Origin: Candidatus Buchananbacteria bacterium
GTDB taxonomy: Bacteria; Patescibacteriota; Patescibacteriia; 2-01-FULL-39-33
Direction of reading: 5' to 3'
NCBI GenBank assembly: GCA_041666505.1
Contig: JBAYGU010000001.1
Span: forward strand, 477-64,476
DNA: 64,000 nucleotides
This document shows, in pieces, positions 1 to 64,000 of the stretch. The translations under genes were made by a program, and so were the position numbers. Numbering within the stretch: the first letter of the stretch is position 1; each line of letters starts with the position of its first letter. The notes below the pieces were generated by a model. That model worked only from the letters and a program-made list of their open reading frames with translations. It did no database searches and was not told the origin of the DNA.

Positions 1-276
1 TACATCAACGCTTTCCTGGCGAGCGTCATGGACGAGACTCTTCCCCAACCGAGGGACCAACATAACCACATCGACCGGTTTCTTGATCTTGCAGGCATCG
101 ATTGTGTCGACGGCCGCACGCGCAACCAACTTGGGCGCACACATCACCGTTCGACCGAGGCCGCCGAAGAAATTGGACACACCGTCGGCCACCTTGCCTT
201 GATCAGCGTAAGCGGTAAACGGCATGGCGACGGCGAACAACAGGGCGAATACGAGGACAAGACTGAACTTCTTCAT
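1..276 (-). CDS. Partial (window-truncated) small secreted protein with N-terminal signal peptide (MKKFSLVLVFALLFAVAMPFTA...)
   Basis: Minus-strand ORF starts at ATG 276-274 and is preceded by a strong SD (AAAGGAGACT). It stays open to the window edge and has a classic signal peptide. GC is about 58%, well above the window average. It is preferred over the plus-strand shadow ORF 28..282, which lacks an RBS. Confidence 0.4.
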   Translation of the reverse strand, partial: MKKFSLVLVFALLFAVAMPFTAYADQGKVADGVSNFFGGLGRTVMCAPKLVARAAVDTIDACKIKKPVDVVMLVPRLGKSLVHDARQESVDV

Positions 277-452
277 GAATAGTCTCCTTTTGAGGGCTGT
301 GGTTTAGGTAAATATACGTAAATCAATCAAAAATAGCTGAAATTATGAATTTTTTCACTTCATCTTACATCTCCTTCTGTTAACGTACACTAAGATCAAT
401 TGGAACTATGCGAGAGAATCTTATGTTATTTCACTAATTTTGTCAATACCCC

Positions 453-1355
453 CTACATTAAACCGAATTCCTTGATGTTTTCATCGCACATAGCCTGCCA
501 TTTGGCGATTTCCGCCTGGCCGGCATCATCCTTAAATAGATGTTTAAATCGTTTTTGAACCTTCAAAAAGTTCTCAATCGGCTCTTTTTTGTTGATTTTC
601 ATCTTATTTGTCAATTCGCCATTAACATACTCAATAATCGGGTAATAACCGGTCTGAACTGCCGATTTGGCGGCATTGGGCGTATCTTTCGGCTCAATGC
701 CCCAGCCAGGCACGCACGGCACGTAAATCTGGATGTATTTTGGCCCCTTCATCGTTAAAGCTTTAGTGATTTTAGCCACAACGTCATAAGGATAGCCGAT
801 CGAAGCCGTGGCGATATATGGAATATGATGCGCCAGAGCGATCTTGATCATGTCTTTCTTGCGCGTCGGATTGCCGAAGGATTTTTTGCCGGCCGGAGCA
901 GTCGTGGTGCTAGCATCCAGAGGCGTCGAGCCGCTAGTCTGATTGCCGGTATTCTCATAAGCCTCATTGTCATAACAGACATACAAGACATTATCGCCTC
1001 GTTCCCACAAGCCTGAAATATGGCCCAAGCCGATATCGAAAGTCGCGCCGTCGCCGCCGGCAGCAATAATATTTATGTTTTCATCTTTTTTCTGATTCTT
1101 CAGCGCGTAATATATTCCCGACGCTAAAGTCGAAGGATTCTCAAACAGCGAATGGATCCACGGAATTTTGAATGACGTCATCGGATATTGCGTCGTTGTC
1201 ACCTCGCTGCAACCGGTGGCATTAGCCATGATGGAATTCTTGCCGGCTGTATCGACTAACAATCGTGCCGCAATAATCATGCCACAACCGGCGCAAGCGC
1301 TATGGCCGGGATTCAATAAATGGGGTAGAGGAGATTTGTATTTTGTTTGTGGCAT
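453..1355 (-). CDS. porB: Pyruvate/2-oxoacid:ferredoxin oxidoreductase beta subunit (TPP-binding)
   Basis: GCGMIIAARL and GDGATFDIGLGHISG motifs are typical of the POR beta subunit. It is the last gene of a porG-D-A-B operon. Confidence 0.85.
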   Translation of the reverse strand: MPQTKYKSPLPHLLNPGHSACAGCGMIIAARLLVDTAGKNSIMANATGCSEVTTTQYPMTSFKIPWIHSLFENPSTLASGIYYALKNQKKDENINIIAAGGDGATFDIGLGHISGLWERGDNVLYVCYDNEAYENTGNQTSGSTPLDASTTTAPAGKKSFGNPTRKKDMIKIALAHHIPYIATASIGYPYDVVAKITKALTMKGPKYIQIYVPCVPGWGIEPKDTPNAAKSAVQTGYYPIIEYVNGELTNKMKINKKEPIENFLKVQKRFKHLFKDDAGQAEIAKWQAMCDENIKEFGLM

Positions 1356-1502
1356 ATTTACCCAGTTGAATAATTTAAATTTTTTTACAAAAATTTAAAT
1401 AAAATTTTATTAATATATTTTTACTGAAACAATTAATCCGATTTAATATTGTATTAGCATGAATAAATTTATCCTACTAAAATTTTTATTCAACCGGGAA
1501 AT

Positions 1503-2639
1503 TTACTTCCCAACAAATACTGTTTCCTCTTTGCTTTTCTTCGCCAGCGCGTAAACATTCTTGATCATGTCCTTAGTAATATCGCGGCCGCCCAAGCCCA
1601 TAATAAATCCAATTATCTTTGCTCTTGACTTGCCATAAAAAGCGCGGCGGATTTCTCCGGCAAAAATTCCTTCCTCGCCCAGAGATAAAGATTTATCGAT
1701 CACTGCGATATTTTTCTTCTTGCCGATCAATCTTATTATCTCGTCTGACGGGAACGGCCTGAGCGAAGTGATTTTAAGCACGCCGACTTTCTTGCCCGCC
1801 TCATTAAGCTCATCCGCCGCCTCTTTGATCGTGCCAAGGACAGAACCCATAGCCACGATTACAGTTGTCGCCTCAGGATCGCCGTAATATTCAGCCAAGG
1901 ATAATTTCCGGCTGAAGACTTTTTCGAATTCCAACATTTCCTCGGCAATGACCGCTTGGGATTTAACAATGTCCTCATGCAGCTCCTGCCGGATTTCCAT
2001 ATAATGCGCCGGCGTGGCGAATGAGCCAAAAGTCTTGGGATCGTTCACATCAAGAATTTCCTCAGGCTGCCACTCGGGCAGATATTTTCTTATCTGTTCG
2101 CGCTCGGGAACATCGACTGGCTCGACAGTATGAGTCAGAACGAAGCCGTCCATATTGACCATAACGGGAATCGATAACTTCTCAGCCACTTTATAAGCCA
2201 AAACATGCAGATCGCAGGTTTCCTGATTCGTCTCGCCGTATAGCATCAGCCAACCGGCATCGCGCATCACCACGGCATCCTGCTGATCATTCCAGATATT
2301 GATCGGTCCGGAAATGGCGCGATTGGCGTCAGTCATGACGATCGGCAGCCTCAAGCCGGCAATATTAAATATGACTTCCGTCATAAGCAATAAGCCTTGC
2401 GAAGACGTGGCGGTATATGTCCTAGAGCCGGCCGCTGACGCGCCGATCAGAAGAGATATGGCGGCGAATTCGCTTTCCGTCCGGACATATTCGTAATCTG
2501 CCTCGCCGTTAGCCTTGAACTTCGCCAAATCTTCCACGATATGTGTCTGCGGCGTTATGGGATAAGCCGACACCACGCCCGGCCCAATATTGTTTACTGT
2601 CTCAGCAACAGCTCTGCTGCCTTCTAGTATTTTTTTCAT
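1503..2639 (-). CDS. porA: Pyruvate:ferredoxin oxidoreductase alpha subunit
   Basis: N-terminus MKKILEGSRAVAETV...AYPITPQT is characteristic of PorA. It sits adjacent to the delta and beta subunits. Confidence 0.85.
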   Translation of the reverse strand: MKKILEGSRAVAETVNNIGPGVVSAYPITPQTHIVEDLAKFKANGEADYEYVRTESEFAAISLLIGASAAGSRTYTATSSQGLLLMTEVIFNIAGLRLPIVMTDANRAISGPINIWNDQQDAVVMRDAGWLMLYGETNQETCDLHVLAYKVAEKLSIPVMVNMDGFVLTHTVEPVDVPEREQIRKYLPEWQPEEILDVNDPKTFGSFATPAHYMEIRQELHEDIVKSQAVIAEEMLEFEKVFSRKLSLAEYYGDPEATTVIVAMGSVLGTIKEAADELNEAGKKVGVLKITSLRPFPSDEIIRLIGKKKNIAVIDKSLSLGEEGIFAGEIRRAFYGKSRAKIIGFIMGLGGRDITKDMIKNVYALAKKSKEETVFVGK

Positions 2640-2642
2640 ATT

Positions 2643-2918
2643 TTATTTGTTTTCTTCCTTCATCATAATCGCTTTAACAGGGCAGACTTCGGCACAGATG
2701 CCGCAGCCCTTGCAGTAATCCAGATCGGCCTCATAGATATTCTGATTCCTCGAATTTTTTTCCCCGGTATCGAAGCAAATGCCCTCAGGGCAGACCATGC
2801 CGCACAGCTTGCAGCCGATGCAGACTTCATGATCGAATTCAGGATAGCTTTCTTCGCGCCAATTGCCGGTTTGGACCTTGCTGGTCGTTCCCGGCTCGCA
2901 TGTTAATATGTTTTTCAT
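2643..2918 (-). CDS. porD: POR delta subunit, 2x[4Fe-4S] ferredoxin
   Basis: Two CxxCxxCxxxCP motifs (CIGCKLCGMVCP and CKGCGICAEVCP). Confidence 0.8.
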   Translation of the reverse strand: MKNILTCEPGTTSKVQTGNWREESYPEFDHEVCIGCKLCGMVCPEGICFDTGEKNSRNQNIYEADLDYCKGCGICAEVCPVKAIMMKEENK

Positions 2919-2921
2919 ACT

Positions 2922-3461
2922 CTAGTTATTACTCATTACTTCGAATCCGCGCTTGGCGGCAGCCACGTTCTTATCCGCGATATCGCCGGAAAATCGGTTG
3001 CGAATCGCTTTTTCCACCGCATCTAATTCTATCAATCCCGACATGGCGGCGAAAGCGCCCAGCAGCACAGTATTGATGATTGGCCGTCCAATCACTTCCC
3101 TAGCTATGCCGGTGGCATCCAGATCCCTGATTTTCACTCCTCGCGGCACAGTGCAGACATATTCTTTGCAGGAGTTCATCAGGATAGTTGCGGTTTTTTT
3201 TAAATCAGACAAAATAGCTCCGCCTTCCAAAAGCGATGTGTCTTGGACAATGGCATAATCAGGCGCGTAAACTTGGGCGCGCAAGCGAATTTCCTTGTCG
3301 TCTATCCTGACAAACGCCGTGACAGGCGCGCCACGACGCTCCACACCGAAATTCGGAAAGGCCTGAGCTGTCTTGCCGCCGTAATAAGCGGCTTCCGCCA
3401 AAAGTTCCGCCATCGTTACCGAGCCTTGGCCGCCGCGGCCATGAATTCTGATTTCTATCAT
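2922..3461 (-). CDS. porG: POR gamma subunit
   Basis: N-terminus MIEIRIHGRGGQGSVT is typical of the PorG/PorC family. It is the first gene of the operon. Confidence 0.8.
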   Translation of the reverse strand: MIEIRIHGRGGQGSVTMAELLAEAAYYGGKTAQAFPNFGVERRGAPVTAFVRIDDKEIRLRAQVYAPDYAIVQDTSLLEGGAILSDLKKTATILMNSCKEYVCTVPRGVKIRDLDATGIAREVIGRPIINTVLLGAFAAMSGLIELDAVEKAIRNRFSGDIADKNVAAAKRGFEVMSNN

Positions 3462-3491
3462 AAAATAGTTTTTAGTTTGTAGAAAATAGCG

Positions 3492-4370
3492 CTATTTATT
3501 CAGTTCTTTGAACTTAACAATAATCTGCTCCCAAGTCTCCTGCGTTACCGCGCCTTCAAGCTTCTTGCCATTGACGAAAAAAGTCGGCGTACCGCGCACT
3601 CCTAAGTCCAGAGCATCAGACATATCTTCCAGTAGTTGCGGCTTGTATTTTTCCTTATTGACGCAATCCTGCAGCTTATTCCAATTCAATCCGGACATCA
3701 GAGCGATCTGCTTGAAATCGTCCAGCTTGGAAATCTGCCCTTGCATGGGATATAAGCGGTCATGCAGCGGCCAGAATTTACCCTGCTCCAAGGCGCACAA
3801 GCCGGCTTCGGCGAACATCATGGAATTCTGGTCGATGACCGGATAATTGCGGAATATGAATAATACATCTTTCGCATATTTATTGGTGATAGCCCGGAAA
3901 ATCGGAAATTCCGCCAAACAAGTCGGGCATTGGAAGTCAGCAAACTCGACGATAACCAGACTTGATGAAGTATTGCCTAATTGCGGCCGGCCGGATTTTT
4001 CCGCCAGCTGGCGATTCTTGTCTTTTGATCCTGCAACATCAATTAGTGCTGTCGATGAAACTGAGGAATCAGCAGTCGAACTCGTTGAATTTATTTTCCC
4101 CGATAAGCCGCTTAACAGCTCATTTTCTATAATCGCTCCGGATGTTTCTTTTTGGGCTGTTTTAAGGAAGTTTTTTAATTCAGCATCGCGGTTAGATATT
4201 TCCGCATAAACCGCGCTGATAAATACGGCTGCAATGATAATAGCCAAAATAGCCAAAATAATCCAGAGCCAGCCAATCCGGCGCTTTTGAGCAATTTTCG
4301 ACGAGGCATACAGATTGCTTACCGGATCTGGAGAGGCAGAATGATTGAATTGTTGATTATTAAAATCCAT
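3492..4370 (-). CDS. DsbA-like thiol:disulfide oxidoreductase, membrane-anchored
   Basis: N-terminal TM helix and a thioredoxin-fold CPTC active site (FADFQCPTC). Confidence 0.7.
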   Translation of the reverse strand: MDFNNQQFNHSASPDPVSNLYASSKIAQKRRIGWLWIILAILAIIIAAVFISAVYAEISNRDAELKNFLKTAQKETSGAIIENELLSGLSGKINSTSSTADSSVSSTALIDVAGSKDKNRQLAEKSGRPQLGNTSSSLVIVEFADFQCPTCLAEFPIFRAITNKYAKDVLFIFRNYPVIDQNSMMFAEAGLCALEQGKFWPLHDRLYPMQGQISKLDDFKQIALMSGLNWNKLQDCVNKEKYKPQLLEDMSDALDLGVRGTPTFFVNGKKLEGAVTQETWEQIIVKFKELNK

Positions 4371-4501
4371 AATAATATCTGTATATTAACATAAATACGC
4401 TCAACTGACAAAAAATCGTTAAATCAGTATTATCGCCGAATTGCTTGCGTTATATCCGCCAAAGGAATAAAATTATACCATTAACGCATTAACGCAACTC
4501 T

Positions 4502-4735
4502 ATGCCAAACCCAGAAAAAATGTCTCCAGTGAAATTTCATGACCCATTAGATGAAGAAAGAGCGAAAAAAGCAAGAACTTATGAGGGCAGCAAAATCAAT
4601 GAAACAACGCCCGACGGCATCCCGGTTTATATTACGCCTAGGCCTGATAAAATGGACGAACAACTAAAGCAACGGAACCAGGAAGATTTCGAGTTGGCGG
4701 AAAAAAACAGGGAATATATTGCGAATGAAAAATAG
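4502..4735 (+). CDS. Small acidic hypothetical protein
   Basis: 77-aa ORF with no recognisable motifs, followed by a hairpin terminator. Confidence 0.3.
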   Translation: MPNPEKMSPVKFHDPLDEERAKKARTYEGSKINETTPDGIPVYITPRPDKMDEQLKQRNQEDFELAEKNREYIANEK

Positions 4736-4753
4736 CTAATAACGGCTCCAAAA

Positions 4754-4796
4754 AATCCTCTCGTCTGCCAGGCGGCTGATCAAGAGGATTTTTTTA
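4754..4796 (+). terminator. Rho-independent terminator (AATCCTCT...AGAGGATT + T-run)
   Basis: 8-bp perfect stem followed by TTTTTTT. The right arm overlaps the last codons of the convergent acyltransferase gene. Confidence 0.5.
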
Positions 4797-5979
4797 TTCT
4801 GAAAATTCTGTTTTCTATCAGCAGCGCCAAAAGATGGAACAGATAAGCGATCAGCAAGAGCAAGGGCAGATACAGCGCAGTCGCCAGCCAGGGCGGCAAG
4901 AAGCGATAAAAAATATCATAGCGGCTGACTAGCGGCCAATGCCACAGATAAATTTCGAAGGAATAAATGCCGACTAGCTCCAAAAAGTTGGATTTGGTCT
5001 TCTTGAAAATGAAAAAAAAGATGACGCAGAACATGGTGAAAAGCGCATAGCCCTGCTCGAGCAAAATCCCCTTGCCGACTCCCGAGTGATACGCCGTCTG
5101 CCAGGCCAATCCAGCCAAAATAATCAGGATTACCGCTCGCCAACCGGCAGAAAGAGAGCTAGCCGCATTAATTACTCTAGCAACCGGCTTAGAGCATATA
5201 TCCGCGCCCTTAACGAAGGCCGACAGCAGCCAACGATATGACAAACACTTGCCATTCCGTAAGCAAACCGCGCAAACCGCTTGCGGCGACACGATCAATG
5301 CGGCGAATACGACGCCAAGCGGAAATGCCAGAAAATGGGTCTTATATAATCCAATCATCTGCTCCGTAAGCGGCACATTAGGGATGAAGGGCAATAAACT
5401 CACGGCAGATACTGCCACAATCGACCAGCGCGGATGTTTCGGCTGGAAAACAAAAGGAAAGACGATATAATAAAATAGCAGCGGCGTCAAAAACCAAAGC
5501 GGTGAATTGATAGAAGCGAAGAGATCAGCCTTCGGGAAAAAACCTATGAAAGCAGACGCGATTTCTTGCCAGCCGTAGATGCGATTCAAAAATAATGCAT
5601 CAGAGATTAAAATAACAATGAGAAAAATCCAAAGGGGCAGAAATATCTTGATGACTCGCTTGAGATAAAATTCCAACGGCTTTTTCGGATGATAAATCGC
5701 TGAGGCCGCCAAGCCGTAACATGACAGAAACAAAAATAAATTTACCGCCACGCCGGCCCAAATGCCCAAAGGAAAAAGAAAATCAGTGCCCAGAAATTTG
5801 CCGTAAGTCAGATGCGCGAATAAAATTCCCAAAATCGCCAAGCCGCGCAGCTCATTGGACGTCTCCTTGCCCATAGGGCCGCTGTCGCTTTTTTTGCGAG
5901 TGAAAATAAAAACTGCCGCCAAAAAAATGACGGATAAAATAACAGTTTGCAGGCTCCAATAATTATCGAATAGCATCAT
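4780..5979 (-). CDS. Acyltransferase family 3 (OafA-like) integral membrane protein
   Basis: Multi-TM protein with an RGLAILGILFAHL motif, consistent with the AT3 family R..G.A...V..H signature. Confidence 0.6.
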   Translation of the reverse strand: MMLFDNYWSLQTVILSVIFLAAVFIFTRKKSDSGPMGKETSNELRGLAILGILFAHLTYGKFLGTDFLFPLGIWAGVAVNLFLFLSCYGLAASAIYHPKKPLEFYLKRVIKIFLPLWIFLIVILISDALFLNRIYGWQEIASAFIGFFPKADLFASINSPLWFLTPLLFYYIVFPFVFQPKHPRWSIVAVSAVSLLPFIPNVPLTEQMIGLYKTHFLAFPLGVVFAALIVSPQAVCAVCLRNGKCLSYRWLLSAFVKGADICSKPVARVINAASSLSAGWRAVILIILAGLAWQTAYHSGVGKGILLEQGYALFTMFCVIFFFIFKKTKSNFLELVGIYSFEIYLWHWPLVSRYDIFYRFLPPWLATALYLPLLLLIAYLFHLLALLIENRIFRIKKSS

Positions 5980-6694
5980 AAATCAAATTTGCCCATACGT
6001 CGTAACCTTTGCCCGAAGGATGAAAATCATCCGAGGCGTATAGCGCCTTATCGGCGCCAAATAAATTTTTTGTCGAATGAATATCGATGGGAGTGATGCC
6101 GAATTCTTTCGCAACTTCGCTCAAGACTTTGTTAAAATTATCAGTTTTATAATTAAAATACAGATTATACGGCGGCAGTAACAATGAATCCGTGCCCAGA
6201 TACGGCAGATTGATCAAGACTATTTTTGCCTTAGTCTTGTTTTTTAATTCGCTTAATATCAAAGTTAAATTCTTACGGTAGTTATCCAATGAGACAAAAT
6301 TATGCAGATCATTAATGCCGATAAGAAGCGTGACTAAATCCGGCTGAGCCTTGACCGCCTCGGCCAACTGATTATCGATGACGTCCTGCGACAAGGCGCC
6401 GGGAATGGCAAAATTCATCAGCTCTACTGAAGTCTGATTGCTCGACATCTTGCCCGCCACAATGGCCGGCCAGGACTGGCCAGTATTATCCGCGCCCGTT
6501 CCATAAGTCAGGCTGTCACCCAACGCGACGTATTTGATATTTTCCGCTTTTTTTTCTGTCGTCATAATGATTGCCTCAGGCTGCTTAAGCTGATCAAACT
6601 TGCTATAAACATGTGCGTAAGCGCGATTAAAATAAACGCCGATTAACACCGCCGTAATTGCCAAGGTTAAAATGATGGCTTTTTTCCTTTTCAT
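5963..6694 (-). CDS. SGNH/GDSL hydrolase, signal-anchored
   Basis: GDSLTYG block I and a DDFHPS catalytic block. It is adjacent to the AT3 gene, as in split OafA-type O-acyltransferases. Confidence 0.7.
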   Translation of the reverse strand: MKRKKAIILTLAITAVLIGVYFNRAYAHVYSKFDQLKQPEAIIMTTEKKAENIKYVALGDSLTYGTGADNTGQSWPAIVAGKMSSNQTSVELMNFAIPGALSQDVIDNQLAEAVKAQPDLVTLLIGINDLHNFVSLDNYRKNLTLILSELKNKTKAKIVLINLPYLGTDSLLLPPYNLYFNYKTDNFNKVLSEVAKEFGITPIDIHSTKNLFGADKALYASDDFHPSGKGYDVWANLIYDAIR

Positions 6695-6763
6695 GACTTA
6701 ATCTTAGCAAATATGCGGATAAATAAAAAGGCCTCCCAATAGAATTGAGAGGCACAGCTAAAA

Positions 6764-7381
6764 TCAAAGGTACTGGAAAAGTTCTTTTAAACTGGCAATG
6801 CTGCCCTCAGTATATGAACCAGATCGATTCAAATGGACCGCTTTCATGCCGGCATCTCTAGGCGGACCGACATCCTTAATGAATTGATCACCAGTCATCA
6901 ATATACACTGCGGTTCAAGGCCGAGCCGGCTGATCATAATCTGATAAATCCGCGGATCGGGCTTAACTAGTCCAACATCGCAAGAAAATACCATATACTC
7001 GAAATACTCGTCTAACTTAAAATTATATACTACCCGTTTATAAGGCGTGGCAAGATTGGATATCAAACCCAATCTTAAGCCCATGTCTTTCAGACCCTTC
7101 AAGACTCCTATGACTTCTGGAAATAGGATGGCATGATCGATATCAGTATCCAAATCATGCTTCAACTGTTCGCAATCGATTATGCAGCCTGGACGCAATT
7201 TTTCCGCCAAAGATTGAAAGCTTTCAAAATTCTGAGTCATGCTCAGCATCCTGGCTTCCTTCATTTCTGCCGGCGTCAATCCTAGCGTCGTAAACAACTG
7301 TCTGAAAGGCTTCCGCTCATTGGCAGAAAAACGGACCAACGTGCCATATAAGTCAAAAACTACAGCTTTTATCTCACCCAT
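6764..7381 (-). CDS. HAD-superfamily hydrolase
   Basis: N-terminal VVFDLYGTL (HAD motif I) and a downstream GD motif. Confidence 0.65.
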   Translation of the reverse strand: MGEIKAVVFDLYGTLVRFSANERKPFRQLFTTLGLTPAEMKEARMLSMTQNFESFQSLAEKLRPGCIIDCEQLKHDLDTDIDHAILFPEVIGVLKGLKDMGLRLGLISNLATPYKRVVYNFKLDEYFEYMVFSCDVGLVKPDPRIYQIMISRLGLEPQCILMTGDQFIKDVGPPRDAGMKAVHLNRSGSYTEGSIASLKELFQYL

Positions 7382-7470
7382 GTCATTTCTCCTTTTCTTT
7401 TTCCTTCAGTTTAATGAACGATTTTCAGTCTCCGTAGCTTATCACAAATAGATTATATATTCAAGGGTAC

Positions 7471-7508
7471 ACAAAAAAGCGACCCGTTCTGGCCGCTTCT
7501 TTTTTTTA
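7471..7508. terminator. Bidirectional hairpin terminator downstream of ileS
   Basis: AAGCGACC-cgttct-GGCCGCTT stem flanked by A-run and T-run. Confidence 0.45.
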
Positions 7509-10500
7509 AACTTTTACGATTTTTATCTTTACCTTCTCGCCGTTGATATTGACCGGCTTTTCATCGTTTTCCGCTTCAGCCACGCTATCGGCCAAAACCG
7601 ATTTAAGCAGCTCGGCGGATAATGCCGGATCAGCGAATACCTTACGAGCGATCTCACCGTCGCTATGCCAGCCGATCGTTATGCGGTCTTGGATCGTCAA
7701 CCCGGCATCCTTGCGCAAGCCGTTGATCGTCCTGACCAGTTCCCGCAGCACGCCTTCGGCTTTCAATTCCTCAGTCAATTCAGTATATAGCACGATACGT
7801 ATATTTTTTGAGAAAATAGTGTCTTTAATATTTTCACCACTCAAATTAATAGTATCATTAAATTCAAGGTGAATACTCCGTGGTTTTTCTGAAGATTTTA
7901 TTTCTAAATCTTTTTTAAATTCCACAACCTTAACATTTACTTCATCTGCAATAATTTTTGAATATATTTCATCCATAACCATGCCATAAACTTCAAGTTT
8001 ACTTAATGGCTGACGAATTTTAATCCCATTTTGGGCTCGCGAAGCCAATCCCAGCTCGACAATCTTCTTGACTTGCTCCATCTGCTCCAAAACATCAGTT
8101 CCAATTTTCCCCACTTTGGGCCACTTGGCTAGATGGACGGACTCCAATTCCCCACCAGCCCTCTTGTAAGCTTGCTCGGCGATAAACGGCGTAAATGGCG
8201 CCATGACTTTAGATAATTCCAAGATAGCGTGGCGGAAAGCTGCGATCGCCTGCTTCTTATCCGCTTCATCTTCACCCTTAAAACGATCACGGCTGCGCCT
8301 CAGCCACCAAGTCGAGAATTCATCGATGAATTCCTGGATCGGACGGACGGATCGCGGCAGATCATAAGCCTCCATCGACTTCGTCACCTCCGCGATTAAG
8401 GAATCCAATTTAGCCAGCAGCCACTGGTCCAGGACATTATCGAATTGGGAATTCTTCTCCCCCTTTACGAAAGGGGGAGCTAGAGGGGGTTTTGAAGTGT
8501 CTTCAGTCTTATATAGCTCGTAAAAACTGATAATATTATTGAGCAGCATCACGACTTTCTGCATCGCCTCCTTGACCCCGGCTTCGGAAAAATTCATGTT
8601 CTCGGCCTGCATGACGGGCGCCGATAATAAATAATACCTGAGTGCGTCAGCGCCGTATTTTTCCATGATGACTTCCGGCTCCGGATAGTTCTGCAATTTC
8701 TTCGCCATTTTTTTGCCGTCCTCGGCCAAAACGATGCCATTAACTATGACGTTGTCGAAGGCGCGGCTGCCCTTTATTGCCGAGGCGATCATATGCAGAT
8801 AATAGAACCAAGCGCGGGTCTGATCGACGCCCTCGGCGATGAATTTAGCCGGAAAACTGTGCTCAAATTCTTTCTTATTCTCGAAGGGGTAATGCTTCTG
8901 CGCATACGGCATCGAGCCGGAATCGAACCAGGTATCGAGCACATCGGGGATGCGCTTCATCTCTCCCTGGCACTTATGGCATTTGACCGTAACTTTATCG
9001 ATATGATGCTTATGCAAATCAGTGATTTTCTCGCCGCTGTCATGCTCCAATTCTGCGACAGAGCCATAGACCTTCATCTCGCCGCAGCCGCATTTCCAGA
9101 TCGGCATGACGCTCGCCCAGAATCTCTGGCGAGAAATTGACCAATCCCGCGCTCCCTCCAGCCATTTACCGAACCGGCCTTCCTTGATATGCTCTGGCGA
9201 CCAATTAATATCCTCGGCCAGCTTCATCGCCTTGTCTTTGACGTCCGTAACTTTGACGAACCAGGAAGACGTGGCGTAATTGATCAGCGGCGTGTCGCAG
9301 CGCCAGCAATGCGGATAGCTATGCTCGTATTTTTCCTTGGCGAACAGTAGCCCCTTGCCGGCCAGATATTTGATGATCATGACATCGGTTTTTTGCGTAT
9401 CTTCTGACGGCTTGACGTTCTCGCCGGCGAAGTCAGTTACTTCAGCGGTAAAATTGCCGCTCATGGTAACATTCTGGATGAAAGGCAAATTCCTTTCCTT
9501 GCCCAAGCGCATGTCATCTTCGCCAAAGGCCGGCGCGATATGTACCACGCCCGTACCATCCTCAGTAGTTACAAAATCTGCACTGACGATAGTATAAAGA
9601 TTGTCAATATTATTCAATTTTGCTTTAGCTTCAGCAGATTCATAATACGGAAATAATGGTCTGTATTTCTTTCCGACTAAAGATTGACCAGAAAATTCTT
9701 CAATAATTTTAAAGCCATATGGTTCTAATGCCATTAATCGATTATCTTTAATAAGAATAAATAAACGATCTTTTTTATCTGGTTCTTCGGTATCTAATTT
9801 AATTTTAAAATAAGTCTTTTCTGGATTAACAGCCAAAGCCACATTGGCCGGCAAAGTCCAAGGCGTGGTCGTCCAAGCCAAGACATAAGTGCCAGGTTCA
9901 TCAACTAATTCGAACTTGGCTGTCGCGCTCAGATCTTTGATATCGCGATAGCCTTCGCTGACTTCCTGCTGCGACAAAGTCGTCTCGCAGCGCGGGCAGA
10001 CATGCATTGATTTGTAGCCTTCATAAACCAAGTCCTTATCGTATAGTTCCTTGAACACCCACCAGACGGTTTCCATGTAATCCAGATCCATCGTCTTGTA
10101 TGGATTATCCATATCCGCCCAGCGGCCGAATCTGCCGATCGTAATTTTCCACTCCTCTGTATATTCCAAAACCTTACTGCGGCAAGCCTCATTGAATTTA
10201 TCCACGCCGTATTTGAGAATGTCCTTTTTCGATTTGAAGCCGAGCTGCTTCTCAATAATGTTCTCGATCGGCAAGCCGTGGCAATCCCAGCCCCAGCGGC
10301 GCGCGACATGGTAGCCCTTCATAGTCCAATAGCGTGGTACGACATCCTTCATGGCGCTGCCGACCAAGTGGCCATAATGCGGCGTGCCGGTGGCGAAAGG
10401 CGGACCGTCGTAAAAAGAATAAGCCGGACCGTTCTTGGTCTGCTCCAAAGACTGTTCAAAAATTTTGTTCGTTTTCCAAAATTCCTGGACTTCATGCTCA

Positions 10501-10574
10501 TTCTCGACTATGGAATTCAATTTTGTTTCTGTCATAATGTAAGAATAATACCAAAAAATACCTCTAAAAGTCAA
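7506..10574 (-). CDS. ileS: Isoleucyl-tRNA synthetase (long, type-2-like, 1022 aa)
   Basis: HYGH (HIGH motif), a KMAKK (KMSKS-like) motif and a zinc-finger CxxC pair. Carries a 13-aa repeat-encoded insert (see repeat at 8456-8494). Confidence 0.9.
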   Translation of the reverse strand: MTFRGIFWYYSYIMTETKLNSIVENEHEVQEFWKTNKIFEQSLEQTKNGPAYSFYDGPPFATGTPHYGHLVGSAMKDVVPRYWTMKGYHVARRWGWDCHGLPIENIIEKQLGFKSKKDILKYGVDKFNEACRSKVLEYTEEWKITIGRFGRWADMDNPYKTMDLDYMETVWWVFKELYDKDLVYEGYKSMHVCPRCETTLSQQEVSEGYRDIKDLSATAKFELVDEPGTYVLAWTTTPWTLPANVALAVNPEKTYFKIKLDTEEPDKKDRLFILIKDNRLMALEPYGFKIIEEFSGQSLVGKKYRPLFPYYESAEAKAKLNNIDNLYTIVSADFVTTEDGTGVVHIAPAFGEDDMRLGKERNLPFIQNVTMSGNFTAEVTDFAGENVKPSEDTQKTDVMIIKYLAGKGLLFAKEKYEHSYPHCWRCDTPLINYATSSWFVKVTDVKDKAMKLAEDINWSPEHIKEGRFGKWLEGARDWSISRQRFWASVMPIWKCGCGEMKVYGSVAELEHDSGEKITDLHKHHIDKVTVKCHKCQGEMKRIPDVLDTWFDSGSMPYAQKHYPFENKKEFEHSFPAKFIAEGVDQTRAWFYYLHMIASAIKGSRAFDNVIVNGIVLAEDGKKMAKKLQNYPEPEVIMEKYGADALRYYLLSAPVMQAENMNFSEAGVKEAMQKVVMLLNNIISFYELYKTEDTSKPPLAPPFVKGEKNSQFDNVLDQWLLAKLDSLIAEVTKSMEAYDLPRSVRPIQEFIDEFSTWWLRRSRDRFKGEDEADKKQAIAAFRHAILELSKVMAPFTPFIAEQAYKRAGGELESVHLAKWPKVGKIGTDVLEQMEQVKKIVELGLASRAQNGIKIRQPLSKLEVYGMVMDEIYSKIIADEVNVKVVEFKKDLEIKSSEKPRSIHLEFNDTINLSGENIKDTIFSKNIRIVLYTELTEELKAEGVLRELVRTINGLRKDAGLTIQDRITIGWHSDGEIARKVFADPALSAELLKSVLADSVAEAENDEKPVNINGEKVKIKIVKV
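8456..8494. repeat. Partial palindromic mini-element (RPE-like half copy) inside the ileS coding sequence
   Basis: CTCCCCCTTTACGAAAGGGGGAGCTAGAGGGGGTTTT. The same unit occurs at 32806, 40967 and 50111. It is translated in frame as KPPLAPPFVKGEK. Confidence 0.65.
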
Positions 10575-10578
10575 CTAA

Positions 10579-10619
10579 AAACACCCCCGATCGCCGACTG
10601 GCGAAAATCGAAGGTGTTT
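10579..10619 (-). terminator. Hairpin terminator downstream of the ferredoxin gene
   Basis: AAACACC...GGTGTTT stem with an inner CGCCGACTGGCG hairpin, followed by a T-run on the minus strand. Confidence 0.4.
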
Positions 10620-10630
10620 AGAAATAATGA

Positions 10631-10825
10631 TTATTCCTTGGAAATGGCCTGTACTGGGCAAGCGCTGATAGATTCATCGATCTTGGCGACAAAGGCGTCA
10701 TAATCGGCTTCCAATACATGAGCGATCATTCGACCGTCAATTTCAGAAATCTTGAATACTTCAGGGCACAAGGCTTCGCAAGTGCCGCAAGCGATGCAGC
10801 TGTCGTTGATGACTGGTTTGGACAT
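10631..10825 (-). CDS. Small [4Fe-4S] ferredoxin
   Basis: CIACGTCEALCP plus a second cluster-binding half (SACPVQAI). Confidence 0.7.
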   Translation of the reverse strand: MSKPVINDSCIACGTCEALCPEVFKISEIDGRMIAHVLEADYDAFVAKIDESISACPVQAISKE

Positions 10826-10837
10826 AATTAACTATTG

Positions 10838-11221
10838 TTATTTATTTTTTAATATTTCTTTGACCTTCTGTGCCAGGGTTGCCGGCGTGTAATCGGATTT
10901 TATGAGGTAGCCGTTGACGCCTAATTTCTGCGCCTTTTCCTGATCCTTTTTCTGCGTCAAATTGCTCCAGATATAGACCTTGATTTTCTTCAAATCTTTA
11001 TCCTTCCTTATCTTAACAAATAATTCAAAACCGTCAATCTCCGGCATCATGACATCCAATAAAACCAGATCCGGCGTTTCTTGCTTCAAGACATCAATGG
11101 CCTTGGCGCTATCATTGATAACCACAGTCTCAATGCCGTCCATAACCAGCCGCATACTGTAAATTTCAGCCAAATCTTTTTCGTCCTCGATCAAGGCGAT
11201 TTTACATTTATTTTCAGACAT
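10838..11221 (-). CDS. Single-domain response regulator (CheY-like receiver)
   Basis: Receiver-domain pattern with phospho-acceptor context LLDVMMPEIDG. Confidence 0.75.
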   Translation of the reverse strand: MSENKCKIALIEDEKDLAEIYSMRLVMDGIETVVINDSAKAIDVLKQETPDLVLLDVMMPEIDGFELFVKIRKDKDLKKIKVYIWSNLTQKKDQEKAQKLGVNGYLIKSDYTPATLAQKVKEILKNK

Positions 11222-11287
11222 AATATTTGAGTATATAAAGATATTATATCACAAATCCTGGCAGAATTACACAATACTTTGACAATC

Positions 11288-12997
11288 CTACATCCGTTCA
11301 ACCGTATCGATGCCCAGTATGGCTAAGCCATTGATAAGCACCTGCCGGACGGAAACTATCAGTGCCAAACGCGCATCGCGGATATTTTCCTTCGACTTGA
11401 GAATCGGCACTTCCTGATAATAGCTGGAAAACTTCTTTGCCAGCTCGAACAGATACTGCGCCAACTGGCTCGGTTCGAATTCCGCTGCGGCATCGGCAAT
11501 GATTTCCGGAAACTGCGCCAGCTTGATGATTAATTCTTTTTCGTGCTGTTCTGTCAATAATAAATAATCCGCTGACTTTACATTATTGGATTCGGCTTTT
11601 CTTAAGATGCTATTAATGCGCGTTACGGTATATTGCAGATACGGCCCGGTATAGCCGTCGAACGACAGCGCTTCTTGCATGTCGAAAACGATGGCATTGC
11701 TGCGGCCGCTTTTGATCATCGAGAACTTGATGGCAGAAAGCGCGATTTTTTCCGCAGTTTTCTTCACTTCCTCCTCCGGCCAATCCTCATGGCGCTTCTT
11801 CGTTTCTTCTTCGGCCGCTTTAAGCATCTCGCCGAAAAAATCCTCAAATAATACGACGTTGCCTTTGCGTGATGACATCGCCCCTTCCGCCAAGGTAACA
11901 AATTCATAAGCGATCAAAGCCGTTTTCTTCTTAAAGCCGATGACTTCGAGCGTCTTGAAGAACTGCTTGAAGTAAAAGCTTTGCCGGCTATCGATGACTA
12001 CATATGACGCATCAATTTTGTATTTCTCAAATTTCAATTTGGCCAGCGCCAGCTCCTTAGTAGAGTAAAGCGACGAGCCGTCTGACTTCAAGAGTAGTAA
12101 TTGCTTCAAACCGTATTTATCCAAATCGATAATAACTGCGCCTTGTGAACGCTCGGCGATCTTTTTTTCCAAAAGCTCCGCCACCATTAATTTGCCCGGC
12201 TTTTCGACTTCGCTTTCATAAAAAAACTTGTCGAACTTAACGCCCAGAGTCTTATAGATGCCGTCGAATTCTTCCAATGACCAAGTGCGGGTTTTTTTCC
12301 ATAGCGCGGTAAAATATTTATCGCCGCTTTCCAATTTCTTCTGCACTTCGGCGGCTTCCTTCTTATTCTCCTCGCTCGCTTCGCACAGATTGACCGCCTC
12401 AGTATAAAGTTTGCCTAAGTACTGCCCCTTATGCTCTGCCGGCTCCGGTTCATCCTTGTGGAATTTATCCAGCGCCCAAAGAGTCTTGGCGACGTGCGAG
12501 CCGATATCGCCGATGTAATTGGCAGCGATTACCTTCTTGCCGAAAAACCGATATAAATTTACCAGCGATGAGCCCAAAACCACATTCCTCAGATGCCCGA
12601 TATGGAATTCCTTATGAGTATTAGGCTGGGAATATTCGATCATCACTTTTTCCTTGTCGGATTTGATGGCACCGTAAGCGCTGCCCTTCTTCTCGATTTC
12701 CTTCAGCACTTTAGCCGGCAGCAATTTATCATTCAGATAAAAATTCAGATACGGCCCGAGATTCTGCACCGATTTGATCATGCCTTTGGGGCGGATCTTA
12801 TCCTTCAATTCCTGCGCGATCTGGTTCGGCGAGATTCTCAGAAGCTTAGTCAAATAAAAGCAAGGCACGGAAAAATCACCCATACCAGGCTCGGGCGGAC
12901 GGGTTATCTCCAGTTTTGACTTATCGATCTCTTGGCCGACCGCTCCCGCAACCGCCTCGATAATCTCATGTTTGATTTTTTCTATGGCGTAATCCAT
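11288..12997 (-). CDS. argS: Arginyl-tRNA synthetase
   Basis: HIGH motif (HIGHLRN) and a DALR anticodon-binding C-terminus ending ...DTVERM. Confidence 0.9.
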   Translation of the reverse strand: MDYAIEKIKHEIIEAVAGAVGQEIDKSKLEITRPPEPGMGDFSVPCFYLTKLLRISPNQIAQELKDKIRPKGMIKSVQNLGPYLNFYLNDKLLPAKVLKEIEKKGSAYGAIKSDKEKVMIEYSQPNTHKEFHIGHLRNVVLGSSLVNLYRFFGKKVIAANYIGDIGSHVAKTLWALDKFHKDEPEPAEHKGQYLGKLYTEAVNLCEASEENKKEAAEVQKKLESGDKYFTALWKKTRTWSLEEFDGIYKTLGVKFDKFFYESEVEKPGKLMVAELLEKKIAERSQGAVIIDLDKYGLKQLLLLKSDGSSLYSTKELALAKLKFEKYKIDASYVVIDSRQSFYFKQFFKTLEVIGFKKKTALIAYEFVTLAEGAMSSRKGNVVLFEDFFGEMLKAAEEETKKRHEDWPEEEVKKTAEKIALSAIKFSMIKSGRSNAIVFDMQEALSFDGYTGPYLQYTVTRINSILRKAESNNVKSADYLLLTEQHEKELIIKLAQFPEIIADAAAEFEPSQLAQYLFELAKKFSSYYQEVPILKSKENIRDARLALIVSVRQVLINGLAILGIDTVERM

Positions 12998-13092
12998 ACC
13001 AAAACTATAGCAAAAATATGCTTAAATATCAAGATTAATGCTTTACAAATAAAAAAGGCACAGACTTCATAGTCCGCGCCATAAATGTGCGT

Positions 13093-13827
13093 TTATTCCT
13101 GTTTTGCTTCCGGCTGATCCAATTTATCCAGCCAATCCTGCAGCTGCAGCCTCATGGTAAAATCTGCGCAAGTGGGCAGCCATTCTTTGACCGCCTCCAG
13201 ACCGACCACAACCTGCCAATCACATTCGCTTGTTATCATGTGCAACAGGGAATAAATCAATTTCTGCAATTCGGGTAAAACAACATCCTGTTCATTGTCT
13301 GTATTTGATGACACAATATTCCCGCCGCTTTCCAAACTACTCATTTTTTTGACATACACATACATGGTGTCTGATTCAAAGTTAAAATACAACCGACCGT
13401 CTTCTAAAATACCAAAATCCACCGCGTAATGCGGAACAGGCCCAAGCGGCGGTATTAGCGGCATCATTAACCCCGATCCAGATAATATATCATCAGCGCT
13501 CATGTAATGTTTCATGGATCTCTCACGAGTCTCGCGATGAATGATAAATACCGGCTCGCCCTTATGCAAGGATACCTCTTGATATAAATCCTTAAGATAC
13601 TTCGATACTAAACCGCCAGAGAAATTAGTTTTATCCATTAAGCTAGGATGAAGCGCCAGATAATCCGTTATAATGTCACCTGTTGATTCGCCCGCCCCGA
13701 TTCTAACGGCCAAAGCTTCCAAATCAGCTCTTTTTCTTTCCTTGGCCGCCTGGGTCTGCTGATCCAATCGGGCAACCAATTCTTCTGTGCACATTATCTG
13801 CTTAAACAACTTTTCCGCCTCACTCAT
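13093..13827 (-). CDS. Hypothetical protein (244 aa)
   Basis: Long ORF with no recognisable motifs and slightly elevated GC. Confidence 0.4.
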   Translation of the reverse strand: MSEAEKLFKQIMCTEELVARLDQQTQAAKERKRADLEALAVRIGAGESTGDIITDYLALHPSLMDKTNFSGGLVSKYLKDLYQEVSLHKGEPVFIIHRETRERSMKHYMSADDILSGSGLMMPLIPPLGPVPHYAVDFGILEDGRLYFNFESDTMYVYVKKMSSLESGGNIVSSNTDNEQDVVLPELQKLIYSLLHMITSECDWQVVVGLEAVKEWLPTCADFTMRLQLQDWLDKLDQPEAKQE

Positions 13828-13993
13828 GACAAATCCTCCTCCGTTGTTGTTTTAAATACCCAAATTGATTTAATCAATTGTAATATGCGATATTTACAAA
13901 CAAATACTAGCATCAGATCGCCATTTCGTCAATCCTCCCATTAGAATTGACTAAAATGCGCGAAAAGAGTATATTTCAATAAAGATACCAATC

Positions 13994-14093
13994 TACGAAT
14001 GGTACGAATAATACTAATGAATACGAATTTTTATTGAATTTATTCGTACCTATTTGTATCATTAGTAAATTAGTATATTCGTATCTTTCAAAT
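13994..14093 (+). promoter_or_regulatory. Cluster of five TACGAAT/ATTCGTA heptamer repeats in the thrS leader
   Basis: Three direct copies (13994, 14003, 14022) and two inverted copies (14042, 14087) within 100 bp upstream of the thrS ATG. The same motif is triplicated upstream of ymdB. Confidence 0.35.
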
Positions 14094-14102
14094 AATAAAA
14101 AT

Positions 14103-15833
14103 ATGTCCAAAAACAACGAGGCTTTAGACAAAATCCGCCACTCGACTTCGCACATACTGGCTTACGCCGTGCGTGAGCTTTTCGGCGAGGAAGTAAAATT
14201 TGCCATCGGCCCGACGATCGATGACGGCTTTTATTACGATTTTGATTTAAATGATCAAACTTTCACGCCGGAAGACCTGAAGAAAATCGAGAAAAAGATG
14301 GAAGAAATTATCAAGAAGAAACTGCCGTTCGAAAAATCAGAGCTATCGATCGCCGATGCGGAAAAGAAAATGTCCGGCCAACCGTATAAGCTGGAACTGA
14401 CCAAAGACTTAGCGGCCGCTGGAGAATCAACAGTCAGTTTTTACACTGTCGGAGATTTTACCGATCTCTGCCGCGGCCCTCATGTCGAAACCACCAAGGA
14501 GCTCGGCGCTTTAAAATTAATGAAAATCGCCGGCGCTTATTGGAAAGGCAACGAAAAGAATAAGATGCTGCAAAGGATCTACGGCACGGCCTTCGAAACA
14601 AAAGATCAATTAGCCGAATATCTTAAAATCTTGGAAGAAGCGGAAAAACGCGATCACAGAAAATTAGGCAAGGAGTTAGGTTTGATTTCCTTCCACGATG
14701 AAGGCCCCGGCTTTCCTTTCTTTAAACCGAAGGGCATGGTTATTTGGAATGAGCTTTTGAACTACTGGCGCGAAATGCATGAAGCGGCAGGCTATGATGA
14801 GATCAAGACGCCGATAATGCTCTCCCAGCACCTCTGGGAGACTTCCGGCCATTGGACCAATTATCGCGAGAACATGTATGAGACAATCATCGACGAAACC
14901 AAATTCGCCATCAAGCCGATGAATTGTCCGGGCGGATTCCTGATGTACAAGGAAGACATACATTCCTATCGCGAACTGCCGCTGAGATGGGGCGAGATCG
15001 GCTTAGTGCATCGCCATGAACTCTCCGGCGTCTTGTCCGGGCTGTTCCGCGTCCGCGCTTTCCATCAGGACGATGCGCACATCTTCATGCGGCCCGACCA
15101 GATCAAAGACGAGATTTTGGGCGTCTTGAATCTAGTTGATAAGATGTACGCCACCTTCGGCCTGACATATACTCTGGAACTTTCCACTAAGCCGGAAAAA
15201 GCCATCGGCTCCGATGAGGCTTGGGAAACGGCTACCGCCGGTTTGACGGAAGCGTTAAACAGCACTGGCAAGGAATACGAAATCAATGAGGGCGACGGCG
15301 CTTTCTACGGTCCGAAAATCGACATCAAGATCAAAGACGCCATCGGCCGGACTTGGCAATGCGGCACCATCCAGCTCGATATGAATATGCCTGACCGCTT
15401 CGATCTGACTTACACCGATTCCGACGGACAGGAAAAGCGTCCGGTCATGATCCATCGCGTCATTTACGGCTCGATGGAAAGGTTCTTCGGCGTGCTCATC
15501 GAGCACTTTGCCGGCGCTTTCCCGCTCTGGCTCTCTCCGGTGCAGGCGATGATCATTCCGGTCTCGGAAAAATTCAATGATTACGGCGATAAAGTATTTG
15601 CTGATATGAAGGCCGCCGGCATCCGCGTCGAAATCGATAAATCCGATGAATCGCTGGGCAAGCGCATCAGGAACGCGGAGAAGCAAAAGACTCCCTACAT
15701 ATTAGTCGTGGGCGAAAAGGAAGTCGAAGCGAAAACGATCGCCGTCCGCAAGCGCAGCGAAGGCGATCTCGGTAGCAAGGATACAAATGAATTCATCGAA
15801 GAAATAAAAAATGAAATTGCGGATAAGAAATAG
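14103..15833 (+). CDS. thrS: Threonyl-tRNA synthetase (lacks N-terminal TGS domain)
   Basis: HSTSHILA editing-domain motif and the class II core RDHRKLGKELGL..FHDEGPGFPFF. Start is taken at ATG 14103 (MSKNNE...) rather than the track's upstream TTG start at 14034. Confidence 0.9.
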   Translation: MSKNNEALDKIRHSTSHILAYAVRELFGEEVKFAIGPTIDDGFYYDFDLNDQTFTPEDLKKIEKKMEEIIKKKLPFEKSELSIADAEKKMSGQPYKLELTKDLAAAGESTVSFYTVGDFTDLCRGPHVETTKELGALKLMKIAGAYWKGNEKNKMLQRIYGTAFETKDQLAEYLKILEEAEKRDHRKLGKELGLISFHDEGPGFPFFKPKGMVIWNELLNYWREMHEAAGYDEIKTPIMLSQHLWETSGHWTNYRENMYETIIDETKFAIKPMNCPGGFLMYKEDIHSYRELPLRWGEIGLVHRHELSGVLSGLFRVRAFHQDDAHIFMRPDQIKDEILGVLNLVDKMYATFGLTYTLELSTKPEKAIGSDEAWETATAGLTEALNSTGKEYEINEGDGAFYGPKIDIKIKDAIGRTWQCGTIQLDMNMPDRFDLTYTDSDGQEKRPVMIHRVIYGSMERFFGVLIEHFAGAFPLWLSPVQAMIIPVSEKFNDYGDKVFADMKAAGIRVEIDKSDESLGKRIRNAEKQKTPYILVVGEKEVEAKTIAVRKRSEGDLGSKDTNEFIEEIKNEIADKK

Positions 15834-15905
15834 CATAAAAAAAATCACCTTGGATTATACCAAGGTGATTTTAATTGCGAGCAATCTTTCTATCTTCCAA
15901 GCCGC

Positions 15906-16340
15906 TCATATGCGATCAATAAACAGCGCGGCTTTTTCCAAAAGCTTCTTGATGTCTTCATGCTTGGCTGATTTGATCGCTTCCGGCAAGCTCATCCAAG
16001 ATCCGCTCAAGCCTTCGGCCTGCCTTTCGCTTGTTTCTGCAAAATCATTCTCTAGCAGCTTGGCGAGATAATAATAGATGACTTTGAAGGCTTTTTCCCC
16101 GTCCAATTCGAATTCGAATTCGATCTTGCCGAGCAATCCGCCATCGACCAATTCGATATCCTTATATCCCGTCTCTTCCGTTATTTCTCGCAAAGCGGCC
16201 TATTCCACGCTCTCGCCTTCTTCGACGTGGCCTTTCGGCAGGAGCCATTCGTCGCGCTCCTTCTTATAAATCATATAGACTTTCTTCTGCCGCGGATCAT
16301 ATAATACTCCTCCGGCCGTAACATGTGTTTTCATATTCAT
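15906..16340 (-). pseudogene. Nudix hydrolase interrupted by an in-frame TAG inside the Nudix box
   Basis: ATG 16340 overlaps the upstream gene stop (ATGA). Translation reads ...GHVEEGESVE-TAG(16200-16202)-AALREITEETGY, a perfect GX5EX7REUXEEXGU box except for the stop at a position usually E or Q. Confidence 0.5.
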
Positions 16341-17176
16341 ATATTATTCCTGATAGCAGCTGTTATGGCTTTTGCTTCTCCTTGCGCATAATAGCAAGGT
16401 AAAATTTTAGTTAATCTGCCGATCAAGACATTACGTTTTCTAGCGAGAAGAATATTATCCAACGGAGGCAACGGCTCGATATTTGAAAAAACCCGTCTTG
16501 ATGTGCCCCTAATCTTCCTGTTCATCTCTTCGAACAGATGCCAGTCGAATTTCTCACTCGTCCATCTATCCCAACTTAGTTCATTGGGGACGGAAGTGAC
16601 AAAAGGGTAAACAAACATTGCTATCGGCAATTCCATCTTTTTGCGCAAAGCTAACTTATCATAAACATTCTTTTTACCCTTATTAAAATAAGCGCTGCCA
16701 ACTCCCCCGACGACCATTGAATGCTTCAAGTCAATGACGACTTTTTCGTCAGCAAACCAAATACAATCCGCTTGTTCGCTGAAATACTTAGCTAAAGCAG
16801 TCTTGCCCATACCGCTGGCGCCGCCCCAAAAAATAATCGCCCTTCCTCCGACTTCGACTGCCGCGCCATGCATACAATAGTAGCCTCTGCTTTGTCTAGC
16901 ACGTTCCAATAAATATTCCGCCAGCGATAAGACATCATTGACATCAACTGACTTATTTCGATATTCAGCCCGAGGATATTTTAACATTATTCGACTCGCT
17001 CCTCTTTCTAAATCCAATATCACATCTGTTTTATTTCCCGATTGATCGATAATTACCTCAGGAATATAACGATATAAAAAATCAGACTTAATCAGTTTTT
17101 CAATATCTTCTGGATTATTGCTCCTCACCAATACCGATGCGCCGCATGAGCTAATTCTTAGAAAATGTCTTTTCAT
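16337..17176 (-). CDS. HPr kinase C-terminal-domain-like P-loop protein
   Basis: HGAAVEVGGRAIIFWGGASGMGKTALAKYF matches the HprK core (hG..v...G.GvLi.G.SG.GKS..AL). Confidence 0.5.
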   Translation of the reverse strand: MKRHFLRISSCGASVLVRSNNPEDIEKLIKSDFLYRYIPEVIIDQSGNKTDVILDLERGASRIMLKYPRAEYRNKSVDVNDVLSLAEYLLERARQSRGYYCMHGAAVEVGGRAIIFWGGASGMGKTALAKYFSEQADCIWFADEKVVIDLKHSMVVGGVGSAYFNKGKKNVYDKLALRKKMELPIAMFVYPFVTSVPNELSWDRWTSEKFDWHLFEEMNRKIRGTSRRVFSNIEPLPPLDNILLARKRNVLIGRLTKILPCYYAQGEAKAITAAIRNNI

Positions 17177-18269
17177 AAATTTTTTCCACTTGTTTGATTC
17201 TTATTTGCCAGCTCCATTTGCCCGCAGCCGCTATTCTGGCATTTCTGCCAAGACTGTCAGCTAAAACAGAGTCAGCCAACAATCTGTTCATTGCTTCGGC
17301 TAATGCGATGGCATTTCGGGGAGCGACCAATAATCCGTTACCGCCATTTTTTAAATATTCCGACATGCTGCAAGCAGTAGTGGTTATGACTGGCCGACCG
17401 CAAGCTCCAGCCTCCAGCATAGTAGTTAATATTCCCTCACGGTCATATGAGGGCAATACTACCATTAAGGCTGAATTATAAAGCGAGGGCAAATCCTCAT
17501 CTTTAACGTAACCGAGAAAATGAACATTTTGGGTCAATTTTTTTTCCTTGGCCAACTTACGCAAATTGCCCTCTTCTGGCCCACTACCAGCTATGGCAAC
17601 CCTTATCGCCTTATTTCTTAACTTGGCCAATGCCTCGATCAAATAATTGATTCCCTTGGTTTCAATAAGCCTTCCAACATAAAGCGCGTCATATTCGATA
17701 TCCGTCTTCATCGGGATAAAATGATCAGCATCAATTCCATTAACGGCCACGGAAATTGTTCTTATCGGCGCCATATCCAGCCATTTTTGCTTTATCAATT
17801 CTGAAACGGAAATAAATGCTGAAGGAATCGTTGCGCACAGATCATGCATGTAATTGCTTTGCAGCGGATATCCATGAAGATGCAGAACCGACTTCTGGCC
17901 GAAAGGCACCGCGATAGAATCTAAATAATTATGGACGGCTATTAAATCAAAATGCTGACGTAAAAAATAGCAATAAGCTAATCTGCCGACATGTAAGCTC
18001 TCATAATCCCACCGTATCCATCTCTGACCAGGTAGTTCGCCATAAATCCACTCAAATTCTTCCGGCAAATCAATATAAGCTACCTTAACTTGAGGATTTT
18101 CCTTAAGAAATTTCAAAAAATATCCGCTGGATTTTATATATTTTGCCCGGACAGTCACCAGCGTCACTTGATGACCTGCCAATGAAAGGAATTTTGCATG
18201 CTGCAAAGGAACGACTTCTCCGCCTCCGACATAATAGCTGGCTCTCGGCTGATATATGGCAATTTTCAT
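17151..18269 (-). CDS. Glycosyltransferase family 4 (GT-B, group 1)
   Basis: C-terminal GT1 signature ...PSYDREGILTTMLEAGACGRPVITT. Confidence 0.75.
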   Translation of the reverse strand: MKIAIYQPRASYYVGGGEVVPLQHAKFLSLAGHQVTLVTVRAKYIKSSGYFLKFLKENPQVKVAYIDLPEEFEWIYGELPGQRWIRWDYESLHVGRLAYCYFLRQHFDLIAVHNYLDSIAVPFGQKSVLHLHGYPLQSNYMHDLCATIPSAFISVSELIKQKWLDMAPIRTISVAVNGIDADHFIPMKTDIEYDALYVGRLIETKGINYLIEALAKLRNKAIRVAIAGSGPEEGNLRKLAKEKKLTQNVHFLGYVKDEDLPSLYNSALMVVLPSYDREGILTTMLEAGACGRPVITTTACSMSEYLKNGGNGLLVAPRNAIALAEAMNRLLADSVLADSLGRNARIAAAGKWSWQIRIKQVEKIYEKTFSKN

Positions 18270-18769
18270 AGTCGATTCCTTTCAAAAAATCTTATGAATG
18301 ATTCAATCTGCGCCTGGCCGGTAACCGATGATTTCATCCATTCGATATATTCCGGCAATTCCGCAGGAGAAACGAAATTACGTTCCGACGTTTCAAACTC
18401 AGCTCTGAATTCTCCGATATCAGATAATCTGCAAAAAAATCGCAATTGGAAATATTCCCGGCCTTCGATCGAATCATTGTTCGGATCATTGACTTCGACA
18501 TAGCCTATAAGCTTAAAATCTTTTATGGAGCAATCAGCCTCTTCCATAATCTCTCTTTTCAGCGACTCCTCCAATGTCTCTCCTGATTCCGGATGTCCTC
18601 CCGGCAATCCCCATCCGTGTTTATTCTTTATGATTAAAACCTTATCCTCGTTATCCAGACAAAAAGCGCTAACTTGGGAAATATTTTTTCCGACAGGAAT
18701 ATTTTCTGCTTCTTGCCAAGTGAGCGTAAGATCTCTGCCTGCAAATGTCGTTTTTTCGCTGATTAGCAT
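18266..18769 (-). CDS. Nudix hydrolase (intact)
   Basis: Nudix box GGHPESGETLEESLKREIMEEAD. Confidence 0.75.
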   Translation of the reverse strand: MLISEKTTFAGRDLTLTWQEAENIPVGKNISQVSAFCLDNEDKVLIIKNKHGWGLPGGHPESGETLEESLKREIMEEADCSIKDFKLIGYVEVNDPNNDSIEGREYFQLRFFCRLSDIGEFRAEFETSERNFVSPAELPEYIEWMKSSVTGQAQIESFIRFFERNRL

Positions 18770-18782
18770 AAATAATATTTTA

Positions 18783-19367
18783 TTAATTTTCGTTGAATAT
18801 TTCCCAAAGCTCCGTCGGCAGATTGCCTTTCTTCTTTAATCGATCGAATTTATCTCCCAATATCATCCTTAAATCACTTAATGCCTCATCTGCGCTGTCT
18901 GCTGTATGGATGACATTCTTCTGCGTCAGAACGACTGATAATTCGTCCTGCCGCGGATGAGCGCCATTCTGCCACAGCTTTAGATCCTCATCGGATACTT
19001 TTGAATCCCGCTGTAATTTCTGCCTGATAACACCGTCACCCGTTTCTTTTTTTTTCAGACTGGACAATACCCGTTGGGCTTCCAAGCCGTCGCCTCCGAC
19101 CAGCAAAACAATCACCTCATGACTAGACAGATATTTTCTCATTGCCGGATAAAAATGCTGATTGATTGAATCAGCATAAATATAATCGACCGCTTGCGGC
19201 GATAATTTTACTTTATCTTCATAAACGATCATTAAGCCGTTTTCTTTTAAAATAGATTCTATCGCCGGCAAATCATCTATATATTCCGGCTTTATGAAAG
19301 CAAATGCTATTTCCTTTTTGGGCATTAAGTCTTTGATTTCTTGCCCTGGCGGATATTCTCTTATCAT
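18783..19367 (-). CDS. Nucleoside-diphosphate-kinase-like protein (divergent, N-terminal extension)
   Basis: AFAFIKPEY (compare NDK FIMIKPDG) and NVIHTADS (compare NDK NIIHGSDS, catalytic His). Confidence 0.5.
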   Translation of the reverse strand: MIREYPPGQEIKDLMPKKEIAFAFIKPEYIDDLPAIESILKENGLMIVYEDKVKLSPQAVDYIYADSINQHFYPAMRKYLSSHEVIVLLVGGDGLEAQRVLSSLKKKETGDGVIRQKLQRDSKVSDEDLKLWQNGAHPRQDELSVVLTQKNVIHTADSADEALSDLRMILGDKFDRLKKKGNLPTELWEIFNEN

Positions 19368-21103
19368 ATATTCCTCTCGATTATTTCTAATAAACCGGCT
19401 TCGCCCGGTTTTTGAGCGACGTATTGGCTACGCCTCCTGTAAAAGGATTTCGCATTCATGATAGCGCAAAATTTTATTTTGCGCCAATTGCCATCGACAG
19501 TCTCGTTATCACTGATGAAAATCGCCTGCTTGCCGCTAAAATAGACGTTAATCAATCGGTCTAGAGCCGAGATCTTTGATACGCCAGGATTGTCCACTGT
19601 TATCTTTGCCGGCTTGGATAATAAATTTATCTTATGATCAGGCAATTCCCTCTGAAGCATGGCATATATATTCTTGGCCAATCCATAATTGGGCTGCCCA
19701 TTACATCTTGCATAAATACTGGCAGAATATTTCCTTTTTGCGCTGACAAATATCAAATATTTTTCTTTTTGAATATTAATAATATTCTTGTCATAACCGG
19801 TTACTACTCGATACCCCGCGCCTTTATAATTATCTTTCAATAAGCTTGAAATAGTCCGCCTCAATCGCCTATCAGAATGCGGAGCTTCTTTTTTTAAGCC
19901 ATGGGGCGTTAACTTGAAATATGAACCACCCTCGCAGATAATAGGGCCGTTTAATCCAAAATCATAATAAACGCTTTTCGCCTCAGCCCAGGGACGATTA
20001 GTATTCAATCCGAATATAACGCCGTCTTTCGTAAGATTTCTAATCTTATTTTTTAATTTTACAAAAGAAACGGCATCGTCGGATACCAATGTGCCGTCGA
20101 TATCGAAAAAAACCAGCGGATATGCTTTTTTCTTGGTGCTAACGGCCGCCTTCCATTGAGTAGGCGGCTCATAAATACCTATATTAAGCAGCAGGAATTC
20201 TAATTTAAGGCACATCCAGAAAAACCCCTTCATTGCCAAGTAAATCAGCCAGATTAAACCGTCGCCAAAACCTGATTTTTGCCATTTCTTCCAATCAGTG
20301 CGTCGGTTCAGATGCGGCCAAAGATAATTATATTCGGGGAACCAACACTTCATTTTTTCCATTTCGATATTGCGGCGGCGATAGACATTAAGCCAATCAT
20401 AGAATGAACTGATCGGCCAGGAATAGCATTTTGCCTTGGCAACCTGCCTTATGGAATTCAAGCCGAATTTGTCAATGAAGTAACTCGACATGAACACATC
20501 GTCTGCAGACAGCAATATGCCGTTGCTGCAATATTTCAGCATCATTTTACTCCGACGACAATTTTTTGCCCGCCTGGACACCTCATAATCAGTGGGAATA
20601 TGCCAATGACGAGTTGCAAATAACCGCCCATGAAAATACTGGCGCGGCGAAAGCATTGCCTGCGAATCATACAATCTGCCGATTTTTTCGGCTAAATTCA
20701 TATTAATTTTATCCTTAGCCAAGGATACTGTTTTAGCATAGGTAACGGCCAACTGAGAATTGCCTTTTAATGCGTCAACGAGCAACTTTATGGAATCTTC
20801 GGCAATTAGACCATCAGCATCAGGAAACACGAAAATTTCCGCCGGAAATTTATTGACAATCATGCGCTGGGCATTGACTAGGCCGGGACGGCTCCTGATT
20901 AGTTCACAGGCGATTTTAGGGTGGTCTTTTTTGAAACGCCTGAATTCCTTTTCAGTGTCATCCGTACAGCCGTTAACGCAAACGACGATTATATATTTTT
21001 TTATTCGACAAAAAATAACAGCCTTGCTGATCGATTCCAGGGCTGAGTAAATATTGGTTGCTTCATTTTTTGCCGGAATTCCAACGGTTAACGAATACTT
21101 CAT
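19364..21103 (-). CDS. Bifunctional GT2 glycosyltransferase / HAD-IIB-like phosphatase fusion
   Basis: N-terminal GT-A fold (VGIPAKNE...DADG) and C-terminal HAD motifs (VFFDIDGTLV, GLNTNRP, ISDNETVDG). Confidence 0.65.
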   Translation of the reverse strand: MKYSLTVGIPAKNEATNIYSALESISKAVIFCRIKKYIIVVCVNGCTDDTEKEFRRFKKDHPKIACELIRSRPGLVNAQRMIVNKFPAEIFVFPDADGLIAEDSIKLLVDALKGNSQLAVTYAKTVSLAKDKINMNLAEKIGRLYDSQAMLSPRQYFHGRLFATRHWHIPTDYEVSRRAKNCRRSKMMLKYCSNGILLSADDVFMSSYFIDKFGLNSIRQVAKAKCYSWPISSFYDWLNVYRRRNIEMEKMKCWFPEYNYLWPHLNRRTDWKKWQKSGFGDGLIWLIYLAMKGFFWMCLKLEFLLLNIGIYEPPTQWKAAVSTKKKAYPLVFFDIDGTLVSDDAVSFVKLKNKIRNLTKDGVIFGLNTNRPWAEAKSVYYDFGLNGPIICEGGSYFKLTPHGLKKEAPHSDRRLRRTISSLLKDNYKGAGYRVVTGYDKNIINIQKEKYLIFVSAKRKYSASIYARCNGQPNYGLAKNIYAMLQRELPDHKINLLSKPAKITVDNPGVSKISALDRLINVYFSGKQAIFISDNETVDGNWRKIKFCAIMNAKSFYRRRSQYVAQKPGEAGLLEIIERNI

Positions 21104-21123
21104 ACGACGGTGTAAAGCATCTT

Positions 21124-22752
21124 TTAACTGATCTTTTTTGCTTGCTTCCTATCCGCCATCGGCAATGAAAAACAGAACTTGCTGCCTTTGTTTTTACCGG
21201 GCGATTCCACCCAGATGCGGCCGCCCATATTCTCTACCAGGACGCGCGCGTAATATAAGCCCAAGCCAGTCCCCTCGGTATTGACCTTGGCCGAATCCTT
21301 GCCGCGGGTGAATTTGTTGAATAATCGTTTGATGTCGTCAGCATCCATACCCATGCCGGTATCTTGAGAAGTAAAAACGACAGACGTGCCCTCTTGATGC
21401 AGGCCGACCATGATCTCGCCTTGCTTGGTGTATTTGATGGCATTATCGATTATATTGGAAACGATGTCTTTTATCTTCTGCGCGTCCGCCGCGACTTTCG
21501 GCACCTTTTCTTTACTCATGAAGGCCAGCTTCAATTTGCGCGCCTTGGCTTTCTCTTGGAAATCATTGACCATCGACTTGGCGACTTCCGTCAGATCCAC
21601 TGGCTCGATAGTGAACTCAATCCTGCCCGCCTCGATACGCGATATATTAAGTAGGCTTTCCACTAAATTAATTAATCGTTCGGTCGAGACGAATATCTTG
21701 TCGATGCTTTCCTTGACTGGTTTAGTCATCTTGCCAAAACTGCCTTCCAAAAGCATCGAAGAATAGCCTTTGATGATCGTGAGCGGCGTCCTCAGCTGAT
21801 GCGAGGAGATCGACAGGAATTCCGATTTGGATTCATCTAATCGCTTCAATTCCTTGTTGGCGCTCGCCAAATCCTTCGTGACTTTATTCAATTTTTTATT
21901 AAGCGCTTCCATTTCCTCGCGGCGATGGACTTCGTGAAGTACTGAGCGAACAAGCAACACGGCAAAGAATAAGGTAATAATAAATATGACCACCCTGAAA
22001 TAAACAGAAATTTGCGATGTTTGAAATATTTGTAAAAAAGTTATAACTATTAAAAATACAGAGAATAATTCCGTTGCAATTACTTTAATATTCATCAAGT
22101 GGTGCTTGATTATCGCATAAGCCACTGCTGCGACGTAAAAAGTTACCAATATATTAGTAATGGGCGGAATGGGTATTTTATACCACAAAAAATAATTAGT
22201 AGACCCGCCGATAAATCCGATTGTCATTCCGACTAATACATAAATAATTTGAATTTTTATGATTCCCTCTGATTGAATATATTTCTTATAAAGTAGAGAA
22301 CAAGAATAGACTACGTAAAAAAACCAAATAATCAAAAAAGGGGCGAATGCTGGACCGGCCATTGGCCAAAACTTAAAAGTTAAAATCGGTTCGACGCCAA
22401 TGACAAATAGGGGGGTAAAATCAAGTATTAAAAAGATGAGGGAAATGATGAACGTCAGAATCAAAAATTTTCTTCTTTTTGGAAGCAAACCGACAAAAGA
22501 ATAAATAAAATATAAATAAGTAAATGGAATAAAAATAGCTGGAGCCATCAATAGACGGCACCAAAATAAGGCTGAGATCGGATCACTGGCCAATTGCCAA
22601 TAATAATATCCGATGCTCCAAAAAGCCACAGTAAAAGCAAAAAGTGAAAAGGAGGCATTAACTTTGTCTTCTTTATTGCTAAAAAAAACAAAAGTACCCA
22701 GAAATATACTGCTAAAAAAATTAATTATTGCAACGATGGCGTAAATATTCAT
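21124..22752 (-). CDS. Membrane sensor histidine kinase
   Basis: About 7 N-terminal TM helices, an H-box (SHQLRTPL) and HATPase_c G-boxes (GTGLGL). Confidence 0.8.
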   Translation of the reverse strand: MNIYAIVAIINFFSSIFLGTFVFFSNKEDKVNASFSLFAFTVAFWSIGYYYWQLASDPISALFWCRLLMAPAIFIPFTYLYFIYSFVGLLPKRRKFLILTFIISLIFLILDFTPLFVIGVEPILTFKFWPMAGPAFAPFLIIWFFYVVYSCSLLYKKYIQSEGIIKIQIIYVLVGMTIGFIGGSTNYFLWYKIPIPPITNILVTFYVAAVAYAIIKHHLMNIKVIATELFSVFLIVITFLQIFQTSQISVYFRVVIFIITLFFAVLLVRSVLHEVHRREEMEALNKKLNKVTKDLASANKELKRLDESKSEFLSISSHQLRTPLTIIKGYSSMLLEGSFGKMTKPVKESIDKIFVSTERLINLVESLLNISRIEAGRIEFTIEPVDLTEVAKSMVNDFQEKAKARKLKLAFMSKEKVPKVAADAQKIKDIVSNIIDNAIKYTKQGEIMVGLHQEGTSVVFTSQDTGMGMDADDIKRLFNKFTRGKDSAKVNTEGTGLGLYYARVLVENMGGRIWVESPGKNKGSKFCFSLPMADRKQAKKIS

Positions 22753-22823
22753 AAAAACAAATTAAAAACCCGAGTCAATGCTTTTATTATAGCATTTTCT
22801 CGGGTTGATTCAAAATGTTCGAC

Positions 22824-23783
22824 TTATTTCTCGGCAATAAGAATGCCATGAATGCGCAACGGTTCATAGATTATTCGATAATCCTTAAATCCTGCTTTTT
22901 CGGCTATTTCCACTAGATCGCTAGGATCGCGATAGATCATGGGCCAATTGATGACCCAATGAAGGAAGTGTTGTTCCGGATTCGGAGCGATATTGCATGT
23001 CAGATATACACCATCGGGCTCTAGTGATTCCCGGATCTTTTCCGACAATCGTATCGCCTTTCCTTGTTCGATGTAATCAAGTAGCCCCAACATCTCAATG
23101 ATCTGCGGTTTGAAGTCGACCGCTACCATGGCCACTGCCGCAACACTAATCTGTTTTATTTCGATTTGACTACATACACCATAGCACTTAGCCAAATTTC
23201 TGGCATATTCCAGCGCATCCTTATCGATATCGACAAGAATCGCCTTAACGATTACACCCCTGTGTTTAAACTCGGCAATAATTTCAATCACTGCTTGAGC
23301 CGAACCGCAAGCCAATGAAATCAATCTGACTTCACCATGACCACTAAATCTCAATATTGCCCGTCGCACCTCTTGCCGCACCAACTTGTAACGATTACGA
23401 ACAGCCTGAGCGTTCATCATGCCAATCCAGAAATTATCTATAATCTTTCTCCAGCCGAAACTGAAATTGTGATTGTAGATAATGTCCAAGGCTTTCCACG
23501 AAGCCGCACCATCCTTGATCTGACGATTACCAGGCCCCAAGCCATCAAACCACATAGTGTTGGTCTGTGGCCTATCGATTCCAAATTTCTTATACACCAA
23601 TTTCTTAGCGATCACGTACAGTGTGAGCAACCAAGAAATTGGCAGGGTGAGTATGTAAAGCCAGCGGCGATGCTCATAGGAATCCAGCTTAATCGGTTGA
23701 ACAAATGAGGCTTCAATATTACCCGACTCTGACATTTCCGGAGCCGTAGCTATTTCCACCCCAGAGAGAGTATATTTATTCAT
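22824..23783 (-). CDS. Class I SAM-dependent methyltransferase with N-terminal TM helix
   Basis: Motif I-like LISLACGSAQAV plus an acidic loop VDIDKDAL. Confidence 0.55.
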   Translation of the reverse strand: MNKYTLSGVEIATAPEMSESGNIEASFVQPIKLDSYEHRRWLYILTLPISWLLTLYVIAKKLVYKKFGIDRPQTNTMWFDGLGPGNRQIKDGAASWKALDIIYNHNFSFGWRKIIDNFWIGMMNAQAVRNRYKLVRQEVRRAILRFSGHGEVRLISLACGSAQAVIEIIAEFKHRGVIVKAILVDIDKDALEYARNLAKCYGVCSQIEIKQISVAAVAMVAVDFKPQIIEMLGLLDYIEQGKAIRLSEKIRESLEPDGVYLTCNIAPNPEQHFLHWVINWPMIYRDPSDLVEIAEKAGFKDYRIIYEPLRIHGILIAEK

Positions 23784-23805
23784 TTCTATTTTCCCTTCCT
23801 TTCTT

Positions 23806-24990
23806 CTAGAACTTCACAGTTCCGCTAATTGCACCTGTCCAGACGTCAGCAGAAATTTCCCGGCCGTCAGCCTTATTGCTGCCCCAGCCGCGGGAAAGTC
23901 CCACTGTCAGGTCCCACGACTTCGCGATTTGATAATTGAGCCGACCGGCGACAAACACTCCGTCCGTATCCGGCGTCATGAAGTCCGCCGTCTGGTCAGG
24001 AACTGCTGCGGACATATAGCCCGTGCCGCCGCCGATCGTCAGGCGATCATTCACTTTGTAACTAGCGCCGACTCGGGCCGCCCAATTATCCGCCCAACCG
24101 GTCTTGACCGGCTTGGTGAACGTGAGCTTGTCGAATTTGATATCGACCGACTCCAACGAACTCTTGGAGTAGCCGTACCAAGTCCAATCAGCCACTAAGA
24201 GCAATCGATCAGTCGCCTTCCAAGCTCCGGAAACTTCGAGTTCGTCCGGAAATTGGAAATCAGCTTTGATCTCATCCCGCAAATGGAACGGACTCAGGAT
24301 TTCCGTGCGGCCATTCAAACGCGCCTTAATGCTCGAAGTATAATTCATTCCGAACGCCCAATTCTCATTCGGCTGATAAAACACGCCAACGGCCGCGCCG
24401 ATTCCGGCTCCGATCGCTTTCGTGTCCGTCTCGATCGGCAGGTTATGCCGATTGATGTCGAATGGCCCGTGCCACGTCAGCATAGTGTCGGCAATTATCA
24501 AGCCGAGTCCGATTGACCACTGATCGTTTAATCTCTGAGTAACGTACGGTTCAATGTACGTCCCGGATATAAGAGTCCGAGAATCTATCCTGCCGAAGCT
24601 TTTTTCGAAGCTCGCACCCATGCCGAATTCCGTCCGGATCTTCAAGCCGGTGACGGTATCGCCATCGACCCTTTGAGCCCAGCACAGATACGGCAATGTA
24701 TGCGCCACGTTCTTCGACTCAATAGTTCGACCAAATCGATCCGTAATACGGAATTTCGGCACCATGGTTTCGAAACCGAATTCCAATTGGCTGCCATCAA
24801 TCTGGATCATACTGCCCAGATTCTCCGGCAGCCATGGTCCGTCCGGATTCGAGCCATTGCCGACACCTGTCGGCCCAGTTACAGCCAAGCGATCCAATCC
24901 TCCGCCATAGGCCAAAGGATTAAACATTACGGCCATAATGGCCAAAAGTACCAACAAAATTAACTTTACTGAATTGTAATGAACTTGCAT
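23806..24990 (-). CDS. FadL/OmpP1/TodX-like outer-membrane beta-barrel protein
   Basis: Signal peptide, amphipathic beta-strand periodicity and a C-terminal ...ISGTVKF ending in Phe. GC of about 56% far exceeds neighbouring genes. Confidence 0.55.
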   Translation of the reverse strand: MQVHYNSVKLILLVLLAIMAVMFNPLAYGGGLDRLAVTGPTGVGNGSNPDGPWLPENLGSMIQIDGSQLEFGFETMVPKFRITDRFGRTIESKNVAHTLPYLCWAQRVDGDTVTGLKIRTEFGMGASFEKSFGRIDSRTLISGTYIEPYVTQRLNDQWSIGLGLIIADTMLTWHGPFDINRHNLPIETDTKAIGAGIGAAVGVFYQPNENWAFGMNYTSSIKARLNGRTEILSPFHLRDEIKADFQFPDELEVSGAWKATDRLLLVADWTWYGYSKSSLESVDIKFDKLTFTKPVKTGWADNWAARVGASYKVNDRLTIGGGTGYMSAAVPDQTADFMTPDTDGVFVAGRLNYQIAKSWDLTVGLSRGWGSNKADGREISADVWTGAISGTVKF

Positions 24991-25137
24991 TTCTTTTCTC
25001 CTATTTCTCTGCTATTTTAGCAGTTTTTGACAGCTACCAACAGTTATCCACAATATTCTGACTAACATAAAATTATAGCAAATAATAACACTTTTGTCAA
25101 TGAATGATTAAATATTTACTAATTTTACGCAAAAAAA

Positions 25138-25164
25138 CCGCCGAATCGCTTCGGCGGCCATGAA
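25138..25164 (-). terminator. Rho-independent terminator (CCGCCGAA-tcgc-TTCGGCGG + T-run)
   Basis: Perfect 8-bp stem. An identical copy lies at 30073-30099. Confidence 0.6.
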
Positions 25165-25166
25165 TG

Positions 25167-25862
25167 TTATTTCTCGCTTTCCAGTCGAGCTTTTAATAAA
25201 AATATCGTATCGGTTCGCAATTTCGCTCGAGCCCAATCTTTTTGAGAAGCCGTCAACATCTCTCCCAGGCCATCGAGAATATGGCGATTGTCCATCTTTT
25301 CCAACATCTTAATGCATTTAGCTACAACTTCCTCAAAAGTCAGCTTAGCACGATTTTCCACTAATTTCTTATTGATCGGCCACATGTTTTTGGCAAAAAA
25401 ATAAACGTCATAGACATCGCGACTCGTCTTGCCTATCCTCTCATACATCGCCATGAGTTTATTGGCGAACATATCTTCCTTAACCATAACCGGCATAGAG
25501 ATGCCCAGCAACGTTTTCACTTCGTATTTCGATCCGAAATTCCGTCGATTGACTTCGATTTTTATATTCTGAGACTTCAAGTCATGCGCGATAATAACGA
25601 TCAGATTAAATCTCTTAATCTTGGAATCAATGATCTTACCGTAGCCTGCGGCTATCTTTTGGATTTTTTCAAACACTTCCTTTTCCTTATCAACAACCAA
25701 AAGATCAAGATCGATATCGACGGAGTTGCGATCCAGGCCGTAAAACATCAAAGCCGCCGTTCCGCCTTTAAAACCCAAATACGGGGACAGCGAAGTGTCA
25801 GAAAAAATATCTTTCAATATCTGCAATAGAATATTCTTATGTTTGGGATAGTCTAATGTCAT
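25167..25862 (-). CDS. abiEii: AbiEii/AbiGii-family nucleotidyltransferase toxin (type IV TA)
   Basis: Hallmark LGFKGGTAALMFYGLDRNSVDIDLDL. Confidence 0.7.
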   Translation of the reverse strand: MTLDYPKHKNILLQILKDIFSDTSLSPYLGFKGGTAALMFYGLDRNSVDIDLDLLVVDKEKEVFEKIQKIAAGYGKIIDSKIKRFNLIVIIAHDLKSQNIKIEVNRRNFGSKYEVKTLLGISMPVMVKEDMFANKLMAMYERIGKTSRDVYDVYFFAKNMWPINKKLVENRAKLTFEEVVAKCIKMLEKMDNRHILDGLGEMLTASQKDWARAKLRTDTIFLLKARLESEK

Positions 25863-26476
25863 ACGGTTTGAATGTTATCCAGTTTATCGTTTTTATAATA
25901 ATTGAAATATTTTTCAACTTTCTTAGCCATTCTTTGATTGCGGTAAATCGGCAAAATTTCAAAAACTTTTTTCCAGTCCAAAACGCTCAGATTGTCGAAA
26001 TGATAATCCTTGCTGATATATATCCGATCCAAAAATGCCCGCTCTTTTGTCGCGACAGCCACGCCATTTACATGCTCGATCCCCGCCGTATTGCTCAGAA
26101 CAAAATCCTTCATCCTGATAAACGATATTTTTTGCCCGTCCGCCTCAATCTCCCTCGTAACATAGGAAGCAACAAAAATATTTCCGTAATACTGGAAATT
26201 CACTCCGGTCCGAGTCAAGACTGTTTCAAAACTGACATAAGAGGGAGTATAGATCCGCGTAGCCAATTCAAAACGATCATAATTCTTATCCTTGGCATAA
26301 ATGCCGCGATGGACCCTGATTAATTTTCCCCTTTTTACATAATTGCTCAATCTAACCCTGATTTTAGCCTCTCCTATTTCACCCCACAGCAAAGAAATGT
26401 CTTTTGTGGAAAAGACAGTTTTTGGCGATCTGAGCAACATATCGATATATTGGCCTTTTGTGAGTTTATTAACCAT
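25859..26476 (-). CDS. abiEi: AbiEi-family antitoxin/transcriptional regulator
   Basis: RGKLIRVHRGIYA signature of the AbiEi N-terminal domain. It overlaps the toxin by 4 nt. Start is taken at MVNKL (26476) rather than the longer track ORF ending at 26545. Confidence 0.65.
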   Translation of the reverse strand: MVNKLTKGQYIDMLLRSPKTVFSTKDISLLWGEIGEAKIRVRLSNYVKRGKLIRVHRGIYAKDKNYDRFELATRIYTPSYVSFETVLTRTGVNFQYYGNIFVASYVTREIEADGQKISFIRMKDFVLSNTAGIEHVNGVAVATKERAFLDRIYISKDYHFDNLSVLDWKKVFEILPIYRNQRMAKKVEKYFNYYKNDKLDNIQTV

Positions 26477-26517
26477 ATACTTACTAGATGTTAGTTTAAA
26501 ACTTACTAACAGTACAA

Positions 26518-26545
26518 TTATAGCACATATATAAAATATATGCAA
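26518..26545 (-). promoter_or_regulatory. Putative sigma70-type promoter for abiEi (TTGCAT-16/17-TATAAT)
   Basis: On the minus strand, TTGCAT lies at 26545-26540 and TATAAT at 26523-26518, about 45 nt upstream of ATG 26476. The recurring TTTTTGTCTAAAATTAGCTAA motif lies immediately upstream. Confidence 0.35.
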
Positions 26546-26591
26546 GTATTTAATAATTAGCTAATTTTAGACAAAAAGATACCAGAATTAA

Positions 26592-28046
26592 CTAATGCCT
26601 CATTTTCGATGTAAATAATCTGGTCGGTTCAAAATCAGTCTGAGCAAAATTAATGCCCAATTTCATCAGCCACACAAAATATATTACTCCCGGATCATCT
26701 CTAAGTTGTTTCGCTATGAATTTGTCCACCAGATTATCAACCGCTTTCACGCTCAATTTATCAGAAAAGCTCGGCAGTTCTTTGGTCAAAAAATTTATGA
26801 TATTTGTATTGAACTCACCCTTATCCAAACGATCCAATTGAGAGGCAGCAAAATCATAATGCGGATTCAATTCCAAAGCCATATGTAATAATTCCTCTCC
26901 GGCGGGATTGCCTGCAGCCAACATAGACGATCCTTTATTGGCAAATAAGCGATAAATTTCCCGATCGGTTGTTTTTGATGATAATAATTCCTGGAAACCC
27001 TTATCATATGATTCCATTGCCAGCCCTGGCTTTCCCTGTTTAGTAGCTTTCATCGCTTTCTCCGCATAATCCATCCAGCCTTCAGAACTGAATATCCCGC
27101 TAATATAACGAGGGGTTGATTGATCGCGATCCGGCCTGACTTTCCCCTTCATCTCATGCGGGCATTTACCACTAAGTGATTTATGCGGGGAATAATTGCT
27201 AAGATCGCAAGACGCTTTCACCAATAAATCCATGTCATCTTTTTTCAGGTCATGATGAGCCAAACCCATTAAGATCGAAATAGGGAAAGTCGCTAAATCA
27301 TCATTAGCGGTTTTATTAATCCATTTCTTGACTTGACTCACAGAAACAAAAGGCGAGATGCCGCATACATTAAAGGCTGCCTCCGCTTGCTTTTCTGCCT
27401 TTTGTTCGTTCATCGTCAGATCAATTTTGTCGCTTGCATTTTCCGCCTCATCGGCTTGCTGTCTGCCAGGCTTATAAAGAATTTCATAAACCACCTGGGG
27501 CGTTATAATATCACCAGATTTCCTAAAATATTTTTTTGCCTGCTCGGTCATCATTGTATCCAGCATTTGGCATGTGCCACTGGCGAATTCATAACGTTCT
27601 CCGATCTTAGCTACTCGACAAATAATCGTCTGACCCGGAAGAAGCAATCTGGCTCCCGCATATTCCCGCACCGCATACTCCTTATCCTGTTGCAGGCTTT
27701 CAACTTCTATCCGCCCGGGTTTGACTGAGGTGACAGAGAAAAAACCATATTCATTATCTAACATATCCCTTAAATCCGATAATTCATTATCAGTTAACCT
27801 AAGAGGATTATTTTTAACAAAATCAGACAGCGGCGTCTTGCCATTAGACAGCTTGAAATCAAATACCAGCCATTCCATAAAAAGCATATTAACCGGATCC
27901 ATGTCATCATCGGCAATCAAATCGCCATCTACGACATCACCAATGGAGCGGCCAAAAAATTCCAAACTTGCTCTTTTAATATCCGCATTACGCCCGAGAT
28001 CGTAAAGATAATGATCTAGGACGTCAGAAATTGCATTTTTTCTCAT
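26592..28046 (-). CDS. Hypothetical 484-aa protein with C-terminal TPR-like repeat, flanked by AbiE modules
   Basis: No recognisable catalytic motif; positioned between two type IV TA pairs. Confidence 0.4.
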   Translation of the reverse strand: MRKNAISDVLDHYLYDLGRNADIKRASLEFFGRSIGDVVDGDLIADDDMDPVNMLFMEWLVFDFKLSNGKTPLSDFVKNNPLRLTDNELSDLRDMLDNEYGFFSVTSVKPGRIEVESLQQDKEYAVREYAGARLLLPGQTIICRVAKIGERYEFASGTCQMLDTMMTEQAKKYFRKSGDIITPQVVYEILYKPGRQQADEAENASDKIDLTMNEQKAEKQAEAAFNVCGISPFVSVSQVKKWINKTANDDLATFPISILMGLAHHDLKKDDMDLLVKASCDLSNYSPHKSLSGKCPHEMKGKVRPDRDQSTPRYISGIFSSEGWMDYAEKAMKATKQGKPGLAMESYDKGFQELLSSKTTDREIYRLFANKGSSMLAAGNPAGEELLHMALELNPHYDFAASQLDRLDKGEFNTNIINFLTKELPSFSDKLSVKAVDNLVDKFIAKQLRDDPGVIYFVWLMKLGINFAQTDFEPTRLFTSKMRH

Positions 28047-28082
28047 ATTTTTCGTTATGATTATTCTTGTATGATTACAGGC

Positions 28083-29372
28083 CTACTTCAACAGATCATC
28101 CAGCTCGCAAGACAGCAAGGCGGATTTATTTAGCAAGATCTGCTCATTGGGATTCAGATTATCCGCAGTCATCCGAATAAGCTTGGTGGTGATGCTGTCG
28201 CCTAACATAATCCTGCCGGTTTTCTTGAAATATTTCTCTGTCATTTGAAAAAAGTGGGTCGCATACTGTTTGAGAACTTCCTGCGGAGCGAGCCGACTAC
28301 TTATACCGTTATTCGTAAATTCTGTAATCTTCATTAAATTATCATCTATCATATTATTCATTTTACCATCTGTCGCAATAATCCAATCTTCATCAATCGC
28401 ATATTTAACAAGAACAATTTTCCCATCATCTGTTTCATACAAAAATTTAAACAAAAAAATATCCTTAAACATATCCTCAAAAATTACCAACTTTTGAAGA
28501 ATTTTAATATCTCTAATTTTATATTCATCCAAAAGACGCAGATAGCTCTCTCGCCAATTCTTTAACCAATTGGCAATGAAAGCCTGATCCAAGAAAAGCG
28601 GGGTCAAATCATGTTTGAGATTGGCATCCGTCTTCGGACTGTTTAAAATTTTTATCGTAACCTTGTCGAATAATTCTTTCGGATTCTTAATATCGATACC
28701 TTTGGCGATGAGATAATCGAAATCAGGCACGATTTTTTTGCCCATATACCACAGCAGGTCATAAATATCGCGCCCTTTTTCTTCATAAATTTCTTTCCCT
28801 GTCCCGCGAGAGCCGCGCAGAAAAATTGCGGCTAATTTGCTTGCCATGAGCGCACCCATATTATATGTCCAGATGACAAATGACAACTGTCCGCGATTTA
28901 TCGGCTGGCGGTCAATTACGGTTTTAGAAGCGGCAAAATGATTCAAATCAATTTTTACGTGGATCTGATCCGAAGGCCAGCCAAGGCTAAGTTCCTTGCC
29001 GACATGGAACTTCAAGATCAATCCTCTGCCGGCAGTTATTTTTAACGTTAAGAAACCGGCTCCGGCTCCATATGTATTTGCAAAATAATCTTCAATCTCC
29101 CTTTTCAATTCGCCCAAAAATTCCTCTGTCACCTCATGAGAAACCTCAAAATCCAAATCAACCGACATACGATCCAGGCCATGGATTATGCGCAGCGCGG
29201 AACCGCCATACATGACCCAATCGCCGTATTCCTGATGATGATAAATAAAATTCAGGACATAAAACTGCAGCTCTTCTTCAAGGGCGTTAAGGCGCGTCTC
29301 GGCATCGATACCGCCATAAGCTGACAGGCTCTCGATTTTCCTTTTCAAAATTGCGATTATCTGTTCGCTCAT
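28083..29372 (-). CDS. AbiEii-family nucleotidyltransferase (second, 429 aa)
   Basis: VMYGGSALRIIHGLDRMSVDLDFEV. Confidence 0.65.
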   Translation of the reverse strand: MSEQIIAILKRKIESLSAYGGIDAETRLNALEEELQFYVLNFIYHHQEYGDWVMYGGSALRIIHGLDRMSVDLDFEVSHEVTEEFLGELKREIEDYFANTYGAGAGFLTLKITAGRGLILKFHVGKELSLGWPSDQIHVKIDLNHFAASKTVIDRQPINRGQLSFVIWTYNMGALMASKLAAIFLRGSRGTGKEIYEEKGRDIYDLLWYMGKKIVPDFDYLIAKGIDIKNPKELFDKVTIKILNSPKTDANLKHDLTPLFLDQAFIANWLKNWRESYLRLLDEYKIRDIKILQKLVIFEDMFKDIFLFKFLYETDDGKIVLVKYAIDEDWIIATDGKMNNMIDDNLMKITEFTNNGISSRLAPQEVLKQYATHFFQMTEKYFKKTGRIMLGDSITTKLIRMTADNLNPNEQILLNKSALLSCELDDLLK

Positions 29373-30004
29373 ATGAGTATATTTTTAACAAATGAATAAA
29401 ATTTTTCCTGCTCTTCGATATCCATCTCGTCAAAATCAATGCGCAATTCCTCGATCATTGGATCAATATCTTCCAGCTTAATGCCGCGGAACTGGCGAGT
29501 TCTGAAATACAGAAGATCAAATAATGCTTTCGCCGGAGAAGCGATAAAAAAATCAAACCCCCCTGCATCAGATCCAGGCCTTCCCGTTACTAAGTGAAAA
29601 TCAGAAAAGAGCTCTTTTTTAATCGACTGATAGGCGAAATTGCCCGCCTTGGCCTGATAATCCTTAGTTACTTTAATGGTTACTGATGTGATAGAATTGA
29701 TCGATTCGGTCGCTAAGCCATAATACTGCAAGGCTGCCCAAGAACTGATATAAGACGGCACACGGATAATATTAGCAAGATAAAATGAATATGAACCGTC
29801 ATGCTTATACTTATCATAAAAAGCAGAGGTTACATATAAACCGTTTTTTAGCTGAAAAATCTCATTATATTTCAAAAATCGGCTGATATATGTGTCAACC
29901 GTGGAATCCTTAAGCCCCAACTGCTTACCGAGCTGATATACGGCGTTTTTATTGAAGTGGGGTAATGTTTTTAACTGCTCAAGCAGGTTTTTCTTGCTTT
30001 TCAT
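29369..30004 (-). CDS. AbiEi-family antitoxin (second)
   Basis: LKNGLYVT and an AbiEi-like C-terminal domain. It overlaps the downstream NTase gene by 4 nt. Confidence 0.6.
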   Translation of the reverse strand: MKSKKNLLEQLKTLPHFNKNAVYQLGKQLGLKDSTVDTYISRFLKYNEIFQLKNGLYVTSAFYDKYKHDGSYSFYLANIIRVPSYISSWAALQYYGLATESINSITSVTIKVTKDYQAKAGNFAYQSIKKELFSDFHLVTGRPGSDAGGFDFFIASPAKALFDLLYFRTRQFRGIKLEDIDPMIEELRIDFDEMDIEEQEKFYSFVKNILI

Positions 30005-30072
30005 ATATATGACATAAGTGTATCATATATGAAACATAATGTCAATACAATAAATATTAGCTGAATTTAGAC

Positions 30073-30099
30073 AAAAAAACCGCCGAATCGCTTCGGCGG
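30073..30099 (-). terminator. Terminator downstream of coaC (apparently identical hairpin to 25138-25164)
   Basis: CCGCCGAATCGCTTCGGCGG preceded by A7 (T-run on minus). Confidence 0.6.
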
Positions 30100-30119
30100 C
30101 AGATAACTGCTAACAACCT

Positions 30120-30704
30120 CTAATCTTCCATTCTCCAATCAGAATGGCCCTCGAAAAGTTTCTGAACGTCATCGATTGCATTAACGATATCGCCGATATT
30201 AGCCATGGCACCCATGCCGATATCGCCGCAAGCCAGCATTTTTTCAACCGGAGGCACAATGACCAAATGCGGATATCGACGCCTCAATCGCTCTAAATGC
30301 TCTTTTGTGAGCCGGTTTTTCCACATGTCAGTGTTCATCGCCGGAGCGATGACAATCGGACGAAACCGAGTCCACGCATAAAAAATGCAGGTTAAGTAAT
30401 TATCGGCAATGCCCAGAGCGAGCTTAGTTAAAGTATTTGCCGTCAGCGGTGCGATGACAAACACTTCGCCCCAATGCTCCATATCGATGTGGCCGACTGG
30501 CCCATTCTTAATAAATCCGCCTGCTGGCCATTCGTCTTTATCTTTGTATATGCCAGCATGCGGCTCGGGAATGAAATACAACGCCGGCGTAGTGGCAACT
30601 ACTCTGACTTCATGGCCGGCGGCCACCATTGCGGCGGCCATTTTGTGAGTCAATGTTGCAGCAGCCACGCTGCCCGTAACTCCAAGAATTATTCGCTTTC
30701 CCAT
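30120..30704 (-). CDS. coaC: Flavoprotein, phosphopantothenoylcysteine decarboxylase-like
   Basis: GKRIILGVTGSVAAA flavoprotein fold. It lies directly after a standalone coaB. Confidence 0.65.
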   Translation of the reverse strand: MGKRIILGVTGSVAAATLTHKMAAAMVAAGHEVRVVATTPALYFIPEPHAGIYKDKDEWPAGGFIKNGPVGHIDMEHWGEVFVIAPLTANTLTKLALGIADNYLTCIFYAWTRFRPIVIAPAMNTDMWKNRLTKEHLERLRRRYPHLVIVPPVEKMLACGDIGMGAMANIGDIVNAIDDVQKLFEGHSDWRMED

Positions 30705-31369
30705 TGCATTGTCTCCCTGATTTTTTCTTCGATTCCCTGGGGCAATCCCCCGCGATCAACTCGAAGTGTTTCTTCTTTAGTCACGATAAACGCATATTCC
30801 TTTGATGTCTCCAAGCAATTGGCGACGATCATGTCGGCATCACTATCGAGCATGCTTTTCTTGGCAATTTCCAAAAGCCGGTCATCGGAAATTCCGACTT
30901 GCAGCTTGAATTTAACCAAGCATTCTTCGTAGCCCCAAGGCTCACGAATTAAATCGACGATCTTCGGCGTCTTGATTAAGCGCAGATATAACACTTCGAA
31001 ATCAGAGGAAATTTTGCCGCTGTTATCCAATTCGATAAGAGCACCGGATTCATTCTGGAAGCAGACTCCGTCGACCTTATAGTCGCTGACAGCCGACGAA
31101 TGAATTACGATATCAAATCGATTGTTGCAAATCTCCTGTTCCATCAATTGGAGCAATTCATCAAAAGTCTGATATCTAATAATGCGATTCAGATTATTAA
31201 CATCAGGAATCAAACCGGGATTGGAAGTCAACAGTGTAACCTCATATCCATTATCGGCAAAATACATCGCGATATTTGTTCCCGTCCGGCCTTTGAAAAT
31301 ATTCGTGATCGCCCGGACCTGATCGATGGGCGTCAAAGTCGCTCCCGCTGTAACAAGTACTTTCTTCAT
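30689..31369 (-). CDS. coaB: Phosphopantothenate--cysteine ligase domain protein
   Basis: KKVLVTAGATLTPIDQVRAITNIFKG DFP-domain N-terminus. Confidence 0.7.
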   Translation of the reverse strand: MKKVLVTAGATLTPIDQVRAITNIFKGRTGTNIAMYFADNGYEVTLLTSNPGLIPDVNNLNRIIRYQTFDELLQLMEQEICNNRFDIVIHSSAVSDYKVDGVCFQNESGALIELDNSGKISSDFEVLYLRLIKTPKIVDLIREPWGYEECLVKFKLQVGISDDRLLEIAKKSMLDSDADMIVANCLETSKEYAFIVTKEETLRVDRGGLPQGIEEKIRETMQWESE

Positions 31370-31393
31370 CTTGCTATCCTCCTGAACTTAGTC

Positions 31394-32263
31394 TCACCAA
31401 GAAATCTTCAAAAGCCTCTGAGCATTGCCGCCCAATATTTTATTCTCATCATCCGGCGAAAGATTCAACGACGCGACGATTTCCAAAGTGTCGCGATAAG
31501 ACTGGATTGGAAAATCCGTCGCGAACATGATACGATCGATGCCGTTGGGCAGTTCGATGAATTGCTTGATCTGACTAGTAATGAATTTCCGATACTCCGG
31601 CGTGTCTTCGGAACTGCCCGAGACGAACTGCCCGGAAATATCAGTCATGACATTAGGGCAATCGATCATCACCTGGCGCAAAATATCGAAATACGGGTTG
31701 GCCAGATGGCAAGCAATGAAGTTGACTTCCGGATAACGAAGAGCCAGAAGCCGCAGACGTTCCGGATTTGCCAAGTGCGCCCTTTCATCCAAGGGGCAAA
31801 GAGGGCGGCCGCATCGGCCTTGGCCGATTACTCTAACATCCTTGGGACAGCAATGATACAATTCGCCCAAATGCATCGCAATCGGCAGATCATATTCCTG
31901 AGCCAGCCGGCAAATTCGCCCGACTGCCCGACAATCCAATTCGAATTTCTGATAACCCGGGTACAGCTTGAAGCCGCTTAAACTCCCAGCATCGGCCATA
32001 ACTTCTAATTCAAAAGTCGATGGTTTATCGGCGCTCAAATCCAGACTGCCGAACATACGAAACAGGCTGTCGCCCATTATCCGCTCGTGCAAATCGAGAT
32101 TAGAAAGCCCTGTGCCCTTGAGCGGAAAATACGTCGCCATCAAGACGATTACCTTGATATAGTACATCTTGGCGTATTCGCGCAGATCATCCAGATCGGC
32201 ATCTGCCGTGTGCAAACCCTTCATTTGATGCCTAGAAGTATGCGCGTGCATATCGATTATCAT
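31394..32263 (-). CDS. Amidohydrolase-2 family TIM-barrel metal-dependent hydrolase
   Basis: N-terminal MIIDMHAHT with downstream His/Asp ligand positions. Confidence 0.6.
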   Translation of the reverse strand: MIIDMHAHTSRHQMKGLHTADADLDDLREYAKMYYIKVIVLMATYFPLKGTGLSNLDLHERIMGDSLFRMFGSLDLSADKPSTFELEVMADAGSLSGFKLYPGYQKFELDCRAVGRICRLAQEYDLPIAMHLGELYHCCPKDVRVIGQGRCGRPLCPLDERAHLANPERLRLLALRYPEVNFIACHLANPYFDILRQVMIDCPNVMTDISGQFVSGSSEDTPEYRKFITSQIKQFIELPNGIDRIMFATDFPIQSYRDTLEIVASLNLSPDDENKILGGNAQRLLKISW

Positions 32264-32364
32264 GGCTTTTCTCCTTCCTTTATCAGTTGTTATTCAAATG
32301 TAAAGTGCAATAGCGCATCTTAAACTATTATCGGAGTTTTGTCAATCAAAAAAACCGGTCAATT

Positions 32365-32472
32365 GGGGCTGTCCCAAAACTCCGTTTTTGGTGATTTTGC
32401 AAAAAATTTTTAGCTAATTTTAGCTTCTGTTTTTTGAAAAATTCCTGAAAAATCGAGTAATGGGACAACCCC
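32365..32472 (+). mobile_element. 108-bp MITE, copy 1 (TIR GGGGCTGTCCC / GGGACAACCCC), TSD AATT
   Basis: Appears identical (by eye) to the reverse complement of 61235-61342 and is flanked by an AATT direct duplication. Confidence 0.7.
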
Positions 32473-32474
32473 AA

Positions 32475-32795
32475 TTAGCCGATTTTTCTCGCTTTCTTCT
32501 CCGCAATCTCTTTTTCCAGCTTCACCGCCATATCAAAATCATCTTCCTTGCGTATCTTGTCATTCCTTACAAAACCGCAGGTTTCGCAGCGATGGCTGAT
32601 GATCCACTCGTGGCGGCGGTAATACAAATCAACCGGCCGCATCATGCCGCCGCAGACAGCGGAGCGATCGCCCGGATCAACGTCGACATGCTTGGACCAA
32701 AGGCATTTGGGGCAATGATTGGTAAAACCGGTGCCTTTGACCTTGTAGCCGCACTTAGCGCAAGTGAAATCTTCGATATTTTTGATAAAAGCCAT
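32475..32795 (-). CDS. RNHCP-domain zinc-ribbon protein
   Basis: CAKCG...TNHCPKC...CETCG cysteine pattern. Confidence 0.6.
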   Translation of the reverse strand: MAFIKNIEDFTCAKCGYKVKGTGFTNHCPKCLWSKHVDVDPGDRSAVCGGMMRPVDLYYRRHEWIISHRCETCGFVRNDKIRKEDDFDMAVKLEKEIAEKKARKIG

Positions 32796-32805
32796 ATTAT
32801 TATTA

Positions 32806-32843
32806 AACCCCCTCTAACTCCCCCTTTCGTAAAGGTGGAGAAT
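32806..32843. repeat. RPE-like half element abutting the RNHCP start codon
   Basis: AAACCCCCTCTAACTCCCCCTTTCGTAAAGGTGGAG. On the minus strand its G-rich arm (GAGGGGG) sits 9-12 nt upstream of the RNHCP ATG as a Shine-Dalgarno. Confidence 0.6.
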
Positions 32844-33012
32844 AATTGTCTTGACAGTATAGCATATCTTTTGATATAATTTCAATACTAATTAAAAGAA
32901 ACCCGTAAAGACTCGAAAAAACGGGGCTCTGGAATGATTTAGGCCAGATAATAGCTATAAGTCAGGCTATCATCGCGTCCATTCAGGGTTAAAATATGGC
33001 TACAATACGAAT

Positions 33013-34308
33013 ATGATTTTTGGCAACAAAGATTCAATCATGGCAAAACTGCTCGACGAGAAGCAGTATTTTAATTTGCCCAAATTAGGCGACCTCGTCA
33101 AAGGCAAGGTAATTTCCATCGACAACAACGAGATCCACATCGACCTGAGCGGCATCGCTACGGGCGTGGTCCGCGGCAGAGAACGCTACGATGAAGGCGA
33201 CCAATACAAAAACTTGAAAACCGGCGACATAGTAGAAGCAACTGTCTTGGAATTAGAAAACGAAAATGGCGAAGTCGAATTATCATTCCAATATGCCGGC
33301 AAGCAGAAATCCTGGCAGACATTGATCGACTTAATGAAAGCCGGCTCGATCGTGCAAGCGGTTATCACCGAAGCCAATAAGGGCGGCTTGATGGTTAAAC
33401 TCGAAAGCGTTCCCGGCTTCTTGCCGGTATCGCAATTATCTCCGGAACATTATCCTCGCGTACCGGGCGGCGACAAGAATCGCATCTTTGAGATCTTAAA
33501 AACTTACATCGGCAAGAAATTCGACGTCAAAGTATTCGACGTCAATGAAGGCGAAGATAAATTAATCGTCTCGGAAAAAGCAGCTTGGGAAGAGACCCAG
33601 AAAGATGTCATCGGCAAATACAAAATCGGCATGTCCGTTGAGGGCTCAGTTACAGCAGTAACTGACTTCGGCGTCTTCGTCGAATTCGCCGACAAGCTCG
33701 AAGGCTTGATTCATATCTCGGAAATCGCCTGGCAGCGCATCGACAATCCGCATGACTTCGTAAAAGTCGGCGAAAAGATTAAAGCAGAAATCATCGGCAT
33801 CGAGAACTCCAAGATTTTCCTATCAATGAAAAAACTGGAGCATGATCCTTGGGTCGGCATCGAGAAGAAATTCAAGATCGGCGACAAGATTACCGGCGAG
33901 ATCATCAAAGTCAATCCGTTCGGCTTATTCGTCGAATTGGAAAAGAACATCCAGGGCTTGGCGCACGTCTCTCAATTATCAGACAAGGGCCAAGTCAATC
34001 CGGTCGATATCGCCAAGGTCGGCGAGAAAAAGGAATTCTATGTCGTATCTCTCGAACCGAAGAACCATCGCTTGGGACTGAGCTTAACCAAGCCGAAGAC
34101 TAAGGGCGAGCCGAAAACCGAAGCTGCTGAAAAAGCAGAAACTCCAGCTGAAGAAGCGAAGGAAGAAAATAAAGAAGAGAAGAAAAAACCGGCGAAGGAA
34201 AAGAAACCGAAGAAAGAAAAGAAGAGCGAAGAGCCGAAAGAAGAAATCACTTCGGAAAAAATCGCCGAGGAAATTGACGAAACCAAGGATATTCCTCTCT
34301 CAGAATAA
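33013..34308 (+). CDS. rpsA: 30S ribosomal protein S1 (four S1 domains) with Lys/Glu-rich C-terminal tail
   Basis: Repeated S1 OB-fold motifs (G..V.G.V....FG.FV) and a 70-aa KE-rich low-complexity tail. Confidence 0.85.
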   Translation: MIFGNKDSIMAKLLDEKQYFNLPKLGDLVKGKVISIDNNEIHIDLSGIATGVVRGRERYDEGDQYKNLKTGDIVEATVLELENENGEVELSFQYAGKQKSWQTLIDLMKAGSIVQAVITEANKGGLMVKLESVPGFLPVSQLSPEHYPRVPGGDKNRIFEILKTYIGKKFDVKVFDVNEGEDKLIVSEKAAWEETQKDVIGKYKIGMSVEGSVTAVTDFGVFVEFADKLEGLIHISEIAWQRIDNPHDFVKVGEKIKAEIIGIENSKIFLSMKKLEHDPWVGIEKKFKIGDKITGEIIKVNPFGLFVELEKNIQGLAHVSQLSDKGQVNPVDIAKVGEKKEFYVVSLEPKNHRLGLSLTKPKTKGEPKTEAAEKAETPAEEAKEENKEEKKKPAKEKKPKKEKKSEEPKEEITSEKIAEEIDETKDIPLSE

Positions 34309-34334
34309 TCCATCATATATATATACATAAAAAA

Positions 34335-34391
34335 AATCCCTCCGAATTCTATTATCCGCCGAAAGGCGGAGACCGAACGGGGGGATTTTTT
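34335..34391 (+). terminator. rpsA terminator (nested hairpin + T-run)
   Basis: AATCCCTCCG...CGGGGGGATT outer stem, inner CCGCCGAAAGGCGG, then TTTTTT. Confidence 0.55.
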
Positions 34392-34474
34392 ATTGGTTGA
34401 TTTTTTCCGCCAATGTGCTAAGGTGTAATCGCGCACATTAAATTCTATAAGATCATAAAACCTCAAAAAGGAGA

Positions 34475-35482
34475 ATGATAATGAAACTGATAGTCGATCT
34501 GATGGGCGGCGATAATGCGCCGACTGTCGTAATCAAAGGCATAGAGCTGGCTTTAAAGCTGGGATTCGTCCAGCCCGATGAAATTACTATGGTAGGCACG
34601 GATGAAGCACTCGATTCGGCAAGACGGATAAAAAGCTTGAGGCAGTTAGAATATATAATCTGCAAAGACGCAATCGGCATGGGCGAAAAGGTCCCAGTAA
34701 CTACGGTAAAAAGAAAAAAGGATTCCTCAATTGTCGTAGGATTGCATAGACTTCGCGATAATAATTCTGATGGCTTAGTTTCTGCCGGCAACTCAGCGGC
34801 TCTCACCTTCTTAGCGACATTCATGCTGGGGCGAGTTGCGCACGGATTGTTTCCGGCTATTGCCGTTCCGATGCCGAATATTTTCGGACAATGCTTATTG
34901 CTGGATATCGGCGCCAATGCGCACGCTACAGCAAAAAATCTTTTGCAGAATGCTCAAATGGGCGCTATTTATGCCAAGAATTGCATGGGCAAAGAAAATC
35001 CGAAGATTGGCCTAATCAATATTGGCGAAGAGGTAGATAAGGGCAATAAAACTGTCCATGACGCCTATGATTTATTAGTTAAAAGTGGCTTGAATTTTAT
35101 CGGCTTCATCGAAGGCCGGGATATCTTTATGGGTAAAGTCGATGTAGCAATAACAGACGGCTTTACCGGTAATACGATTTTAAAATCTAATGAAGGCCTG
35201 GTTAAACTGCTAGATGGGGCGATTCGCGCAGAATTCAAAAAACATTATTTATCCTACTTCTCTTTCCTAGCATATCCGTTTATTCTACCGATGAAAAAAG
35301 CTTTGAAAAAACGCTTTTTCGATGAGGAAACGGGCGGGGCTATATTATTGGGCGTCAATAAACCGGTAATTTTCGCTCATGGCAATTCACAACCTCTGGC
35401 AATTGCCAATGCTATTAGACAAGCAAAAATCGAAGTTGAGGCCGGAATTGTTAATGAGATAAAGCGGGGAATTAATAATTAA
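34475..35482 (+). CDS. plsX: Phosphate acyltransferase PlsX
   Basis: LMGGDNAP, FTGNTILKSNEG and GVNKPVIFAHGNS motifs. Confidence 0.85.
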   Translation: MIMKLIVDLMGGDNAPTVVIKGIELALKLGFVQPDEITMVGTDEALDSARRIKSLRQLEYIICKDAIGMGEKVPVTTVKRKKDSSIVVGLHRLRDNNSDGLVSAGNSAALTFLATFMLGRVAHGLFPAIAVPMPNIFGQCLLLDIGANAHATAKNLLQNAQMGAIYAKNCMGKENPKIGLINIGEEVDKGNKTVHDAYDLLVKSGLNFIGFIEGRDIFMGKVDVAITDGFTGNTILKSNEGLVKLLDGAIRAEFKKHYLSYFSFLAYPFILPMKKALKKRFFDEETGGAILLGVNKPVIFAHGNSQPLAIANAIRQAKIEVEAGIVNEIKRGINN

Positions 35483-35651
35483 AGCACCTTAAAGTTGAGA
35501 GATCGCCTCTCAACTTTTTTAATTATTCTCACATGCTTGCATAATATCAGATTTTAGTATAGGGTAAGGTCAGTAATAAATAAGAGAGCCCCTTACAATT
35601 GCAATTATTTTAAGCTGCCCTTTAATCCCAACCCCAGAAAAGGAGTGCCTA

Positions 35652-37178
35652 ATGGATGTCTCGCTTAAATTCCTCGGCGGACTGGCAACAACGGAAAATC
35701 TTACCGGTTCCTGCACGGCAATCGAAGTCAAACGTGGCAAGCAAACAACGGTATTTTTGATCGATGCCGGACTAGTTCAGGGCGATAACAAAAACTTCCT
35801 TAGAAACAACAGAAGGATTCTTGAATACGTTGAACCGAAAAGAATCGACTTCGTCATCCTGACGCACAGTCATATTGATCATATCGGCCTATTGCCGCTA
35901 TTAGTCAGCCGAGGCTTCCGAGGCAGAATCGTCTGCACCGAGCAAACGGCCGACCTAATGCCGATCATGCTTGAAGATTCCTACAAAGTTCAAAAAGGCT
36001 TGGCTTGCAGGAACGAGCGACGGAACAAAGCACGCGCTAATGCCGGATCTTTTAAGAAACGTAGTAAGCAAAAAGAGAAAGTAGGAAAAAGTCGAAATTC
36101 GCAGCCGCATCAAAGAGAGCAACTCTTCCAATTTGAAGACGTGCAGAAGACACTTAAACTGATCTATTCGGCCAGCTACGGCAAACAAATAAAACTGGCT
36201 AAAGGTATAACCCTGCAATTCCATCCTTCAGGACATATTTTAGGCGGAGCAATTTGCACCATCGAAACTATCGACCCCCGCAATAAGAACCGTTCTCGAT
36301 TGGCTTTTAGCGGCGATTTGGGCAGACAAGAAGGATTACTCCTTCTACCTCCCGAAAAACTAAATATCCCTGTTGACTATTGGTTTACAGAGTCAACCTA
36401 CGGCGGCAAACAGCACCCTTCAAGAACAGAAGAAATATCCAAGCTATTTGGGCTAATTGCTGAAGCCGAAAAAGAGGGCAAAAGAATCATTATTCCTTCC
36501 TTCGCTTTGCAGCGAACACAAGAACTGATTTATCTGCTTTCAGCAGCTATGGAGCGGAATGAAATACCAAGAATACCTATCAATCTAGATTCACCGATGG
36601 CGATTGCTATCACGGAAGTTTTCGCTAAATATTGGGATTTAGGCGCCTTCAGTAATAAATTCTTACTTGGATTCAATCCATTCAGCGAAAATACCAATCC
36701 GAACCTCAAATTCCACAGGAGCCCCGAAGAATCAGCCGAGCTAATGCGCCAACCAGCCCCGCGAATCATCATTGCCAGCTCTGGTATGTGCGACGCTGGA
36801 AGAATTCGTGACCATCTTCGCGCTAATCTAGGAAGCGAAATGGCAATCATCTGTCTTGTAGGCTATATGGCTCCGACCAGTCTCGGCGCAAAACTGAAGA
36901 AAAAGCCGCTATTCGTACAAATGAATGAAGATAACATTAAAATCCAATCAAAAATTGAACATTTCGAAAGCTTTTCTGCCCACGCAGACAGCGTCGAGCT
37001 AGTCAATTATGCCCAATCAGTATTTAGCGGCAATAAAAGATCCCTGAATATCATTATTCTGCACGGAGAAACCGATAACGGCAAGTCTTTAAAAGACAAA
37101 CTGGAAGAACGGTTTAGAGGTCGCGATGTTGCGATCTTACTGCCGAAACTTGGCGATTCTATGACTTTGCCTCTCTAA
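35652..37178 (+). CDS. MBL-fold beta-CASP ribonuclease (RNase J-like) with a Lys/Arg-rich insert
   Basis: ILTHSHIDHIG (HxHxDH) and ESTYGG beta-CASP motif. Contains a KR-rich ~40-aa insert. Confidence 0.65.
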   Translation: MDVSLKFLGGLATTENLTGSCTAIEVKRGKQTTVFLIDAGLVQGDNKNFLRNNRRILEYVEPKRIDFVILTHSHIDHIGLLPLLVSRGFRGRIVCTEQTADLMPIMLEDSYKVQKGLACRNERRNKARANAGSFKKRSKQKEKVGKSRNSQPHQREQLFQFEDVQKTLKLIYSASYGKQIKLAKGITLQFHPSGHILGGAICTIETIDPRNKNRSRLAFSGDLGRQEGLLLLPPEKLNIPVDYWFTESTYGGKQHPSRTEEISKLFGLIAEAEKEGKRIIIPSFALQRTQELIYLLSAAMERNEIPRIPINLDSPMAIAITEVFAKYWDLGAFSNKFLLGFNPFSENTNPNLKFHRSPEESAELMRQPAPRIIIASSGMCDAGRIRDHLRANLGSEMAIICLVGYMAPTSLGAKLKKKPLFVQMNEDNIKIQSKIEHFESFSAHADSVELVNYAQSVFSGNKRSLNIIILHGETDNGKSLKDKLEERFRGRDVAILLPKLGDSMTLPL

Positions 37179-37188
37179 GAAAAAACAA

Positions 37189-37215
37189 ATCCCAGCCATG
37201 AAGAATGGCTGGGAT
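37189..37215. terminator. Bidirectional terminator between convergent genes
   Basis: ATCCCAGCCAT-gaagaa-ATGGCTGGGAT with flanking A/T runs. Confidence 0.55.
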
Positions 37216-37238
37216 ATTTTAATTCATATTTTGTTTTT

Positions 37239-37508
37239 TTATTCCTTCTTGTCCCAGAAAGCCTCTGCTTCCTCTTCCATTTTCTCTAAGCGAGTGTAAT
37301 AATCGGCGAATTCATTCAAATGGGCCAGAGCGATTTTGCCAGTGGTAAAAGCGCCGTCATTAGTGACATTAGTCTGCGGATCCCTGGTGCCATGTTCTAA
37401 TTCCACATCCATGCCCATACGGAATTGCTCCACATCGAATTTCGTCCAATCGATTCCCAATCTCTCTCCTGTTTCCTTCGCCTCCTCGGCGGAAAATATT
37501 GTCTTCAT
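37239..37508 (-). CDS. Small hypothetical protein (89 aa)
   Basis: Acidic ORF with a 4-nt overlap with the upstream phosphohexomutase gene. Confidence 0.35.
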   Translation of the reverse strand: MKTIFSAEEAKETGERLGIDWTKFDVEQFRMGMDVELEHGTRDPQTNVTNDGAFTTGKIALAHLNEFADYYTRLEKMEEEAEAFWDKKE

Positions 37509-38884
37509 ATTAATTCTAATATTTGTTTTTTAATTTTTTCTAATGTTTCTTTGCTTACTGCTTCGATATTTAATCTGATTACCGGCTCGGTATGCGACGG
37601 CCTGATATTGAAGAACCATAATCTATCCACCGCCGTTACGGATAAACCGTCGATCAGACTGATCTTATCCCGAGGAAATAACTTCTTGATCTCTTGGGAG
37701 ATTTGATCGAATCGAGCGGTCTTAAAATTCAACTCGCCAGAAATTTGATAATTAGATGATATCGGCTTTATCGCCTCGGATAATTTTAATTTATTTTGTT
37801 TTAAATACTTCAAGACTAATAGGACAGAAATTATCGCATCGCCATAGACAAATTGCTTCTTGTTTTTCAAGTTAAAATTATACATGAAGTGGCCGGAATT
37901 CTCGCAGCCGAACAAGAGTTTTTTTTCTGTCATCGTCTTGATAAAATTCGCATAACCGGCGCGATGCACCAATATTTTGCCACCACTATCTCTGATCGCT
38001 TTTTCTATTGCCAGATTGAGGCGGGCATCAGCAACGATTGTCGCGCCTTTCTTCATGGCCAGTATTATCTGCGACATCAGGCAATTGATATGGTACGGCT
38101 CAACGAATCTGCCTTGCTCATCGATAAAAATAGCGCGATCGGCATCACCATCGAATATTACGCCCAAATCAGCTTTCTTCGCTTTGACTTGACTTATTAT
38201 AACCGCTCTATTTTCTTTCAATAACGGATTCGGTCCATGGCCGAATTTCTTATCGCTGGCGCGAAAATTTATCGCCGTAAATTTCAAAGGTAAGGCATCA
38301 AATATCACTTCCGCCAAACGTCCGCCCGATCCGCCAGAAGCATCTAGAATTATATTAAAGTCTTTGATATCACTGGGCTTAATAAAAGATAAAGCGAATT
38401 TCTTATAATCCAAGGCAATAGAAATAAAATCAACTTGCTCGCTTTTCGTTGTAAATTTAATTCCTGACGGAATTTTATTAATTTCCTGGTTAGCAAATTT
38501 TTCCAATATTTTTGATCCGGAATTAAGACCGAATACCCGCCCCTTGCTGTCGCAGAATTTAAAGCCTGTTTCTCCTGTCGGCGAATGCGATGCGGTTACC
38601 ATCACTCCACCCGGAAATTTCTTGGTTCCGACGGCAAAAAATAATTCCGGCGTAGCGCAGACTCCGAGATCGTATATCTTAATTCCGCCCTTTGAGAGTC
38701 CCGCCACCAGCGGCCAGAAAGCCTTCTCTGATTCTTTTCGAGCATCGCGGCCGATGGCTATTTTCTTCGCTTTAATGACTTTAGCAAACGCCAAGCCAAG
38801 AGCATAAGCGGCATTATCGCTGATCTCCTCGGGATATTTCCCTCGTATATCGTATTCTTTAAAAATTGTAGGTGTAATTATCAT
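37505..38884 (-). CDS. Alpha-D-phosphohexomutase (phosphoglucomutase/phosphomannomutase/GlmM family)
   Basis: Active-site loop GVMVTASHSPTGETG. Confidence 0.8.
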   Translation of the reverse strand: MIITPTIFKEYDIRGKYPEEISDNAAYALGLAFAKVIKAKKIAIGRDARKESEKAFWPLVAGLSKGGIKIYDLGVCATPELFFAVGTKKFPGGVMVTASHSPTGETGFKFCDSKGRVFGLNSGSKILEKFANQEINKIPSGIKFTTKSEQVDFISIALDYKKFALSFIKPSDIKDFNIILDASGGSGGRLAEVIFDALPLKFTAINFRASDKKFGHGPNPLLKENRAVIISQVKAKKADLGVIFDGDADRAIFIDEQGRFVEPYHINCLMSQIILAMKKGATIVADARLNLAIEKAIRDSGGKILVHRAGYANFIKTMTEKKLLFGCENSGHFMYNFNLKNKKQFVYGDAIISVLLVLKYLKQNKLKLSEAIKPISSNYQISGELNFKTARFDQISQEIKKLFPRDKISLIDGLSVTAVDRLWFFNIRPSHTEPVIRLNIEAVSKETLEKIKKQILELI

Positions 38885-38896
38885 AACCTTATGTTA

Positions 38897-39679
38897 TCAT
38901 TTTTTAACCGCGATGGCTAACAGATTATCGCCGGTCAAGATGGAAACCGATCCCCGGCTTTTGCTGGCATAACTCAAATAATCAATTGAGAACCCGGCTG
39001 ACGTCAGGAGATTTTTCATCTCTCTTTTCGTAAATGAATGTACGTATCTGACGTGCCACTCGCTTTGGCGCAAGTTGGCCTTCCAGGGCACGAAAGCGTC
39101 AGAAATATTGTAGACTCCGAGATTGAATTTTTCAACCAGATTGAACAGATATGGATAGTAGCGGAAATATTTGCGGCCATTAACATTCCACAAATTCCAA
39201 TTACTGATCACTAAGCGTCCGCCCGGCTTTAAGGCCTGATATAAATCTTTCAATATTTTTAATCTTAATGCGCGCGTAGGAATATGATGCAAGGCGGCAA
39301 TCATTAATTCGAGATCAAATTGATTCGAGGCCAAATGCAAATCAACCGCATCCGCAACTTCGAACTTGAAATCAGACTTATTCTTATACCGGTTTTGAGC
39401 GATTTCTATCAGCTCTTGGGAATTATCTAAGCCGAGATACTCGACTCCGGAATTATCAAAAAGTTGAGCCATGCGTCCGTTGCCGCAGCCAAGGTCTAAA
39501 ACATTGTCTCCCCTTTTTACATACTTGGCGAAATCTCCGAATCCCTCCCACCATTTGCCGCGGGTATCAGAAAAATCAGCTGCAATTTCATTATAAATCT
39601 TCGGCGTTTCCTCTAATATGCGATTGACATTTTGTCGTTTCATAAGTATAATAAGGTTTAAACTATGCCAGAAATCCAT
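38897..39679 (-). CDS. Class I SAM-dependent methyltransferase
   Basis: VLDLGCGNGRMAQ motif I. Confidence 0.7.
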   Translation of the reverse strand: MDFWHSLNLIILMKRQNVNRILEETPKIYNEIAADFSDTRGKWWEGFGDFAKYVKRGDNVLDLGCGNGRMAQLFDNSGVEYLGLDNSQELIEIAQNRYKNKSDFKFEVADAVDLHLASNQFDLELMIAALHHIPTRALRLKILKDLYQALKPGGRLVISNWNLWNVNGRKYFRYYPYLFNLVEKFNLGVYNISDAFVPWKANLRQSEWHVRYVHSFTKREMKNLLTSAGFSIDYLSYASKSRGSVSILTGDNLLAIAVKK

Positions 39680-41338
39680 TCACAAATCATTCTAGACATC
39701 ATCAAAGGCAAGCCGCAAAGCGATGCTGATCTTTTTAATATTGTCAGAAAATCCACCGCTGGCCTCAAAATGGCTCCGCCGCCCAAGGCCGTACTGTTAA
39801 AAGCTTACCATAAACTGGCAAAAAGTGGAAAAATAAAATCGAACACAAATATTGCTCAATTACTAACTAAGCGAGCCGTGCGTACTCTTTCCGGCGTAGC
39901 AGTTATTTCTGTCTTAACCAAACCGACAACTTGCCCCGGAAACTGCCTTTTCTGCCCGACCGAGAAAAATATGCCTAAATCATACCTTTCCAACGAACCG
40001 GCGGTCATGCGGGCTATTTTAAACGATTTTGACCCCTTCAGACAGGTCGAAATGCGCCTTAAAGCGCTTAAAGCCAATGGCCACTCGGTAGACAAGATCG
40101 AGCTGATCGTCATGGGCGGCACCTGGAGCTACCATACACCAAAATACCAATCCTGGTTCATCAAACGTTGCTTCGAAGCAGTCAACGGCAAAGAAGCCAA
40201 AACTTTGGCGGAAGCACAGAAAAAAAATGAATCAAGTAAGCACCGCGTCATCGGCCTAACTCTAGAAACCCGACCAGATTATATCGACGAAGAAGAAGTG
40301 AAGCGACTAAGAAATCTTGGCTGCACCCGGGTAGAATTAGGCATCCAGCATATTGACGACAAGATATTGAGATTGAATCGCCGCGGCCACAACACCAAAC
40401 AAAGTATCAATGCTATCAAGTTACTCAAGAATGCCGGTTTTAAAATCAATCTTCATCTGATGCCGAATTTATACGGCTCGACGCCAGCCAAAGATTTAGC
40501 AATGTTTAAAAAAATCTATACTGACGGCAATTACATGCCGGATATGGTCAAAATCTACCCCTGTGTCGTCAATGAGCATGCCGATTTATACAAATTATAT
40601 AAGCAGAAAAAATATAAGCCCTACACGCAAAAGCAATTGACTGATTTGATAGTCAAAATAAAAAAAATCACTCCGCCCTGGGTGCGCATCGCCCGATTGA
40701 TCCGCGATATTCCCGAGGAATCGATTGTCGCCGGCAACAAGACGACTAATCTGCGGCAGCTAATAGCGCTCACCGCATCTAAGGATGGCTGGAGCTGCAA
40801 GTGCATCAGATGCAGAGAAGTCGGAAGATCACATAACATGGAACATGGAACATTAAATGCAAAATTAGTCAGTAGAAAATATCAAGCAAATGGCGGTACG
40901 GAATATTTTTTAAGTTATGAATCGCCCGACAAAAAAATTCTTTATGCCTTCTTGAGGCTTCGGATCAAACCCCCTCTAACTCCCCCTTTCGTAAAGGGGG
41001 AGAAAAACTTCCTAACATCAATTCAGCAAGGGAACGATTCCTCCCCTTTACGAAAGGGGAGGCTAGGAGGGGTTTATCTGCCTGAACTAAATGGAGCAGC
41101 CTTGATCCGTGAGCTGCATACTTATGGTCAGGCGACGGAAATCGGCTCTAAGGGCAAAGTCCAGCACCTCGGACTGGGACAAAGACTACTTTCGGAAGCA
41201 GAAAAAATCACCCAGCAAAATAACTTGAATAAAATTGCTGTCATTTCCGGCATCGGCGTCCGCAGTTATTACAAGAAATTCGGCTATAAACTCGAAGGGA
41301 CTTATATGGTGAAAAATTTAACAAAAAAGACAAAATAA
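39665..41338 (+). CDS. elp3: Elp3-like radical-SAM / GNAT acetyltransferase (tRNA wobble-uridine modification family)
   Basis: CPGNCLFCP radical-SAM cysteine triad and a C-terminal GNAT (QHLGLGQRLL). Carries a ~37-aa repeat-encoded insert. Confidence 0.8.
   Translation: MPEIHSQIILDIIKGKPQSDADLFNIVRKSTAGLKMAPPPKAVLLKAYHKLAKSGKIKSNTNIAQLLTKRAVRTLSGVAVISVLTKPTTCPGNCLFCPTEKNMPKSYLSNEPAVMRAILNDFDPFRQVEMRLKALKANGHSVDKIELIVMGGTWSYHTPKYQSWFIKRCFEAVNGKEAKTLAEAQKKNESSKHRVIGLTLETRPDYIDEEEVKRLRNLGCTRVELGIQHIDDKILRLNRRGHNTKQSINAIKLLKNAGFKINLHLMPNLYGSTPAKDLAMFKKIYTDGNYMPDMVKIYPCVVNEHADLYKLYKQKKYKPYTQKQLTDLIVKIKKITPPWVRIARLIRDIPEESIVAGNKTTNLRQLIALTASKDGWSCKCIRCREVGRSHNMEHGTLNAKLVSRKYQANGGTEYFLSYESPDKKILYAFLRLRIKPPLTPPFVKGEKNFLTSIQQGNDSSPLRKGRLGGVYLPELNGAALIRELHTYGQATEIGSKGKVQHLGLGQRLLSEAEKITQQNNLNKIAVISGIGVRSYYKKFGYKLEGTYMVKNLTKKTK
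40967..41075. mobile_element. Full-length ~109-bp palindromic mini-element (RPE-like) inserted in-frame in the elp3 GNAT domain
   Basis: Terminal inverted repeats AAACCCCCTCTAAC / GCTAGGAGGGGTTT and two internal stems CTCCCCCTTTCGTAAAGGGGGAG / CCTCCCCTTTACGAAAGGGGAGG. The ORF stays open across it. Confidence 0.7.
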
Positions 41339-41384
41339 GCTATACTGTTGCTAGTTAATTAGAACTTAACTGAAAGGAGAATTT

Positions 41385-41849
41385 ATGGGCATCAATACAA
41401 CAATTACCAATGAGATTGGAGTTTTTCAGACAATGATCGCCTCCGGACCAGTGATAATTCAAAATCGAGATGGCATAGAAAAAACCCTGCTAGTCAAGCA
41501 CGGCGACAAGCCGCTAGCCGAATTGAAGTGGAAATTTTGCGGCGGAAAAATATTCGCGGAAATGGACCTTGAAGCAAACGCCATTCGTGAAGCAAAAGAA
41601 GAAATCGGAGTAACGGTCAAATTAATCAAGCCATTGAAGCCCATGATAATCTGGAATGAGATTCCGGAAACCGGTTCTGAGAAACCACAAGCGATCGTCT
41701 TAATCCATTACTTAGCGGAAATTTCAGAGGAACCGATTATGGGAAAAGAAGTTTTGGCAATGGAATGGCACGATATCAATAATTTGCCCAATGACTGCGC
41801 GCCAAATGTTAAGCCAGTAATTGAAGAATATCTCCAAGAATACAAATAA
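41385..41849 (+). CDS. Nudix hydrolase (third in window)
   Basis: GGKIFAEMDLEANAIREAKEEIGV Nudix-box variant. Confidence 0.6.
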   Translation: MGINTTITNEIGVFQTMIASGPVIIQNRDGIEKTLLVKHGDKPLAELKWKFCGGKIFAEMDLEANAIREAKEEIGVTVKLIKPLKPMIIWNEIPETGSEKPQAIVLIHYLAEISEEPIMGKEVLAMEWHDINNLPNDCAPNVKPVIEEYLQEYK

Positions 41850-41867
41850 TATAAACAGCACAAAAAA

Positions 41868-41899
41868 ATCCCGTTCGCCGTGGCGAATCGGGATTTTTT
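41868..41899. terminator. Bidirectional terminator between the Nudix gene and hup
   Basis: ATCCCGTTCGCC-gtgg-CGAATCGGGAT with A7/T6 flanks. Confidence 0.55.
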
Positions 41900-41907
41900 A
41901 ATGCAGA

Positions 41908-42261
41908 TTATTCTTGTGCAGGCTCTTGGGGAGCGGATTCCGCTTCTACGACCGGTTCTTCCATAACCGGAGCGACTTTGCCCTTGCCTTTCAAAGCATC
42001 CTTCAGGTTCTTGCCGGCTTTGAATTTGGCAACGACTACCGTAGGAATCTTGATTTTTTCCTGCGGATTCCTCGGATTGATGCCTTCGCGGCCTTTACGC
42101 GCTCGAGCGGAAAAAGTGCCGAAGCCGGTCAATACGACTTCGTTGCCGGCTTTCATTTCAGCTGTCGTGATGTCAGTCAAAGCGCTTAATGCGGCTTCGG
42201 CTTGCGCCTTAGTAATGCCGACTTTGTCGGCGATTTTTTGCGCGAGTTCTGTTTTGTTCAT
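41908..42261 (-). CDS. hup: HU-family DNA-binding protein with extended basic/acidic C-terminal tail
   Basis: MNKTELAQKIA...GFGTFSARARKGREGINPRNPQEKIKIP. Confidence 0.85.
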   Translation of the reverse strand: MNKTELAQKIADKVGITKAQAEAALSALTDITTAEMKAGNEVVLTGFGTFSARARKGREGINPRNPQEKIKIPTVVVAKFKAGKNLKDALKGKGKVAPVMEEPVVEAESAPQEPAQE

Positions 42262-42274
42262 ATTGATATGAATT

Positions 42275-42312
42275 AATTAACATTGATAATTTCTAATTAA
42301 CATTGATAATTT
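42275..42312. repeat. Perfect 19-bp tandem duplication (TAATTAACATTGATAATTTC x2) upstream of hup
   Basis: Spans the ymdB stop codon and the hup 5' region. Confidence 0.5.
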
Positions 42313-43108
42313 CATTGATTCTTTCGATTTTCACCGTCTTGCGGCTCTTCTCATCGATTTCCAGATATACCGCATTGAATGTCGCGACGCCCTGGGATGG
42401 CAGATCGTGTTTCTTCGATGATTGCCCTGTCTTCATGAAAAGATGGTAAATCTGCTGCTTATCAGCTCCGATTATCGAGTCGTAATATCCTACCATGCCG
42501 GCATCGGTTATGAATCCCGTGCCCTCAGGCAAGATCTTCTCATCAGCTGTCTGGATATGCGTGTGAGTGCCGAGAACAGCCGCAACTCTCCCGTCGAAAT
42601 AATTGGCCAACGCCGCTTTTTCTGAAGTTGCTTCCGCATGAAAATCAACCAGATAAATTCCCTGCCTATCGGAGGATATTATCTTTTCTAAGGTCTTGAA
42701 AGGATCGTGCAAGATTTCTTTCTTCTCCCTTTCCCAGCCATAGAATACCTTACCCATTAAGTTTACCACATTTAGCTTAATTTCGCCAATACTGTACTCA
42801 ATATGGCCCATACCGGCGAGCTTGGCTGCAAAATTAGCCGGCCGGATCAATTTATTTTCAGGATTTTCCAGCATCTCATCGCTGCCGCCCTTCTCCCAAA
42901 TATGATTGCCGGAAGTAAACATATCGACTCCAGCGTCTTTCATCTCATCTAATGTCTTCTGCGTCGCGCCGATGCCATGAGCCAGATTTTCCGCATTAGC
43001 GATGATCACATCGGGCTTATATTTACTTTTTAACGTCGGCAAATAATCCCGCACCGCATTGCGGCCGATTTTTCCCACTATGTCTGCTATAAAAATAATT
43101 TTTATCAT
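42293..43108 (-). CDS. ymdB: YmdB-like metallophosphoesterase
   Basis: MIKIIFIADIVGKIGR...GNHIWEKG, typical of the TIGR00282/YmdB family. Confidence 0.75.
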   Translation of the reverse strand: MIKIIFIADIVGKIGRNAVRDYLPTLKSKYKPDVIIANAENLAHGIGATQKTLDEMKDAGVDMFTSGNHIWEKGGSDEMLENPENKLIRPANFAAKLAGMGHIEYSIGEIKLNVVNLMGKVFYGWEREKKEILHDPFKTLEKIISSDRQGIYLVDFHAEATSEKAALANYFDGRVAAVLGTHTHIQTADEKILPEGTGFITDAGMVGYYDSIIGADKQQIYHLFMKTGQSSKKHDLPSQGVATFNAVYLEIDEKSRKTVKIERINEIINVN

Positions 43109-43114
43109 GATTGA

Positions 43115-43147
43115 ATTAATTCGTAATTTGAAATTCGTAATTCGTAA
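43115..43147. promoter_or_regulatory. Three ATTCGTAAT repeats in the 43-nt htpX-ymdB spacer
   Basis: TTCGTAA at 43120, 43134 and 43141. Shares the heptamer with the thrS leader repeats. Confidence 0.35.
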
Positions 43148-43151
43148 TTGA

Positions 43152-44036
43152 CTATGCCATCGCTCTCAATTTCTTTATCCTGTCTTCAACTGGAGGGTGA
43201 GTGGAGAAAGCCCGTGCTAGAAATTTTCCCGAGCCCTTGAAGGGATTGGAAATATACATATGCGCCGTGGCAGTCGAAGCGCTGGAAAGCACAGCCGGAT
43301 CGGCAGAAATTTTTTCCAAAGCGCGGGCCAAGCCTTCCGGATAGCGAGTCAGAAGCGCTCCGGAAGCATCCGCCAAATATTCCCTGCGGCGGGAAACTGC
43401 AAGCTGAATAAGCTGGGCGATTATCGGCGATAAAATTATTAAAATTATGCCGACAATCATTAGCCAATTTGCCCCGCTATTATTATCATCTTTCCTGCCC
43501 ACGCCGAATAATGATCCGCGAAAAAAGAAATCAGCCATGATTGAAATCATGCCGACCAAGACGATCACGATCGTCATCAGCCTGATGTCATAATTCTTGA
43601 CATGCGAAAGTTCATGCGCAATAACGCCTTCCAGTTCCTCATTCTCCAAGCGATTGATGGCGCCGGCCGTAACGGCAATCGAGGCATGCCTGGGGTCGCG
43701 ACCGGTAGCAAAAGCATTTATCGCTTCCTCTGGAATGACGTAAACTTTGGGTGATGGCAAACCGGCAGTAATGCAAAGATTCTCCACCATATTGCAGATA
43801 TAAGGATTGTCGGTTTTTTCTACCAATTGCGCCTTGGCGCTCCACAAAGCCACTTTATCCCCGCCATAATAGGAAAACAGCGTCATAACCAATGAGACGA
43901 TGGCCGCCAGAACCAGGGCGCTCGGACCGTAATTGAAATAATAGCCGATAAACCAGCCCAGTCCCAGGACGATGGCGATGAAAATTATGATTAGCGCCCA
44001 AGTCCGGCGCTTATTAGAATCGATTTGATTATACAT
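43152..44036 (-). CDS. htpX: Zinc metalloprotease HtpX (M48)
   Basis: HELSHVKNYD HExxH motif and four TM segments. Confidence 0.85.
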   Translation of the reverse strand: MYNQIDSNKRRTWALIIIFIAIVLGLGWFIGYYFNYGPSALVLAAIVSLVMTLFSYYGGDKVALWSAKAQLVEKTDNPYICNMVENLCITAGLPSPKVYVIPEEAINAFATGRDPRHASIAVTAGAINRLENEELEGVIAHELSHVKNYDIRLMTIVIVLVGMISIMADFFFRGSLFGVGRKDDNNSGANWLMIVGIILIILSPIIAQLIQLAVSRRREYLADASGALLTRYPEGLARALEKISADPAVLSSASTATAHMYISNPFKGSGKFLARAFSTHPPVEDRIKKLRAMA

Positions 44037-44064
44037 ACCTCTAATAAATTAAGAATTATAGATA

Positions 44065-44370
44065 TCAACTCCTTGCCAATATGGCAAAAGGTAATAAATA
44101 ATTTTGTATCGCTTTCAAACTGACTGAAAAATAATTACTATCAACGTAACAATCAGCAATAGCCTCACGCAAAATTCCCAATTCTCTGCTCCGTCCAAAA
44201 TTACGACTATCAGTTAAAGTCAAATCAATAAGCTCCAAAGCGCGTTCTAAGCAATTATTTCGATTTTCCAACTTATTCGTTTTCTCCCAATTGGCTGCGC
44301 GTGAAATTTCAGCTAATAAATTGCCTAATTGTTGCGGCAACGTCATTTGATGCCATTTTTCTTCTATCAT
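44065..44370 (-). CDS. Hypothetical protein (101 aa)
   Basis: ATGA-coupled to the upstream 114-aa ORF. Confidence 0.35.
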   Translation of the reverse strand: MIEEKWHQMTLPQQLGNLLAEISRAANWEKTNKLENRNNCLERALELIDLTLTDSRNFGRSRELGILREAIADCYVDSNYFSVSLKAIQNYLLPFAILARS

Positions 44371-44711
44371 AAAACTATTTTTTCAAATATTTCAAAAATC
44401 TTCTTCCTAATTTCCGGCAATTGAATTTCCGTCGAGCGATTATTATCTTTGGGTCTGATATTAATCAGAGAATCATAAATTAATATGCTGTCCGCTGGGT
44501 TATCAGGATAAATATTAAAACCCCACAAATCTACCTGCCGGCTTCCCTTAGCCAATAATAGCTGCTCTCCATCAGCATGAAATTCCCCGCCGATAGCCAA
44601 AATACCTAGATTAATATCGGCAACAGCCTTGACCATTTCGCCATAGCTTTCTTCTGCCAGTTTCCTTACTTCCGCCCAAGTTATTTGATTTTCGACTATT
44701 ATTATATTCAT
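44367..44711 (-). CDS. Hypothetical protein (114 aa)
   Basis: First gene of a three-gene minus-strand unit with htpX. Confidence 0.35.
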   Translation of the reverse strand: MNIIIVENQITWAEVRKLAEESYGEMVKAVADINLGILAIGGEFHADGEQLLLAKGSRQVDLWGFNIYPDNPADSILIYDSLINIRPKDNNRSTEIQLPEIRKKIFEIFEKIVL

Positions 44712-44779
44712 AAATTATATAGTATTTGCCTGCCATTTACTTAACAATATCTTAGCAAAAATAGGCCAAAAAATCAAAA

Positions 44780-44800
44780 GCCCGTCCTTTTCAGACGGGC
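44780..44800 (-). terminator. Terminator downstream of the HEPN-like gene
   Basis: GCCCGTC-cttttca-GACGGGC; T-run on the minus strand. Confidence 0.5.
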
Positions 44801-44808
44801 GGATAATA

Positions 44809-45168
44809 TCATACTTCAAATGAAATGGCGACTTGTCTCGCGAATCGGTAAAAACGATCCGCCTCTAATTTAAGTTTTGAAATCACCTGCCGATATCCAT
44901 CTTCATTTGGATGTCTTAATTGATCTGCAAAATCTGCGTTATATTGGCTGTCACAGCCAACCAACTCACGGAATAATTGGGGCAAGCCGAATTCTTCATG
45001 GCCAATCAAATCCAAATATTTTTCAATAACCAAATTTCTGGAATCATTCTCCATATCACAGCCACGCAAAGTCAGTACTTTTCTGGCTATATGAATCGGC
45101 GATTCCAGCATTTTCTGAAAATATTTATGTTGAGCTGGCGCAGACATCGTATCTTGACTCTTGATCAT
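44809..45168 (-). CDS. HEPN-like putative toxin partner of the adjacent nucleotidyltransferase
   Basis: Size and position fit a HepT/MntA-type pair. A weak R-x(n)-H motif is present. The true start may be an internal Met (MSAPAQ...). Confidence 0.4.
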   Translation of the reverse strand: MIKSQDTMSAPAQHKYFQKMLESPIHIARKVLTLRGCDMENDSRNLVIEKYLDLIGHEEFGLPQLFRELVGCDSQYNADFADQLRHPNEDGYRQVISKLKLEADRFYRFARQVAISFEV

Positions 45169-45358
45169 AAACTACTAAAAAATCAAGATCACTACGCCGA
45201 TTATGACAGCCCCAAAGGACCGAACCAAACAATAATCCGCCATGAATGTCTTTATTGCCGATGATTTCCGCCTTCATAATATCGGCTAAATCATCAAATG
45301 ATGATAATTCCGGTACCCTTTTGCCAGCAATATCTTCCCAACTGAAGACTTTTCCCAT
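45125..45358 (-). CDS. Minimal nucleotidyltransferase (MntA-like)
   Basis: GS-x9-SDLD motif (LFGSVLWGCHNRRSDLDFLVVY). Start is taken at ATG 45358 after a strong SD AAAGGAGAGG. Confidence 0.6.
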   Translation of the reverse strand: MGKVFSWEDIAGKRVPELSSFDDLADIMKAEIIGNKDIHGGLLFGSVLWGCHNRRSDLDFLVVYDQESRYDVCASST

Positions 45359-45452
45359 TTTTCCTCTCCTTTCGTTTAACTTATTTGACTTAAATGTTAA
45401 TGGACGATTCAAATCAGTATAGCAAATAAAAACAAAATTGTCAAAAATCAAA

Positions 45453-45473
45453 AGCCCCGGACAAACCGAGGCT
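45453..45473 (-). terminator. lemA terminator
   Basis: AGCCCCGG...CCGAGGCT stem with a T-run on the minus strand. Confidence 0.4.
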
Positions 45474-45490
45474 TTTGTGGAGTATTTTTT

Positions 45491-46048
45491 TTAAAACTTA
45501 ACCTGCACGACTTCTTTTTCTCCAGCGGAGGCTTCGAAGAAATCATATTTCTTAAATTTCAGCATGCCGTTGATGATATTGGTCGGGAAGACCTGGATCA
45601 TGGTGTTGAAATCACGGACGTTGCCATTATAGAAGCGGCGAGCGGCCTGGATCTTGTTTTCCGTGTCTGAGAGCTCATCCTGCAATTTCAGGAAATTGGT
45701 ATTGGCCTTCAAATCCGGATAGCTTTCCGCCAAGGCGAAAATCGATTTCAATGTCTGGGACAGCGCGTTCTCGGCTTGGGCCTTGTTGGCGGCCGAGCCG
45801 TCAACAGACATGGCGCTGTTTCTCGCCTCGATCACTTTCTGCAAAGTGCCCTGTTCGTGCGCGGCATAACCCTTGACCGTTTCCACCAGATTGGGAATTA
45901 GGTCATAGCGGCGCTTGAGCTGGACATCGATGTCTGACCATGCCTCATCGGTGCGATTCTTGGCTCTGATCAAGCCGTTGTAGACTAAGACTAACCACAC
46001 TGCAATAATCGCGATTATGGCGATTACTATCCACCAGATGTTTGACAT
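45491..46048 (-). CDS. lemA: LemA-family membrane protein
   Basis: N-terminal TM helix followed by RAKNRTDEAWSDIDVQLKRRYDLIPNLVETVKGY. Confidence 0.8.
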   Translation of the reverse strand: MSNIWWIVIAIIAIIAVWLVLVYNGLIRAKNRTDEAWSDIDVQLKRRYDLIPNLVETVKGYAAHEQGTLQKVIEARNSAMSVDGSAANKAQAENALSQTLKSIFALAESYPDLKANTNFLKLQDELSDTENKIQAARRFYNGNVRDFNTMIQVFPTNIINGMLKFKKYDFFEASAGEKEVVQVKF

Positions 46049-46101
46049 AGGATTTTTTAATATTTAATATTCAATATTGAATATTGATAATACTCAAAAT
46101 T

Positions 46102-47628
46102 TTATCTTGCATATTCAACCACTCTCTTCTCCCTAATGACATTGACTTTGATTTCGCCCGGATATTTGAGTTCGGCTTCGATCTTTTCGGCGATATCCTT
46201 GGCCATCTTGATGGCGCCCAAATCATCGATCTGATCAGGCGTGACAAAGACGCGGACTTCCCGGCCGGCGGCAATAGCATAGACTTTTTCCACGCCGGTG
46301 AAAGACAAGGCGATTTTCTCCAATTCCTCCAACCGTTGCAGATAATTCTCGTAAGAATCCTTGCGAGCGCCTTCACGAGCGCCGCTAATGGCATCTGCCA
46401 CCTTGACGATGACCGCTTCCAAAGTCGACGGCTTGTCATTATGATGCTCGAAGACGCCGACAATGACATCATCCTGCACATTGAATTTCTTACAGATGTC
46501 GCGGCCGATTTCCGGATGAGTTCCGGCAACTTCATGATCGACAGCCTTGCCAATATCATGTAGTAAGCCTGATTTCTTGGCCACAGCCACATTAGCGCCC
46601 AGTTCCTCCGCCAACATGCCGGAAAGAATCGCCACTTCAGTGGAATGATTCAAAATATTCTGGCCATAAGATGTCCTGTATTTTAAACGGCCCAAAATCT
46701 GGACTAATTTCGGATCTAATCCGGCGATACCGAGTTCATAAACAGCATTCTCACCGGCTTTCTTTATTTCGACCGCCAATTCCTGTTTGGCTTCTGCAAT
46801 AGTTTCTTCTATCCGTCCCGGATGGATGCGGCCGTCAAAAATCAATTTTTCAATCGCCCGCTTGGCCACTTGGCGCCTGATCGGAGAGAATGATGAAAGA
46901 GTTATGGCTTGAGGCGTGTCATCAATAATAATTTCTACGCCGGTCAGCTGCTCTATTGTCTTAATATTTCTGCCTTCACGGCCGATGATCCTGCCCTTCA
47001 TTTCGTCTGACGGCAAAGATACGGTCGATGACGTGGTTTCTGCGGCATGGCTCGAAGCGCAACGCTCAATGACGACAGACAAGACTTCCTTAGCTTTCTT
47101 CTCAAACTCATCGGATGCGCCCTCTTCCAATTTCTTGATGCGCTGCACCAGATTTTCCGCAATCATCTTTTCTGCGTTGTCCATCAAGATCTTTTCTGCT
47201 TCCGGCTTGGTGAAGCCGGCAATTTTTTCTAATTTCGCCAACTGATCCTCTTTGATCTTCTGGATTTCTTCTTTCGATTTGATGATCTTTTCTGCCTTGT
47301 CGGCTAAATCAGTTTTTTGATTCTCCAGATCCAACAGCTTCTGGTCGAACATTGTTTCGCGCTTTTCCAATCTAGTCTTAGCGCCTTCCATTTCCACTTT
47401 GACTTGTTTGGCTTCAACTTTGGCATCCTCAATTATCTTGATTGATTTTTCCTGCGAAGCCAAAAGCATTTCCTTCTGCTTCGCTTTAGCCTCAACGATC
47501 ATTTTTTCCACTTTCGCCTCGATGCTATCCTTCCGTTTCTGCGCCCAGGATTTGCGTACCAAATAGCCTCCGGTCATGCCGATGGCGAATGTAATGATGG
47601 CAATTACTGCCGAAATGATTATTTCCAT
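46102..47628 (-). CDS. rny: Ribonuclease Y
   Basis: N-terminal TM helix, coiled coil, KH domain (GRIIGREGRNIKT) and HD domain. Confidence 0.85.
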   Translation of the reverse strand: MEIIISAVIAIITFAIGMTGGYLVRKSWAQKRKDSIEAKVEKMIVEAKAKQKEMLLASQEKSIKIIEDAKVEAKQVKVEMEGAKTRLEKRETMFDQKLLDLENQKTDLADKAEKIIKSKEEIQKIKEDQLAKLEKIAGFTKPEAEKILMDNAEKMIAENLVQRIKKLEEGASDEFEKKAKEVLSVVIERCASSHAAETTSSTVSLPSDEMKGRIIGREGRNIKTIEQLTGVEIIIDDTPQAITLSSFSPIRRQVAKRAIEKLIFDGRIHPGRIEETIAEAKQELAVEIKKAGENAVYELGIAGLDPKLVQILGRLKYRTSYGQNILNHSTEVAILSGMLAEELGANVAVAKKSGLLHDIGKAVDHEVAGTHPEIGRDICKKFNVQDDVIVGVFEHHNDKPSTLEAVIVKVADAISGAREGARKDSYENYLQRLEELEKIALSFTGVEKVYAIAAGREVRVFVTPDQIDDLGAIKMAKDIAEKIEAELKYPGEIKVNVIREKRVVEYAR

Positions 47629-47957
47629 ATATCTCCTTCATGCTGAAAAGGAGAATTTCTGAGCGTGCTTACGCGGTGCTGTCCTGCCGTTTCAAATACG
47701 GCGATGAAATGAGAGGTTATTTACCGAATTGGCAATAAAAATACACGGCTTTAATCGCCGTTTTTAACGCTATTTAACTTTTGCTGAGACTTTCGGTAAA
47801 GAGTTTTCATGAGATTAATTCGCTAAAATTGGACAAAAAACCGCATAACGCCATGCCATCAGAAATTCCGCTGTTTCTACATTATTATTAATACTGCATT
47901 CATTATATCAATAAATACTGCAATAGTCAATTACAAAGAATCACTACATTTTGCGGG

Positions 47958-48533
47958 TTATTTAACGATTTTATCGATTACGCCGTAATCGATCGCCTCT
48001 TCGGACGACATGAAGTAATCGCGATCGGTATCTTTCTCTATCTGGGCCAAGGTCTTATTGGTATGCTTGGTCAAAATCTTATCCAACTTGCTTTTGACTT
48101 TCAGGATATGCTCGGCGCGGATCTTGATATCGGTCGCCTGTCCTTCGGCTCCGCCCATAACCTGATGGATCATAATCTCGGAATTAGGCAAGCTCAATCT
48201 TTTGCCTTTGGCGCCGCCAGCGAGAATGACCGCCGCCATGGAAGCGGCCGTACCGACGCAAATCGTCGAGACATCAGCCTTGACGTGCTGCATCGTATCG
48301 TAAATGGCCAGGCCAGCAGAGACTGAGCCGCCAGGTGAATTGATGTATAATTTAATGTCTGTCTTGCCATCTTCGCTGTCCAAAAACAACAGCTGGGCGA
48401 TGACCGTATTGGCGACAGCGTCATCGATCGGCGAGCCCAAGAAAATTATGCGATCCTTAAGCAGGCGCGAATAGATGTCATAAGCACGCTCGCCTTGCGA
48501 AGTTTTTTCTAGAACTGTCGGGATCAAGTACAT
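47958..48533 (-). CDS. clpP: ATP-dependent Clp protease proteolytic subunit
   Basis: [18 protein letters not shown] and the catalytic triad context. Confidence 0.9.
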
Positions 48534-48536
48534 AAA

Positions 48537-48764
48537 TTATCTGTTTAATAATTCAAAATATCTCTCGCGGCTGATGCCGGCTGTGCGCAATAAATTCCTA
48601 ATTATAAAAACCGGAACCTCATCATACCTCGGAATGACCAAAGGACGAAAAGCGCCGGCCCTAATATATATAATATGATCGCCTTTTGTGCGGCTGTATA
48701 CAAAACCTTCAACCAAGAAAATATCGCAAAGCTTGATATAGCTGATGGGCGACATTTTCGGCAT
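48537..48764 (-). CDS. hicA: HicA-like mRNA interferase toxin
   Basis: YcfA/HicA pattern ...SRTKGDHIIY...RNLLRTAGIS. Confidence 0.55.
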   Translation of the reverse strand: MPKMSPISYIKLCDIFLVEGFVYSRTKGDHIIYIRAGAFRPLVIPRYDEVPVFIIRNLLRTAGISRERYFELLNR

Positions 48765-48767
48765 AAA

Positions 48768-49094
48768 TTAAATGGCCAGCTTCATTTTTTCGTAAGCAAT
48801 GATTTCCGGCGCCTGCCAAAAACGGTCAAAAATGAATCCTGACTCCTTTAAAATACTGTCCAAGGTGCCGAGTTTTTCCGCCTCTTCAAAAAATAATTCT
48901 ATTGCCTCGGTCAAATTATTCCTGGCTGATTCGACAGTAACGCCGCAAGATGAAATATCCAATTGCGGCGCGTAAGCGACAAATTTATCGCCCTCCTGCC
49001 AAATTTCACTATTAAATTGTATATTAGTGTTTGCCATAATTATTGGTTCATTAATTACAATATAATCTTTTCCCGCTATTATGTCAAATGACAA
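48768..49094 (-). CDS. hicB: HicB-like antitoxin
   Basis: UPF0150/HicB pattern AYAPQLDISSCGVTVESARNNLTEAIELFFE. Lies directly upstream of hicA. Confidence 0.5.
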   Translation of the reverse strand: MSFDIIAGKDYIVINEPIIMANTNIQFNSEIWQEGDKFVAYAPQLDISSCGVTVESARNNLTEAIELFFEEAEKLGTLDSILKESGFIFDRFWQAPEIIAYEKMKLAI

Positions 49095-50037
49095 TCAGTT
49101 CCCCATCCTTTTCAACCACCTGCCAATTGACGGTAAAGCCTGAGGCTTTTTTGTGGCCGCCGCCGCCGAATTGCGAGCAAAAAGCCAACAAGTCGATATC
49201 TTCCCGCTTGGTGCGCCAGCTGGCCTTGACCCGGTTCGGGCTGATGCGGAAAAGCGCCGTCGCGTTGACATCGACTATGGCATTTAGGAAATTCGCCAAA
49301 CCGTCGAGCTCGTCTTCCTTGACCCGGTGATTCTTAAAATCATCATCGAAGATATAAGTATAAGCGATATTCAATTCCTTATTGAATTTTATCCGCGACA
49401 GGATTTCTCCCCACAGCCGCAAGCCCTCAATCGTCTTATTCCTGACGACATAATTGAAGATCTGATGTATCTTGATGCCGACTTTTATCAGCTCGGATGC
49501 AATCTTGATCGTTTCGCTTTTAGTCGTATTATGGATGAAGCCGGAAGTGTCACCCAAGATGCCGGCCAGAAGATTGGTCGCCACGCGCTTATCGATCGGA
49601 TAACCGATAGCCAGAAAATAATTATAAGCGATCTCGCAAGTCGAGCTGGCCTTGGCATCAATCAAATTCACTAAACCATAAGAGTTATTGGAAATATGAT
49701 GATCAATATTTAAAATTGCCTTTCCCTTGAATAGCTCCTCATCCAAGCGGGTATTGCTGATCGAGCCGCAGTCGAGAAAAAAATACAAATCCCAACGTTC
49801 GTCAAAAACGCTCTTATCGCAAGTTACTTCATCAATGCCTGGCATGAAATGCAGGTACGACGGTGCTATATCAGCTGTATAGACTTTTACCTCTTTGCCT
49901 AGTGATTTTAAGTAAATATAAAAGCTCAAATTGGCGCCCAAAGTATCCTCATCCGGCCGTTGATGGCCGATGAGCAGAATCCTTTGCGAGCGCAATAGCA
50001 ACTGATCAATTTGTCGATAAATATCTGTCATAAACAA
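49084..50037 (-). CDS. nrnA: DHH-family phosphoesterase (NrnA-like nanoRNase / pAp phosphatase)
   Basis: LLIGHQRPDEDTLG and NIDHHISN motifs. Confidence 0.7.
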   Translation of the reverse strand: MFMTDIYRQIDQLLLRSQRILLIGHQRPDEDTLGANLSFYIYLKSLGKEVKVYTADIAPSYLHFMPGIDEVTCDKSVFDERWDLYFFLDCGSISNTRLDEELFKGKAILNIDHHISNNSYGLVNLIDAKASSTCEIAYNYFLAIGYPIDKRVATNLLAGILGDTSGFIHNTTKSETIKIASELIKVGIKIHQIFNYVVRNKTIEGLRLWGEILSRIKFNKELNIAYTYIFDDDFKNHRVKEDELDGLANFLNAIVDVNATALFRISPNRVKASWRTKREDIDLLAFCSQFGGGGHKKASGFTVNWQVVEKDGELIVI

Positions 50038-50110
50038 TTCATCAGCTTAACTTATTATCGGTATTCTGTCAAACTAATAATTATGATATAATTTACTTAT
50101 TAGATATTTT

Positions 50111-50224
50111 CCCTCCCCTTTTTTCAAAGGGGAGGCTAGGAGGGGTTTTGTTGGAATTAATTAAACCCCCTTTCGATGCTCCTTATGGTCGCATCCGAAT
50201 CCCCCTTTGAAAAAGGTGGAGAAT
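50111..50224. repeat. Two tandem partial RPE-like units in the intergenic region upstream of the PGI/PMI gene
   Basis: CCTCCCCTTTTTTCAAAGGGGAGGCTAGGAGGGGTTTT (50111-50149), followed by AAACCCCC...CCCCCTTTGAAAAAGGTGGAGAATAAT (50164-50224). Confidence 0.6.
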
Positions 50225-50247
50225 AATGCAACTCAATAATTAAATCT

Positions 50248-51315
50248 ATGAACCTAGATAACATACAGGCCATAAGGAAGCTGGACAAGGAAAATGTCGC
50301 AGCCTCGATCAATAATCTGCCCAAGCAATTGATGGCCTCATGGGAAACGGCGAAGAAAATAAAAATACCGCCAACATTCGGCAAGGCGGAGAATATTATT
50401 TTCTGCGGCATGGGCGGATCCAATTTGGCATCCGAACTATTAAAACGAGTCTATGGCGCAAAAATCAAAGTGCCGATGGTGCTCGTCCGCAGCTATAATC
50501 TGCCAGCCTTCGCCGGAAAAAATTCACTCATAATCATCGACAGTTATTCCGGCAATACCGAAGAAACCGTAAATTGCCTTAACCAAGCAATCAAATTAAA
50601 AGCAAAAATTATTTGCATTTCCAGTGGAGGCAAGATCGAGCAGTTGGCCAAGCGCAATAAATTAGTTCACTTTAAGCTCAACCCGGCATACAACCCATCA
50701 GGACAGCCACGCTATGATGTCGGCTCGCAATTAGGTACGACGCTCGTGATTTTCAACAAATTAAAATTCATTTCCATTTCCGACAAAGAAATTTCTGATG
50801 TTTCTGCCAAATTGATCGAATTGGGAATAAATATCTCGCCATCGGCAAAACTGAGATTAAATTTTACCAAGCAGATGGCGCAAAGACTCATTGGCAATAG
50901 CATATATATTGTCTCCAGCGAATACCTATCCGCCAACGCCCATATCCTCTCCAATCAAATCAATGAAAGTGCCAAGCAACTCGCCAGCCCCTACAAGATT
51001 CCCGAATTGAATCATCATTTTTTAGAGGCACTTACGTATCCGAAAAAAATCATCCGTGATACAGCTTTTATATTCTTAGTCTCAATGGATTTCAATGAGC
51101 GGATTATGAAACGTTTTATTACTACAAAGAGAATACTAGATCAGAAGGGCATCGCCAATTACACTATTACCGCCAAGACGCAAGGAGCCTTGAATCAATC
51201 CTTGGAAATACTGGCCATCGGCAGTTGGGTCAGCTTTTACCTTGCCATGGCCAACGGTGTTGACCCGGCAGAGATACCATGGGTCGATTACTTCAAGCAG
51301 GAACTGGAAAAATAA
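50248..51315 (+). CDS. Bifunctional phosphoglucose/phosphomannose isomerase (SIS domain)
   Basis: Two SIS domains; CGMGGSNLASEL and the C-terminal PGI/PMI-type domain. Confidence 0.75.
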   Translation: MNLDNIQAIRKLDKENVAASINNLPKQLMASWETAKKIKIPPTFGKAENIIFCGMGGSNLASELLKRVYGAKIKVPMVLVRSYNLPAFAGKNSLIIIDSYSGNTEETVNCLNQAIKLKAKIICISSGGKIEQLAKRNKLVHFKLNPAYNPSGQPRYDVGSQLGTTLVIFNKLKFISISDKEISDVSAKLIELGINISPSAKLRLNFTKQMAQRLIGNSIYIVSSEYLSANAHILSNQINESAKQLASPYKIPELNHHFLEALTYPKKIIRDTAFIFLVSMDFNERIMKRFITTKRILDQKGIANYTITAKTQGALNQSLEILAIGSWVSFYLAMANGVDPAEIPWVDYFKQELEK

Positions 51316-51322
51316 ACTGAAT

Positions 51323-51354
51323 AAAAAAAGAGGCGTCGAATCGGCGCCTCTTTT
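51323..51354. terminator. Bidirectional terminator between convergent units
   Basis: GAGGCGtcgaatcggCGCCTC flanked by A7 and T4. Confidence 0.6.
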
Positions 51355-51368
51355 ATAAAATGCAAATA

Positions 51369-51776
51369 CTAGCCCTTCAAAACATTATTAGTCAAATTAT
51401 CCATAACGAAGGCAGTGATAGCATAAGCAGCAAAAATAATAATGATACCAATAATAGCCTGCTGGATCATTTTTTTCGCTTTTTCTACTTTCTTGCCTTC
51501 TCCGCCATCAGTCATCCAAAGGAACCCAGCCCAAATAATGTAAAGTACCAAAAGCACGCCTAAAAATCCGATTAATATTGATACTAAACTTCCAATCCAT
51601 AAAACCAAATCCTGACTAGTTCCGGTACCAGAAAGCTGCGCATTAGTGTTAAAAGCATTCAAATTAGCCAGCCAACCATCATTGGCGCCAAAAGCCACCA
51701 ACGGCATGCCCATCAGCACGCTCAATCCGGCAAACGATGTCAAATACTTGCCGTATTTTTTTAATGTTTTCTTCAT
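51369..51776 (-). CDS. VirB2/TrbC-like small membrane protein, paralog 1
   Basis: Sec signal peptide followed by two TM helices with a conserved LW.GF.WMT..GE..KVEKAKKMI core. Tandem with four paralogs. Confidence 0.5.
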   Translation of the reverse strand: MKKTLKKYGKYLTSFAGLSVLMGMPLVAFGANDGWLANLNAFNTNAQLSGTGTSQDLVLWIGSLVSILIGFLGVLLVLYIIWAGFLWMTDGGEGKKVEKAKKMIQQAIIGIIIIFAAYAITAFVMDNLTNNVLKG

Positions 51777-51807
51777 AGTTTTTTTTATTTTAGTTATTAT
51801 ATTTTTA

Positions 51808-52248
51808 TTAATATGGATATACCTGCCCCGGCCCTCCCGGAAATAAAGGATCTAATATTGGCTGACCAGATTGGTTTGTCGTCTTGCTTAAACTGCTCAT
51901 CACGAATTGCGTAATACCATAAGCGGCGAAAACTATTATCAATCCGATCACCGCATTTTTTATCATGTCTTTGGCAGTCTGCACTTTTTTAGCATCATCC
52001 GCGGATAAAAATCCCCACATTATGCCGGCATAAATCAGCACCAGCACCAAGGCGACGCCTAAAAGAGATAAGACAACCCCGACTATAGAGCCGATAAACT
52101 TGACTATGTCGGAATTTTTCTTCAAGTCTGATCCGGCAGCGACATCCAAATTACTATACAAGCCGCCAGCCAGCGCGAACTGCGCGCCAAAAACCAAAAA
52201 AATGACAACAAATGAGATGATTGAATTTCTTATGTATTTATGATTCAT
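51808..52248 (-). CDS. VirB2/TrbC-like small membrane protein, paralog 2
   Basis: Same architecture as paralog 1 (IYAGIMWGFLSADDAKKVQTAKDMI). Confidence 0.5.
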   Translation of the reverse strand: MNHKYIRNSIISFVVIFLVFGAQFALAGGLYSNLDVAAGSDLKKNSDIVKFIGSIVGVVLSLLGVALVLVLIYAGIMWGFLSADDAKKVQTAKDMIKNAVIGLIIVFAAYGITQFVMSSLSKTTNQSGQPILDPLFPGGPGQVYPY

Positions 52249-52307
52249 AACGTAATTCTTATTCCAAGGGGCTCGATAAATCGAAGCCCCTATGGAATAA
52301 AATATTA

Positions 52308-52694
52308 TTAAGCGCCGATAGTGGTGCCTGTAATGGTTTGCAATTGAGAGAAAACAAAACTGGCGATAGCGTAAGAAGCAAAAATAATTATCAAGCCGAT
52401 AATGCCTGAGTAAATCATTTTCTTGGCCTTGTCTACCTTATCCGGCTCGCCGACTGCAGTCATCCAAATGAAGCCTCCCCAAAGGATGATAAGGACTGCG
52501 ATAACGCCCAAGAATCCAAGGATAACCTGGATTATGCCTTTGATCAAATCACTTAAGGTAGTGGTGCCCAGTCCCAAATCAGTCATCTGTGGAATATCTC
52601 CGGCAGCTCCGGCGATAGTCGGCAAGGCTAATAGCCCCAGCACGCCCAGAGTCATGGCTCCGGCAAACATTTTTTTCGTTGTAATTTTTTTCAT
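52308..52694 (-). CDS. VirB2/TrbC-like small membrane protein, paralog 3
   Basis: ILWGGFIWMTAVGEPDKVDKAKKMI core; AxA signal cleavage site. Confidence 0.5.
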   Translation of the reverse strand: MKKITTKKMFAGAMTLGVLGLLALPTIAGAAGDIPQMTDLGLGTTTLSDLIKGIIQVILGFLGVIAVLIILWGGFIWMTAVGEPDKVDKAKKMIYSGIIGLIIIFASYAIASFVFSQLQTITGTTIGA

Positions 52695-52839
52695 GTTTTC
52701 ACCCCCTTTCTCTGTCCAGTGCCCGCCGACCGCCGGTCGCCAATGGCGGAAGCGAGTACGGATAGCAGAGGAAATTGAGACGGCAATTCGGCCATCCCTT
52801 AATATATGAATTAATTATACAGTAAATTGAGCGACATTC

Positions 52840-53190
52840 CTAGCCAGGCGCTTGCAAGACATTCCTTAAGAAGAAAGTGATTACAGCGTAGGCAGTGAAT
52901 ATTATGAATAAGCCCAAAACCGCGTATTTCATCATCTCTTTGCCTTTGTCCACATTCTTCGGATTGACACCCGCCAGCAGATACAGCAATCCGCCATATA
53001 TGAATGCTATGAGAGCGAGAACGCCGGAAATTCCTAATGCCGCTTGAATGAATCTATTGGCTAGAAGCGGAATTGGATTACCAGATTCCAAGCCCAAGGG
53101 ATCGCCTATTTGAACGGCCGCTGCTGCAATTGAGGGCAGGATCAATGAGCCTAAAGCTAATATGGAAAATATTATTTTTTTCATAAACAT
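52840..53190 (-). CDS. VirB2/TrbC-like small membrane protein, paralog 4
   Basis: IYGGLLYLLAGVNPKNVDKGKEMM core. Confidence 0.5.
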   Translation of the reverse strand: MFMKKIIFSILALGSLILPSIAAAAVQIGDPLGLESGNPIPLLANRFIQAALGISGVLALIAFIYGGLLYLLAGVNPKNVDKGKEMMKYAVLGLFIIFTAYAVITFFLRNVLQAPG

Positions 53191-53211
53191 TACAATTTTT
53201 AATTAAGCAAA

Positions 53212-54003
53212 TTAATCAGTATATTCGCAAGAACAATTAAAGTAACCCGGCTGACTCGGAGAAGTAACCGCATTGAATGACCTTGAAACAGTATTAAGTC
53301 TTGTACATACAGCCAAACAAGAAACTTGTGCTTTTTCATCTCCATTAGCTCTTAACGAATCAGTCTTATAAAATGTAGTAACCGCTTGAATTTGTCCATC
53401 AGGCCTAACCGTTCCTGCTGGAACCTCAGATGACCCTGTTGAACCAGTAGCCGCCGCACTCGGAGCCTGAGTATCATATCCTTGGCAAACGCCCCAGCCG
53501 GCTGAACCGCTCACATTCCCGGTTATTTTCGATAACATATTCATTTTATCCGTGCCGCCGATGAGTGTCAGGATAACAAAATTCATAATGGAATAGCCAC
53601 CGAAAATAAAAGCCAAACCAATTATAACCGCCTTTAAAGTTCCTTTGGCTTTTTCCAGATTGGCGGGATTAAATGATACAGTCAAATACATTAAACCGGC
53701 ATAAACGAACATCAAGATAGCCACTGCGCCACTAACAGCCACAATCATATTGGACGCGTTAACGAATACTTGGATGAAATCGCACAAGCCGCATGGCCCG
53801 GAAGCAACAAATGCCGTAGCAGCCTGAGGACCATTCTGTCCCTGAATCGTAGTCGGAGTCTGAGCGCCGCCAGTCGCGCATTTTACATTCGCCAAAATCG
53901 AATTGGACATATCAATTGCCGCCCAAGCCGGAGTCGCAAAAAAAATTGCGGCGATAAGCGCCATGGCGATACTAATTGACTTGATTGGCTTAGAAATAAT
54001 CAC
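53212..54003 (-). CDS. Enlarged VirB2/TrbC-like paralog with Cys-rich extracellular N- and C-terminal extensions
   Basis: Central VYAGLMYLTVSFNPANLEKAKGTLK core. Flanked by CATGG...GPCGLCDF and CQGYD...CLAVC...NCSCEYTD regions. Confidence 0.45.
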   Translation of the reverse strand: MIISKPIKSISIAMALIAAIFFATPAWAAIDMSNSILANVKCATGGAQTPTTIQGQNGPQAATAFVASGPCGLCDFIQVFVNASNMIVAVSGAVAILMFVYAGLMYLTVSFNPANLEKAKGTLKAVIIGLAFIFGGYSIMNFVILTLIGGTDKMNMLSKITGNVSGSAGWGVCQGYDTQAPSAAATGSTGSSEVPAGTVRPDGQIQAVTTFYKTDSLRANGDEKAQVSCLAVCTRLNTVSRSFNAVTSPSQPGYFNCSCEYTD

Positions 54004-54017
54004 AAGGGATAGATAAA

Positions 54018-55421
54018 TTAATTAGATGGAGAAACAATCGTCTGAGCGATTTTCTGAGTCACAATCTGAATTACATCATTAATGCCCTGCGGATCAACTA
54101 CTAATAGGAATCTTTCGGCCATTTCCTTGAAAGCCTGTTCGGCGGCGAGAGCGTCCATGCCATAATACCAAGTCTTGGCAGTCAATGTCTGAGTCGAAGC
54201 TGCATGAAGATCTTCATTTTCCTGCTGCCCGGTTATCAGAGCCTTCTGGGCTGTCGGAGCATTAGTCACCGCCAGATACTTGGTGATTTCTTCCGGCTGA
54301 TTCAAGAAAAGCAGGAAGTTCCAAGCCTCATTCGTATATTTAGATTTTTTGGAAACTGATTCCAGCCAATAATTGGCATAATTGACGGTCGGATTACCCG
54401 GAATCTGCGGGATCGGCGCAATGCCGAAATTCACGCGCGAACTGGCGCGAATCTGGGCTAAGTGATAATTATAGCCGAAAAAGAATCCGACCTTGCCCGC
54501 CATGAAGGCCTGCAAAGAATTGGGCATGGTATTGTTCCAGGAGTAGACGCTTTTTACCGGTGAGGCGAAATCGGCATAGAACTGCAAAGCAGTCTGTCCA
54601 GGATTTACCCGTTTGCCGTCTTTCGTAATGCCAGAGAAGAAGGTGGGCATGTTCCTGACATCGCTCATGATGGCGCCGCTTTGCATCATTAAGACCGAGA
54701 TTATATCGAAGCTTCTTTCTACATTGAATCCCGTTCCCAAGGCGGTTCCGGATTGGATGATATTATTCTCGAACTCGAATTTAGTCGCCTTAATGACTGC
54801 TTCTTGAAAGGCGCTCCATGTTGTCGGAATCTGCGTGATGCCGGACTGGTTAGTTATATCCTTGTTATAGAACATGACCAAGCTATCAAGCGACAGCGGC
54901 AAACCGTAAACTTGATCGCCGATTACGGCATCATTGTAAATGGTATCCGCATATTTATCCTTTATCTGCCTTAAGGTGGGCGCCGTTTCATTCCTGATTT
55001 CTATGACTTTTTCCTTATTCAAATTGAAGAAACTTCCCTTCTCGATGATATAGCCCATCTTGATCTGAGCCGGCATAGGCTGGATCTTTGCCTGGTATTT
55101 CCTTAGCCAGCTTTCCGGTATGGAAAAAATATCCGGCCCGCGATCTTCGGCCAAAGCGTTGATAAGCTCCGTCTCATATTCCTCATAGCGGAACTTGCGG
55201 TAATTTATGGTGATATTCGGGTGTACTGTTTGATAATCCTTGATGACCTGATCGAACGCATCCTGATCATCCCAGACGCGCCAATAATTAAGCGTAATCG
55301 GCTTGACCGCCGCCTGCTGTTCCGCCGTCGTCAGCTTGCAGCCGAAGCCGGACACAGTCAAAAAAACTGCCGCCAGAAAGAGGTAGAGAATTTTATTTAA
55401 TGTCTTCTTCGTCATTGGCAT
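54018..55421 (-). CDS. Extracellular solute-binding protein (ABC-type, family 1), lipoprotein-like
   Basis: SBP_bac_1-like profile with a signal/lipobox-like LTVSGFGC. Start is taken at the MPMTKK Met rather than the track's longer N-terminus. Confidence 0.65.
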   Translation of the reverse strand: MPMTKKTLNKILYLFLAAVFLTVSGFGCKLTTAEQQAAVKPITLNYWRVWDDQDAFDQVIKDYQTVHPNITINYRKFRYEEYETELINALAEDRGPDIFSIPESWLRKYQAKIQPMPAQIKMGYIIEKGSFFNLNKEKVIEIRNETAPTLRQIKDKYADTIYNDAVIGDQVYGLPLSLDSLVMFYNKDITNQSGITQIPTTWSAFQEAVIKATKFEFENNIIQSGTALGTGFNVERSFDIISVLMMQSGAIMSDVRNMPTFFSGITKDGKRVNPGQTALQFYADFASPVKSVYSWNNTMPNSLQAFMAGKVGFFFGYNYHLAQIRASSRVNFGIAPIPQIPGNPTVNYANYWLESVSKKSKYTNEAWNFLLFLNQPEEITKYLAVTNAPTAQKALITGQQENEDLHAASTQTLTAKTWYYGMDALAAEQAFKEMAERFLLVVDPQGINDVIQIVTQKIAQTIVSPSN

Positions 55422-55458
55422 AATTTGCAATCTCAATATACATTTATTATAACACATT

Positions 55459-58400
55459 TTATGGAACTGCAATAGCATTATCCACTTCGCCAGCTGGCGG
55501 TACTTCAAAAATATCTTTAGTATTAATTGCGGTAAATCTTTTTTTCAATCCTTCAAAGGCCGTTTCAGCTGCCCTATTTTGAAAGGTGCGTCTGTCTTCA
55601 TTAAAATAAGACGCCTCCACTAACTTCTTAAGTTGTTCCGTTTTTTTCGAGTCAAAATGGATATCATTAATTTCTTCCGTAGTCAGGCCGCTGAGCCATT
55701 CCCTGGTCTTTTTTTTCTGATCATCCCGAAGCTTTCCTTTATTAAGCAGGATTTCCTTTACTAATTCTTCCAGTGTCTGGCGCTTGGCTTTTGTTTCAGA
55801 AACTTCAACTTTTGGTTCTTCCACTGCTGTCTCAGACTTTATTTCAGTCACGCTTCTTTCACCTTCCTGAAAAGTAATTCCCGGGATTTCCTTTTCCACT
55901 ATCGGCAAGCCTATCGGAACATTGCCTGCTTTTTTTTGTCTCAAATCTTCCAATGCGATACGGCCTCCAGTTTCACCTGCTCCGCCTTTCGGATTATTTG
56001 CGCCAACGGCTTCCGATTCCATATCTTTAGTCCGCGGTCCTTCTAATGGCCGCCTAGGATCGAAGGGCAAAACTGGCGGCACATCCCAATCCTTGCCGAT
56101 CGGCAGCTCAGGGTTTTTCATATCGAATGAGTAGCTGAATTTATTCGTTACTGATCCCGACATAACTCCCGCATCGATATTCTTACCGGATATCGTCGCC
56201 AAAACATGGCTATTGCCGGCATCATCAATAATCCTCAATTCGCCGAAACGGAAAGGTATATTGCCATCCTGCATGCTGTTTTTGGCGCCGAATAATTTAG
56301 AAATGGAATCCCCCAGATTAATCTTGCCTGAGCCGTCAGTCGAATCAGTCAGATAGCTTAAGCCCGCTTTATTGTCTCCCTCTGTCGGGAATATCGCCAC
56401 TTTAAGATGTTTGGCCAGTTCCCCTTTGCTCGCCCATTCAGCCAATTGATCCCTTAATCCGGCCAATTTCGTATCCACGCTGCCGTCAGGATTAGTGCCG
56501 AATTCTTTGACCGCGTCCTTGGCGTTTGCCGATAAATTCTCCAATATTCTAGAAGCATCGACCACGACATTGCCGGACGCATCCTTATTCATATAGAACA
56601 TCTGCTGCTTGCCCTCATGCTCGATCAAGCGATTGAAGAATGATGACATTTTCTTGCCCGGTTCATCATGCCAATCAGCCCGAGCATGCTTAGCCAGCCC
56701 TTCCTGCAGCTTGCTGGCCACGCTGACATTTTCCGTTACTTGCGTGTGAGTCTCATTAGGTATTATTCCGCTTTCTTTTAATGACTTCAATAATTCCGGA
56801 TCGATTCGACCAGTCTTGGGATCGAGTTCAATAGGACTTTTTATAATTGAATTTCCTTTGCTATCCAATAACTGGCCATCTCTGAATGCCAGATGCTGCA
56901 CGGCGCCTTCGCCGGCCGTTCCGTGATCGCCTTTGAACCAATGATACATATGTTCCAGGGCGCTTTCCGCTTTAGACGTTCTGCCCAATACATGCTCGCT
57001 GAATTGCCCAGTTATCCATTGGCCGATCGCACCCGCAGCCAAGCCAGTTCCTGCGCCTATTAAAAAACTCTTTTTTCTTTCCCAGCGTTTATAAGCCTCG
57101 AAATTATTATCGTTTTGTTCGATATTGCCGGTTAAATCAGCTTTGATTTCATTTATCAGCGCTTGCATTTCATGACCATCGGGCGACAGATTGAATTTTT
57201 TTCTGATATCTTTTAACGCCACTTTCAAATCCTTCATAGCGATCAGCTTTGTCTTATGCGCTTCGCCTTCCGCCTCAGAAACGCCGATCAAGTCGACTGA
57301 TTTTTCTTTTTCCAACTCAATGCGCGCCATCACATCAGCGATGGCTTTTTTATCCTCATCGGTCAAATTCTCCCTGGCCATGATTTCCGCCAGGCTCGCC
57401 TGCAATTGCTCGGCGCGCTTAAGGTCATAATTAAATTCCCTGATTTTATTCGTTCTTTTGGCATCATCATCAACTTCAATGCCCAAAGTCGAACGACGCA
57501 AATCCATTCCTCGATCATACTGCAGATCGCGAGAACGGCGCATGGCAGTAAACGTTCCGCCCATGCCGGCACCGATTAAAAGCGGCGCCAGCCACGGCGC
57601 TACTCCGGCAACAGTAACTAGCCCGCCCATTGCCGCCAATCTGGCCGTACCCTTGCCAATCACAGCGCCCGCGATTCCGCCGACTACGCCATAAGTCACA
57701 GGATTAGCTATTACTTTATTGAGTATGGGAATATTTTCTGTCGCGTCGACGAATTTTTCATACCACTTCAAAACCGGCTTCGGCTTGGTTTCATACAAGT
57801 CTTTCTGTTTCAATCCTAACTGAATATCCAAAGCCATCTCCGCCTTGACCTGCATTTCTATATTTGCCGCCTGTTCCGGACCAAATTCCTTTCCTAATTC
57901 TTTCACCTGGCTCTCCACTTGTTTCCGATAACCTTCAGCCAAAGCGAATAAATTATTGGCATACATCAAGCCTTCGGCTTCATCCTCCCGGCCGGTTGCG
58001 CCGAACTTCTTATTCTTGTTTTTCAATAGGGCGATAACCCGCACCTCTACGGTCTGATCGAACTCAGCGCGAGTCATATCGGAAGTGGCATAATCGACGA
58101 ATAATTGACCGACCACCAAATTGATTTCGTCATCTTGCACTAAGTCGCCTTTTTCATCAGCATCCATAACCTCATGAGTGAACTCTTCCAAAACAGCGTC
58201 CAATATCTCATATGATTTGTCAATATTTTCTGATTTGATTCCGCTGGTCAGCATCCTGGCTTCTATTTCCGCCATTAGATTCTTATTGTCCTTGATCGCC
58301 GCCAAAGCCTCTTTGTAATATTTCATCAAATAGCCCTTTTCGCCCAAGCGGACTGCAGCCCGCGTCAAAAAATTAGATTGAGATTTATCCAGCATGCTTC

Positions 58401-60045
58401 TGAGTTTCTGCTCCGCTTCACGCCAAGCCATGGCTTTGACAATTTCCGAGATATCAACGATGAAAATCTTTTCTCGCGATTTTTTAATGACTTCTAACTC
58501 TCCGGCGTTTTCCGGCTTGTGTTCGATCTGCAACTGTTCGACAATCGGATCAACAATCACCTTTTCTTTCGGAACAACTTCCAACTCGCTGGCGTTTCTT
58601 GAATCATGAGTAATTTGCAAAGGCGGTTTTATAACTCTTTTTTTAGGCGGTATGACTTCCAACTCGCCAGTACCCGGCTTGTGTTCAATCTGTAATGGTT
58701 CGTCATATGTGATCTCCAATGGCTTAATTTTCGGTTTTTCTTCCGGTTTCTTATCTTCCTGCAAAACAATCTCTCGACGTTTGCTCATCGCCTCCATAGC
58801 CAGCTGGTAATCCTTGTCAGCATCTCCGGTCGAACGCATATCCAACGACGCCAATACAGCTTCTAATTCCGTCCGCCAATGCTGTTCATCTCCCTTCATG
58901 TCCGGACGAATTTCAAAATATCCCCTGCTATTGGCTTGCAAGGTCTCAATTATACCGTTAATTTTCTTTAATTCCTCATCCAGCTTCTTCAATTTATCCC
59001 GATTAACCTCGCCTTCGCCGTCTTGAGCCGCTTTTTCCGTTACCTGCCTCAATGCTTCACCGGTCTGCAAAGGAAAATTATCAGAATCGACCGCATAATC
59101 AACGCCATCCTGATTAAGCGCCGCACTATTGCCCGCCTCCTTATCGGCCTTGGCCCAAGTCTGCCTCGTGGCATCTACCCATTGCCTTACCCTGCCCCTA
59201 ATAGCGCTTTTATTCGTTGATAAGCCATTATAAACTTGGTGCCAAGCGATTTTTTCTTGATGTTCCTGATCCGTCCCCTCCTTATCGCGTCCGATCTTTT
59301 CCAAAGTCTGTTCATACTGCTTCTTCAGATCTTTCGCCAATCTCGCCATGCTTTCCAAATCCTTTTTACGTTCTGCCAGCTTTCCGGCTTCCGTCTCCTG
59401 GCTCTTGGCAATAAGCTTCAGCTCCTCAATCAAGTCATCAACCGGAATGCCTTCGCGCTGGGAGCGATCATCCACTTTGACCTCAAAAGTCAGGTCAGCG
59501 CTGTCTTGAGCTTTATTTTTTGCATTCTCAACGCTTTTTATGATCCATTTTATGCGGTCGGATTTCTGCGCTTCGGGCAGATTCTTCAATATTTCCAGTC
59601 CTTCATCTACCTGGCTGATTATTTTTCTTCTAATCTCAATATTATTCGCAACTTTTTCCGGAGCCTGTTCGCTTACGTTAACAGTAGTTTCCGATTTCGA
59701 AGAAACTTCAATTTTTGCCTCGAACTCGGCTTTTAAGGCAGCGGCTTCGCGCTGGATCGCCTCAATCTCTTGCATGTCTTTTTGAAGATCCAAATCAGAT
59801 TCCTTGATTCCCAGCTCCCTTAATTCGGCCAATATCCTTTTTAAATCACCCTCAGTTTCCGCATTGATCTTATCAGCGCTTTCTTCCATTTTCTGTTTGA
59901 GCTTATCAAGAATTTCGCCCAAAGACTCCCGCCTGGCCAAGGCAACGTCTTCTGGATTTTTTATTTCTTCGATTTTTGCATCTTTAGACTCATCCATATT
60001 TATCCTATTTAATTTTTGACAGGATCCTTCTAATTTTTTCGTCAT
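55459..60045 (-). CDS. Giant (1528 aa) coiled-coil membrane protein with central glycine-zipper TM hairpin and internal ~25-aa repeats
   Basis: Uninterrupted 4.6-kb ORF. The N-terminal ~780 aa are charged and coiled-coil. A TM block (GVVGGIAGAVIGKG...LLIGAGMGGTF) follows. Three PLQIEHKPGTGELEVIPPKK-like repeats are present. Confidence 0.6.
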   Translation of the reverse strand: MTKKLEGSCQKLNRINMDESKDAKIEEIKNPEDVALARRESLGEILDKLKQKMEESADKINAETEGDLKRILAELRELGIKESDLDLQKDMQEIEAIQREAAALKAEFEAKIEVSSKSETTVNVSEQAPEKVANNIEIRRKIISQVDEGLEILKNLPEAQKSDRIKWIIKSVENAKNKAQDSADLTFEVKVDDRSQREGIPVDDLIEELKLIAKSQETEAGKLAERKKDLESMARLAKDLKKQYEQTLEKIGRDKEGTDQEHQEKIAWHQVYNGLSTNKSAIRGRVRQWVDATRQTWAKADKEAGNSAALNQDGVDYAVDSDNFPLQTGEALRQVTEKAAQDGEGEVNRDKLKKLDEELKKINGIIETLQANSRGYFEIRPDMKGDEQHWRTELEAVLASLDMRSTGDADKDYQLAMEAMSKRREIVLQEDKKPEEKPKIKPLEITYDEPLQIEHKPGTGELEVIPPKKRVIKPPLQITHDSRNASELEVVPKEKVIVDPIVEQLQIEHKPENAGELEVIKKSREKIFIVDISEIVKAMAWREAEQKLRSMLDKSQSNFLTRAAVRLGEKGYLMKYYKEALAAIKDNKNLMAEIEARMLTSGIKSENIDKSYEILDAVLEEFTHEVMDADEKGDLVQDDEINLVVGQLFVDYATSDMTRAEFDQTVEVRVIALLKNKNKKFGATGREDEAEGLMYANNLFALAEGYRKQVESQVKELGKEFGPEQAANIEMQVKAEMALDIQLGLKQKDLYETKPKPVLKWYEKFVDATENIPILNKVIANPVTYGVVGGIAGAVIGKGTARLAAMGGLVTVAGVAPWLAPLLIGAGMGGTFTAMRRSRDLQYDRGMDLRRSTLGIEVDDDAKRTNKIREFNYDLKRAEQLQASLAEIMARENLTDEDKKAIADVMARIELEKEKSVDLIGVSEAEGEAHKTKLIAMKDLKVALKDIRKKFNLSPDGHEMQALINEIKADLTGNIEQNDNNFEAYKRWERKKSFLIGAGTGLAAGAIGQWITGQFSEHVLGRTSKAESALEHMYHWFKGDHGTAGEGAVQHLAFRDGQLLDSKGNSIIKSPIELDPKTGRIDPELLKSLKESGIIPNETHTQVTENVSVASKLQEGLAKHARADWHDEPGKKMSSFFNRLIEHEGKQQMFYMNKDASGNVVVDASRILENLSANAKDAVKEFGTNPDGSVDTKLAGLRDQLAEWASKGELAKHLKVAIFPTEGDNKAGLSYLTDSTDGSGKINLGDSISKLFGAKNSMQDGNIPFRFGELRIIDDAGNSHVLATISGKNIDAGVMSGSVTNKFSYSFDMKNPELPIGKDWDVPPVLPFDPRRPLEGPRTKDMESEAVGANNPKGGAGETGGRIALEDLRQKKAGNVPIGLPIVEKEIPGITFQEGERSVTEIKSETAVEEPKVEVSETKAKRQTLEELVKEILLNKGKLRDDQKKKTREWLSGLTTEEINDIHFDSKKTEQLKKLVEASYFNEDRRTFQNRAAETAFEGLKKRFTAINTKDIFEVPPAGEVDNAIAVP

Positions 60046-60187
60046 CGATCTTTCTCAAGACTCGGCTGACTGCCGCATCCTTTTCTTTTTTTAATGCCAG
60101 CAATCTGCTTTCAAACTCAAGATAAATCGCCTCCAGTTCCTCTGGAGTCTTGATTGATGCAGCAGCATTATTTCTTTTGGCCGGCAT
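60005..60187 (-). CDS. Small basic hypothetical protein (60 aa)
   Basis: Sits immediately upstream of the giant gene in the same operon. Confidence 0.3.
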   Translation of the reverse strand: MPAKRNNAAASIKTPEELEAIYLEFESRLLALKKEKDAAVSRVLRKIDDEKIRRILSKIK

Positions 60188-60196
60188 ATAAGAAAA

Positions 60197-60514
60197 TTAA
60201 GCGTTCAAATATACAGCGCGGAATTCCAACATTGCCGCCGCCGTTATTTCTTCGATATTCTTCACTCGTCCCTTTAAAAACATCTGGAATTCCGGCTGGG
60301 AATAATCAACCGAGCCTTCCAGCATGCGATTCAGCTCTTGCGCCGTCTCCTCATCCAACTCCTTAGTTATGGATGAAAAAATAAAAGCCTGCAGGCGCGG
60401 ATACATACTGTTTACCATCGCCTCTTTTAATTCCGGAGACAAGTTATCGAACTTTTTTTCCTCGATTACTTTTTCCAAAAAAGCCCGTATTTCTTCTGGG
60501 ATAATTGTCGACAT
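60197..60514 (-). CDS. Hypothetical protein (105 aa), first gene of the cluster operon
   Basis: Acidic helical protein preceded by an AT-rich divergent promoter region. Confidence 0.35.
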   Translation of the reverse strand: MSTIIPEEIRAFLEKVIEEKKFDNLSPELKEAMVNSMYPRLQAFIFSSITKELDEETAQELNRMLEGSVDYSQPEFQMFLKGRVKNIEEITAAAMLEFRAVYLNA

Positions 60515-60686
60515 ATTTTATCGGCGCTAAAAATTTAATTGGCTTGTTCTATAAATATATTATACAACTTTTTTTAAAAATAATAAAATACCACTTATAT
60601 GCAATCAGACATATGATGATAAAAAAAATATTATTGCAAATTTGACGTTTGACGATAACGCTGATAAAAGCTAATATTATCTTAGA

Positions 60687-61208
60687 ATGATTGGAAATTA
60701 CCCTATGCCCACAGCCAAGAAAATCGGAGTCAAATTGGTCAAACAGACGCCTGGCTATTGCGGTCCGGCCAGCCTGAAGATGGTCTTAGATTATTTCGGC
60801 GTCAAAAAAAGCCTGGAAGCCTTGGCTAAAATGTCGAGCACGCCTGCTGCCGGAAAAACTGCCGGCGCCTCAGGCAAGAATCTTCTGGCGGCGGCCAAAA
60901 AATTAGGCTTTTCCGGCTCCATGAAAGACTGGGCGAACTTCAGTGATATCCGCAAATACGTCGAGAAGCAAGGCATCCCGGTCATCATTAGCTGGTTTTC
61001 AGGCTACGAGAGCCACTTTTCCGTCGTCGTTAAGATCGATAAAGATAATATTTATTTCCTGGACCCGGAATACTGCGCGCTCAGGAAAATGAGCCTGAAG
61101 AGATTCGAGAAGATCTGGTTCGAATTTGAAGGCGGACTTGGCCAGTCAACGCCCAAGCTCATCGTCAGGCGAATCATCGTCATCCAGCCGAAAAAATCTT
61201 CCAAATAA
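60687..61208 (+). CDS. Standalone peptidase C39-like (papain-fold) domain protein
   Basis: QTPGYCGPASLKMVLDYFG (catalytic Cys context) and a downstream His (ESHFSVVV). Confidence 0.55.
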   Translation: MIGNYPMPTAKKIGVKLVKQTPGYCGPASLKMVLDYFGVKKSLEALAKMSSTPAAGKTAGASGKNLLAAAKKLGFSGSMKDWANFSDIRKYVEKQGIPVIISWFSGYESHFSVVVKIDKDNIYFLDPEYCALRKMSLKRFEKIWFEFEGGLGQSTPKLIVRRIIVIQPKKSSK

Positions 61209-61234
61209 ATTTCATAAAAAACAGTCTGCCGTGG

Positions 61235-61342
61235 GGGGTTGTCCCATTACTCGATTTTTCAGGAATTTTTCAAAAAACAGAAGCTAAAATTAGCTAAAAA
61301 TTTTTTGCAAAATCACCAAAAACGGAGTTTTGGGACAGCCCC
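61235..61342 (-). mobile_element. 108-bp MITE, copy 2 (inverted), TSD GTGG, inserted in the loop of a pre-existing terminator
   Basis: Reverse complement appears identical (by eye) to 32365-32472. Flanked by GTGG direct repeats inside the palindromic CAGTCTGCC...GGCGGACTG + T7 terminator. Confidence 0.7.
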
Positions 61343-61384
61343 GTGGCGGACTGTTTTTTTATTAGCTGAATTGATGAAAGATTC

Positions 61385-62482
61385 TTATCCGCTAATCCTC
61401 TTTCTGAATCTTCCGGTCATACCGACCGCCTTGCCTTTCGCCAAAATAGCGAAACGGCCGGCCGGCCTGCCGATCTCGTCGGTGATATACTTGATATTAG
61501 TATAAGTGGAAGGATAGCCGACCAACTCCATGAAGCCGGCTCCCCTGACTTTTTCTGCGCCAAAGCTGCCTTCGACTTTGAGCGGGCCTTCCCAATAATT
61601 AATCGAACCGAACAGCATCTCCTGATTATCTATCTTAGCTGTCAGATTGAGTTCGATATTCTTCTTTGCTATCTTTATTTTCCAAGCCAGCGGATAAGCC
61701 GCTTGGCTTTTCGGGCTGACCCATTTCTTGGCCAGCGGGATTATCTCAATATCCCGATAATTCTCCTGCCTGCCGTCTGCATAGCAGATATCGGCAAAAT
61801 AAGTCTTAGTTTTGCCATCATCATAAACGCAGCACACGGCTTCTGTGCCATTGTCCAGCTGGATTGAAAACCAATCCCAGCGATCCTGCGAATACTCAGT
61901 ATCCGCCCATTGATGATCCATCCACGATTTGCCGGCAACCTCGATCCACTTATCTTTAATTTTTATTCTGCCCTCTGTCTGTAAGCTGGTCAGAGAATAA
62001 TAGTAAGTTTTTTTCGACTGCAGATCCACGTAACCCTTACCGCCTTCTAGCAGCGGTTTCTTAGTCGAAGTCAGCGTCAATTCAATATCTTCATTTTTTA
62101 AAAAATACTTCGACTCGCTAATTTTTTCTATGACACAATTAATATAGCCATTTTTTATTTCCGGATTCAGATAATTGATGAACAGCTCGGGTCGGGAAAA
62201 GCTGTCATCAGAGACAACAGAAAAAGGCGCTATCCGATGCTGGAATTCTTTTCTCTTCAGATCAGTCAAAAGCGAATGCGAGAAATATGAAATCTTCAGC
62301 GGGATTTTGCTCAAGAATGGGATTTTGACTTTTTTCACATCCACCTTGAACAGGCAATCCATATATGAATACTCATTGCCCTTCTTGTCCTTAAGGTGTC
62401 CATTGAAATACCACCATTCGACAATGCAATCGTGGGCAGATTCGTCTGTCGGAAATTTTATCGGCCTGAATCCCTTGTGCAT
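61385..62482 (-). CDS. CrtC/AttH-like (lipocalin-like hydratase family) protein
   Basis: N-terminal FPTDESAHDCIVEWWYFNGHL matches the P.DH..H...EWWY.NGHL family signature. Confidence 0.55.
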   Translation of the reverse strand: MHKGFRPIKFPTDESAHDCIVEWWYFNGHLKDKKGNEYSYMDCLFKVDVKKVKIPFLSKIPLKISYFSHSLLTDLKRKEFQHRIAPFSVVSDDSFSRPELFINYLNPEIKNGYINCVIEKISESKYFLKNEDIELTLTSTKKPLLEGGKGYVDLQSKKTYYYSLTSLQTEGRIKIKDKWIEVAGKSWMDHQWADTEYSQDRWDWFSIQLDNGTEAVCCVYDDGKTKTYFADICYADGRQENYRDIEIIPLAKKWVSPKSQAAYPLAWKIKIAKKNIELNLTAKIDNQEMLFGSINYWEGPLKVEGSFGAEKVRGAGFMELVGYPSTYTNIKYITDEIGRPAGRFAILAKGKAVGMTGRFRKRISG

Positions 62483-62510
62483 ATATTGTATTTTAATTTA
62501 CCGCGAAATA

Positions 62511-62834
62511 TCACGACAAAGGCAGAGTCTGTTTATGCAGCTTGGCATTCCTGCCGGCAATCAAAACCATTGCCAACCAGACAACGACTATTGCTGCGGT
62601 CATAATTACGCCTAATGTCAAAATTTCTCTCAGCATCGCGATCGGATTATTTGCAGCTGTTAAAAAGGGTAAATAAGGTACGATTTCTCCGCTGGCGATA
62701 TGATCGACTATAAGCATTAACGTACCTCCCCAGAGCATCGACATCAGCCATTCGGGATGTAATTTCTGAGGAATTTTTTTGTTCACTGCCGTCACTGCCA
62801 TTGCAGCGACTGCCGGCGCTATGAAACATGCCAT
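62511..62834 (-). CDS. Small integral membrane protein (3 TM)
   Basis: Hydrophobic ORF with no recognisable motifs. Confidence 0.3.
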   Translation of the reverse strand: MACFIAPAVAAMAVTAVNKKIPQKLHPEWLMSMLWGGTLMLIVDHIASGEIVPYLPFLTAANNPIAMLREILTLGVIMTAAIVVVWLAMVLIAGRNAKLHKQTLPLS

Positions 62835-62873
62835 ATATTGGAATTAATAAATAATTATCTAACAAGCTTAGTA

Positions 62874-63197
62874 TTATAAAAGACTTGGATTTCTGCTTGG
62901 ATTATTATCTTCAATCAATTTTCCGACTTCTCTTAAAAGTGCAGTAACGTCTTTATGCGCTTGAGTTATTTCTTGTTGTGATACCGGGTTAGAATCGCCA
63001 TATTCAAGTTGCTGTCTTTTATTTCGCATTTTCTGAATCCTTATAAATTCATTTTCTAACCTTCCATCCATTAATTGGGCGGCAAAGTTAATAATCTTAT
63101 AATGGTGGCTTTTTGTGCTTTGTCTTACTCTGTAACCAAAAAATATAAGCACTCCTTCACAAATAATTCTGGCAGCATCATAAATAGTAATATACAC
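62874..63197 (-). CDS. HEPN-like protein, possibly N-terminally truncated (GTG start)
   Basis: Downstream partner of the NTase gene. The in-frame upstream region (to 63282) encodes helix-like sequence but has no start codon. Confidence 0.35.
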   Translation of the reverse strand: MYITIYDAARIICEGVLIFFGYRVRQSTKSHHYKIINFAAQLMDGRLENEFIRIQKMRNKRQQLEYGDSNPVSQQEITQAHKDVTALLREVGKLIEDNNPSRNPSLL

Positions 63198-63275
63198 ATT
63201 ATCTTCCGCGTCTTTTAAAGCCCTTGCGTTTTCTGCAAAGTTAAGCTTTCCTTGAGCCTTAGCTAATTTTTTAGC

Positions 63276-63306
63276 GCTGAATCAATAGACGGCTCGATTG
63301 ATTCAG
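63276..63306. repeat. Perfect 11-bp inverted repeat hairpin (GCTGAATCAAT-n10-ATTGATTCAGC) between the NTase and HEPN genes
   Basis: Seen directly in the sequence; no adjacent T-run. Confidence 0.5.
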
Positions 63307-63308
63307 CA

Positions 63309-63761
63309 TCAATGTCCAATAAGGTTGGCATAATCATTAAAATTTCCTTTTAAGATTATCATTTCATTATTAAAAACATTCATAAAAAAACTATCTTTTT
63401 CCACTAATTTTTTATTTATTTCTCCTTTATCGAAAATGTGATAATTAATTTCTCTATTAAGTTCCCTTTCTAGTGCTACGGTTTTTTCGGTAAATAAATT
63501 GGCATCTGGATTGCCAATAATCATTAAGTCAATATCACTATCTGTTACTTCCTGATTTTTAGCCATCGATCCAAAAATAAATGCGCATTCTATATCAGGA
63601 AATATATTAACTAGCTCATGCAGACGATACTGCAGGCCAATGGTTTTAGAAATTATACTCTTTAATTCATTATACAGCGGATAATTTTTATTTAACTTAA
63701 AAAAACGTAAATTTCCCTTACGTTCATCTTCTAATACGCCATCCTCTACAAGACCATCCAA
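63309..63761 (-). CDS. Nucleotidyltransferase-domain protein (MNT-like)
   Basis: IFGSMAKNQEVTDSDIDLMIIG (GS...DxD). The upstream region encodes a winged-helix-like segment in frame but has no start codon. Confidence 0.55.
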   Translation of the reverse strand: MDGLVEDGVLEDERKGNLRFFKLNKNYPLYNELKSIISKTIGLQYRLHELVNIFPDIECAFIFGSMAKNQEVTDSDIDLMIIGNPDANLFTEKTVALERELNREINYHIFDKGEINKKLVEKDSFFMNVFNNEMIILKGNFNDYANLIGH

Positions 63762-64000
63762 ATGCCTCTGATAATATGCCGGTTCTTTATTGAGGCTCTT
63801 TGCAATTTCTCTAAAATAATAAACCCCGTCCGGATTCTTAAAAAAGAAATTTAGGATTTCGCCCTTGCCATTTTATAGGAATTCTAACATAAATACATTG
63901 TATCATATTTGTTTACAATCGTAAACATTTTGTGTACAATCTTAGTAAATTATCTAAATTGAGACAAAAATTAGTAAATACCGACTGGCGGTGTTTATTG

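What the first reader, a model, noticed from the sequence alone, without database searches (positions are those of the whole stretch)
23806..24990. High-GC FadL/OmpP1-like outer-membrane beta-barrel gene in a low-GC genome
The ORF encodes a signal peptide, alternating amphipathic strands and a C-terminal ...GTVKF, the hallmark of Gram-negative OM beta-barrels. Its GC of about 56% contrasts with about 41% in neighbouring genes. The partial secreted-protein gene at 1-276 has similarly high GC (~58%). Both are probably recent horizontal acquisitions from a higher-GC diderm. If the host is a monoderm (CPR-like), an OM barrel would be functionless or repurposed. If it is a diderm, this is one of its few recognisable OMPs.
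Basis: partly seen in the sequence, partly recalled or inferred. Interest (0 to 1): 0.55.

Follow-up and report, generated by a model that had tools for sequence, protein, structure and literature searches.

The report
Conserved FadL barrel family in CPR bacteria
The gene is a real FadL-type outer-membrane channel, but it is a long-resident, selected gene of a Candidatus Buchananbacteria (CPR) genome and not a recent import, and it belongs to a CPR-specific subfamily that usually sits beside a 7TM sensor kinase, which is odd because CPR bacteria are thought to have no outer membrane.

Summary
ORF 23806-24990 (-) is real. It encodes 394 aa with a signal peptide, an N-terminal plug, a 14-strand barrel and a terminal Phe. 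Pfam Toluene_X scores 106.7 bits, and the AF2 model (pLDDT 83) matches E. coli FadL at TM 0.80.

GC is 52.6% (not ~56%) against 43.5% for the window. About 60% of the excess comes from amino-acid composition (GC2). GC3 is only 4th of 55 ORFs, and codon usage is not foreign.

Recent HGT is not supported:
- the gene keeps its position in a relative (CoaBC-FadL-X-HK...ThrRS-ArgRS-RR-IleRS);
- it is 63% identical there, like its neighbours (56-66%);
- synonymous sites are saturated and dN/dS is <=0.08-0.37.

The window is CPR: its RNase Y hits only Patescibacteria.

An exhaustive profile search plus an NJ tree place the gene in one clade of about 60 clusters. That clade holds every CPR-labelled sequence (Buchananbacteria, Falkowbacteria, Vogelbacteria) and excludes the Desulfobacterota FadLs (100/100 bootstraps). 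In 11 of 14 loci the gene adjoins a methyltransferase or reductase plus a 7TM(-GAF) histidine kinase.

It is most likely a hydrophobic-solute channel coupled to that module. Which membrane holds it is unresolved, because no BamA survey was possible.

The parts
23806..24990 (-). FadL/OmpP1/TodX-family beta-barrel gene (394 aa plus stop)
   Evidence: ORF. Pfam PF03349 106.7 bits. AF2 pLDDT 83.3. Foldseek TM 0.80 to E. coli FadL.
24904..24990 (-). Signal peptide, aa 1-29 (MQVHYNSVK-LILLVLLAIMAVMF-NPLAYG | GGL)
   Evidence: Read from the sequence. It aligns to the E. coli FadL signal peptide, with cleavage site AWS|AGF opposite AYG|GGL. No signal-peptide predictor was available. NCBI's 376-aa gene model (P0001) starts at Met19 and would lose it.
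24793..24903 (-). N-terminal plug (hatch) region, aa 30-66. It is highly conserved in the family (G30 R34 G39 G46 G51 N57 L58 Q63 invariant in 18 sequences).
   Evidence: Family alignment. It aligns to the EcFadL plug, with N57 opposite N33 of the NPA motif. pLDDT is low for aa 30-50 and 87-90 for aa 51-70.
23809..24792 (-). Barrel, aa 67-394. It carries the S3-kink motif T120-E-F-G123-M-G125-A-S-F128 and the terminal F394.
   Evidence: DSSP strands. G123 aligns with the EcFadL kink glycine G103. F394 is invariant in 18 sequences and is F in 50 and W in 3 of the 60 clade members.
25072..25100 (-). Sigma-70-type promoter TTGACA-17-TATAAT with a TG extension (12/12 match)
   Evidence: Promoter scan. 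The same TTGACA-N17-TGnTATAAT lies 80-110 nt upstream of the FadL start in L001, L007, L009, L012 and L017.
24998..25002 (-). Shine-Dalgarno AGGAG, 7 nt before the ATG at 24990
   Evidence: Sequence.
25009..25023 (-). Short 5'-UTR hairpin CUGCU-AAAAU-AGCAG just upstream of the SD
   Evidence: Hairpins with different stem sequences occupy the same place in L001, L007, L011, L012 and L017. Energies are mostly not better than shuffles, so the significance is uncertain.
25136..25159 (-). Intrinsic terminator (10-bp stem, 6 GC, then a T run) that closes the upstream AbiEii gene and insulates the FadL transcription unit
22824..23783 (-). Methyltransf_20-type class I SAM methyltransferase with an N-terminal hydrophobic helix, 22 bp downstream of the FadL stop
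   Evidence: Pfam PF12147. AF2 pLDDT 79, helix at aa 41-66. Nearest solved folds are small-molecule O-/C-methyltransferases at TM <=0.6. It is a recurrent FadL neighbour.
21124..22752 (-). HisKA_7TM sensor histidine kinase (7TM + HisKA + HATPase_c)
   Evidence: Pfam. It lies next to the FadL gene in 11 of 14 distinct loci.
10838..11221 (-). Single-domain response regulator. It is a candidate partner of the kinase, distal here but adjacent to the kinase in L018, L021 and L023.
   Evidence: It is syntenic and 78.7% identical to L001 11648-12031, which carries PF00072. Adjacency elsewhere. The partnership is an inference.
25167..30004 (-). ~4.8-kb insertion relative to the syntenic relative L001: AbiEii 25167-25862, AbiEi 25859-26545, an unknown 484-aa gene 26592-28046, AbiEii-like 28083-29372, and 29369-30004
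   Evidence: Pfam. In L001, CoaC is followed directly by FadL.
30120..32263 (-). Synteny anchors: CoaC (Flavoprotein), CoaB (DFP) and Amidohydro_2
   Evidence: Pfam. Same order in L001. Identities 47-64%.
1..276 (-). 5' part of a 178-aa signal-peptide protein, Ala/Val/Gly-rich, 56% GC, no family match

Best explanation
SHOWN.
- The ORF encodes a Sec-type precursor of a FadL/OmpP1/TodX-family 14-strand beta-barrel. It has an N-terminal plug of about 37 residues, the conserved S3-kink glycine and a C-terminal aromatic residue.
- It is a native gene of a Candidatus Buchananbacteria (CPR/Patescibacteria) chromosome, inherited together with its neighbours. It has its own strong promoter and is under purifying selection.
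- It belongs to a monophyletic CPR-specific FadL subfamily of about 55-60 clusters at 50% identity, labelled Buchananbacteria, Falkowbacteria, Vogelbacteria and 'Patescibacteria group'. Compared with ordinary FadLs these proteins are shorter (median 392 vs 419 aa). They lack most of extracellular loops L3/L4. They have replaced residues that ordinary FadLs conserve (Ec D348 to M/L/Q; Ec R366 to G).
- The gene usually lies next to a variable enzyme gene (a membrane-anchored SAM methyltransferase, a CER1-like_C/SDR reductase, or a NAD_binding_4 reductase) and a 7TM(-GAF) histidine kinase, sometimes with a response regulator.
- Its high GC comes mainly from barrel-type amino-acid composition, plus a GC3 that other native genes share.

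INFERRED.
- The protein works as FadL channels do. A hydrophobic molecule (a scavenged fatty acid or lipid-like nutrient, or a hydrophobic signal) enters from outside, displaces the plug's N-terminus and leaves sideways through the S3-kink opening into a lipid layer.
- It then reaches the membrane-anchored modifying enzyme and/or is sensed by the 7TM kinase.
- Because the E. coli carboxylate-site and gating residues are not kept, the substrate is probably not handled exactly as E. coli handles long-chain fatty acids.

NOT ESTABLISHED. Which lipid layer holds the barrel: an unrecognised outer layer of these CPR cells, the host's outer membrane, or the cell's only membrane.
For: Identity.

Motifs against EcFadL: cleavage site, N33=N57, G103=G123, G212=G202, terminal F. 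The defining features are taken from bioRxiv 10.1101/2020.05.11.088534.

CPR host: NCBI label of P0001. RNase Y from the window hits only Patescibacteria, Buchananbacteria, Parcubacteria or Falkowbacteria among named proteins. The window also carries T4SS pilins, RNase Y, YmdB and DUF5674.

Vertical inheritance: synteny with L001 and equal divergence with neighbours.

Selection: pS 0.64-0.82, pN 0.21-0.41. There are 42 invariant columns in 18 sequences.

Expression signals.

Clade: 50 clusters at E<1e-30 in 1.84 billion representatives. Labels. NJ split of all 15 CPR-anchored sequences from all 6 labelled non-CPR sequences in 100/100 bootstraps.

Cassette. The MT20-HK7TM-RR core also exists without FadL.

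GC.

Lipid dependence of CPR: PMC12455944. A precedent for FadLs in a fatty-acid auxotroph with variant NPA motifs is Treponema pallidum, PMC8407342.
Against: - FadL channels are needed to cross an LPS outer leaflet. CPR are reported to lack an outer membrane, TonB-ExbBD and PilQ (PMC6744442, PMC7137472, PMC12102498, PMC10160955). So the canonical site of action may not exist.
- No other OMP-like ORF was found among 218 ORFs of >=150 aa in about 250 kb of CPR DNA. No BAM, Lpt or Tol gene was seen in the window.
- The plug's N-terminal half is modelled with low confidence, and I could not inspect the coordinates.
- NPA is N-L-G in this protein, and D348 and R366 are lost. The gating mechanism may therefore differ.
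- The strand-face hydrophobicity contrast is only z=2.0 above shuffles.
- Functional coupling to the kinase and enzyme rests on gene neighbourhood alone.
- Only 15 of the 60 clade members carry a CPR label or a CPR context.
Confidence: 0.6

Rival explanations
1. One reading: a recent horizontal acquisition from a higher-GC diderm, functionless or decaying in a monoderm host.
For: It is the highest-GC ORF in the window. A toxin-antitoxin insertion lies directly upstream. GC3 of 0.613 is above the window mean of 0.49.
Against: - The codon-usage likelihood is ordinary, and the residual GC excess ranks 7th of 55.
- The GC2 effect is family-wide.
- The gene is syntenic and has diverged as much as its neighbours.
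- Purifying selection, a perfect promoter and SD, and a deep CPR-only clade.
- The TA block is an insertion next to the gene and does not carry it.
Confidence: 0.03
2. These particular CPR lineages (ABY1: Buchananbacteria and Falkowbacteria; some Paceibacteria) do have a second, outer lipid-containing layer, with some barrel-insertion machinery. The protein is then an ordinary outer-membrane channel there.
For: - The signal peptide, the plug, the kink glycine and especially the C-terminal aromatic residue (53/60) are retained as well as in diderm FadLs (71/95).
- Long-term selection.
- FadL is only useful where a barrier to hydrophobic molecules exists.
- A PEP-CTERM motif protein, to my knowledge typical of diderms, sits 2 kb from the FadL gene in L017 (marginal score).
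- PMC8871954 notes that most CPR lack reliable envelope data.
Against: - Cryo-TEM of Parcubacteria shows no outer membrane, and OM-linked families are missing across CPR.
- There are no other OMP candidates in about 250 kb of flanking DNA.
- The T4SS in CPR is of the monoderm type.
- The family is patchy: about a tenth as many clusters as the linked MT20 family at similar divergence.
Confidence: 0.17
3. The barrel is exported and used in the host's outer membrane, or at the epibiont-host contact, to move lipids or hydrophobic molecules between host and CPR cell.
For: CPR are largely episymbionts that recycle others' lipids. The window encodes a T4SS pilin array for cell contact. This reading would explain an OMP in a cell without an OM, and the shortened surface loops.
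Against: I know of no precedent for delivering a BAM-type barrel into another cell's OM from outside. The lateral opening would release substrate into the host membrane, not toward the epibiont. There is no linked secretion or targeting gene. The conserved neighbours are a cytoplasmic-membrane kinase and an enzyme, which suggests a cell-autonomous pathway.
Confidence: 0.1
4. On origin only: the subfamily is a vertical relic of the diderm ancestor of CPR, and not an ancient single acquisition from a diderm (for example Desulfobacterota-like) followed by spread within CPR.
For: The clade is monophyletic, spans at least two CPR classes and has deep internal divergence. Basal members keep the canonical NPAG plug motif.
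Against: The distribution is very patchy: about 50 clusters at E<1e-30 in 1.84 billion representatives, and far fewer than MT20. No other OM relics were seen. The nearest labelled outgroups, at about 116-117 bits, are Desulfovibrio and Thermodesulfobacteriota, which I recall as common anaerobic-sediment and groundwater lineages. The tree is NJ only and unrooted with respect to species.
Confidence: 0.15
5. Assembly or binning artefact: the gene comes from a co-assembled Gram-negative organism.
For: Two related contigs carry 'uncultured Gammaproteobacteria' labels.
Against: - The gene lies in the middle of a 64-kb contig between CPR housekeeping genes.
- There are 14 independent loci from different samples and assemblers with the same CPR-type neighbours.
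- The two 'Gammaproteobacteria' contigs are ~36% GC in L012, where it was measured, and carry the CPR cassette (L012 also the CPR-enriched VanW/PG_binding family).
Confidence: 0.01

Closest known systems
E. coli FadL (long-chain fatty acid outer-membrane channel; PDB 1T16/1T1L)
   Same: Same Pfam family. Full-length fold match at TM 0.80. Shared features: signal peptide with a Gly at mature position 2, plug Asn (N33=N57), S3-kink glycine (G103=G123), G212, and terminal Phe.
   Different: - Only 16% identity. NCBIfam FadL equivalog scores 43.5 bits against a cutoff of 585.
- NPA is N-L-G, and F3 is Leu.
- D348 is Met and R366 is Gly (Gly in 59 of 60 clade members).
- R157 and K317 are not kept.
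- Loops Ec 175-195 and 246-257 are absent, and the mature protein is about 55 residues shorter.
- The host is reported to lack an outer membrane.
TodX / TbuX / CymD (monoaromatic hydrocarbon FadL channels)
   Same: Same family and fold (TM 0.65-0.72). Same lateral-diffusion architecture with the conserved kink glycine. UniRef names a Falkowbacteria member 'Aromatic hydrocarbon degradation protein'.
   Different: No hydrocarbon-degradation operon is nearby. The neighbours are a methyltransferase or reductase and a sensor kinase.
Treponema pallidum FadL orthologues (TP0548, TP0856, TP0858, TP0859, TP0865)
   Same: These are FadL-family barrels in a host-dependent fatty-acid auxotroph. They lack the E. 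coli high-affinity site and include NPA variants (NAA) (PMC8407342). This is the closest analogy in lifestyle.
   Different: T. pallidum has a demonstrated outer membrane and BamA. It has five paralogues, some with C-terminal extensions. The CPR loci examined here have a single copy each.
Desulfovibrio / Thermodesulfobacteriota OmpP1/FadL transporters (e.g. WP_269891591.1)
   Same: They are the nearest labelled non-CPR relatives of the CPR profile, at about 116-117 bits.
   Different: They fall outside the CPR clade in 100/100 NJ bootstraps. They are longer (about 410-430 aa) and come from diderm hosts.

Membership tests
FadL/OmpP1/TodX family (Pfam PF03349 Toluene_X) | Sequence match above the curated family threshold | tested here: met
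   106.7 bits against a cutoff of 29.7, E 1.2e-30, profile positions 45-386 of 421. The family profile hits PDB FadL, TbuX, TodX and CymD at E 1e-14 to 1e-19.
FadL/OmpP1/TodX family (Pfam PF03349 Toluene_X) | 14-stranded beta-barrel fold | tested here: met
   AF2 model pLDDT 83.3, pTM 0.80. Foldseek TMq 0.80 over 422-427 columns to E. coli FadL. The DSSP strands can be grouped into 14 barrel strands; that grouping is my reading.
FadL/OmpP1/TodX family (Pfam PF03349 Toluene_X) | N-terminal ~40-residue plug (hatch) occluding the lumen | tested here: inconclusive
   A 37-residue, highly conserved segment lies between the signal peptide and strand 1 and aligns to the EcFadL plug. pLDDT is only 38-72 for aa 21-50. 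I could not inspect the coordinates to confirm that it sits inside the barrel.
FadL/OmpP1/TodX family (Pfam PF03349 Toluene_X) | NPA motif in the plug | tested here: not met
   The window has N57-L58-G59. In the CPR clade the Asn is kept in 53/60, and the next residue is L in 23, P in 20 and V in 11. Deeper CPR members keep YYNPAG. Accepted T. pallidum members also vary (NAA). The motif is typical of the family but is not required for membership.
FadL/OmpP1/TodX family (Pfam PF03349 Toluene_X) | Conserved glycine at the S3 kink that creates the lateral opening | tested here: met
   G123 aligns with EcFadL G103. It is invariant in the 18-member set, and Gly in 50 of 60 clade members and 89 of 94 others. 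Its importance is described. The opening itself was not measured.
FadL/OmpP1/TodX family (Pfam PF03349 Toluene_X) | Sec signal peptide and C-terminal aromatic residue (beta-signal) of an outer-membrane protein | tested here: met
   The n/h/c regions and AYG|GG align to the EcFadL cleavage site. F394 is invariant in 18 sequences. The terminal residue is F in 50 and W in 3 of 60. No dedicated predictor was run.
FadL/OmpP1/TodX family (Pfam PF03349 Toluene_X) | Location in the outer membrane of a diderm cell, inserted by BAM | not testable with these tools
The literature reports CPR without an outer membrane. No other OMP-like ORF was found in about 250 kb of CPR flanks.
E. coli FadL orthologue (long-chain fatty acid transporter sensu stricto; NCBIfam NF007988) | Equivalog-level score, with the EcFadL gating and ligand residues (F3, D348, R157, K317) retained. 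The roles of these residues are as I recall them from the EcFadL literature. F3 and D348 are also the mutant sites in the PDB entries listed. | tested here: not met
   43.5 bits against a cutoff of 585. F3 is L, D348 is M, R157 is G and K317 is V in the window, with the same trend across the clade. Alignment in the loop regions is approximate.
Recently transferred gene / genomic island | Foreign codon usage, absence from the syntenic position in relatives, divergence out of step with neighbours, carriage on a mobile element | tested here: not met
   Codon likelihood z -0.87 and residual GC rank 7 of 55. The gene is present at the same position in L001. Identity is 62.8% against 56-66% for neighbours. 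The adjacent TA block is a separate insertion.

The most novel reading that the evidence does not exclude
A subset of CPR/Patescibacteria (Buchananbacteria, Falkowbacteria, Vogelbacteria and relatives) keeps a working outer-membrane-type FadL channel. Either these cells have an as-yet-unseen outer lipid barrier with some barrel-insertion route, so not all CPR are plain monoderms, or they place a classical OMP in a membrane without BAM (their own or the host's). In both cases the barrel would be the entry port of a conserved 'FadL - lipid-modifying enzyme - 7TM sensor kinase' pathway for capturing or sensing host-derived hydrophobic molecules.
Probability: 0.25. Interest if true: 0.85.

Novelty: new variant of a known kind. 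Interest (0 to 1): 0.6.

Why it matters
CPR bacteria make up a large share of bacterial diversity and are treated as monoderms in current models of envelope evolution, in which the outer membrane was lost once on the CPR/Chloroflexi side. A FadL-type barrel has no obvious job, and no known insertion route, in a cell without an outer membrane. Yet this subfamily has been kept under selection, with its signal peptide, plug, kink and C-terminal aromatic residue, across several CPR lineages.

That gives a concrete protein to test two things: whether some CPR have an outer lipid layer, and whether classical barrels can be assembled without BAM. CPR cannot make their own fatty acids, so the conserved link to a modifying enzyme and a 7TM sensor kinase also points to a candidate route for acquiring or sensing lipids, which is a central unknown in their biology.

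If the protein turns out to be an ordinary accessory gene with a minor role, the finding still corrects the HGT reading. It also shows that a GC2-driven GC excess in barrel genes should not be mistaken for foreign origin.

Tried and rejected
It worked with a 10-sequence subset, but returned only 5 species genomes.
- Two hits labelled 'uncultured Gammaproteobacteria' looked like a possible donor lead. I rejected them: L012 is ~36% GC, L012 and L013 carry the same cassette, and L012 carries the CPR-enriched VanW/PG_binding family.
- The first homology search (word-indexed) suggested a sharp gap between the CPR set and ordinary FadLs. The exhaustive profile search showed a graded ladder instead, so I dropped the 'isolated 18-member family' picture.
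- Close strain pairs for a clean dN/dS were all identical in DNA. I fell back on Nei-Gojobori over diverged pairs, where dS is saturated, so the ratios are upper bounds.
- The Kimura protein distance failed at p>0.85. I redid the analysis with a Poisson distance. Only an NJ tree was possible, because no ML software was available.
- A 392-aa ORF after the response regulator in L022 looked FadL-sized, but it is a polytopic helical protein with no profile match.
- PDB sequence searches for the two partner enzymes gave nothing useful, and NCBIfam gave only generic SDR or methyltransferase hits. The methyltransferase model matches generic small-molecule methyltransferases only.
- The afdb50 fold library was not available.
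- The alignment-based test of the 5'-UTR hairpin failed because MAFFT could not put it in register. Single-sequence folds show the hairpin in 6 of 8 loci, but mostly with unremarkable energies.
- I could not survey BamA, LptD, Lol or Tol in the host genomes, because no tool lists a genome's proteins. A BamA query to the protein database would return only non-CPR hits.
- Literature searches for FadL with CPR, for Patescibacteria with diderm or beta-barrel, and for Buchananbacteria found no paper describing this family.
Full report
1. WHAT IS THERE

It encodes 394 aa and ends ...ISGTVKF.

It matches Pfam PF03349 (Toluene_X: OmpP1/FadL/TodX) at 106.7 bits against a cutoff of 29.7. NCBIfam gives only sub-threshold FadL-type hits: the FadL equivalog scores 43.5 bits against 585. 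A profile of its close relatives finds E. coli FadL, TbuX, TodX and CymD in the PDB at E 1e-14 to 1e-19.

An AlphaFold2 model built on 18 relatives has pLDDT 83.3 and pTM 0.80 and is nearly all beta. Foldseek places it on E. coli FadL at TMq 0.80 over the full length, followed by P. aeruginosa FadL, TodX, TbuX and CymD. The barrel call is therefore confirmed.

A crude strand-face analysis gives one hydrophobic, aromatic-rich face (mean KD 0.89 vs -0.83; 24 vs 9 aromatics). The contrast is only z=2 above shuffles.

2. THE GC OBSERVATION

The gene is 52.6% GC, not ~56%. The window is 43.5% and the flanking genes are 37-44%. It is the highest-GC ORF of 55, and only 0.16% of equal-length windows reach it.

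The excess lies chiefly at codon position 2 (0.451 against a mean of 0.346, rank 2), which reflects amino-acid content: 10.9% Gly, 7.6% Ala, 7.9% Thr, 3.3% Trp. GC3 (0.613) ranks fourth, behind LemA, a C39 peptidase and the 47958-48533 ORF, and just ahead of ThrRS.

Given its amino acids and the window's own codon usage, the expected GC is 49.3%. This accounts for about 60% of the excess. The residual of 0.033 ranks 7th of 55, and the codon-usage likelihood is ordinary (z -0.87).

In four relatives, the FadL gene's GC2 is rank 1-3 at every locus, while its GC3 equals the neighbours in three of the four. High GC is therefore a property of the protein family and does not mark foreign origin.

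The 1-276 ORF is 56.5% GC. It is the start of a 178-aa signal-peptide protein with 41% Ala+Gly+Val+Pro and no family match. The same composition argument applies, and nothing shows it to be an OMP.

3. WHOSE GENE IT IS

The identical protein is recorded by NCBI from a Candidatus Buchananbacteria MAG on a 64,584-bp contig. Independently, the window's RNase Y has named top hits only from Patescibacteria, Buchananbacteria, Parcubacteria and Falkowbacteria, at 68-95% identity.

The window also carries:
- five tandem T4SS pilin genes, RNase Y, YmdB and DUF5674;
- PFOR, PlsX and several aminoacyl-tRNA synthetases;
- no BAM, Lpt, Tol or other OMP gene.

No tRNA or Rfam family is present.

4. NOT A RECENT IMPORT

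In contig L001, which encodes a 63%-identical protein, the gene order is Amidohydro_2 - CoaB - CoaC - FadL - X - 7TM kinase - ThrRS - ... - ArgRS - response regulator - IleRS. The window has the same order.

FadL identity between the two (62.8%) matches its neighbours: kinase 63.5%, ThrRS 65.8%, Amidohydro_2 64.1%, CoaB 55.5%.

Relative to L001 the window has two differences:
- a ~4.8-kb toxin-antitoxin insertion (two AbiEii-type toxin genes, one with a recognisable AbiEi antitoxin (25859-26545), the other followed by the unassigned 29369-30004, plus an unknown 484-aa gene) between CoaC and FadL;
- a glycosyltransferase/NUDIX/NDK block between the kinase and ThrRS.

Across eight genomes synonymous sites are saturated (pS 0.64-0.82) while pN is 0.21-0.41. 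This gives dN/dS upper bounds of 0.08-0.37, and every copy is an intact ORF.

The gene has its own transcription signals: a strong terminator ends the upstream AbiEii gene, followed by a 12/12 sigma-70 promoter with a TG extension and then AGGAG 7 nt before the ATG. The same TTGACA-N17-TGnTATAAT lies 80-110 nt upstream of the start in five other relatives. These signals favour the 394-aa start over NCBI's 376-aa model, which would remove the signal peptide.

5. A CPR-SPECIFIC SUBFAMILY

The word-indexed search found 17 relatives at 36-63% identity and then a drop to ~23%. The exhaustive profile search of 1.84 billion representatives corrected this. It found 5,792 FadL-family hits, 50 of them at E<1e-30, forming a graded ladder from 640 to ~120 bits with full-length matches.

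Labels along the ladder are:
- Buchananbacteria and 'Patescibacteria group';
- Candidatus Vogelbacteria at ~260 bits;
- Candidatus Falkowbacteria at 120 bits.

The first labelled non-CPR proteins appear at ~116-117 bits. They are from Desulfovibrio and Thermodesulfobacteriota.

In an NJ tree of 155 sequences, all 15 sequences with a CPR label or CPR context fall in one 60-leaf clade that excludes E. coli FadL and the Desulfobacterota-labelled proteins. That split appears in 100/100 bootstraps, and the exact membership in 47/100.

Two contigs labelled 'uncultured Gammaproteobacteria' carry the same cassette; L012, where it was measured, is ~36% GC and also carries the CPR-enriched VanW/PG-binding family. 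I regard the labels as errors.

The family is patchy. At comparable divergence it has roughly a tenth as many clusters as the linked methyltransferase family. No paralogue occurs in 318 kb of held DNA.

6. WHAT IS CONSERVED AND WHAT HAS CHANGED

The comparison is with E. coli FadL, and the defining features are taken.

Kept:
- the signal-peptide cleavage site (AWS|AGF ~ AYG|GGL);
- Gly at mature position 2;
- the plug Asn (N33=N57; 53/60);
- the S3-kink glycine (G103=G123; 50/60);
- G212 (52/60);
- the terminal aromatic residue (F in 50 and W in 3 of 60, against 71 of 95 aromatic in the outgroup).

Changed:
- F3 is Leu or Val.
- NPA is N-L-G in the window. Across the clade the middle residue is L in 23, P in 20 and V in 11. 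Deeper members such as the Vogelbacteria and Falkowbacteria proteins keep YYNPAG.
- D348 is M/L/Q, where the outgroup has D57 and E10.
- R366 is Gly in 59/60, where the outgroup has R45 and K11.
- R157 and K317 are not kept.
- Loop segments Ec 175-195 and 246-257 are missing. Median length is 392 against 419 aa.

The PDB mutant series listed (F3G/E, N33A, P34A, delta-NPA, delta-S3-kink, G212E, D348A/R) shows which positions were treated as functionally important in EcFadL. Their detailed roles are from my own knowledge of that literature. T. pallidum FadLs likewise lack the high-affinity site and include NAA variants.

7. THE NEIGHBOURHOOD

In 11 of 14 distinct loci a HisKA_7TM histidine kinase lies within one gene of the FadL gene. 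The kinase usually has a GAF domain and sometimes an adjacent single-domain response regulator.
- With the kinase: window, L001, L005, L007, L011, L012, L013, L017, L018, L019, L023.
- Without it: L003, L009, L016.

The gene between them varies:
- a Methyltransf_20 SAM methyltransferase (window, L007, L012, L018, L019, L023, and upstream in L005);
- a CER1-like_C/SDR protein (L001, L005, L011, L013);
- a NAD_binding_4 ('male sterility', 108.7 bits) reductase (L017).

The methyltransferase and the CER1-like protein are not homologous.

In the window the methyltransferase starts 22 bp after the FadL stop and the kinase starts 71 bp further on. The methyltransferase model (pLDDT 79) has a long hydrophobic N-terminal helix. 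It resembles small-molecule O-/C-methyltransferases only generically, at TM <=0.6.

The methyltransferase-kinase-regulator core is much more widespread in CPR than FadL. It occurs without FadL on a 600-kb Paceibacterota contig. On a 331-kb Patescibacteria contig chosen only for its length, a FadL member again sits beside it, among MreB, MreC and PBP2.

8. HOW IT MOST LIKELY WORKS

Shown: a selected, expressed, Sec-exported FadL-type barrel in CPR that keeps the structural hallmarks of the lateral-diffusion mechanism.

Inferred:
- It admits a hydrophobic molecule and releases it through the kink opening into a lipid layer.
- From there the molecule reaches a membrane-anchored modifying enzyme and/or the 7TM kinase.

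CPR lack fatty-acid synthesis and are thought to recycle others' lipids. The window itself encodes PlsX, an Acyl_transf_3/GDSL pair and a lipocalin-like CrtC protein. A role in acquiring or sensing scavenged lipids is therefore the most economical reading. From my own knowledge, rhizobial FadL homologues aid the perception of long-chain AHL signals, which is a precedent for a 'channel plus sensor' pairing. I did not verify this in the library.

The unresolved step is location. FadL is needed only where an LPS-type barrier exists, and CPR are reported to lack an outer membrane. In about 250 kb of CPR flanks, no other ORF combines a signal peptide, a C-terminal aromatic residue and beta-type amphipathicity.

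The rivals are:
- a hidden outer layer in these lineages;
- use in the host's outer membrane;
- insertion into the single membrane without BAM.

I could not test for BamA in the host genomes.

9. COMPARISON, NOVELTY AND VERDICT

The protein is a member of the FadL/OmpP1/TodX family by sequence and fold. It is not an E. coli FadL orthologue. NCBI already auto-names these proteins 'outer membrane protein transport protein', so the family assignment is not new.

I found the following described in no paper of the searched library:
- the monophyletic CPR subfamily;
- its altered gating residues and trimmed loops;
- its conserved link to a 7TM kinase module;
- the conflict with the monoderm picture of CPR.

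I rate it a new variant of a known kind, with interest 0.6. The recent-HGT interpretation should be dropped.

Noticed in passing
window 25167-30004: A ~4.8-kb block lies between CoaC and the FadL promoter and is absent at the syntenic site in L001. It holds two AbiEii-type toxin genes (one paired with a recognisable AbiEi antitoxin, 25859-26545; the other followed by 29369-30004, which has no family match) and a 484-aa protein with no family match (26592-28046). It looks like an inserted defence/TA islet of 37-41% GC.
   Followed up: partly
window 16337-21103: A block of GT1 and GT2-HAD glycosyltransferases, a NUDIX gene, an NDK-like gene and an unknown 279-aa gene sits between the 7TM kinase and ThrRS. 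In L001 the kinase is followed directly by ThrRS, so this is a second indel between the two genomes.
   Followed up: no
window 51369-60045: Five tandem T4SS_pilin/VirB2-like genes (51369-54003) are followed by an SBP_bac_1 protein (54018-55508) and a 1528-aa protein with no Pfam or NCBIfam match (55459-60045). This fits the monoderm-type T4SS with VirB2-like pilins described for Patescibacteria (PMC12102498).
   Followed up: partly
window 25072-25100 and 25009-25023; L001, L007, L009, L012, L017 upstream of the FadL start: A near-perfect extended -10 promoter (TTGACA-N17-TGnTATAAT) is conserved 80-110 nt upstream of FadL genes that are only 42-63% identical. A short hairpin with different stem sequences precedes the SD in 6 of 8 loci. 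Fold energies are mostly no better than shuffles (only L012 reaches z -4.3), so the hairpin's meaning is open.
   Followed up: partly
L017 7064-8077: A 337-aa protein about 2 kb upstream of the FadL gene ends in a PEP-CTERM motif (21.9 bits, cutoff 20.7). To my knowledge PEP-CTERM/exosortase sorting is a feature of diderm bacteria, so it is odd in a CPR contig. The score is marginal.
   Followed up: no
L012 and L013 (CAYGKC010000016.1, CAZYUN010000018.1): These MAG contigs are labelled 'uncultured Gammaproteobacteria bacterium', but both carry the CPR FadL-methyltransferase/reductase-7TM kinase cassette. L012, where this was checked, is ~36% GC and also carries the CPR-enriched VanW/PG_binding_4 gene. 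The taxonomic labels look wrong.
   Followed up: partly
window 23806-24990 (start codon): NCBI's model of this gene (P0001, 376 aa) starts at Met19 and cuts off the n- and h-regions of the signal peptide. The ATG at 24990 has an AGGAG SD 7 nt upstream, and all relatives have full signal peptides.
   Followed up: yes
L021 8001-11559, L023 8001-11661, L018 11317-15005: A Methyltransf_20 - HisKA_7TM-GAF kinase - single-domain response regulator module is widespread in CPR: 368 methyltransferase clusters at E<1e-5, labelled Buchananbacteria, Magasanikbacteria and Paceibacterota. It occurs with or without the FadL gene. I know of no assigned function for it.
   Followed up: partly
window 63001-64000 (gene 63309-63761): A sharp GC drop to 31%. 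The 150-aa Polbeta/NTP_transf_2 nucleotidyltransferase gene is 28.9% GC (GC3 0.219), far below the rest of the window. It is a better candidate for foreign or mobile DNA than the FadL gene.
   Followed up: no
window 4780-6694, 34475-35482, 61385-62482: Several lipid-related genes occur in one 64-kb stretch of a lineage thought not to make fatty acids: an Acyl_transf_3 membrane acyltransferase overlapping a GDSL lipase/acylhydrolase, PlsX (acyl-ACP:phosphate acyltransferase), and a CrtC/lipocalin-like protein.
   Followed up: no
PDB hits 9hiv_F, 9hjm_F, 9n2d_B: The model also matches, at TM ~0.6, FadL-like barrels that are subunits of Bacteroidota BAM complexes. FadL-fold proteins can therefore have roles in barrel assembly itself. 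I did not explore whether this bears on the CPR proteins.
   Followed up: no

Follow-up and report, generated by a model that had tools for sequence, protein, structure and literature searches.

A putative accessory segment with two AbiE pairs and a member of an undescribed protein family, set among three homologous, predicted terminator-promoter units in a genome labelled Candidatus Buchananbacteria

The 4.9-kb segment described here, from a MAG labelled Candidatus Buchananbacteria (uncultured, CPR-labelled), carries two AbiE pairs and a gene for a 484-aa protein, and is best explained (25159-30050) as an accessory segment flanked by the coaBC terminator on one side and, on the other, by the promoter serving a FadL-like outer-membrane protein (OMP) gene. 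The AbiE parts are ordinary, and the 484-aa protein belongs to a family that is widespread but undescribed. We put at about 50% the proposal as a whole, in which terminator-promoter units would organise transcription of this accessory segment, insertion would have duplicated the site, and the 484-aa protein would serve as an adaptor. Coordinates refer to the window, the whole 64-kb stretch of DNA that was analysed (Table 1). All five segment genes and both flanking genes lie on the minus strand. Relative to the rest of the window, the segment has a slightly higher AT content (gene GC 0.397 vs 0.451 +/- 0.032), with its five genes at 0.38-0.41, the low part of the window range; the OMP gene has a GC of 0.526. 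The segment's deviation is below 2 SD and is also seen in a glycosyltransferase cluster of the same window.

Table 1. Features of the segment and its flanks; promoters are consensus predictions.
Feature	Position	Strand	Description
OMP gene, left flank	23806..24990	(-)	FadL/TodX-type outer-membrane transporter; Pfam Toluene_X 1.2e-30
Unit L	25072..25159	(-)	terminator behind abiEii-1: stem-loop 25159-25136, then T7; AT-rich spacer; predicted promoter
Unit L promoter, for OMP gene	25100-25095 (-35); 25077-25072 (-10)	(-)	perfect consensus: TTGACA, 17 nt, TGcTATAAT
abiEii-1	25167..25862	(-)	231 aa, DUF1814 nucleotidyltransferase toxin; Pfam AbiEii 2.8e-18, PADLOC PDLC02324 3.6e-72
abiEi-1	25859..26476	(-)	205 aa, AbiEi-family antitoxin/regulator; PADLOC AbiEi 2.6e-57
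Unit M	26517..26587	(-)	T-run, AT-rich spacer, predicted promoter; no hairpin
Unit M promoter, for abiEi-1	26545-26540 (-35); 26522-26517 (-10)	(-)	TTGCAT, 17 nt, TGcTATAAT
484-aa gene	26592..28046	(-)	unannotated family; OB-fold + TPR model
abiEii-2	28083..29372	(-)	429 aa, DUF1814 nucleotidyltransferase toxin; Pfam AbiEii 5.2e-19, residues 49-256; PADLOC 1.8e-24
abiEi-2	29369..30004	(-)	211 aa, AbiEi-family antitoxin/regulator; PADLOC AbiEi 3.8e-36, residues 7-197
Unit R	30017..30100	(-)	coaC intrinsic terminator: stem-loop 30100-30079, then T7; AT-rich spacer; predicted promoter
Unit R promoter, for abiEi-2	30045-30040 (-35); 30022-30017 (-10)	(-)	sigma-70-like: TTGACA, 17 nt, TGaTACACT
coaC, right flank	30120..30704	(-)	phosphopantothenoylcysteine decarboxylase; Pfam Flavoprotein 4.4e-27, DFP 7.8e-29
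coaB	30689-31369		precedes coaC

The initial annotation had pointed to an imperfect direct repeat at the two borders that ends in an identical terminator stretch, and a repeat search confirmed it. Positions 25109-25158 and 30051-30100 are 88% identical over 50 nt, and the last 29 nt, CAAAAAAACCGCCGAATCGCTTCGGCGGC, are the same in both copies (25130-25158 and 30072-30100), so that identity between L and R jumps abruptly from 15/21 to 29/29. A 27-nt core is present at exactly two places in the window, where 100 shuffles gave an expectation of 0. When the minus strand is folded, each border copy gives a strong intrinsic terminator hairpin with U7 behind it (-16.7 and -16.2 kcal/mol). The proposal that the right copy is the terminator of coaC also holds; every base of this hairpin is retained in a relative with a 94%-identical coaBC region.

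The repeat is real, but it is not simply a pair of ~48-bp copies. In the alignment, similarity runs beyond the A/T run and through -35 and -10 elements, giving a unit of ~75-90 nt with a predicted promoter, and a third copy lies between the 484-aa gene and abiEi-1. The three copies are recovered by nhmmer at E = 1e-15, 4.5e-14 and 6.2e-13, and the next best match in the window has E = 0.098. Unit M lacks the 5' half of the hairpin, where the 484-aa gene has its stop codon, and forms no stable stem. The -35 and -10 elements are consensus-like and in register in 3/3 units, with a gene start directly downstream of each; these promoters, like the operon structure, are consensus predictions, and the promoter scan as a whole returned 21 sites against 19.3 +/- 4.7 in shuffled sequence, no excess. 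The promoter units share 65-72% DNA identity, whereas the two AbiE pairs share 22-23% protein identity, which argues that the unit did not co-diverge with the cassettes and belongs to the site.

AbiEii toxins are nucleotidyltransferases that block translation through modification of tRNA 3' ends, and AbiEi both neutralises AbiEii and serves as repressor of the operon; among AbiE systems, some confer abortive-infection phage resistance and stabilise plasmids or loci. The segment had been read as two complete AbiE modules with 4-nt overlaps around an unannotated 484-aa gene, and this was upheld, as each AbiE protein is matched along its whole length by family profiles and the overlap is ATGA in both pairs. 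AbiEi-1 has weaker matches to Pfam AbiEi_4 (1e-05, 26.0 bits, cut-off 25) and NCBIfam TAA_AbiEi (1.4e-08, below cut-off), and profile search of AbiEi-2 gave no Pfam or NCBIfam match. For abiEi-1, a TTG start at 26545 was rejected in favour of the ATG at 26476; gene calls in public contigs likewise give 205 aa. Both toxins keep motifs I-IV, including KGGT...RNSVDID (32-51), KLMAMYER (135-142) and RDVYD (148-152) in AbiEii-1 and YGGS...RMSVDLD (55-74), KLAAIFLR (179-186) and RDIYD (201-205) in AbiEii-2, with Ser in R-x-S-x-D-h-D at the equivalent of the S. agalactiae phosphoacceptor T65 (PMC3985639; 10.64898/2026.01.19.700257).

In this toxin architecture the pairs resemble AbiE of Lactococcus lactis and Streptococcus agalactiae (COG5340-COG2253) and MenAT of M. 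tuberculosis (PMC3985639; PMC7450476; 10.64898/2026.01.19.700257). The likeness extends to the bicistronic order with the antitoxin first, the ATGA overlap, the full-length AbiEi profile match and a predicted sigma-70-type promoter within ~60 nt of the start codon. Unlike known AbiE systems, the two here are very divergent copies 2 kb apart in a CPR-labelled MAG, known from sequence alone; AbiEii-2 has an extra, unexplained C-terminal region of ~160 residues, and a third gene is probably on the abiE-2 transcript. The type IV label first applied to them stands as the historical class, but in a 2026 preprint S. agalactiae AbiE has been moved to type VII (10.64898/2026.01.19.700257). In E. coli, challenge with 32 phages revealed no protection by S. 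agalactiae AbiE (10.64898/2026.01.19.700257), so that no AbiE pair can be assumed to act in defence.

The 484-aa gene starts 36 nt past abiEii-2. A sequence-signal scan found neither a terminator nor a consensus promoter in this gap, so the gene is probably co-transcribed with abiEii-2, and a fold scan found no terminator downstream of it. Its family comprises 968 cluster representatives at E <= 1e-3 and has no Pfam, NCBIfam or PADLOC model by profile search; as the initial annotation had it, the protein has no known catalytic motif, and the profile searches matched no catalytic family. The description of a protein with only a C-terminal TPR-like repeat was right about the TPRs but missed an N-terminal OB-fold module. 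Both appear in a confident predicted model (pLDDT 90.5, pTM 0.86), which consists of a helical N-terminus (1-95), an OB-fold barrel (98-166), a helical domain (214-300), three TPRs (320-423) and C-terminal helices.

A SEC-C motif, a SecA-like zinc motif of the CxCx8C[H/C] type, ends 26/70 relatives and matches the C-termini of SecA and YchJ in PDB (E down to 7e-09 against PDB SEC-C peptides). These relatives thereby resemble SecA-like metal-binding-domain proteins (the SecA C-terminal tail, YecA, YchJ), but the likeness covers only ~22 residues and the rest is unrelated; the window member and its relatives P0002 and P0003 have no such motif.

Of seven contexts, three place the family gene right behind a toxin-antitoxin pair on the same strand, the pair being of a different type each time: the AbiE pair of this segment (36-nt gap), a 75-aa protein with a RelE-superfamily (YafQ/HigB-like) toxin (L004, 39-nt gap), and an HTH-Panacea antitoxin with 133-aa and DUF7695 genes (L170, 3-nt gap). 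The other contexts hold an NYN RNase with an MTES_1575 nuclease-like gene, a PIF1-like helicase, and an AAA_14/DUF4143 ATPase; nucleases, helicases and ATPases are often found in defence islands. The arrangement recalls TAC, the tripartite toxin-antitoxin-chaperone operons such as M. tuberculosis HigB1-HigA1-SecB-like chaperone, in which a third, non-toxin gene likewise follows the pair immediately on the same strand. This is an analogy only, with a thematic link in that SEC-C is the element by which SecA binds SecB. Unlike a TAC chaperone, the 484-aa protein combines OB and TPR parts, with no SecB fold and no SEC-C, and the upstream toxin-antitoxin pairs are of unrelated families.

With low confidence, we suggest that the 484-aa protein could be a non-enzymatic adaptor or sensor whose OB-fold module would bind nucleic acid or another ligand and whose TPR module would bind protein or peptide; it would then be accessory to the upstream toxin-antitoxin pair, not an independent enzyme. 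It is also conceivable, if somewhat doubtful, that the gene has nothing to do with AbiE or defence and encodes a stand-alone regulatory or chaperone-like scaffold that tends to occur in variable regions. The terminal SEC-C motif of the relatives favours such a role, given that SecA uses its metal-binding domain to bind SecB and ribosomes (bioRxiv 10.1101/613315), as does the fact that no partner gene is conserved across the family contexts compared. The family matched nothing in PHROGs, phage or plasmid records, or viral contigs, and PADLOC matches of relatives span only the ~25-residue SEC-C motif. Yet the gene directly follows a toxin-antitoxin pair in three independent contigs with gaps of 3-39 nt, elsewhere it neighbours nucleases, a helicase and an ATPase, and the window's protein lacks SEC-C entirely.

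How the segment arose is a separate matter. The left copy had been taken for an att-type duplication created by insertion, and the identical core at both borders, the accessory cargo and the slightly lower GC are indeed like att-bounded genomic islands. Such islands are integrase-mediated and often sit at tRNA genes, whereas we found no integrase or transposase in the island, contigs L001 and L172 (~20-58 kb) or ten further ORFs scanned, and no tRNA or tmRNA in the window (ARAGORN). Here the repeat is a predicted terminator-promoter unit that occurs a third time inside the segment and whose flanks are alike on just one side; with such a unit in three copies, the two-copy att picture is too simple. 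The only close relative (94%) has a contig that ends 3 nt past the coaC hairpin, and the next relatives are <=55% identical in coaC, with 0 syntenic among the loci fetched. As no empty site, recombinase or tRNA target was found, it is the repeats alone that point to insertion. Repeats at both borders and between the cassettes, and genes all in one direction as in cassette arrays, might suggest the remnant of a classical mobile element, whether an integrase-dependent island, a fragment of a prophage or an attC-bearing integron cassette array. We consider this very improbable, given that the same search found no IntI, that no phage gene was found, that a search of 2.9 million viral contigs did not recover the core, and that the repeat consists of a simple, perfect hairpin with a promoter rather than an attC-like imperfect palindrome. 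The lack of mobility genes agrees with a segment long resident in the lineage, its unit duplicated locally or gene-converted and then selected. Because the hairpin is exact in the 94%-identical relative, purifying selection on the terminator could explain the 29-nt identity without recent recombination; each of the three units occupies a spot that calls for a promoter, and L and R also one that calls for a terminator. Every available contig of the strain, and every contig with identical coaC or OMP, carries the island, and the GC deviation is modest. Still, long residence seems unlikely to us: stem selection demands neither an identical loop nor an identical 7-nt run on both sides, nor does it account for the abrupt change in identity between L and R. 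The AbiE cassettes are too dissimilar not to have been acquired separately, yet they share a promoter unit, and AbiE systems are widespread on chromosomes and extrachromosomal elements (PMC3985639).

We therefore return to insertion at a resident site as our preferred reading. Judging from sequence signals, the three homologous terminator-tail/promoter units would organise the segment's transcription. R would drive abiEi-2, abiEii-2 and probably also the 484-aa gene, M would be an internal promoter for abiEi-1 and abiEii-1, and L would end island transcription and restart it for the OMP gene. Each entry of a cassette into this one intergenic spot would have duplicated the resident coaC-terminator/OMP-promoter unit, the likeliest route being single-crossover (Campbell-type) recombination with circular DNA that itself bore the unit. 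As no recombinase is encoded in the island, this step would have depended on RecA or on catalysis in trans. On this account, the displaced downstream gene would keep a promoter, and each cassette would gain one.

The AbiE island is bordered by a direct repeat of 50 nt, 88% identical in a repeat search of the window, and the last 29 nt show no difference between the two copies, which bears out the ~48-bp repeat proposed in the initial annotation. A 27-nt core of the repeat occurs exactly twice in the window, compared with no occurrence in 100 shuffles. On the minus strand, both border copies fold into a perfect, GC-rich stem of 9-10 bp that closes on a 4-nt loop and has seven U after it, with folding energies of -16.7 and -16.2 kcal/mol. 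Given this structure, the right copy terminates coaC, as had been supposed, and the left copy terminates abiEii-1. The flanks also correspond to the original description, with coaB-coaC on one side and, by Pfam, genes for a FadL/TodX-type outer-membrane protein (OMP) and a methyltransferase on the other. The flanking genes, like those of the island, are encoded on the minus strand.

When the minus-strand sequences that precede the OMP gene, abiEi-1 and abiEi-2 were aligned, the likeness proved to run beyond the T-run: an AT-rich spacer follows, then a -35 hexamer and, after a further spacer of 17 nt, an extended -10 element. The locus thus contains three copies of one terminator-tail and promoter unit, which we call L, M and R. 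In a scan of 8 kb, L and R were the top two promoter-like sites of the minus strand, matching at 12/12 and 10/12 positions and each carrying the TG. A profile built from the three units recovered them from the window with nhmmer at E = 1e-15 to 6e-13, the next best match having E = 0.098. The unit is therefore specific to this locus, and the idea that it is a common promoter motif of the genome was rejected, as nhmmer found no further copies in the window. Unit M retains the T-run and promoter and lacks the stem; it has no stable fold, and the position of the 5' half of the hairpin is occupied by the stop codon of the 484-aa gene. Sequence scans found neither a promoter-like nor a terminator-like site in the 36-nt gap before that gene. 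With M stemless and the gap free of signals, transcripts starting at R can be predicted to cross abiEi-2, abiEii-2 and the 484-aa gene, read through into the second AbiE pair, and end at L.

Features of the window and gene contexts of relatives of the 484-aa protein. Positions are those of the window unless a contig is named; L172 is a public contig overlapping the window, other contigs numbered L carry family members, and proteins numbered P are relatives of the 484-aa protein.
Feature	Position	Strand	Description
Island	25159-30050	-	abiEi-1/abiEii-1, 484-aa gene, abiEi-2/abiEii-2
Direct repeat, left copy	25109-25158
Direct repeat, right copy	30051-30100
Unit L	25072-25159	-	-35 TTGACA, -10 TGcTATAAT; drives OMP gene
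Unit M	26517-26587	-	-35 TTGCAT, -10 TGcTATAAT; drives abiEi-1
Unit R	30017-30100	-	-35 TTGACA, -10 TGaTACACT; drives abiEi-2
CATATATG / GCATATAT...ATATATGTGC palindromes	26500-26545; 30005-30035		overlap or adjoin spacer or -10 of M and R
abiEi-1	25859-26545		228-aa ORF counted from a TTG; from its ATG start the gene is 25859-26476
484-aa gene	26592-28046	-	OB-fold + TPR family
AbiEii-2, C-terminal ~160 residues	28083-28570
OMP gene	23806-24990		FadL/TodX-type transporter; Toluene_X 1.2e-30
Hairpin-like stretch	32362-32475		~114 nt, between RNHCP-domain and amidohydrolase genes
MITE/REP-like element, full or half copies	40967-41075; 50103-50226; 32802-32845; 8447-8492
HicA toxin gene and 89-aa upstream partner	~48.5-49.1 kb (L172 8592-9092)		adjoins clpP
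P0002 gene (52% identical)	L004-L007		39 nt downstream of 75-aa gene + RelE-superfamily (YafQ/HigB-like) toxin; next, convergent HATPase_c_2/DUF4325 gene
P0152 gene	L170		3 nt downstream of HTH-Panacea antitoxin, 133-aa gene, DUF7695 gene
P0014 gene	L175-L177		flanked by NYN RNase gene and MTES_1575 nuclease-like gene
P0004 gene	L009		PIF1-like helicase next
P0071 gene	L171		AAA_14/DUF4143 ATPase next; upstream toxin-antitoxin pair absent
P0003 gene	L008		upstream toxin-antitoxin pair absent
Duplicated palindrome	L170 4611-4668; 6402-6459		58 nt, long-stem, terminator-like, 95% identity

Elsewhere the window carries a MITE/REP-like element of ~110 nt whose arms, the 38-nt terminal inverted repeats, are each a CCCCCTTTCGTAAAGGGGG-type hairpin. 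An Rfam scan of 22-33 kb picked out, below threshold, only the hairpin-like stretch beyond coaB, both strands of which resemble the model of a plant miRNA precursor; an AT-rich palindrome is the most likely cause of the match, which is unrelated to the island.

The two complete AbiEi/AbiEii pairs of the initial annotation were confirmed by Pfam and PADLOC. In each, abiEi precedes abiEii with a 4-nt ATGA start/stop overlap, an overlap likewise found in Streptococcus agalactiae AbiE (PMC3985639). The toxins match PF08843 at 2.8e-18 and 5.2e-19. AbiEii proteins, of the DUF1814/pol-beta type, are defined by motifs I (hG[G/S]), II (R..DhD), III (KLxAxxxR) and IV (Asp) (PMC3985639), and both toxins contain all four, as hGG[S/T], R-x-S-x-D-h-D, KLxAxxxR and RDxYD. 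The phosphoacceptor of S. agalactiae AbiEii is T65, two residues before the first Asp of motif II (10.64898/2026.01.19.700257); by sequence position only, its place is taken by Ser in RNSVDID and RMSVDLD. The antitoxins were assigned through the PADLOC AbiEi models (AbiEi-1, 2.6e-57 over residues 33-215 of the 228-aa TTG-start ORF; AbiEi-2, 3.8e-36 over residues 7-197), the COG5340 type being an N-terminal winged helix with a C-terminal antitoxicity domain. With Pfam AbiEi_4, AbiEi-1 is barely above the cut-off (26.0 versus 25 bits) and AbiEi-2 has no match. By sequence, then, both pairs belong to this well-known family, with its gene order, toxin motifs and antitoxin type. AbiEii and MenT toxins are nucleotidyltransferases that extend tRNA 3' ends and halt translation (PMC7450476, PMC10435456), and by homology both toxins here should act in the same way.

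AbiE-type antitoxins neutralize the toxin and also repress their operon (PMC3985639, PMC7319586), an autoregulation that works through inverted repeats in the promoter. CATATATG-type palindromes are present in M and R and missing from the otherwise homologous OMP promoter in L; they are candidate AbiEi operators. AbiEii profiles stop near residue 270 of AbiEii-2 (429 aa), and the remainder of that protein has no sequence match in Pfam, NCBIfam, PHROGs or PDB. The HicA toxin gene and its partner are another small toxin-antitoxin pair, ~19 kb away from the island. Because AbiE is among the commonest defense-type systems of groundwater bacterial MAGs (PMC12259885), the AbiE pairs alone add little.

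AbiEi-1 and AbiEi-2 are 23% identical and AbiEii-1 and AbiEii-2 22% identical, which rules out a recent duplication of one AbiE pair. The promoter units of the same pairs are 65-72% identical, arguing that the unit is a property of the site or of the insertion process rather than of the cassettes. When L is set against R, identity is 15/21 in the spacer and then abruptly 29/29 over the T-run and hairpin. This 29-nt block may be the core in which a recombinational crossover took place, its length being close to the shortest identity at which RecA-type recombination works efficiently. Alternatively, selection may have maintained the terminator, a reading strengthened by the unaltered hairpin of a relative (Logan SRR28062869) with 94.1% nucleotide identity to window 30076-31535, over coaB-coaC. 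The contig of this relative stops 3 nt beyond the coaC hairpin, which fits an assembly fork or break at the repeat, or mixed strains at the junction.

The initial annotation had read the left copy as an att-type duplication. Border direct repeats are the only trait found to be shared with integrase-type genomic islands: no integrase, transposase or recombinase was found in the five island genes, in the genes called on the overlapping public contigs L001 and L172 (~20-58 kb) or in ten further ORFs, and no tRNA was found in the island or in the span of these contigs. IntI was likewise not found in L001, L172 or the ten ORFs, and in place of integron attC sites the repeats here have a perfect 9-10-bp stem and 4-nt loop joined to a promoter; the island is not an integron array. 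Integron, prophage and ICE readings were rejected for want of an integrase, IntI or tRNA, and the repeat core was not found in viral contigs. Within the neighborhood, GC is lowest in the genes of the island (0.38-0.41 versus 0.451 +/- 0.032), and a glycosyltransferase cluster in the window is as low. Exact-protein look-ups with coaC, the OMP or the 484-aa protein recovered only contigs of the same strain, all of which bear the island; the same sequence is present in Logan contigs of SRR6484324, where it is identical, and in a JGI metagenome, from which it differs at one position over 16,144 nt. Further coaC relatives, from a homologue search and scans of genome and metagenome contigs, are at most 55% identical. 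When 14 window proteins were compared by tblastn with the loci fetched by that stage, the OMP, methyltransferase and amidohydrolase genes were absent from the coaC loci of these scans, none of which was syntenic. The earlier observation is confirmed and sharpened, and its interpretation is partly supported.

The OMP gene has the highest GC among the tabulated ORFs of the window (0.526), and its GC3 (0.61) is among the highest. CPR bacteria, to which the label of this MAG (Ca. Buchananbacteria) assigns it, are generally thought to have no outer membrane. A CPR-typical array of T4SS_pilin genes lies on the same contig, and the OMP gene could be a horizontal acquisition or the bin could be mislabelled.

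Profile searches with the 484-aa protein encoded between the AbiE pairs gave no match in Pfam, NCBIfam, PHROGs or PADLOC (PADLOC-DB v2). A word-index search found four relatives only; a full search by profile yielded 968 cluster representatives at E <= 1e-3, of which 177 reach <= 1e-30. Most members are ~450-550 aa long; some reach ~800 aa with an insert of ~300 residues, some consist of the N-terminal ~190 residues alone, and others lack the N-terminal module. The protein had been thought to contain only a TPR-like C-terminus and no catalytic motif. An AlphaFold2 model from a 70-sequence alignment (pLDDT 90.5, pTM 0.86) does contain tandem ~34-residue helix-turn-helix repeats in a superhelix, so that by predicted fold it is a TPR protein, but it also shows more than TPR, namely a confident three-module fold. 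The near-invariant residues of the family (F30, E58, W59, N80, E128 and R144, then N370 and Y397) form no recognizable catalytic set. Our interpretation is that the protein serves in binding or as an adaptor: the OB module may bind nucleic acid or another ligand and the TPR region protein or peptide.

A SecA-type SEC-C zinc motif occurs at the C-terminus of 26 of the 70 members. The window protein, whose C-terminus reads ...FTSKMRH, lacks this Cys/His motif, the mark of SEC-C (SecA metal-binding-domain) proteins, as do its relatives P0002 and P0003. PADLOC matches of relatives to PDC-S12 and E2 are confined to the ~25-residue motif, so membership in those systems was rejected, and the sequence of the window protein places it outside every PADLOC family. 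A mobile origin of the family was also rejected: tblastn with the window protein or its relative P0005 found no match in plasmids or phages, viral contigs contain no member, and BFVD gave no fold match (best E 5e-3).

We compared the gene contexts of family members. In three of seven, the window included, the family gene lies directly behind a toxin-antitoxin pair, each time of a different family; in this small, uncontrolled sample, a link between the family and toxin-antitoxin pairs is suggestive. On L170, the contig with the Panacea-type pair, a duplicated palindrome flanks two genes just upstream of the pair, one for a 5'-3' exonuclease and one for a 191-aa protein of unassigned family. It is a loose parallel to the duplicated terminator of the window, though it brackets neither the toxin-antitoxin pair nor the family gene. 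Flanking repeats like those of the island were not found in L004 and L175.

The components of the locus are ordinary except for an undescribed, widespread family and for a terminator-promoter unit that is, unusually, used three times. The anatomy is what the data show, and on it we offer as hypotheses a function for the family and a role for the unit: that the OB-fold and TPR family, with or without SEC-C, acts as an accessory to, or sensor for, toxin-antitoxin modules, and/or that the unit is the mark of cassette stacking without an integrase, a doubtful proposal to which we give a probability of about 15%. Under it, the family would plug into unrelated toxin-antitoxin modules (AbiE, RelE-superfamily (YafQ/HigB-like) and Panacea-type). 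It might serve as a sensor or adaptor that makes toxin release depend on a cue, a nucleic acid or a peptide, for example a phage product. Alternatively, it might be a third partner resembling a chaperone, in the style of TAC operons, to whose third gene the 484-aa protein is only analogous. The unit, for its part, may mark stacking at a single intergenic location in the reduced genomes of CPR bacteria.

The family comprises nearly 1000 clusters at 50% identity, and although three modules of its fold are modelled with confidence, Pfam, NCBIfam, PHROGs and PADLOC contain no entry for it; in the few contexts compared, its genes sit beside toxins and nucleases. Should it prove to modulate toxin-antitoxin modules, the family would provide them with a third component of a new kind. 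The use of one unit three times around separately acquired cassettes suggests a route by which small genomes could gain accessory operons without silencing the downstream gene and without obvious mobile-element machinery.

Follow-up and report, generated by a model that had tools for sequence, protein, structure and literature searches.

Two 108-bp repeats lie in opposite orientation, some 28.8 kb apart, in the Candidatus Buchananbacteria window (here, the whole stretch of 64,000 nucleotides analysed), and they raise the questions of what kind of element they are, why they lie where they do, and whether they render the interval between them invertible. The first-pass annotation had described them as apparently identical inverted copies of a MITE (miniature inverted-repeat transposable element) flanked by 4-bp target-site duplications (TSDs), and both parts of that description stand. 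Direct string comparison of positions 32365-32472 with the reverse complement of 61235-61342 showed identity at 108 of 108 nucleotides, and a repeat search returned the same inverted arms (108 nt, 100% complementary, spacing 28,762 nt). Copy 1 (32365..32472, + strand) starts at 32365 with GGGGCTGTCCCAAAACTC, the first 18 nt of the element, and ends with ...GAGTAATGGGACAACCCC; copy 2 (61235..61342, − strand) has the opposite orientation. As read from the sequence, copy 1 is flanked by AATT (32361..32364 and 32473..32476) and copy 2 by GTGG on the + strand, i.e. CCAC on the − strand (61231..61234 and 61343..61346); the duplications stop at 4 bp, with no 5-bp extension at either copy. The termini GGGGCTGTCCC and GGGGTTGTCCC differ by one mismatch, and across the outer 18 nt 15 of 18 positions match, so that the right terminal inverted repeat (TIR) departs from the left-end pattern at 3 of 18 positions. 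With up to three mismatches, this 18-nt pattern occurs in the window solely at the four MITE ends (expected 0.06). The entire element is a near-perfect palindrome that forms a whole-length hairpin (RNA folding energies from −42 to −44 kcal/mol, with z-scores of −7.2 and −8.8). Copy 1 is also present in an independent assembly (JGI 3300037810 Ga0376277_0009498; 99.99% identity across 9.8 kb). Copy 2 was found in the source contig only (ENA ERZ27249449 k141_725008), and look-ups of the neighbouring C39 and AttH-like proteins likewise returned this contig alone, with neither a second assembly nor an empty site. The two repeats are a genuine MITE with identical copies and real 4-bp TSDs: the element is short and carries no transposase ORF (indeed, no ORF at all), has TIRs in common with autonomous insertion sequences (ISs), lies at unrelated loci, and has an empty site in relatives.

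Both copies interrupt the loop of an intrinsic terminator. Copy 2, which had already been placed in a palindromic terminator loop on first inspection, lies between convergent genes for a C39-like peptidase (60687..61208, +), which ends at this terminator, and a CrtC/AttH lipocalin-like protein (61385..62482, −). It separates the left arm of a bidirectional terminator (A-run plus CAGTCTGCC, 61216..61230) from the right arm (CGGACTG plus T-run, 61347..61360), that is, it occupies the loop of AAAAAACAGTCTGCC-GTGG-CGGACTGTTTTTTT. The empty site, available here as a reconstruction, folds into a perfect hairpin (−17.8 kcal/mol, z −4.2) with the TSD GTGG as its tetraloop. Copy 1 occupies the terminator loop of the RNHCP-domain gene (32475..32795, −), with the A-run and 5′ arm (AUCGG) at 32477..32487 and the 3′ arm (CCGGU) and U-run at 32348..32360, both on the − strand; this host hairpin, of 5 bp, is a weak one (−5.6 kcal/mol, z −0.5). 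The right-hand AATT overlaps the TAA stop codon of the RNHCP gene (32477-32475, − strand), which is intact, and the promoter-like site TTGACA-17-TAAGAT (32317..32345, −) of the amidohydrolase gene downstream of copy 1 (31394..32263, −) was left unchanged by the insertion and is conserved among relatives, with TTGACA aligned in L130 and L131. In these two relatives the orthologous terminator is intact and contains no element (AAAAATCGGCTAAGGCCGGTTTTTTT in L130). Because the relative with the empty site is distant (63% amino acid identity) and its loop differs (TAAG vs. CTAATTGA), the exact TSD of copy 1 cannot be confirmed base by base in this comparison. On either strand, terminator and MITE together fold without a break into one hairpin directly next to the U-run (between −61 and −68 kcal/mol, z −8 to −9). 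Since the MITE palindrome and the terminator arms would thus form a single long hairpin in the transcript, with the U-run still next to it, the terminators are predicted to survive the insertion and to retain termination.

To place the element, its 18-nt end pattern was scanned across 185,579 species genomes, a set of representatives that does not include the Buchananbacteria MAG. The pattern coincides exactly with the ends of elements measuring 1.52-1.60 kb in MAGs of Patescibacteria and in the complete genome of Minisyncoccus archaeiphilus, and GGGGCTGTCCCAAAACTC agrees at 18 of 18 positions with the ends of these transposase-bearing elements. Most of the 111 matches in the genome collection, which fell within coding sequences of Alphaproteobacteria, Methylobacterium and other taxa, were due to chance and were dropped after extension analysis; the four matches in a scan of viral contigs were all chance, coding hits as well. 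The single ORF of the full-length elements (453-477 aa) scores 310-346 bits on the NCBIfam model NF033551, IS1182 family transposase, for which the cut-off is 270 bits (L019, 310; L017, 346; L064, 328; all from genomes other than that of the MITE), and carries the Pfam domains DUF772 and DDE_Tnp_1_6. The Minisyncoccus protein is labelled by PGAP as 'IS1182-like element ISMac1 family transposase', and the CPR transposases share approximately 28-31% identity with the IS1182-family transposases annotated in plasmids. Full-length copies are flanked by the 4-bp TSDs ATGA, ATTA, TTAA, TTTA and CTTA; the full-length contigs L019, L140 and L146, in which the flanks are mismatched and which may have arisen by chimeric assembly or by recombination between copies, were left out of the TSD evidence. 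Thus, the transposase with matching TIRs that the first-pass annotation had proposed to look for exists in other Patescibacteria genomes and is of IS1182 type. Its companion claim, that no transposase is encoded in the window, agrees with a tblastn search of the window with five IS1182 transposases, which gave nothing significant. A profile search for the partner transposase in the same organism recovered 542 relatives of the protein, none of which could be assigned to this MAG or to the samples it came from, and no Buchananbacteria label appeared among the 120 transposase homologues listed.

Judged by its ends, which are common to a clade widespread in Patescibacteria, the MITE is a miniature of IS1182-family type. 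The sequence inside the 18-nt ends was unmatched in any full-length IS recovered, and the MITE may share only the TIRs with these ISs instead of having arisen from one by simple deletion. Mobilisation by another family that generates 4-bp TSDs (IS5, IS701 or IS1380 type) was also considered, given that several DDE families make 4-bp duplications and that no partner was found in this genome. However, the transposase-bearing elements with these 18-nt ends all pass the IS1182 equivalog cut-off, score far under the cut-offs for IS5, IS1380, IS982 and ISNCY, and share the terminator-loop target along with the 4-bp TSD, so that mobilisation by such a family appears extremely improbable. Very probably, the repeat is a non-autonomous 108-bp transposon with IS1182-clade TIRs that targets terminator hairpins and is moved in trans by a presumed copy of the DDE transposase of that clade.

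A metagenome scan of the family identified 19 independent MITE insertion sites. The TSD is exactly 4 bp at 14 of the 19 sites and 3-5 bp at the remainder. Stems of at least 7 pairs starting no more than 3 nt from the TSD were found at 15 of 19 MITE sites compared to 91 of 1020 random positions, an A-run on the left combined with a T-run on the right at 16 of 19, and retention of both stem arms with a duplicated loop at 17-18 of 19. Flanks of IS ends show the A-run signature in 20 of 26 cases vs. 110 of 1034 controls (p = 2 × 10−14). MITE family members and full-length ISs nearly always occupy an intrinsic terminator, with the order A-run, stem, loop, stem and T-run, at its loop, and the duplicated 4 nt are that loop. 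Terminator-loop targeting is, then, a general rule of the MITE family. Two Minisyncoccus insertions (L017 and L090) lie outside obvious terminators, and the targeting is therefore a strong preference, not an absolute one. We infer that the transposase recognises structure, not sequence. Altogether, 19 MITE and about 30 IS natural insertions point to the terminator loop as the target and to the loop as the TSD.

Recent mobilisation, as originally proposed from the two identical copies, is borne out in that the insertions look recent. The search for further copies recovered a third copy, identical at 108 of 108 nucleotides, at a different site in another metagenome (L120). In the right TIR, this copy and the window pair carry a private G>A substitution absent from every other family member, and a sister subfamily of 98 bp comprises seven identical copies at seven sites. 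Identity at three sites combined with a shared private mutation argues for recent transposition.

Some of the same observations could be read differently, namely, that the element serves first of all as a functional structured RNA or as a terminator module, similar to REP/BIME or a 3′-UTR element, and is maintained by selection and not an active transposon. The elements are always at the 3′ ends of genes, the terminator geometry is kept in the composite fold, and the 108- and 98-bp subfamilies share the long hairpin in conserved form, with three pairs changed on both sides. Against this stand the 4-bp TSDs at 14 of the 19 sites, the unrelated flanks, the empty orthologous site in relatives, the identity of the ends to those of transposase-bearing ISs, and the bursts of identical copies. 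The support from covariation, moreover, is slight (a term of −0.87 kcal/mol from 10 sequences), and across the whole window Rfam returned no family at the gathering threshold (0 matches). An RNA module of this kind is accordingly an unlikely primary identity; domestication after insertion is compatible with the transposon explanation. In the same whole-window survey, ARAGORN reported no tRNA or tmRNA.

As two perfectly identical inverted repeats, the copies are a possible RecA substrate, and the first-pass annotation had proposed the 28.8-kb interval, with rpsA, plsX, clpP, rny and the VirB2-like cluster, as a candidate invertible segment, with the repeats serving as recombination arms. This proposal was not supported. 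For homologous recombination to be efficient, arms of 108 bp are short. Across copy 1, the window and the JGI contig are colinear, the MITE-free relative L130 shows the same gene order across that junction (rpsA(−) RNHCP(+) | amidohydrolase(+) DFP flavoprotein), and GC skew stays negative within the interval as well as beyond it, without switching sign at 32.4 or 61.3 kb. The orientation seen today is therefore the ancestral one. No alternative inversion junction was seen across copy 1 in the JGI contig or in L130, and on the copy 1 side neither the coexistence of both orientations nor an orientation different from that in relatives was observed in the two assemblies and the MITE-free relative. 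Furthermore, the 19 family members sit singly in terminators, and the inverted pairing in the window is incidental. An invertible interval is, on these grounds, very unlikely, although low-level inversion by homologous recombination may occur. The repeat thus obtains a concrete identity, an IS1182-type MITE, and the reading of an invertible 28.8-kb segment with essential genes is unsupported.

Classical bacterial MITEs, such as RUP of S. pneumoniae, Correia/NEMIS of Neisseria and ERIC, are intergenic elements of about 100-150 bp with TIRs, a TSD and a long hairpin that are mobilised in trans; they have been linked to partners of the IS630/IS30 type with TA targets. Compared by description only, the present MITE differs in being linked to IS1182 and specific to terminator loops. 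IS1397 and ISKpn1 insert into the loops of REP/PU extragenic palindromes, but these are IS3-family elements, not MITEs, and their REP target is sequence-specific; the resemblance is one of analogy, with loop insertion in common. Among the closest counterparts of the MITE are the ISMac1-like IS1182-family members of Patescibacteria, such as the 1,551-bp element present in several copies in M. archaeiphilus (NZ_AP038758), which have the same end (18/18), the 4-bp TSD and the same preference for an A-run, stem and loop. Unlike these full ISs, the MITE has a length of 108 bp and no ORF, and its subterminal sequence is unrelated to their small subterminal hairpins.

Hairpin targeting has been described for the IS1182 family. 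IS1272 targets terminator or inverted-repeat hairpins (PMC4923244, PMC5678879), and Siguier 2015, as cited in both of these papers, has IS1182 members targeting palindromes; the MITE is another example of this published behaviour. Similar to the MITE, IS1272/TnSha1 of staphylococci targets hairpins in a structure-dependent manner without a primary-sequence consensus (PMC4923244, PMC5678879). However, insertion of IS1272 deletes the stem-loop that it targets, or takes its place, without leaving a TSD, whereas the MITE keeps both arms and duplicates the 4-nt loop, which corresponds to the 'loop-only duplication' that Wan et al. drew as a possibility, pathway c of their model (PMC5678879); replacement of the IS1272 type, with the hairpin partly deleted and no TSD, is not the pattern seen at the MITE sites. 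The loop-as-TSD rule complements the published stem-loop replacement. ISPse1, an IS1182-family element functionally captured in Paracoccus seriniphilus (1,653 bp, 16/16 IRs, 4-bp DR; PMC3281130, Table 2), has the same TSD length and belongs to the same size class as the ISMac1-like ISs; it differs in being an autonomous proteobacterial element, and its target structure is absent from PMC3281130.

These comparisons can be assembled into a mechanism. The transposase would pick hairpin-forming DNA, in practice intrinsic terminators, and join the two ends of the element to positions 4 nt from each other on either side of the hairpin tip, whereby the loop would be doubled to give the TSD while the two stem arms are kept. 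No effect on neighbouring genes and promoters is predicted, and insertion into terminators could provide a 'safe haven' in which the MITE multiplies in a small, gene-dense genome. Tentatively, and with somewhat less than even confidence, we propose in particular that a Patescibacteria-wide IS1182-type clade recognises terminator hairpins or cruciforms as such once they are extruded, cuts symmetrically at both stem-loop junctions and duplicates only the 4-nt loop, and that fully palindromic MITEs rebuild a longer functional terminator. If so, loop-only duplication, hitherto only hypothesised for the IS1182 family, would be in use, transposons could spread near-neutrally in the approximately 1-Mb, gene-dense, recombination-poor CPR genomes, and MITE insertions would be a possible source of 'super-terminators'. 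Ultra-small Patescibacteria genomes, in any case, host active-looking MITE families. The rule is testable in vitro and helps annotate repeats and contig breaks in CPR MAGs; the matched IS termini in Patescibacteria are often located at contig ends.

The two 108-bp copies, at 32365-32472 (copy 1) and 61235-61342 (copy 2), form a perfect inverted repeat of 108 nt with a spacing of 28,762 nt between the arms; thus, the identity proposed in the first-pass annotation by eye is exact, both by repeat search and by string comparison of the window. The 4-bp target-site duplications (TSDs) were borne out as well, copy 1 being flanked by AATT/AATT and copy 2 by GTGG/GTGG on the + strand, and in both cases the duplication stops at 4 bp, the fifth base being different. 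Even when 3 mismatches are tolerated, the 18-nt terminal pattern matches the window at these four ends alone (0.06 matches expected). The element is palindromic along almost its full length (MFE −42.2 and −43.6 kcal/mol, z = −7.2 and −8.8), and Rfam and tRNA searches of the window identified no family and no tRNA. Copy 1 is no assembly artefact because it is present at the identical position in a separate JGI assembly (3300037810, Ga0376277_0009498; 99.99% identity to the window over 9.8 kb); copy 2 is known from one assembly only (source contig k141_725008 of ENA ERZ27249449).

Among the closest relatives (63-64% amino-acid identity in the amidohydrolase), the MITE-free locus L130 has the same local gene order as the window, rpsA(−) RNHCP(+) amidohydrolase(+) DFP flavoprotein, and supplies an empty site for copy 1, albeit from a distant relative with a different loop: the orthologous site reads AAAAATCGGCTAAGGCCGGTTTTTTTGA, compared to AAAAATCGGCTAATT[108 bp]AATTGACCGGTTTTTTTGA in the window. 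In a second MITE-free relative, L131, this site is an ordinary terminator followed by the conserved promoter. For copy 1, the comparison with an empty site, by which the first-pass annotation could have been refuted, thus comes out in its favour, with the reservation of a distant relative and a differing loop. Nothing supports the earlier suggestion that the 28.8-kb interval between the two copies is an invertible segment: the JGI contig is colinear with the window across copy 1, gene order across the copy 1 junction is the same in L130, GC skew is negative within and beyond the interval, and members of this family are usually found singly. Rare recombination between the two repeats is possible.

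We scanned 185,579 genomes, one per species, for the 18-nt pattern GGGGYTGTCCCAWWACTC. The majority of the 111 loci recovered were chance matches within genes; about 30 are the exact termini of elements 1.52-1.60 kb long, which occur in Patescibacteria MAGs (Falkowbacteria, Uhrbacteria, Paceibacterota and others) as well as in the complete Minisyncoccus archaeiphilus genome. Many of these termini coincide with the end of a contig, a position expected for ISs present in many copies. Each element contains one ORF of 453-477 aa, with Pfam domains DUF772 and DDE_Tnp_1_6, that scores 310-346 bits against the NCBIfam model NF033551 'IS1182 family transposase' (cut-off 270) and far under the cut-offs of the IS5, IS1380, IS982 and ISNCY models; the Minisyncoccus protein is named 'IS1182-like element ISMac1 family transposase' by PGAP. 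Full-length copies with both flanks show the 4-bp TSDs ATGA, ATTA, TTAA, TTTA and CTTA (contigs with non-matching flanks were left out). In agreement with the first-pass annotation, no IS1182-type transposase is encoded within the window, and a profile search for transposase relatives found no partner transposase for this organism. Given ends shared with transposase-bearing elements and no transposase in the window, the 108-bp element is a MITE with IS1182-type ends.

A metagenome scan for two GGGGYTGTCCCAWWACTC-type ends spaced 60-90 nt yielded 16 loci which, together with the window and locus L025, give 19 independent MITE insertions, which fall into two subfamilies of 108 and 98 bp. When the element and one TSD copy were deleted in silico, what remained was mostly an A-run/GC-stem/loop/stem/T-run hairpin, with the TSD as its loop (exactly 4 bp at 14 of the 19 sites, 3-5 bp at the remainder). 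Stems of 7 or more pairs beginning no more than 3 nt from the TSD were found at 15/19 sites compared to 91/1020 random positions, and 16/19 sites have both an A-run and a T-run; the A-run signature is likewise enriched beside full-length IS ends (20/26 vs. 110/1034, p = 2 × 10−14). As noted earlier, copy 2 splits a terminator, which is bidirectional and lies where the C39-peptidase and AttH/CrtC-like genes converge. Copy 1 interrupts a weaker terminator directly 3' of the RNHCP-domain gene, overlapping its stop codon, and leaves both this codon and the downstream promoter TTGACA-17-TAAGAT unbroken. These observations suggest that the target is recognized by structure rather than by sequence. 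In RNA folding, terminator arms and MITE form one continuous hairpin of ~60 bp with a U-run directly after it, in transcripts of either strand (−61 to −68 kcal/mol, z = −8 to −9), and in copy 1 the palindromic AATT pairs with its second copy. Terminator geometry is thus predicted to be kept after insertion, which would explain the tolerance of insertions at terminators.

IS1272, of the IS1182 family, inserts into terminator and inverted-repeat hairpins and deletes or replaces the target hairpin, leaving no TSD (PMC4923244; PMC5678879); both papers credit Siguier et al. 2015 with palindrome targeting by other IS1182 members. ISPse1, of the same family, has a 4-bp DR (PMC3281130, Table 2). Loop-only duplication is the hypothetical 'pathway c' in the model of Wan et al. 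(PMC5678879), of which the present insertions look like natural examples. A literature search of incomplete coverage turned up no account of MITEs that derive from IS1182 or that reside in Patescibacteria.

The proposed recent mobilisation gained support from a third 108/108 identical MITE, in metagenome locus L120 (Ga0172379_10001051), with TSD TTCG, inside a terminator 3' of an ftsZ-like gene. In the right repeat (GGGACAACCCC), this copy and the two window copies carry a G>A change that is absent from all other family members; this private change and the identity at three sites argue for descent from a single mutated master that kept transposing. In a different sample, seven copies of the 98-bp subfamily, each at its own site, are identical to one another.

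The cultivated, archaeon-parasitic M. archaeiphilus (NZ_AP038758; L017/L090/L100) harbours multiple copies of this IS1182-type IS clade (a cluster of 54 member sequences). The PGAP family of the clade is 'ISMac1', whose ISMac prefix suggests Methanosarcina acetivorans, and a Nanoarchaeota MAG encodes a 55% identical transposase; together, these data hint at exchange among CPR bacteria, DPANN archaea and methanogens. At L138, L141-L143, L145 and L147, Falkowbacteria-type IS1182 copies are nested in an IS3-family element (rve/HTH_21 ORFs), in a hairpin and with TSD TTAA; on several of these contigs the flanks do not match, which points to chimeric assembly or to recombination between copies. Other MITE-like elements, 119 and 161 bp long, share the 18-nt left end and belong to neither the 108-bp nor the 98-bp subfamily; they lie in Treponema MAGs (L018 3457-3575, L058 2458-2576, L091 3521) and in L036 (Uhrbacteria, the 161-bp element); since some of these are Spirochaetota MAGs, the TIR type extends beyond Patescibacteria.

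The window holds other repeats. An unrelated, AT-rich 108-nt palindromic repeat with TACGAAT/TACTAAT heptamers (13981-14088) lies directly upstream of a ThrRS-like ORF (ATG at 14104) and could represent an array of operators or a further mobile or REP-like element; in metagenome locus L127, a copy at 4882-4989 is 90% identical to it and has unrelated flanks, and this locus also contains two partial copies (~5584-5634 and ~5997-6043) and a 106/108 identical MITE copy. A GC-rich repeat of ~46 nt with an internal hairpin (AAACCCCCTCTAACTCCCCCTTTCGTAAAGGGGGAG...), present as solo arms (8447-8492; 32802-32847) and as inverted pairs ~20-35 nt apart (40964-41007 with 41030-41076; 50103-50148 with 50183-50226), seems to be one more small family of REP/MITE-like type. 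A 50-nt direct repeat (25109-25158 and 30051-30100; 88% identity) ends in the terminator-like AAAAAAACCGCCGAATCGCTTCGGCGGC. An abortive-infection/toxin-antitoxin pair lies within a few kb of copy 1 and consists of an AbiEii-family toxin gene (PF08843) and an AbiEi_4-like neighbour (28083-29372 and neighbours; gene table of L112).
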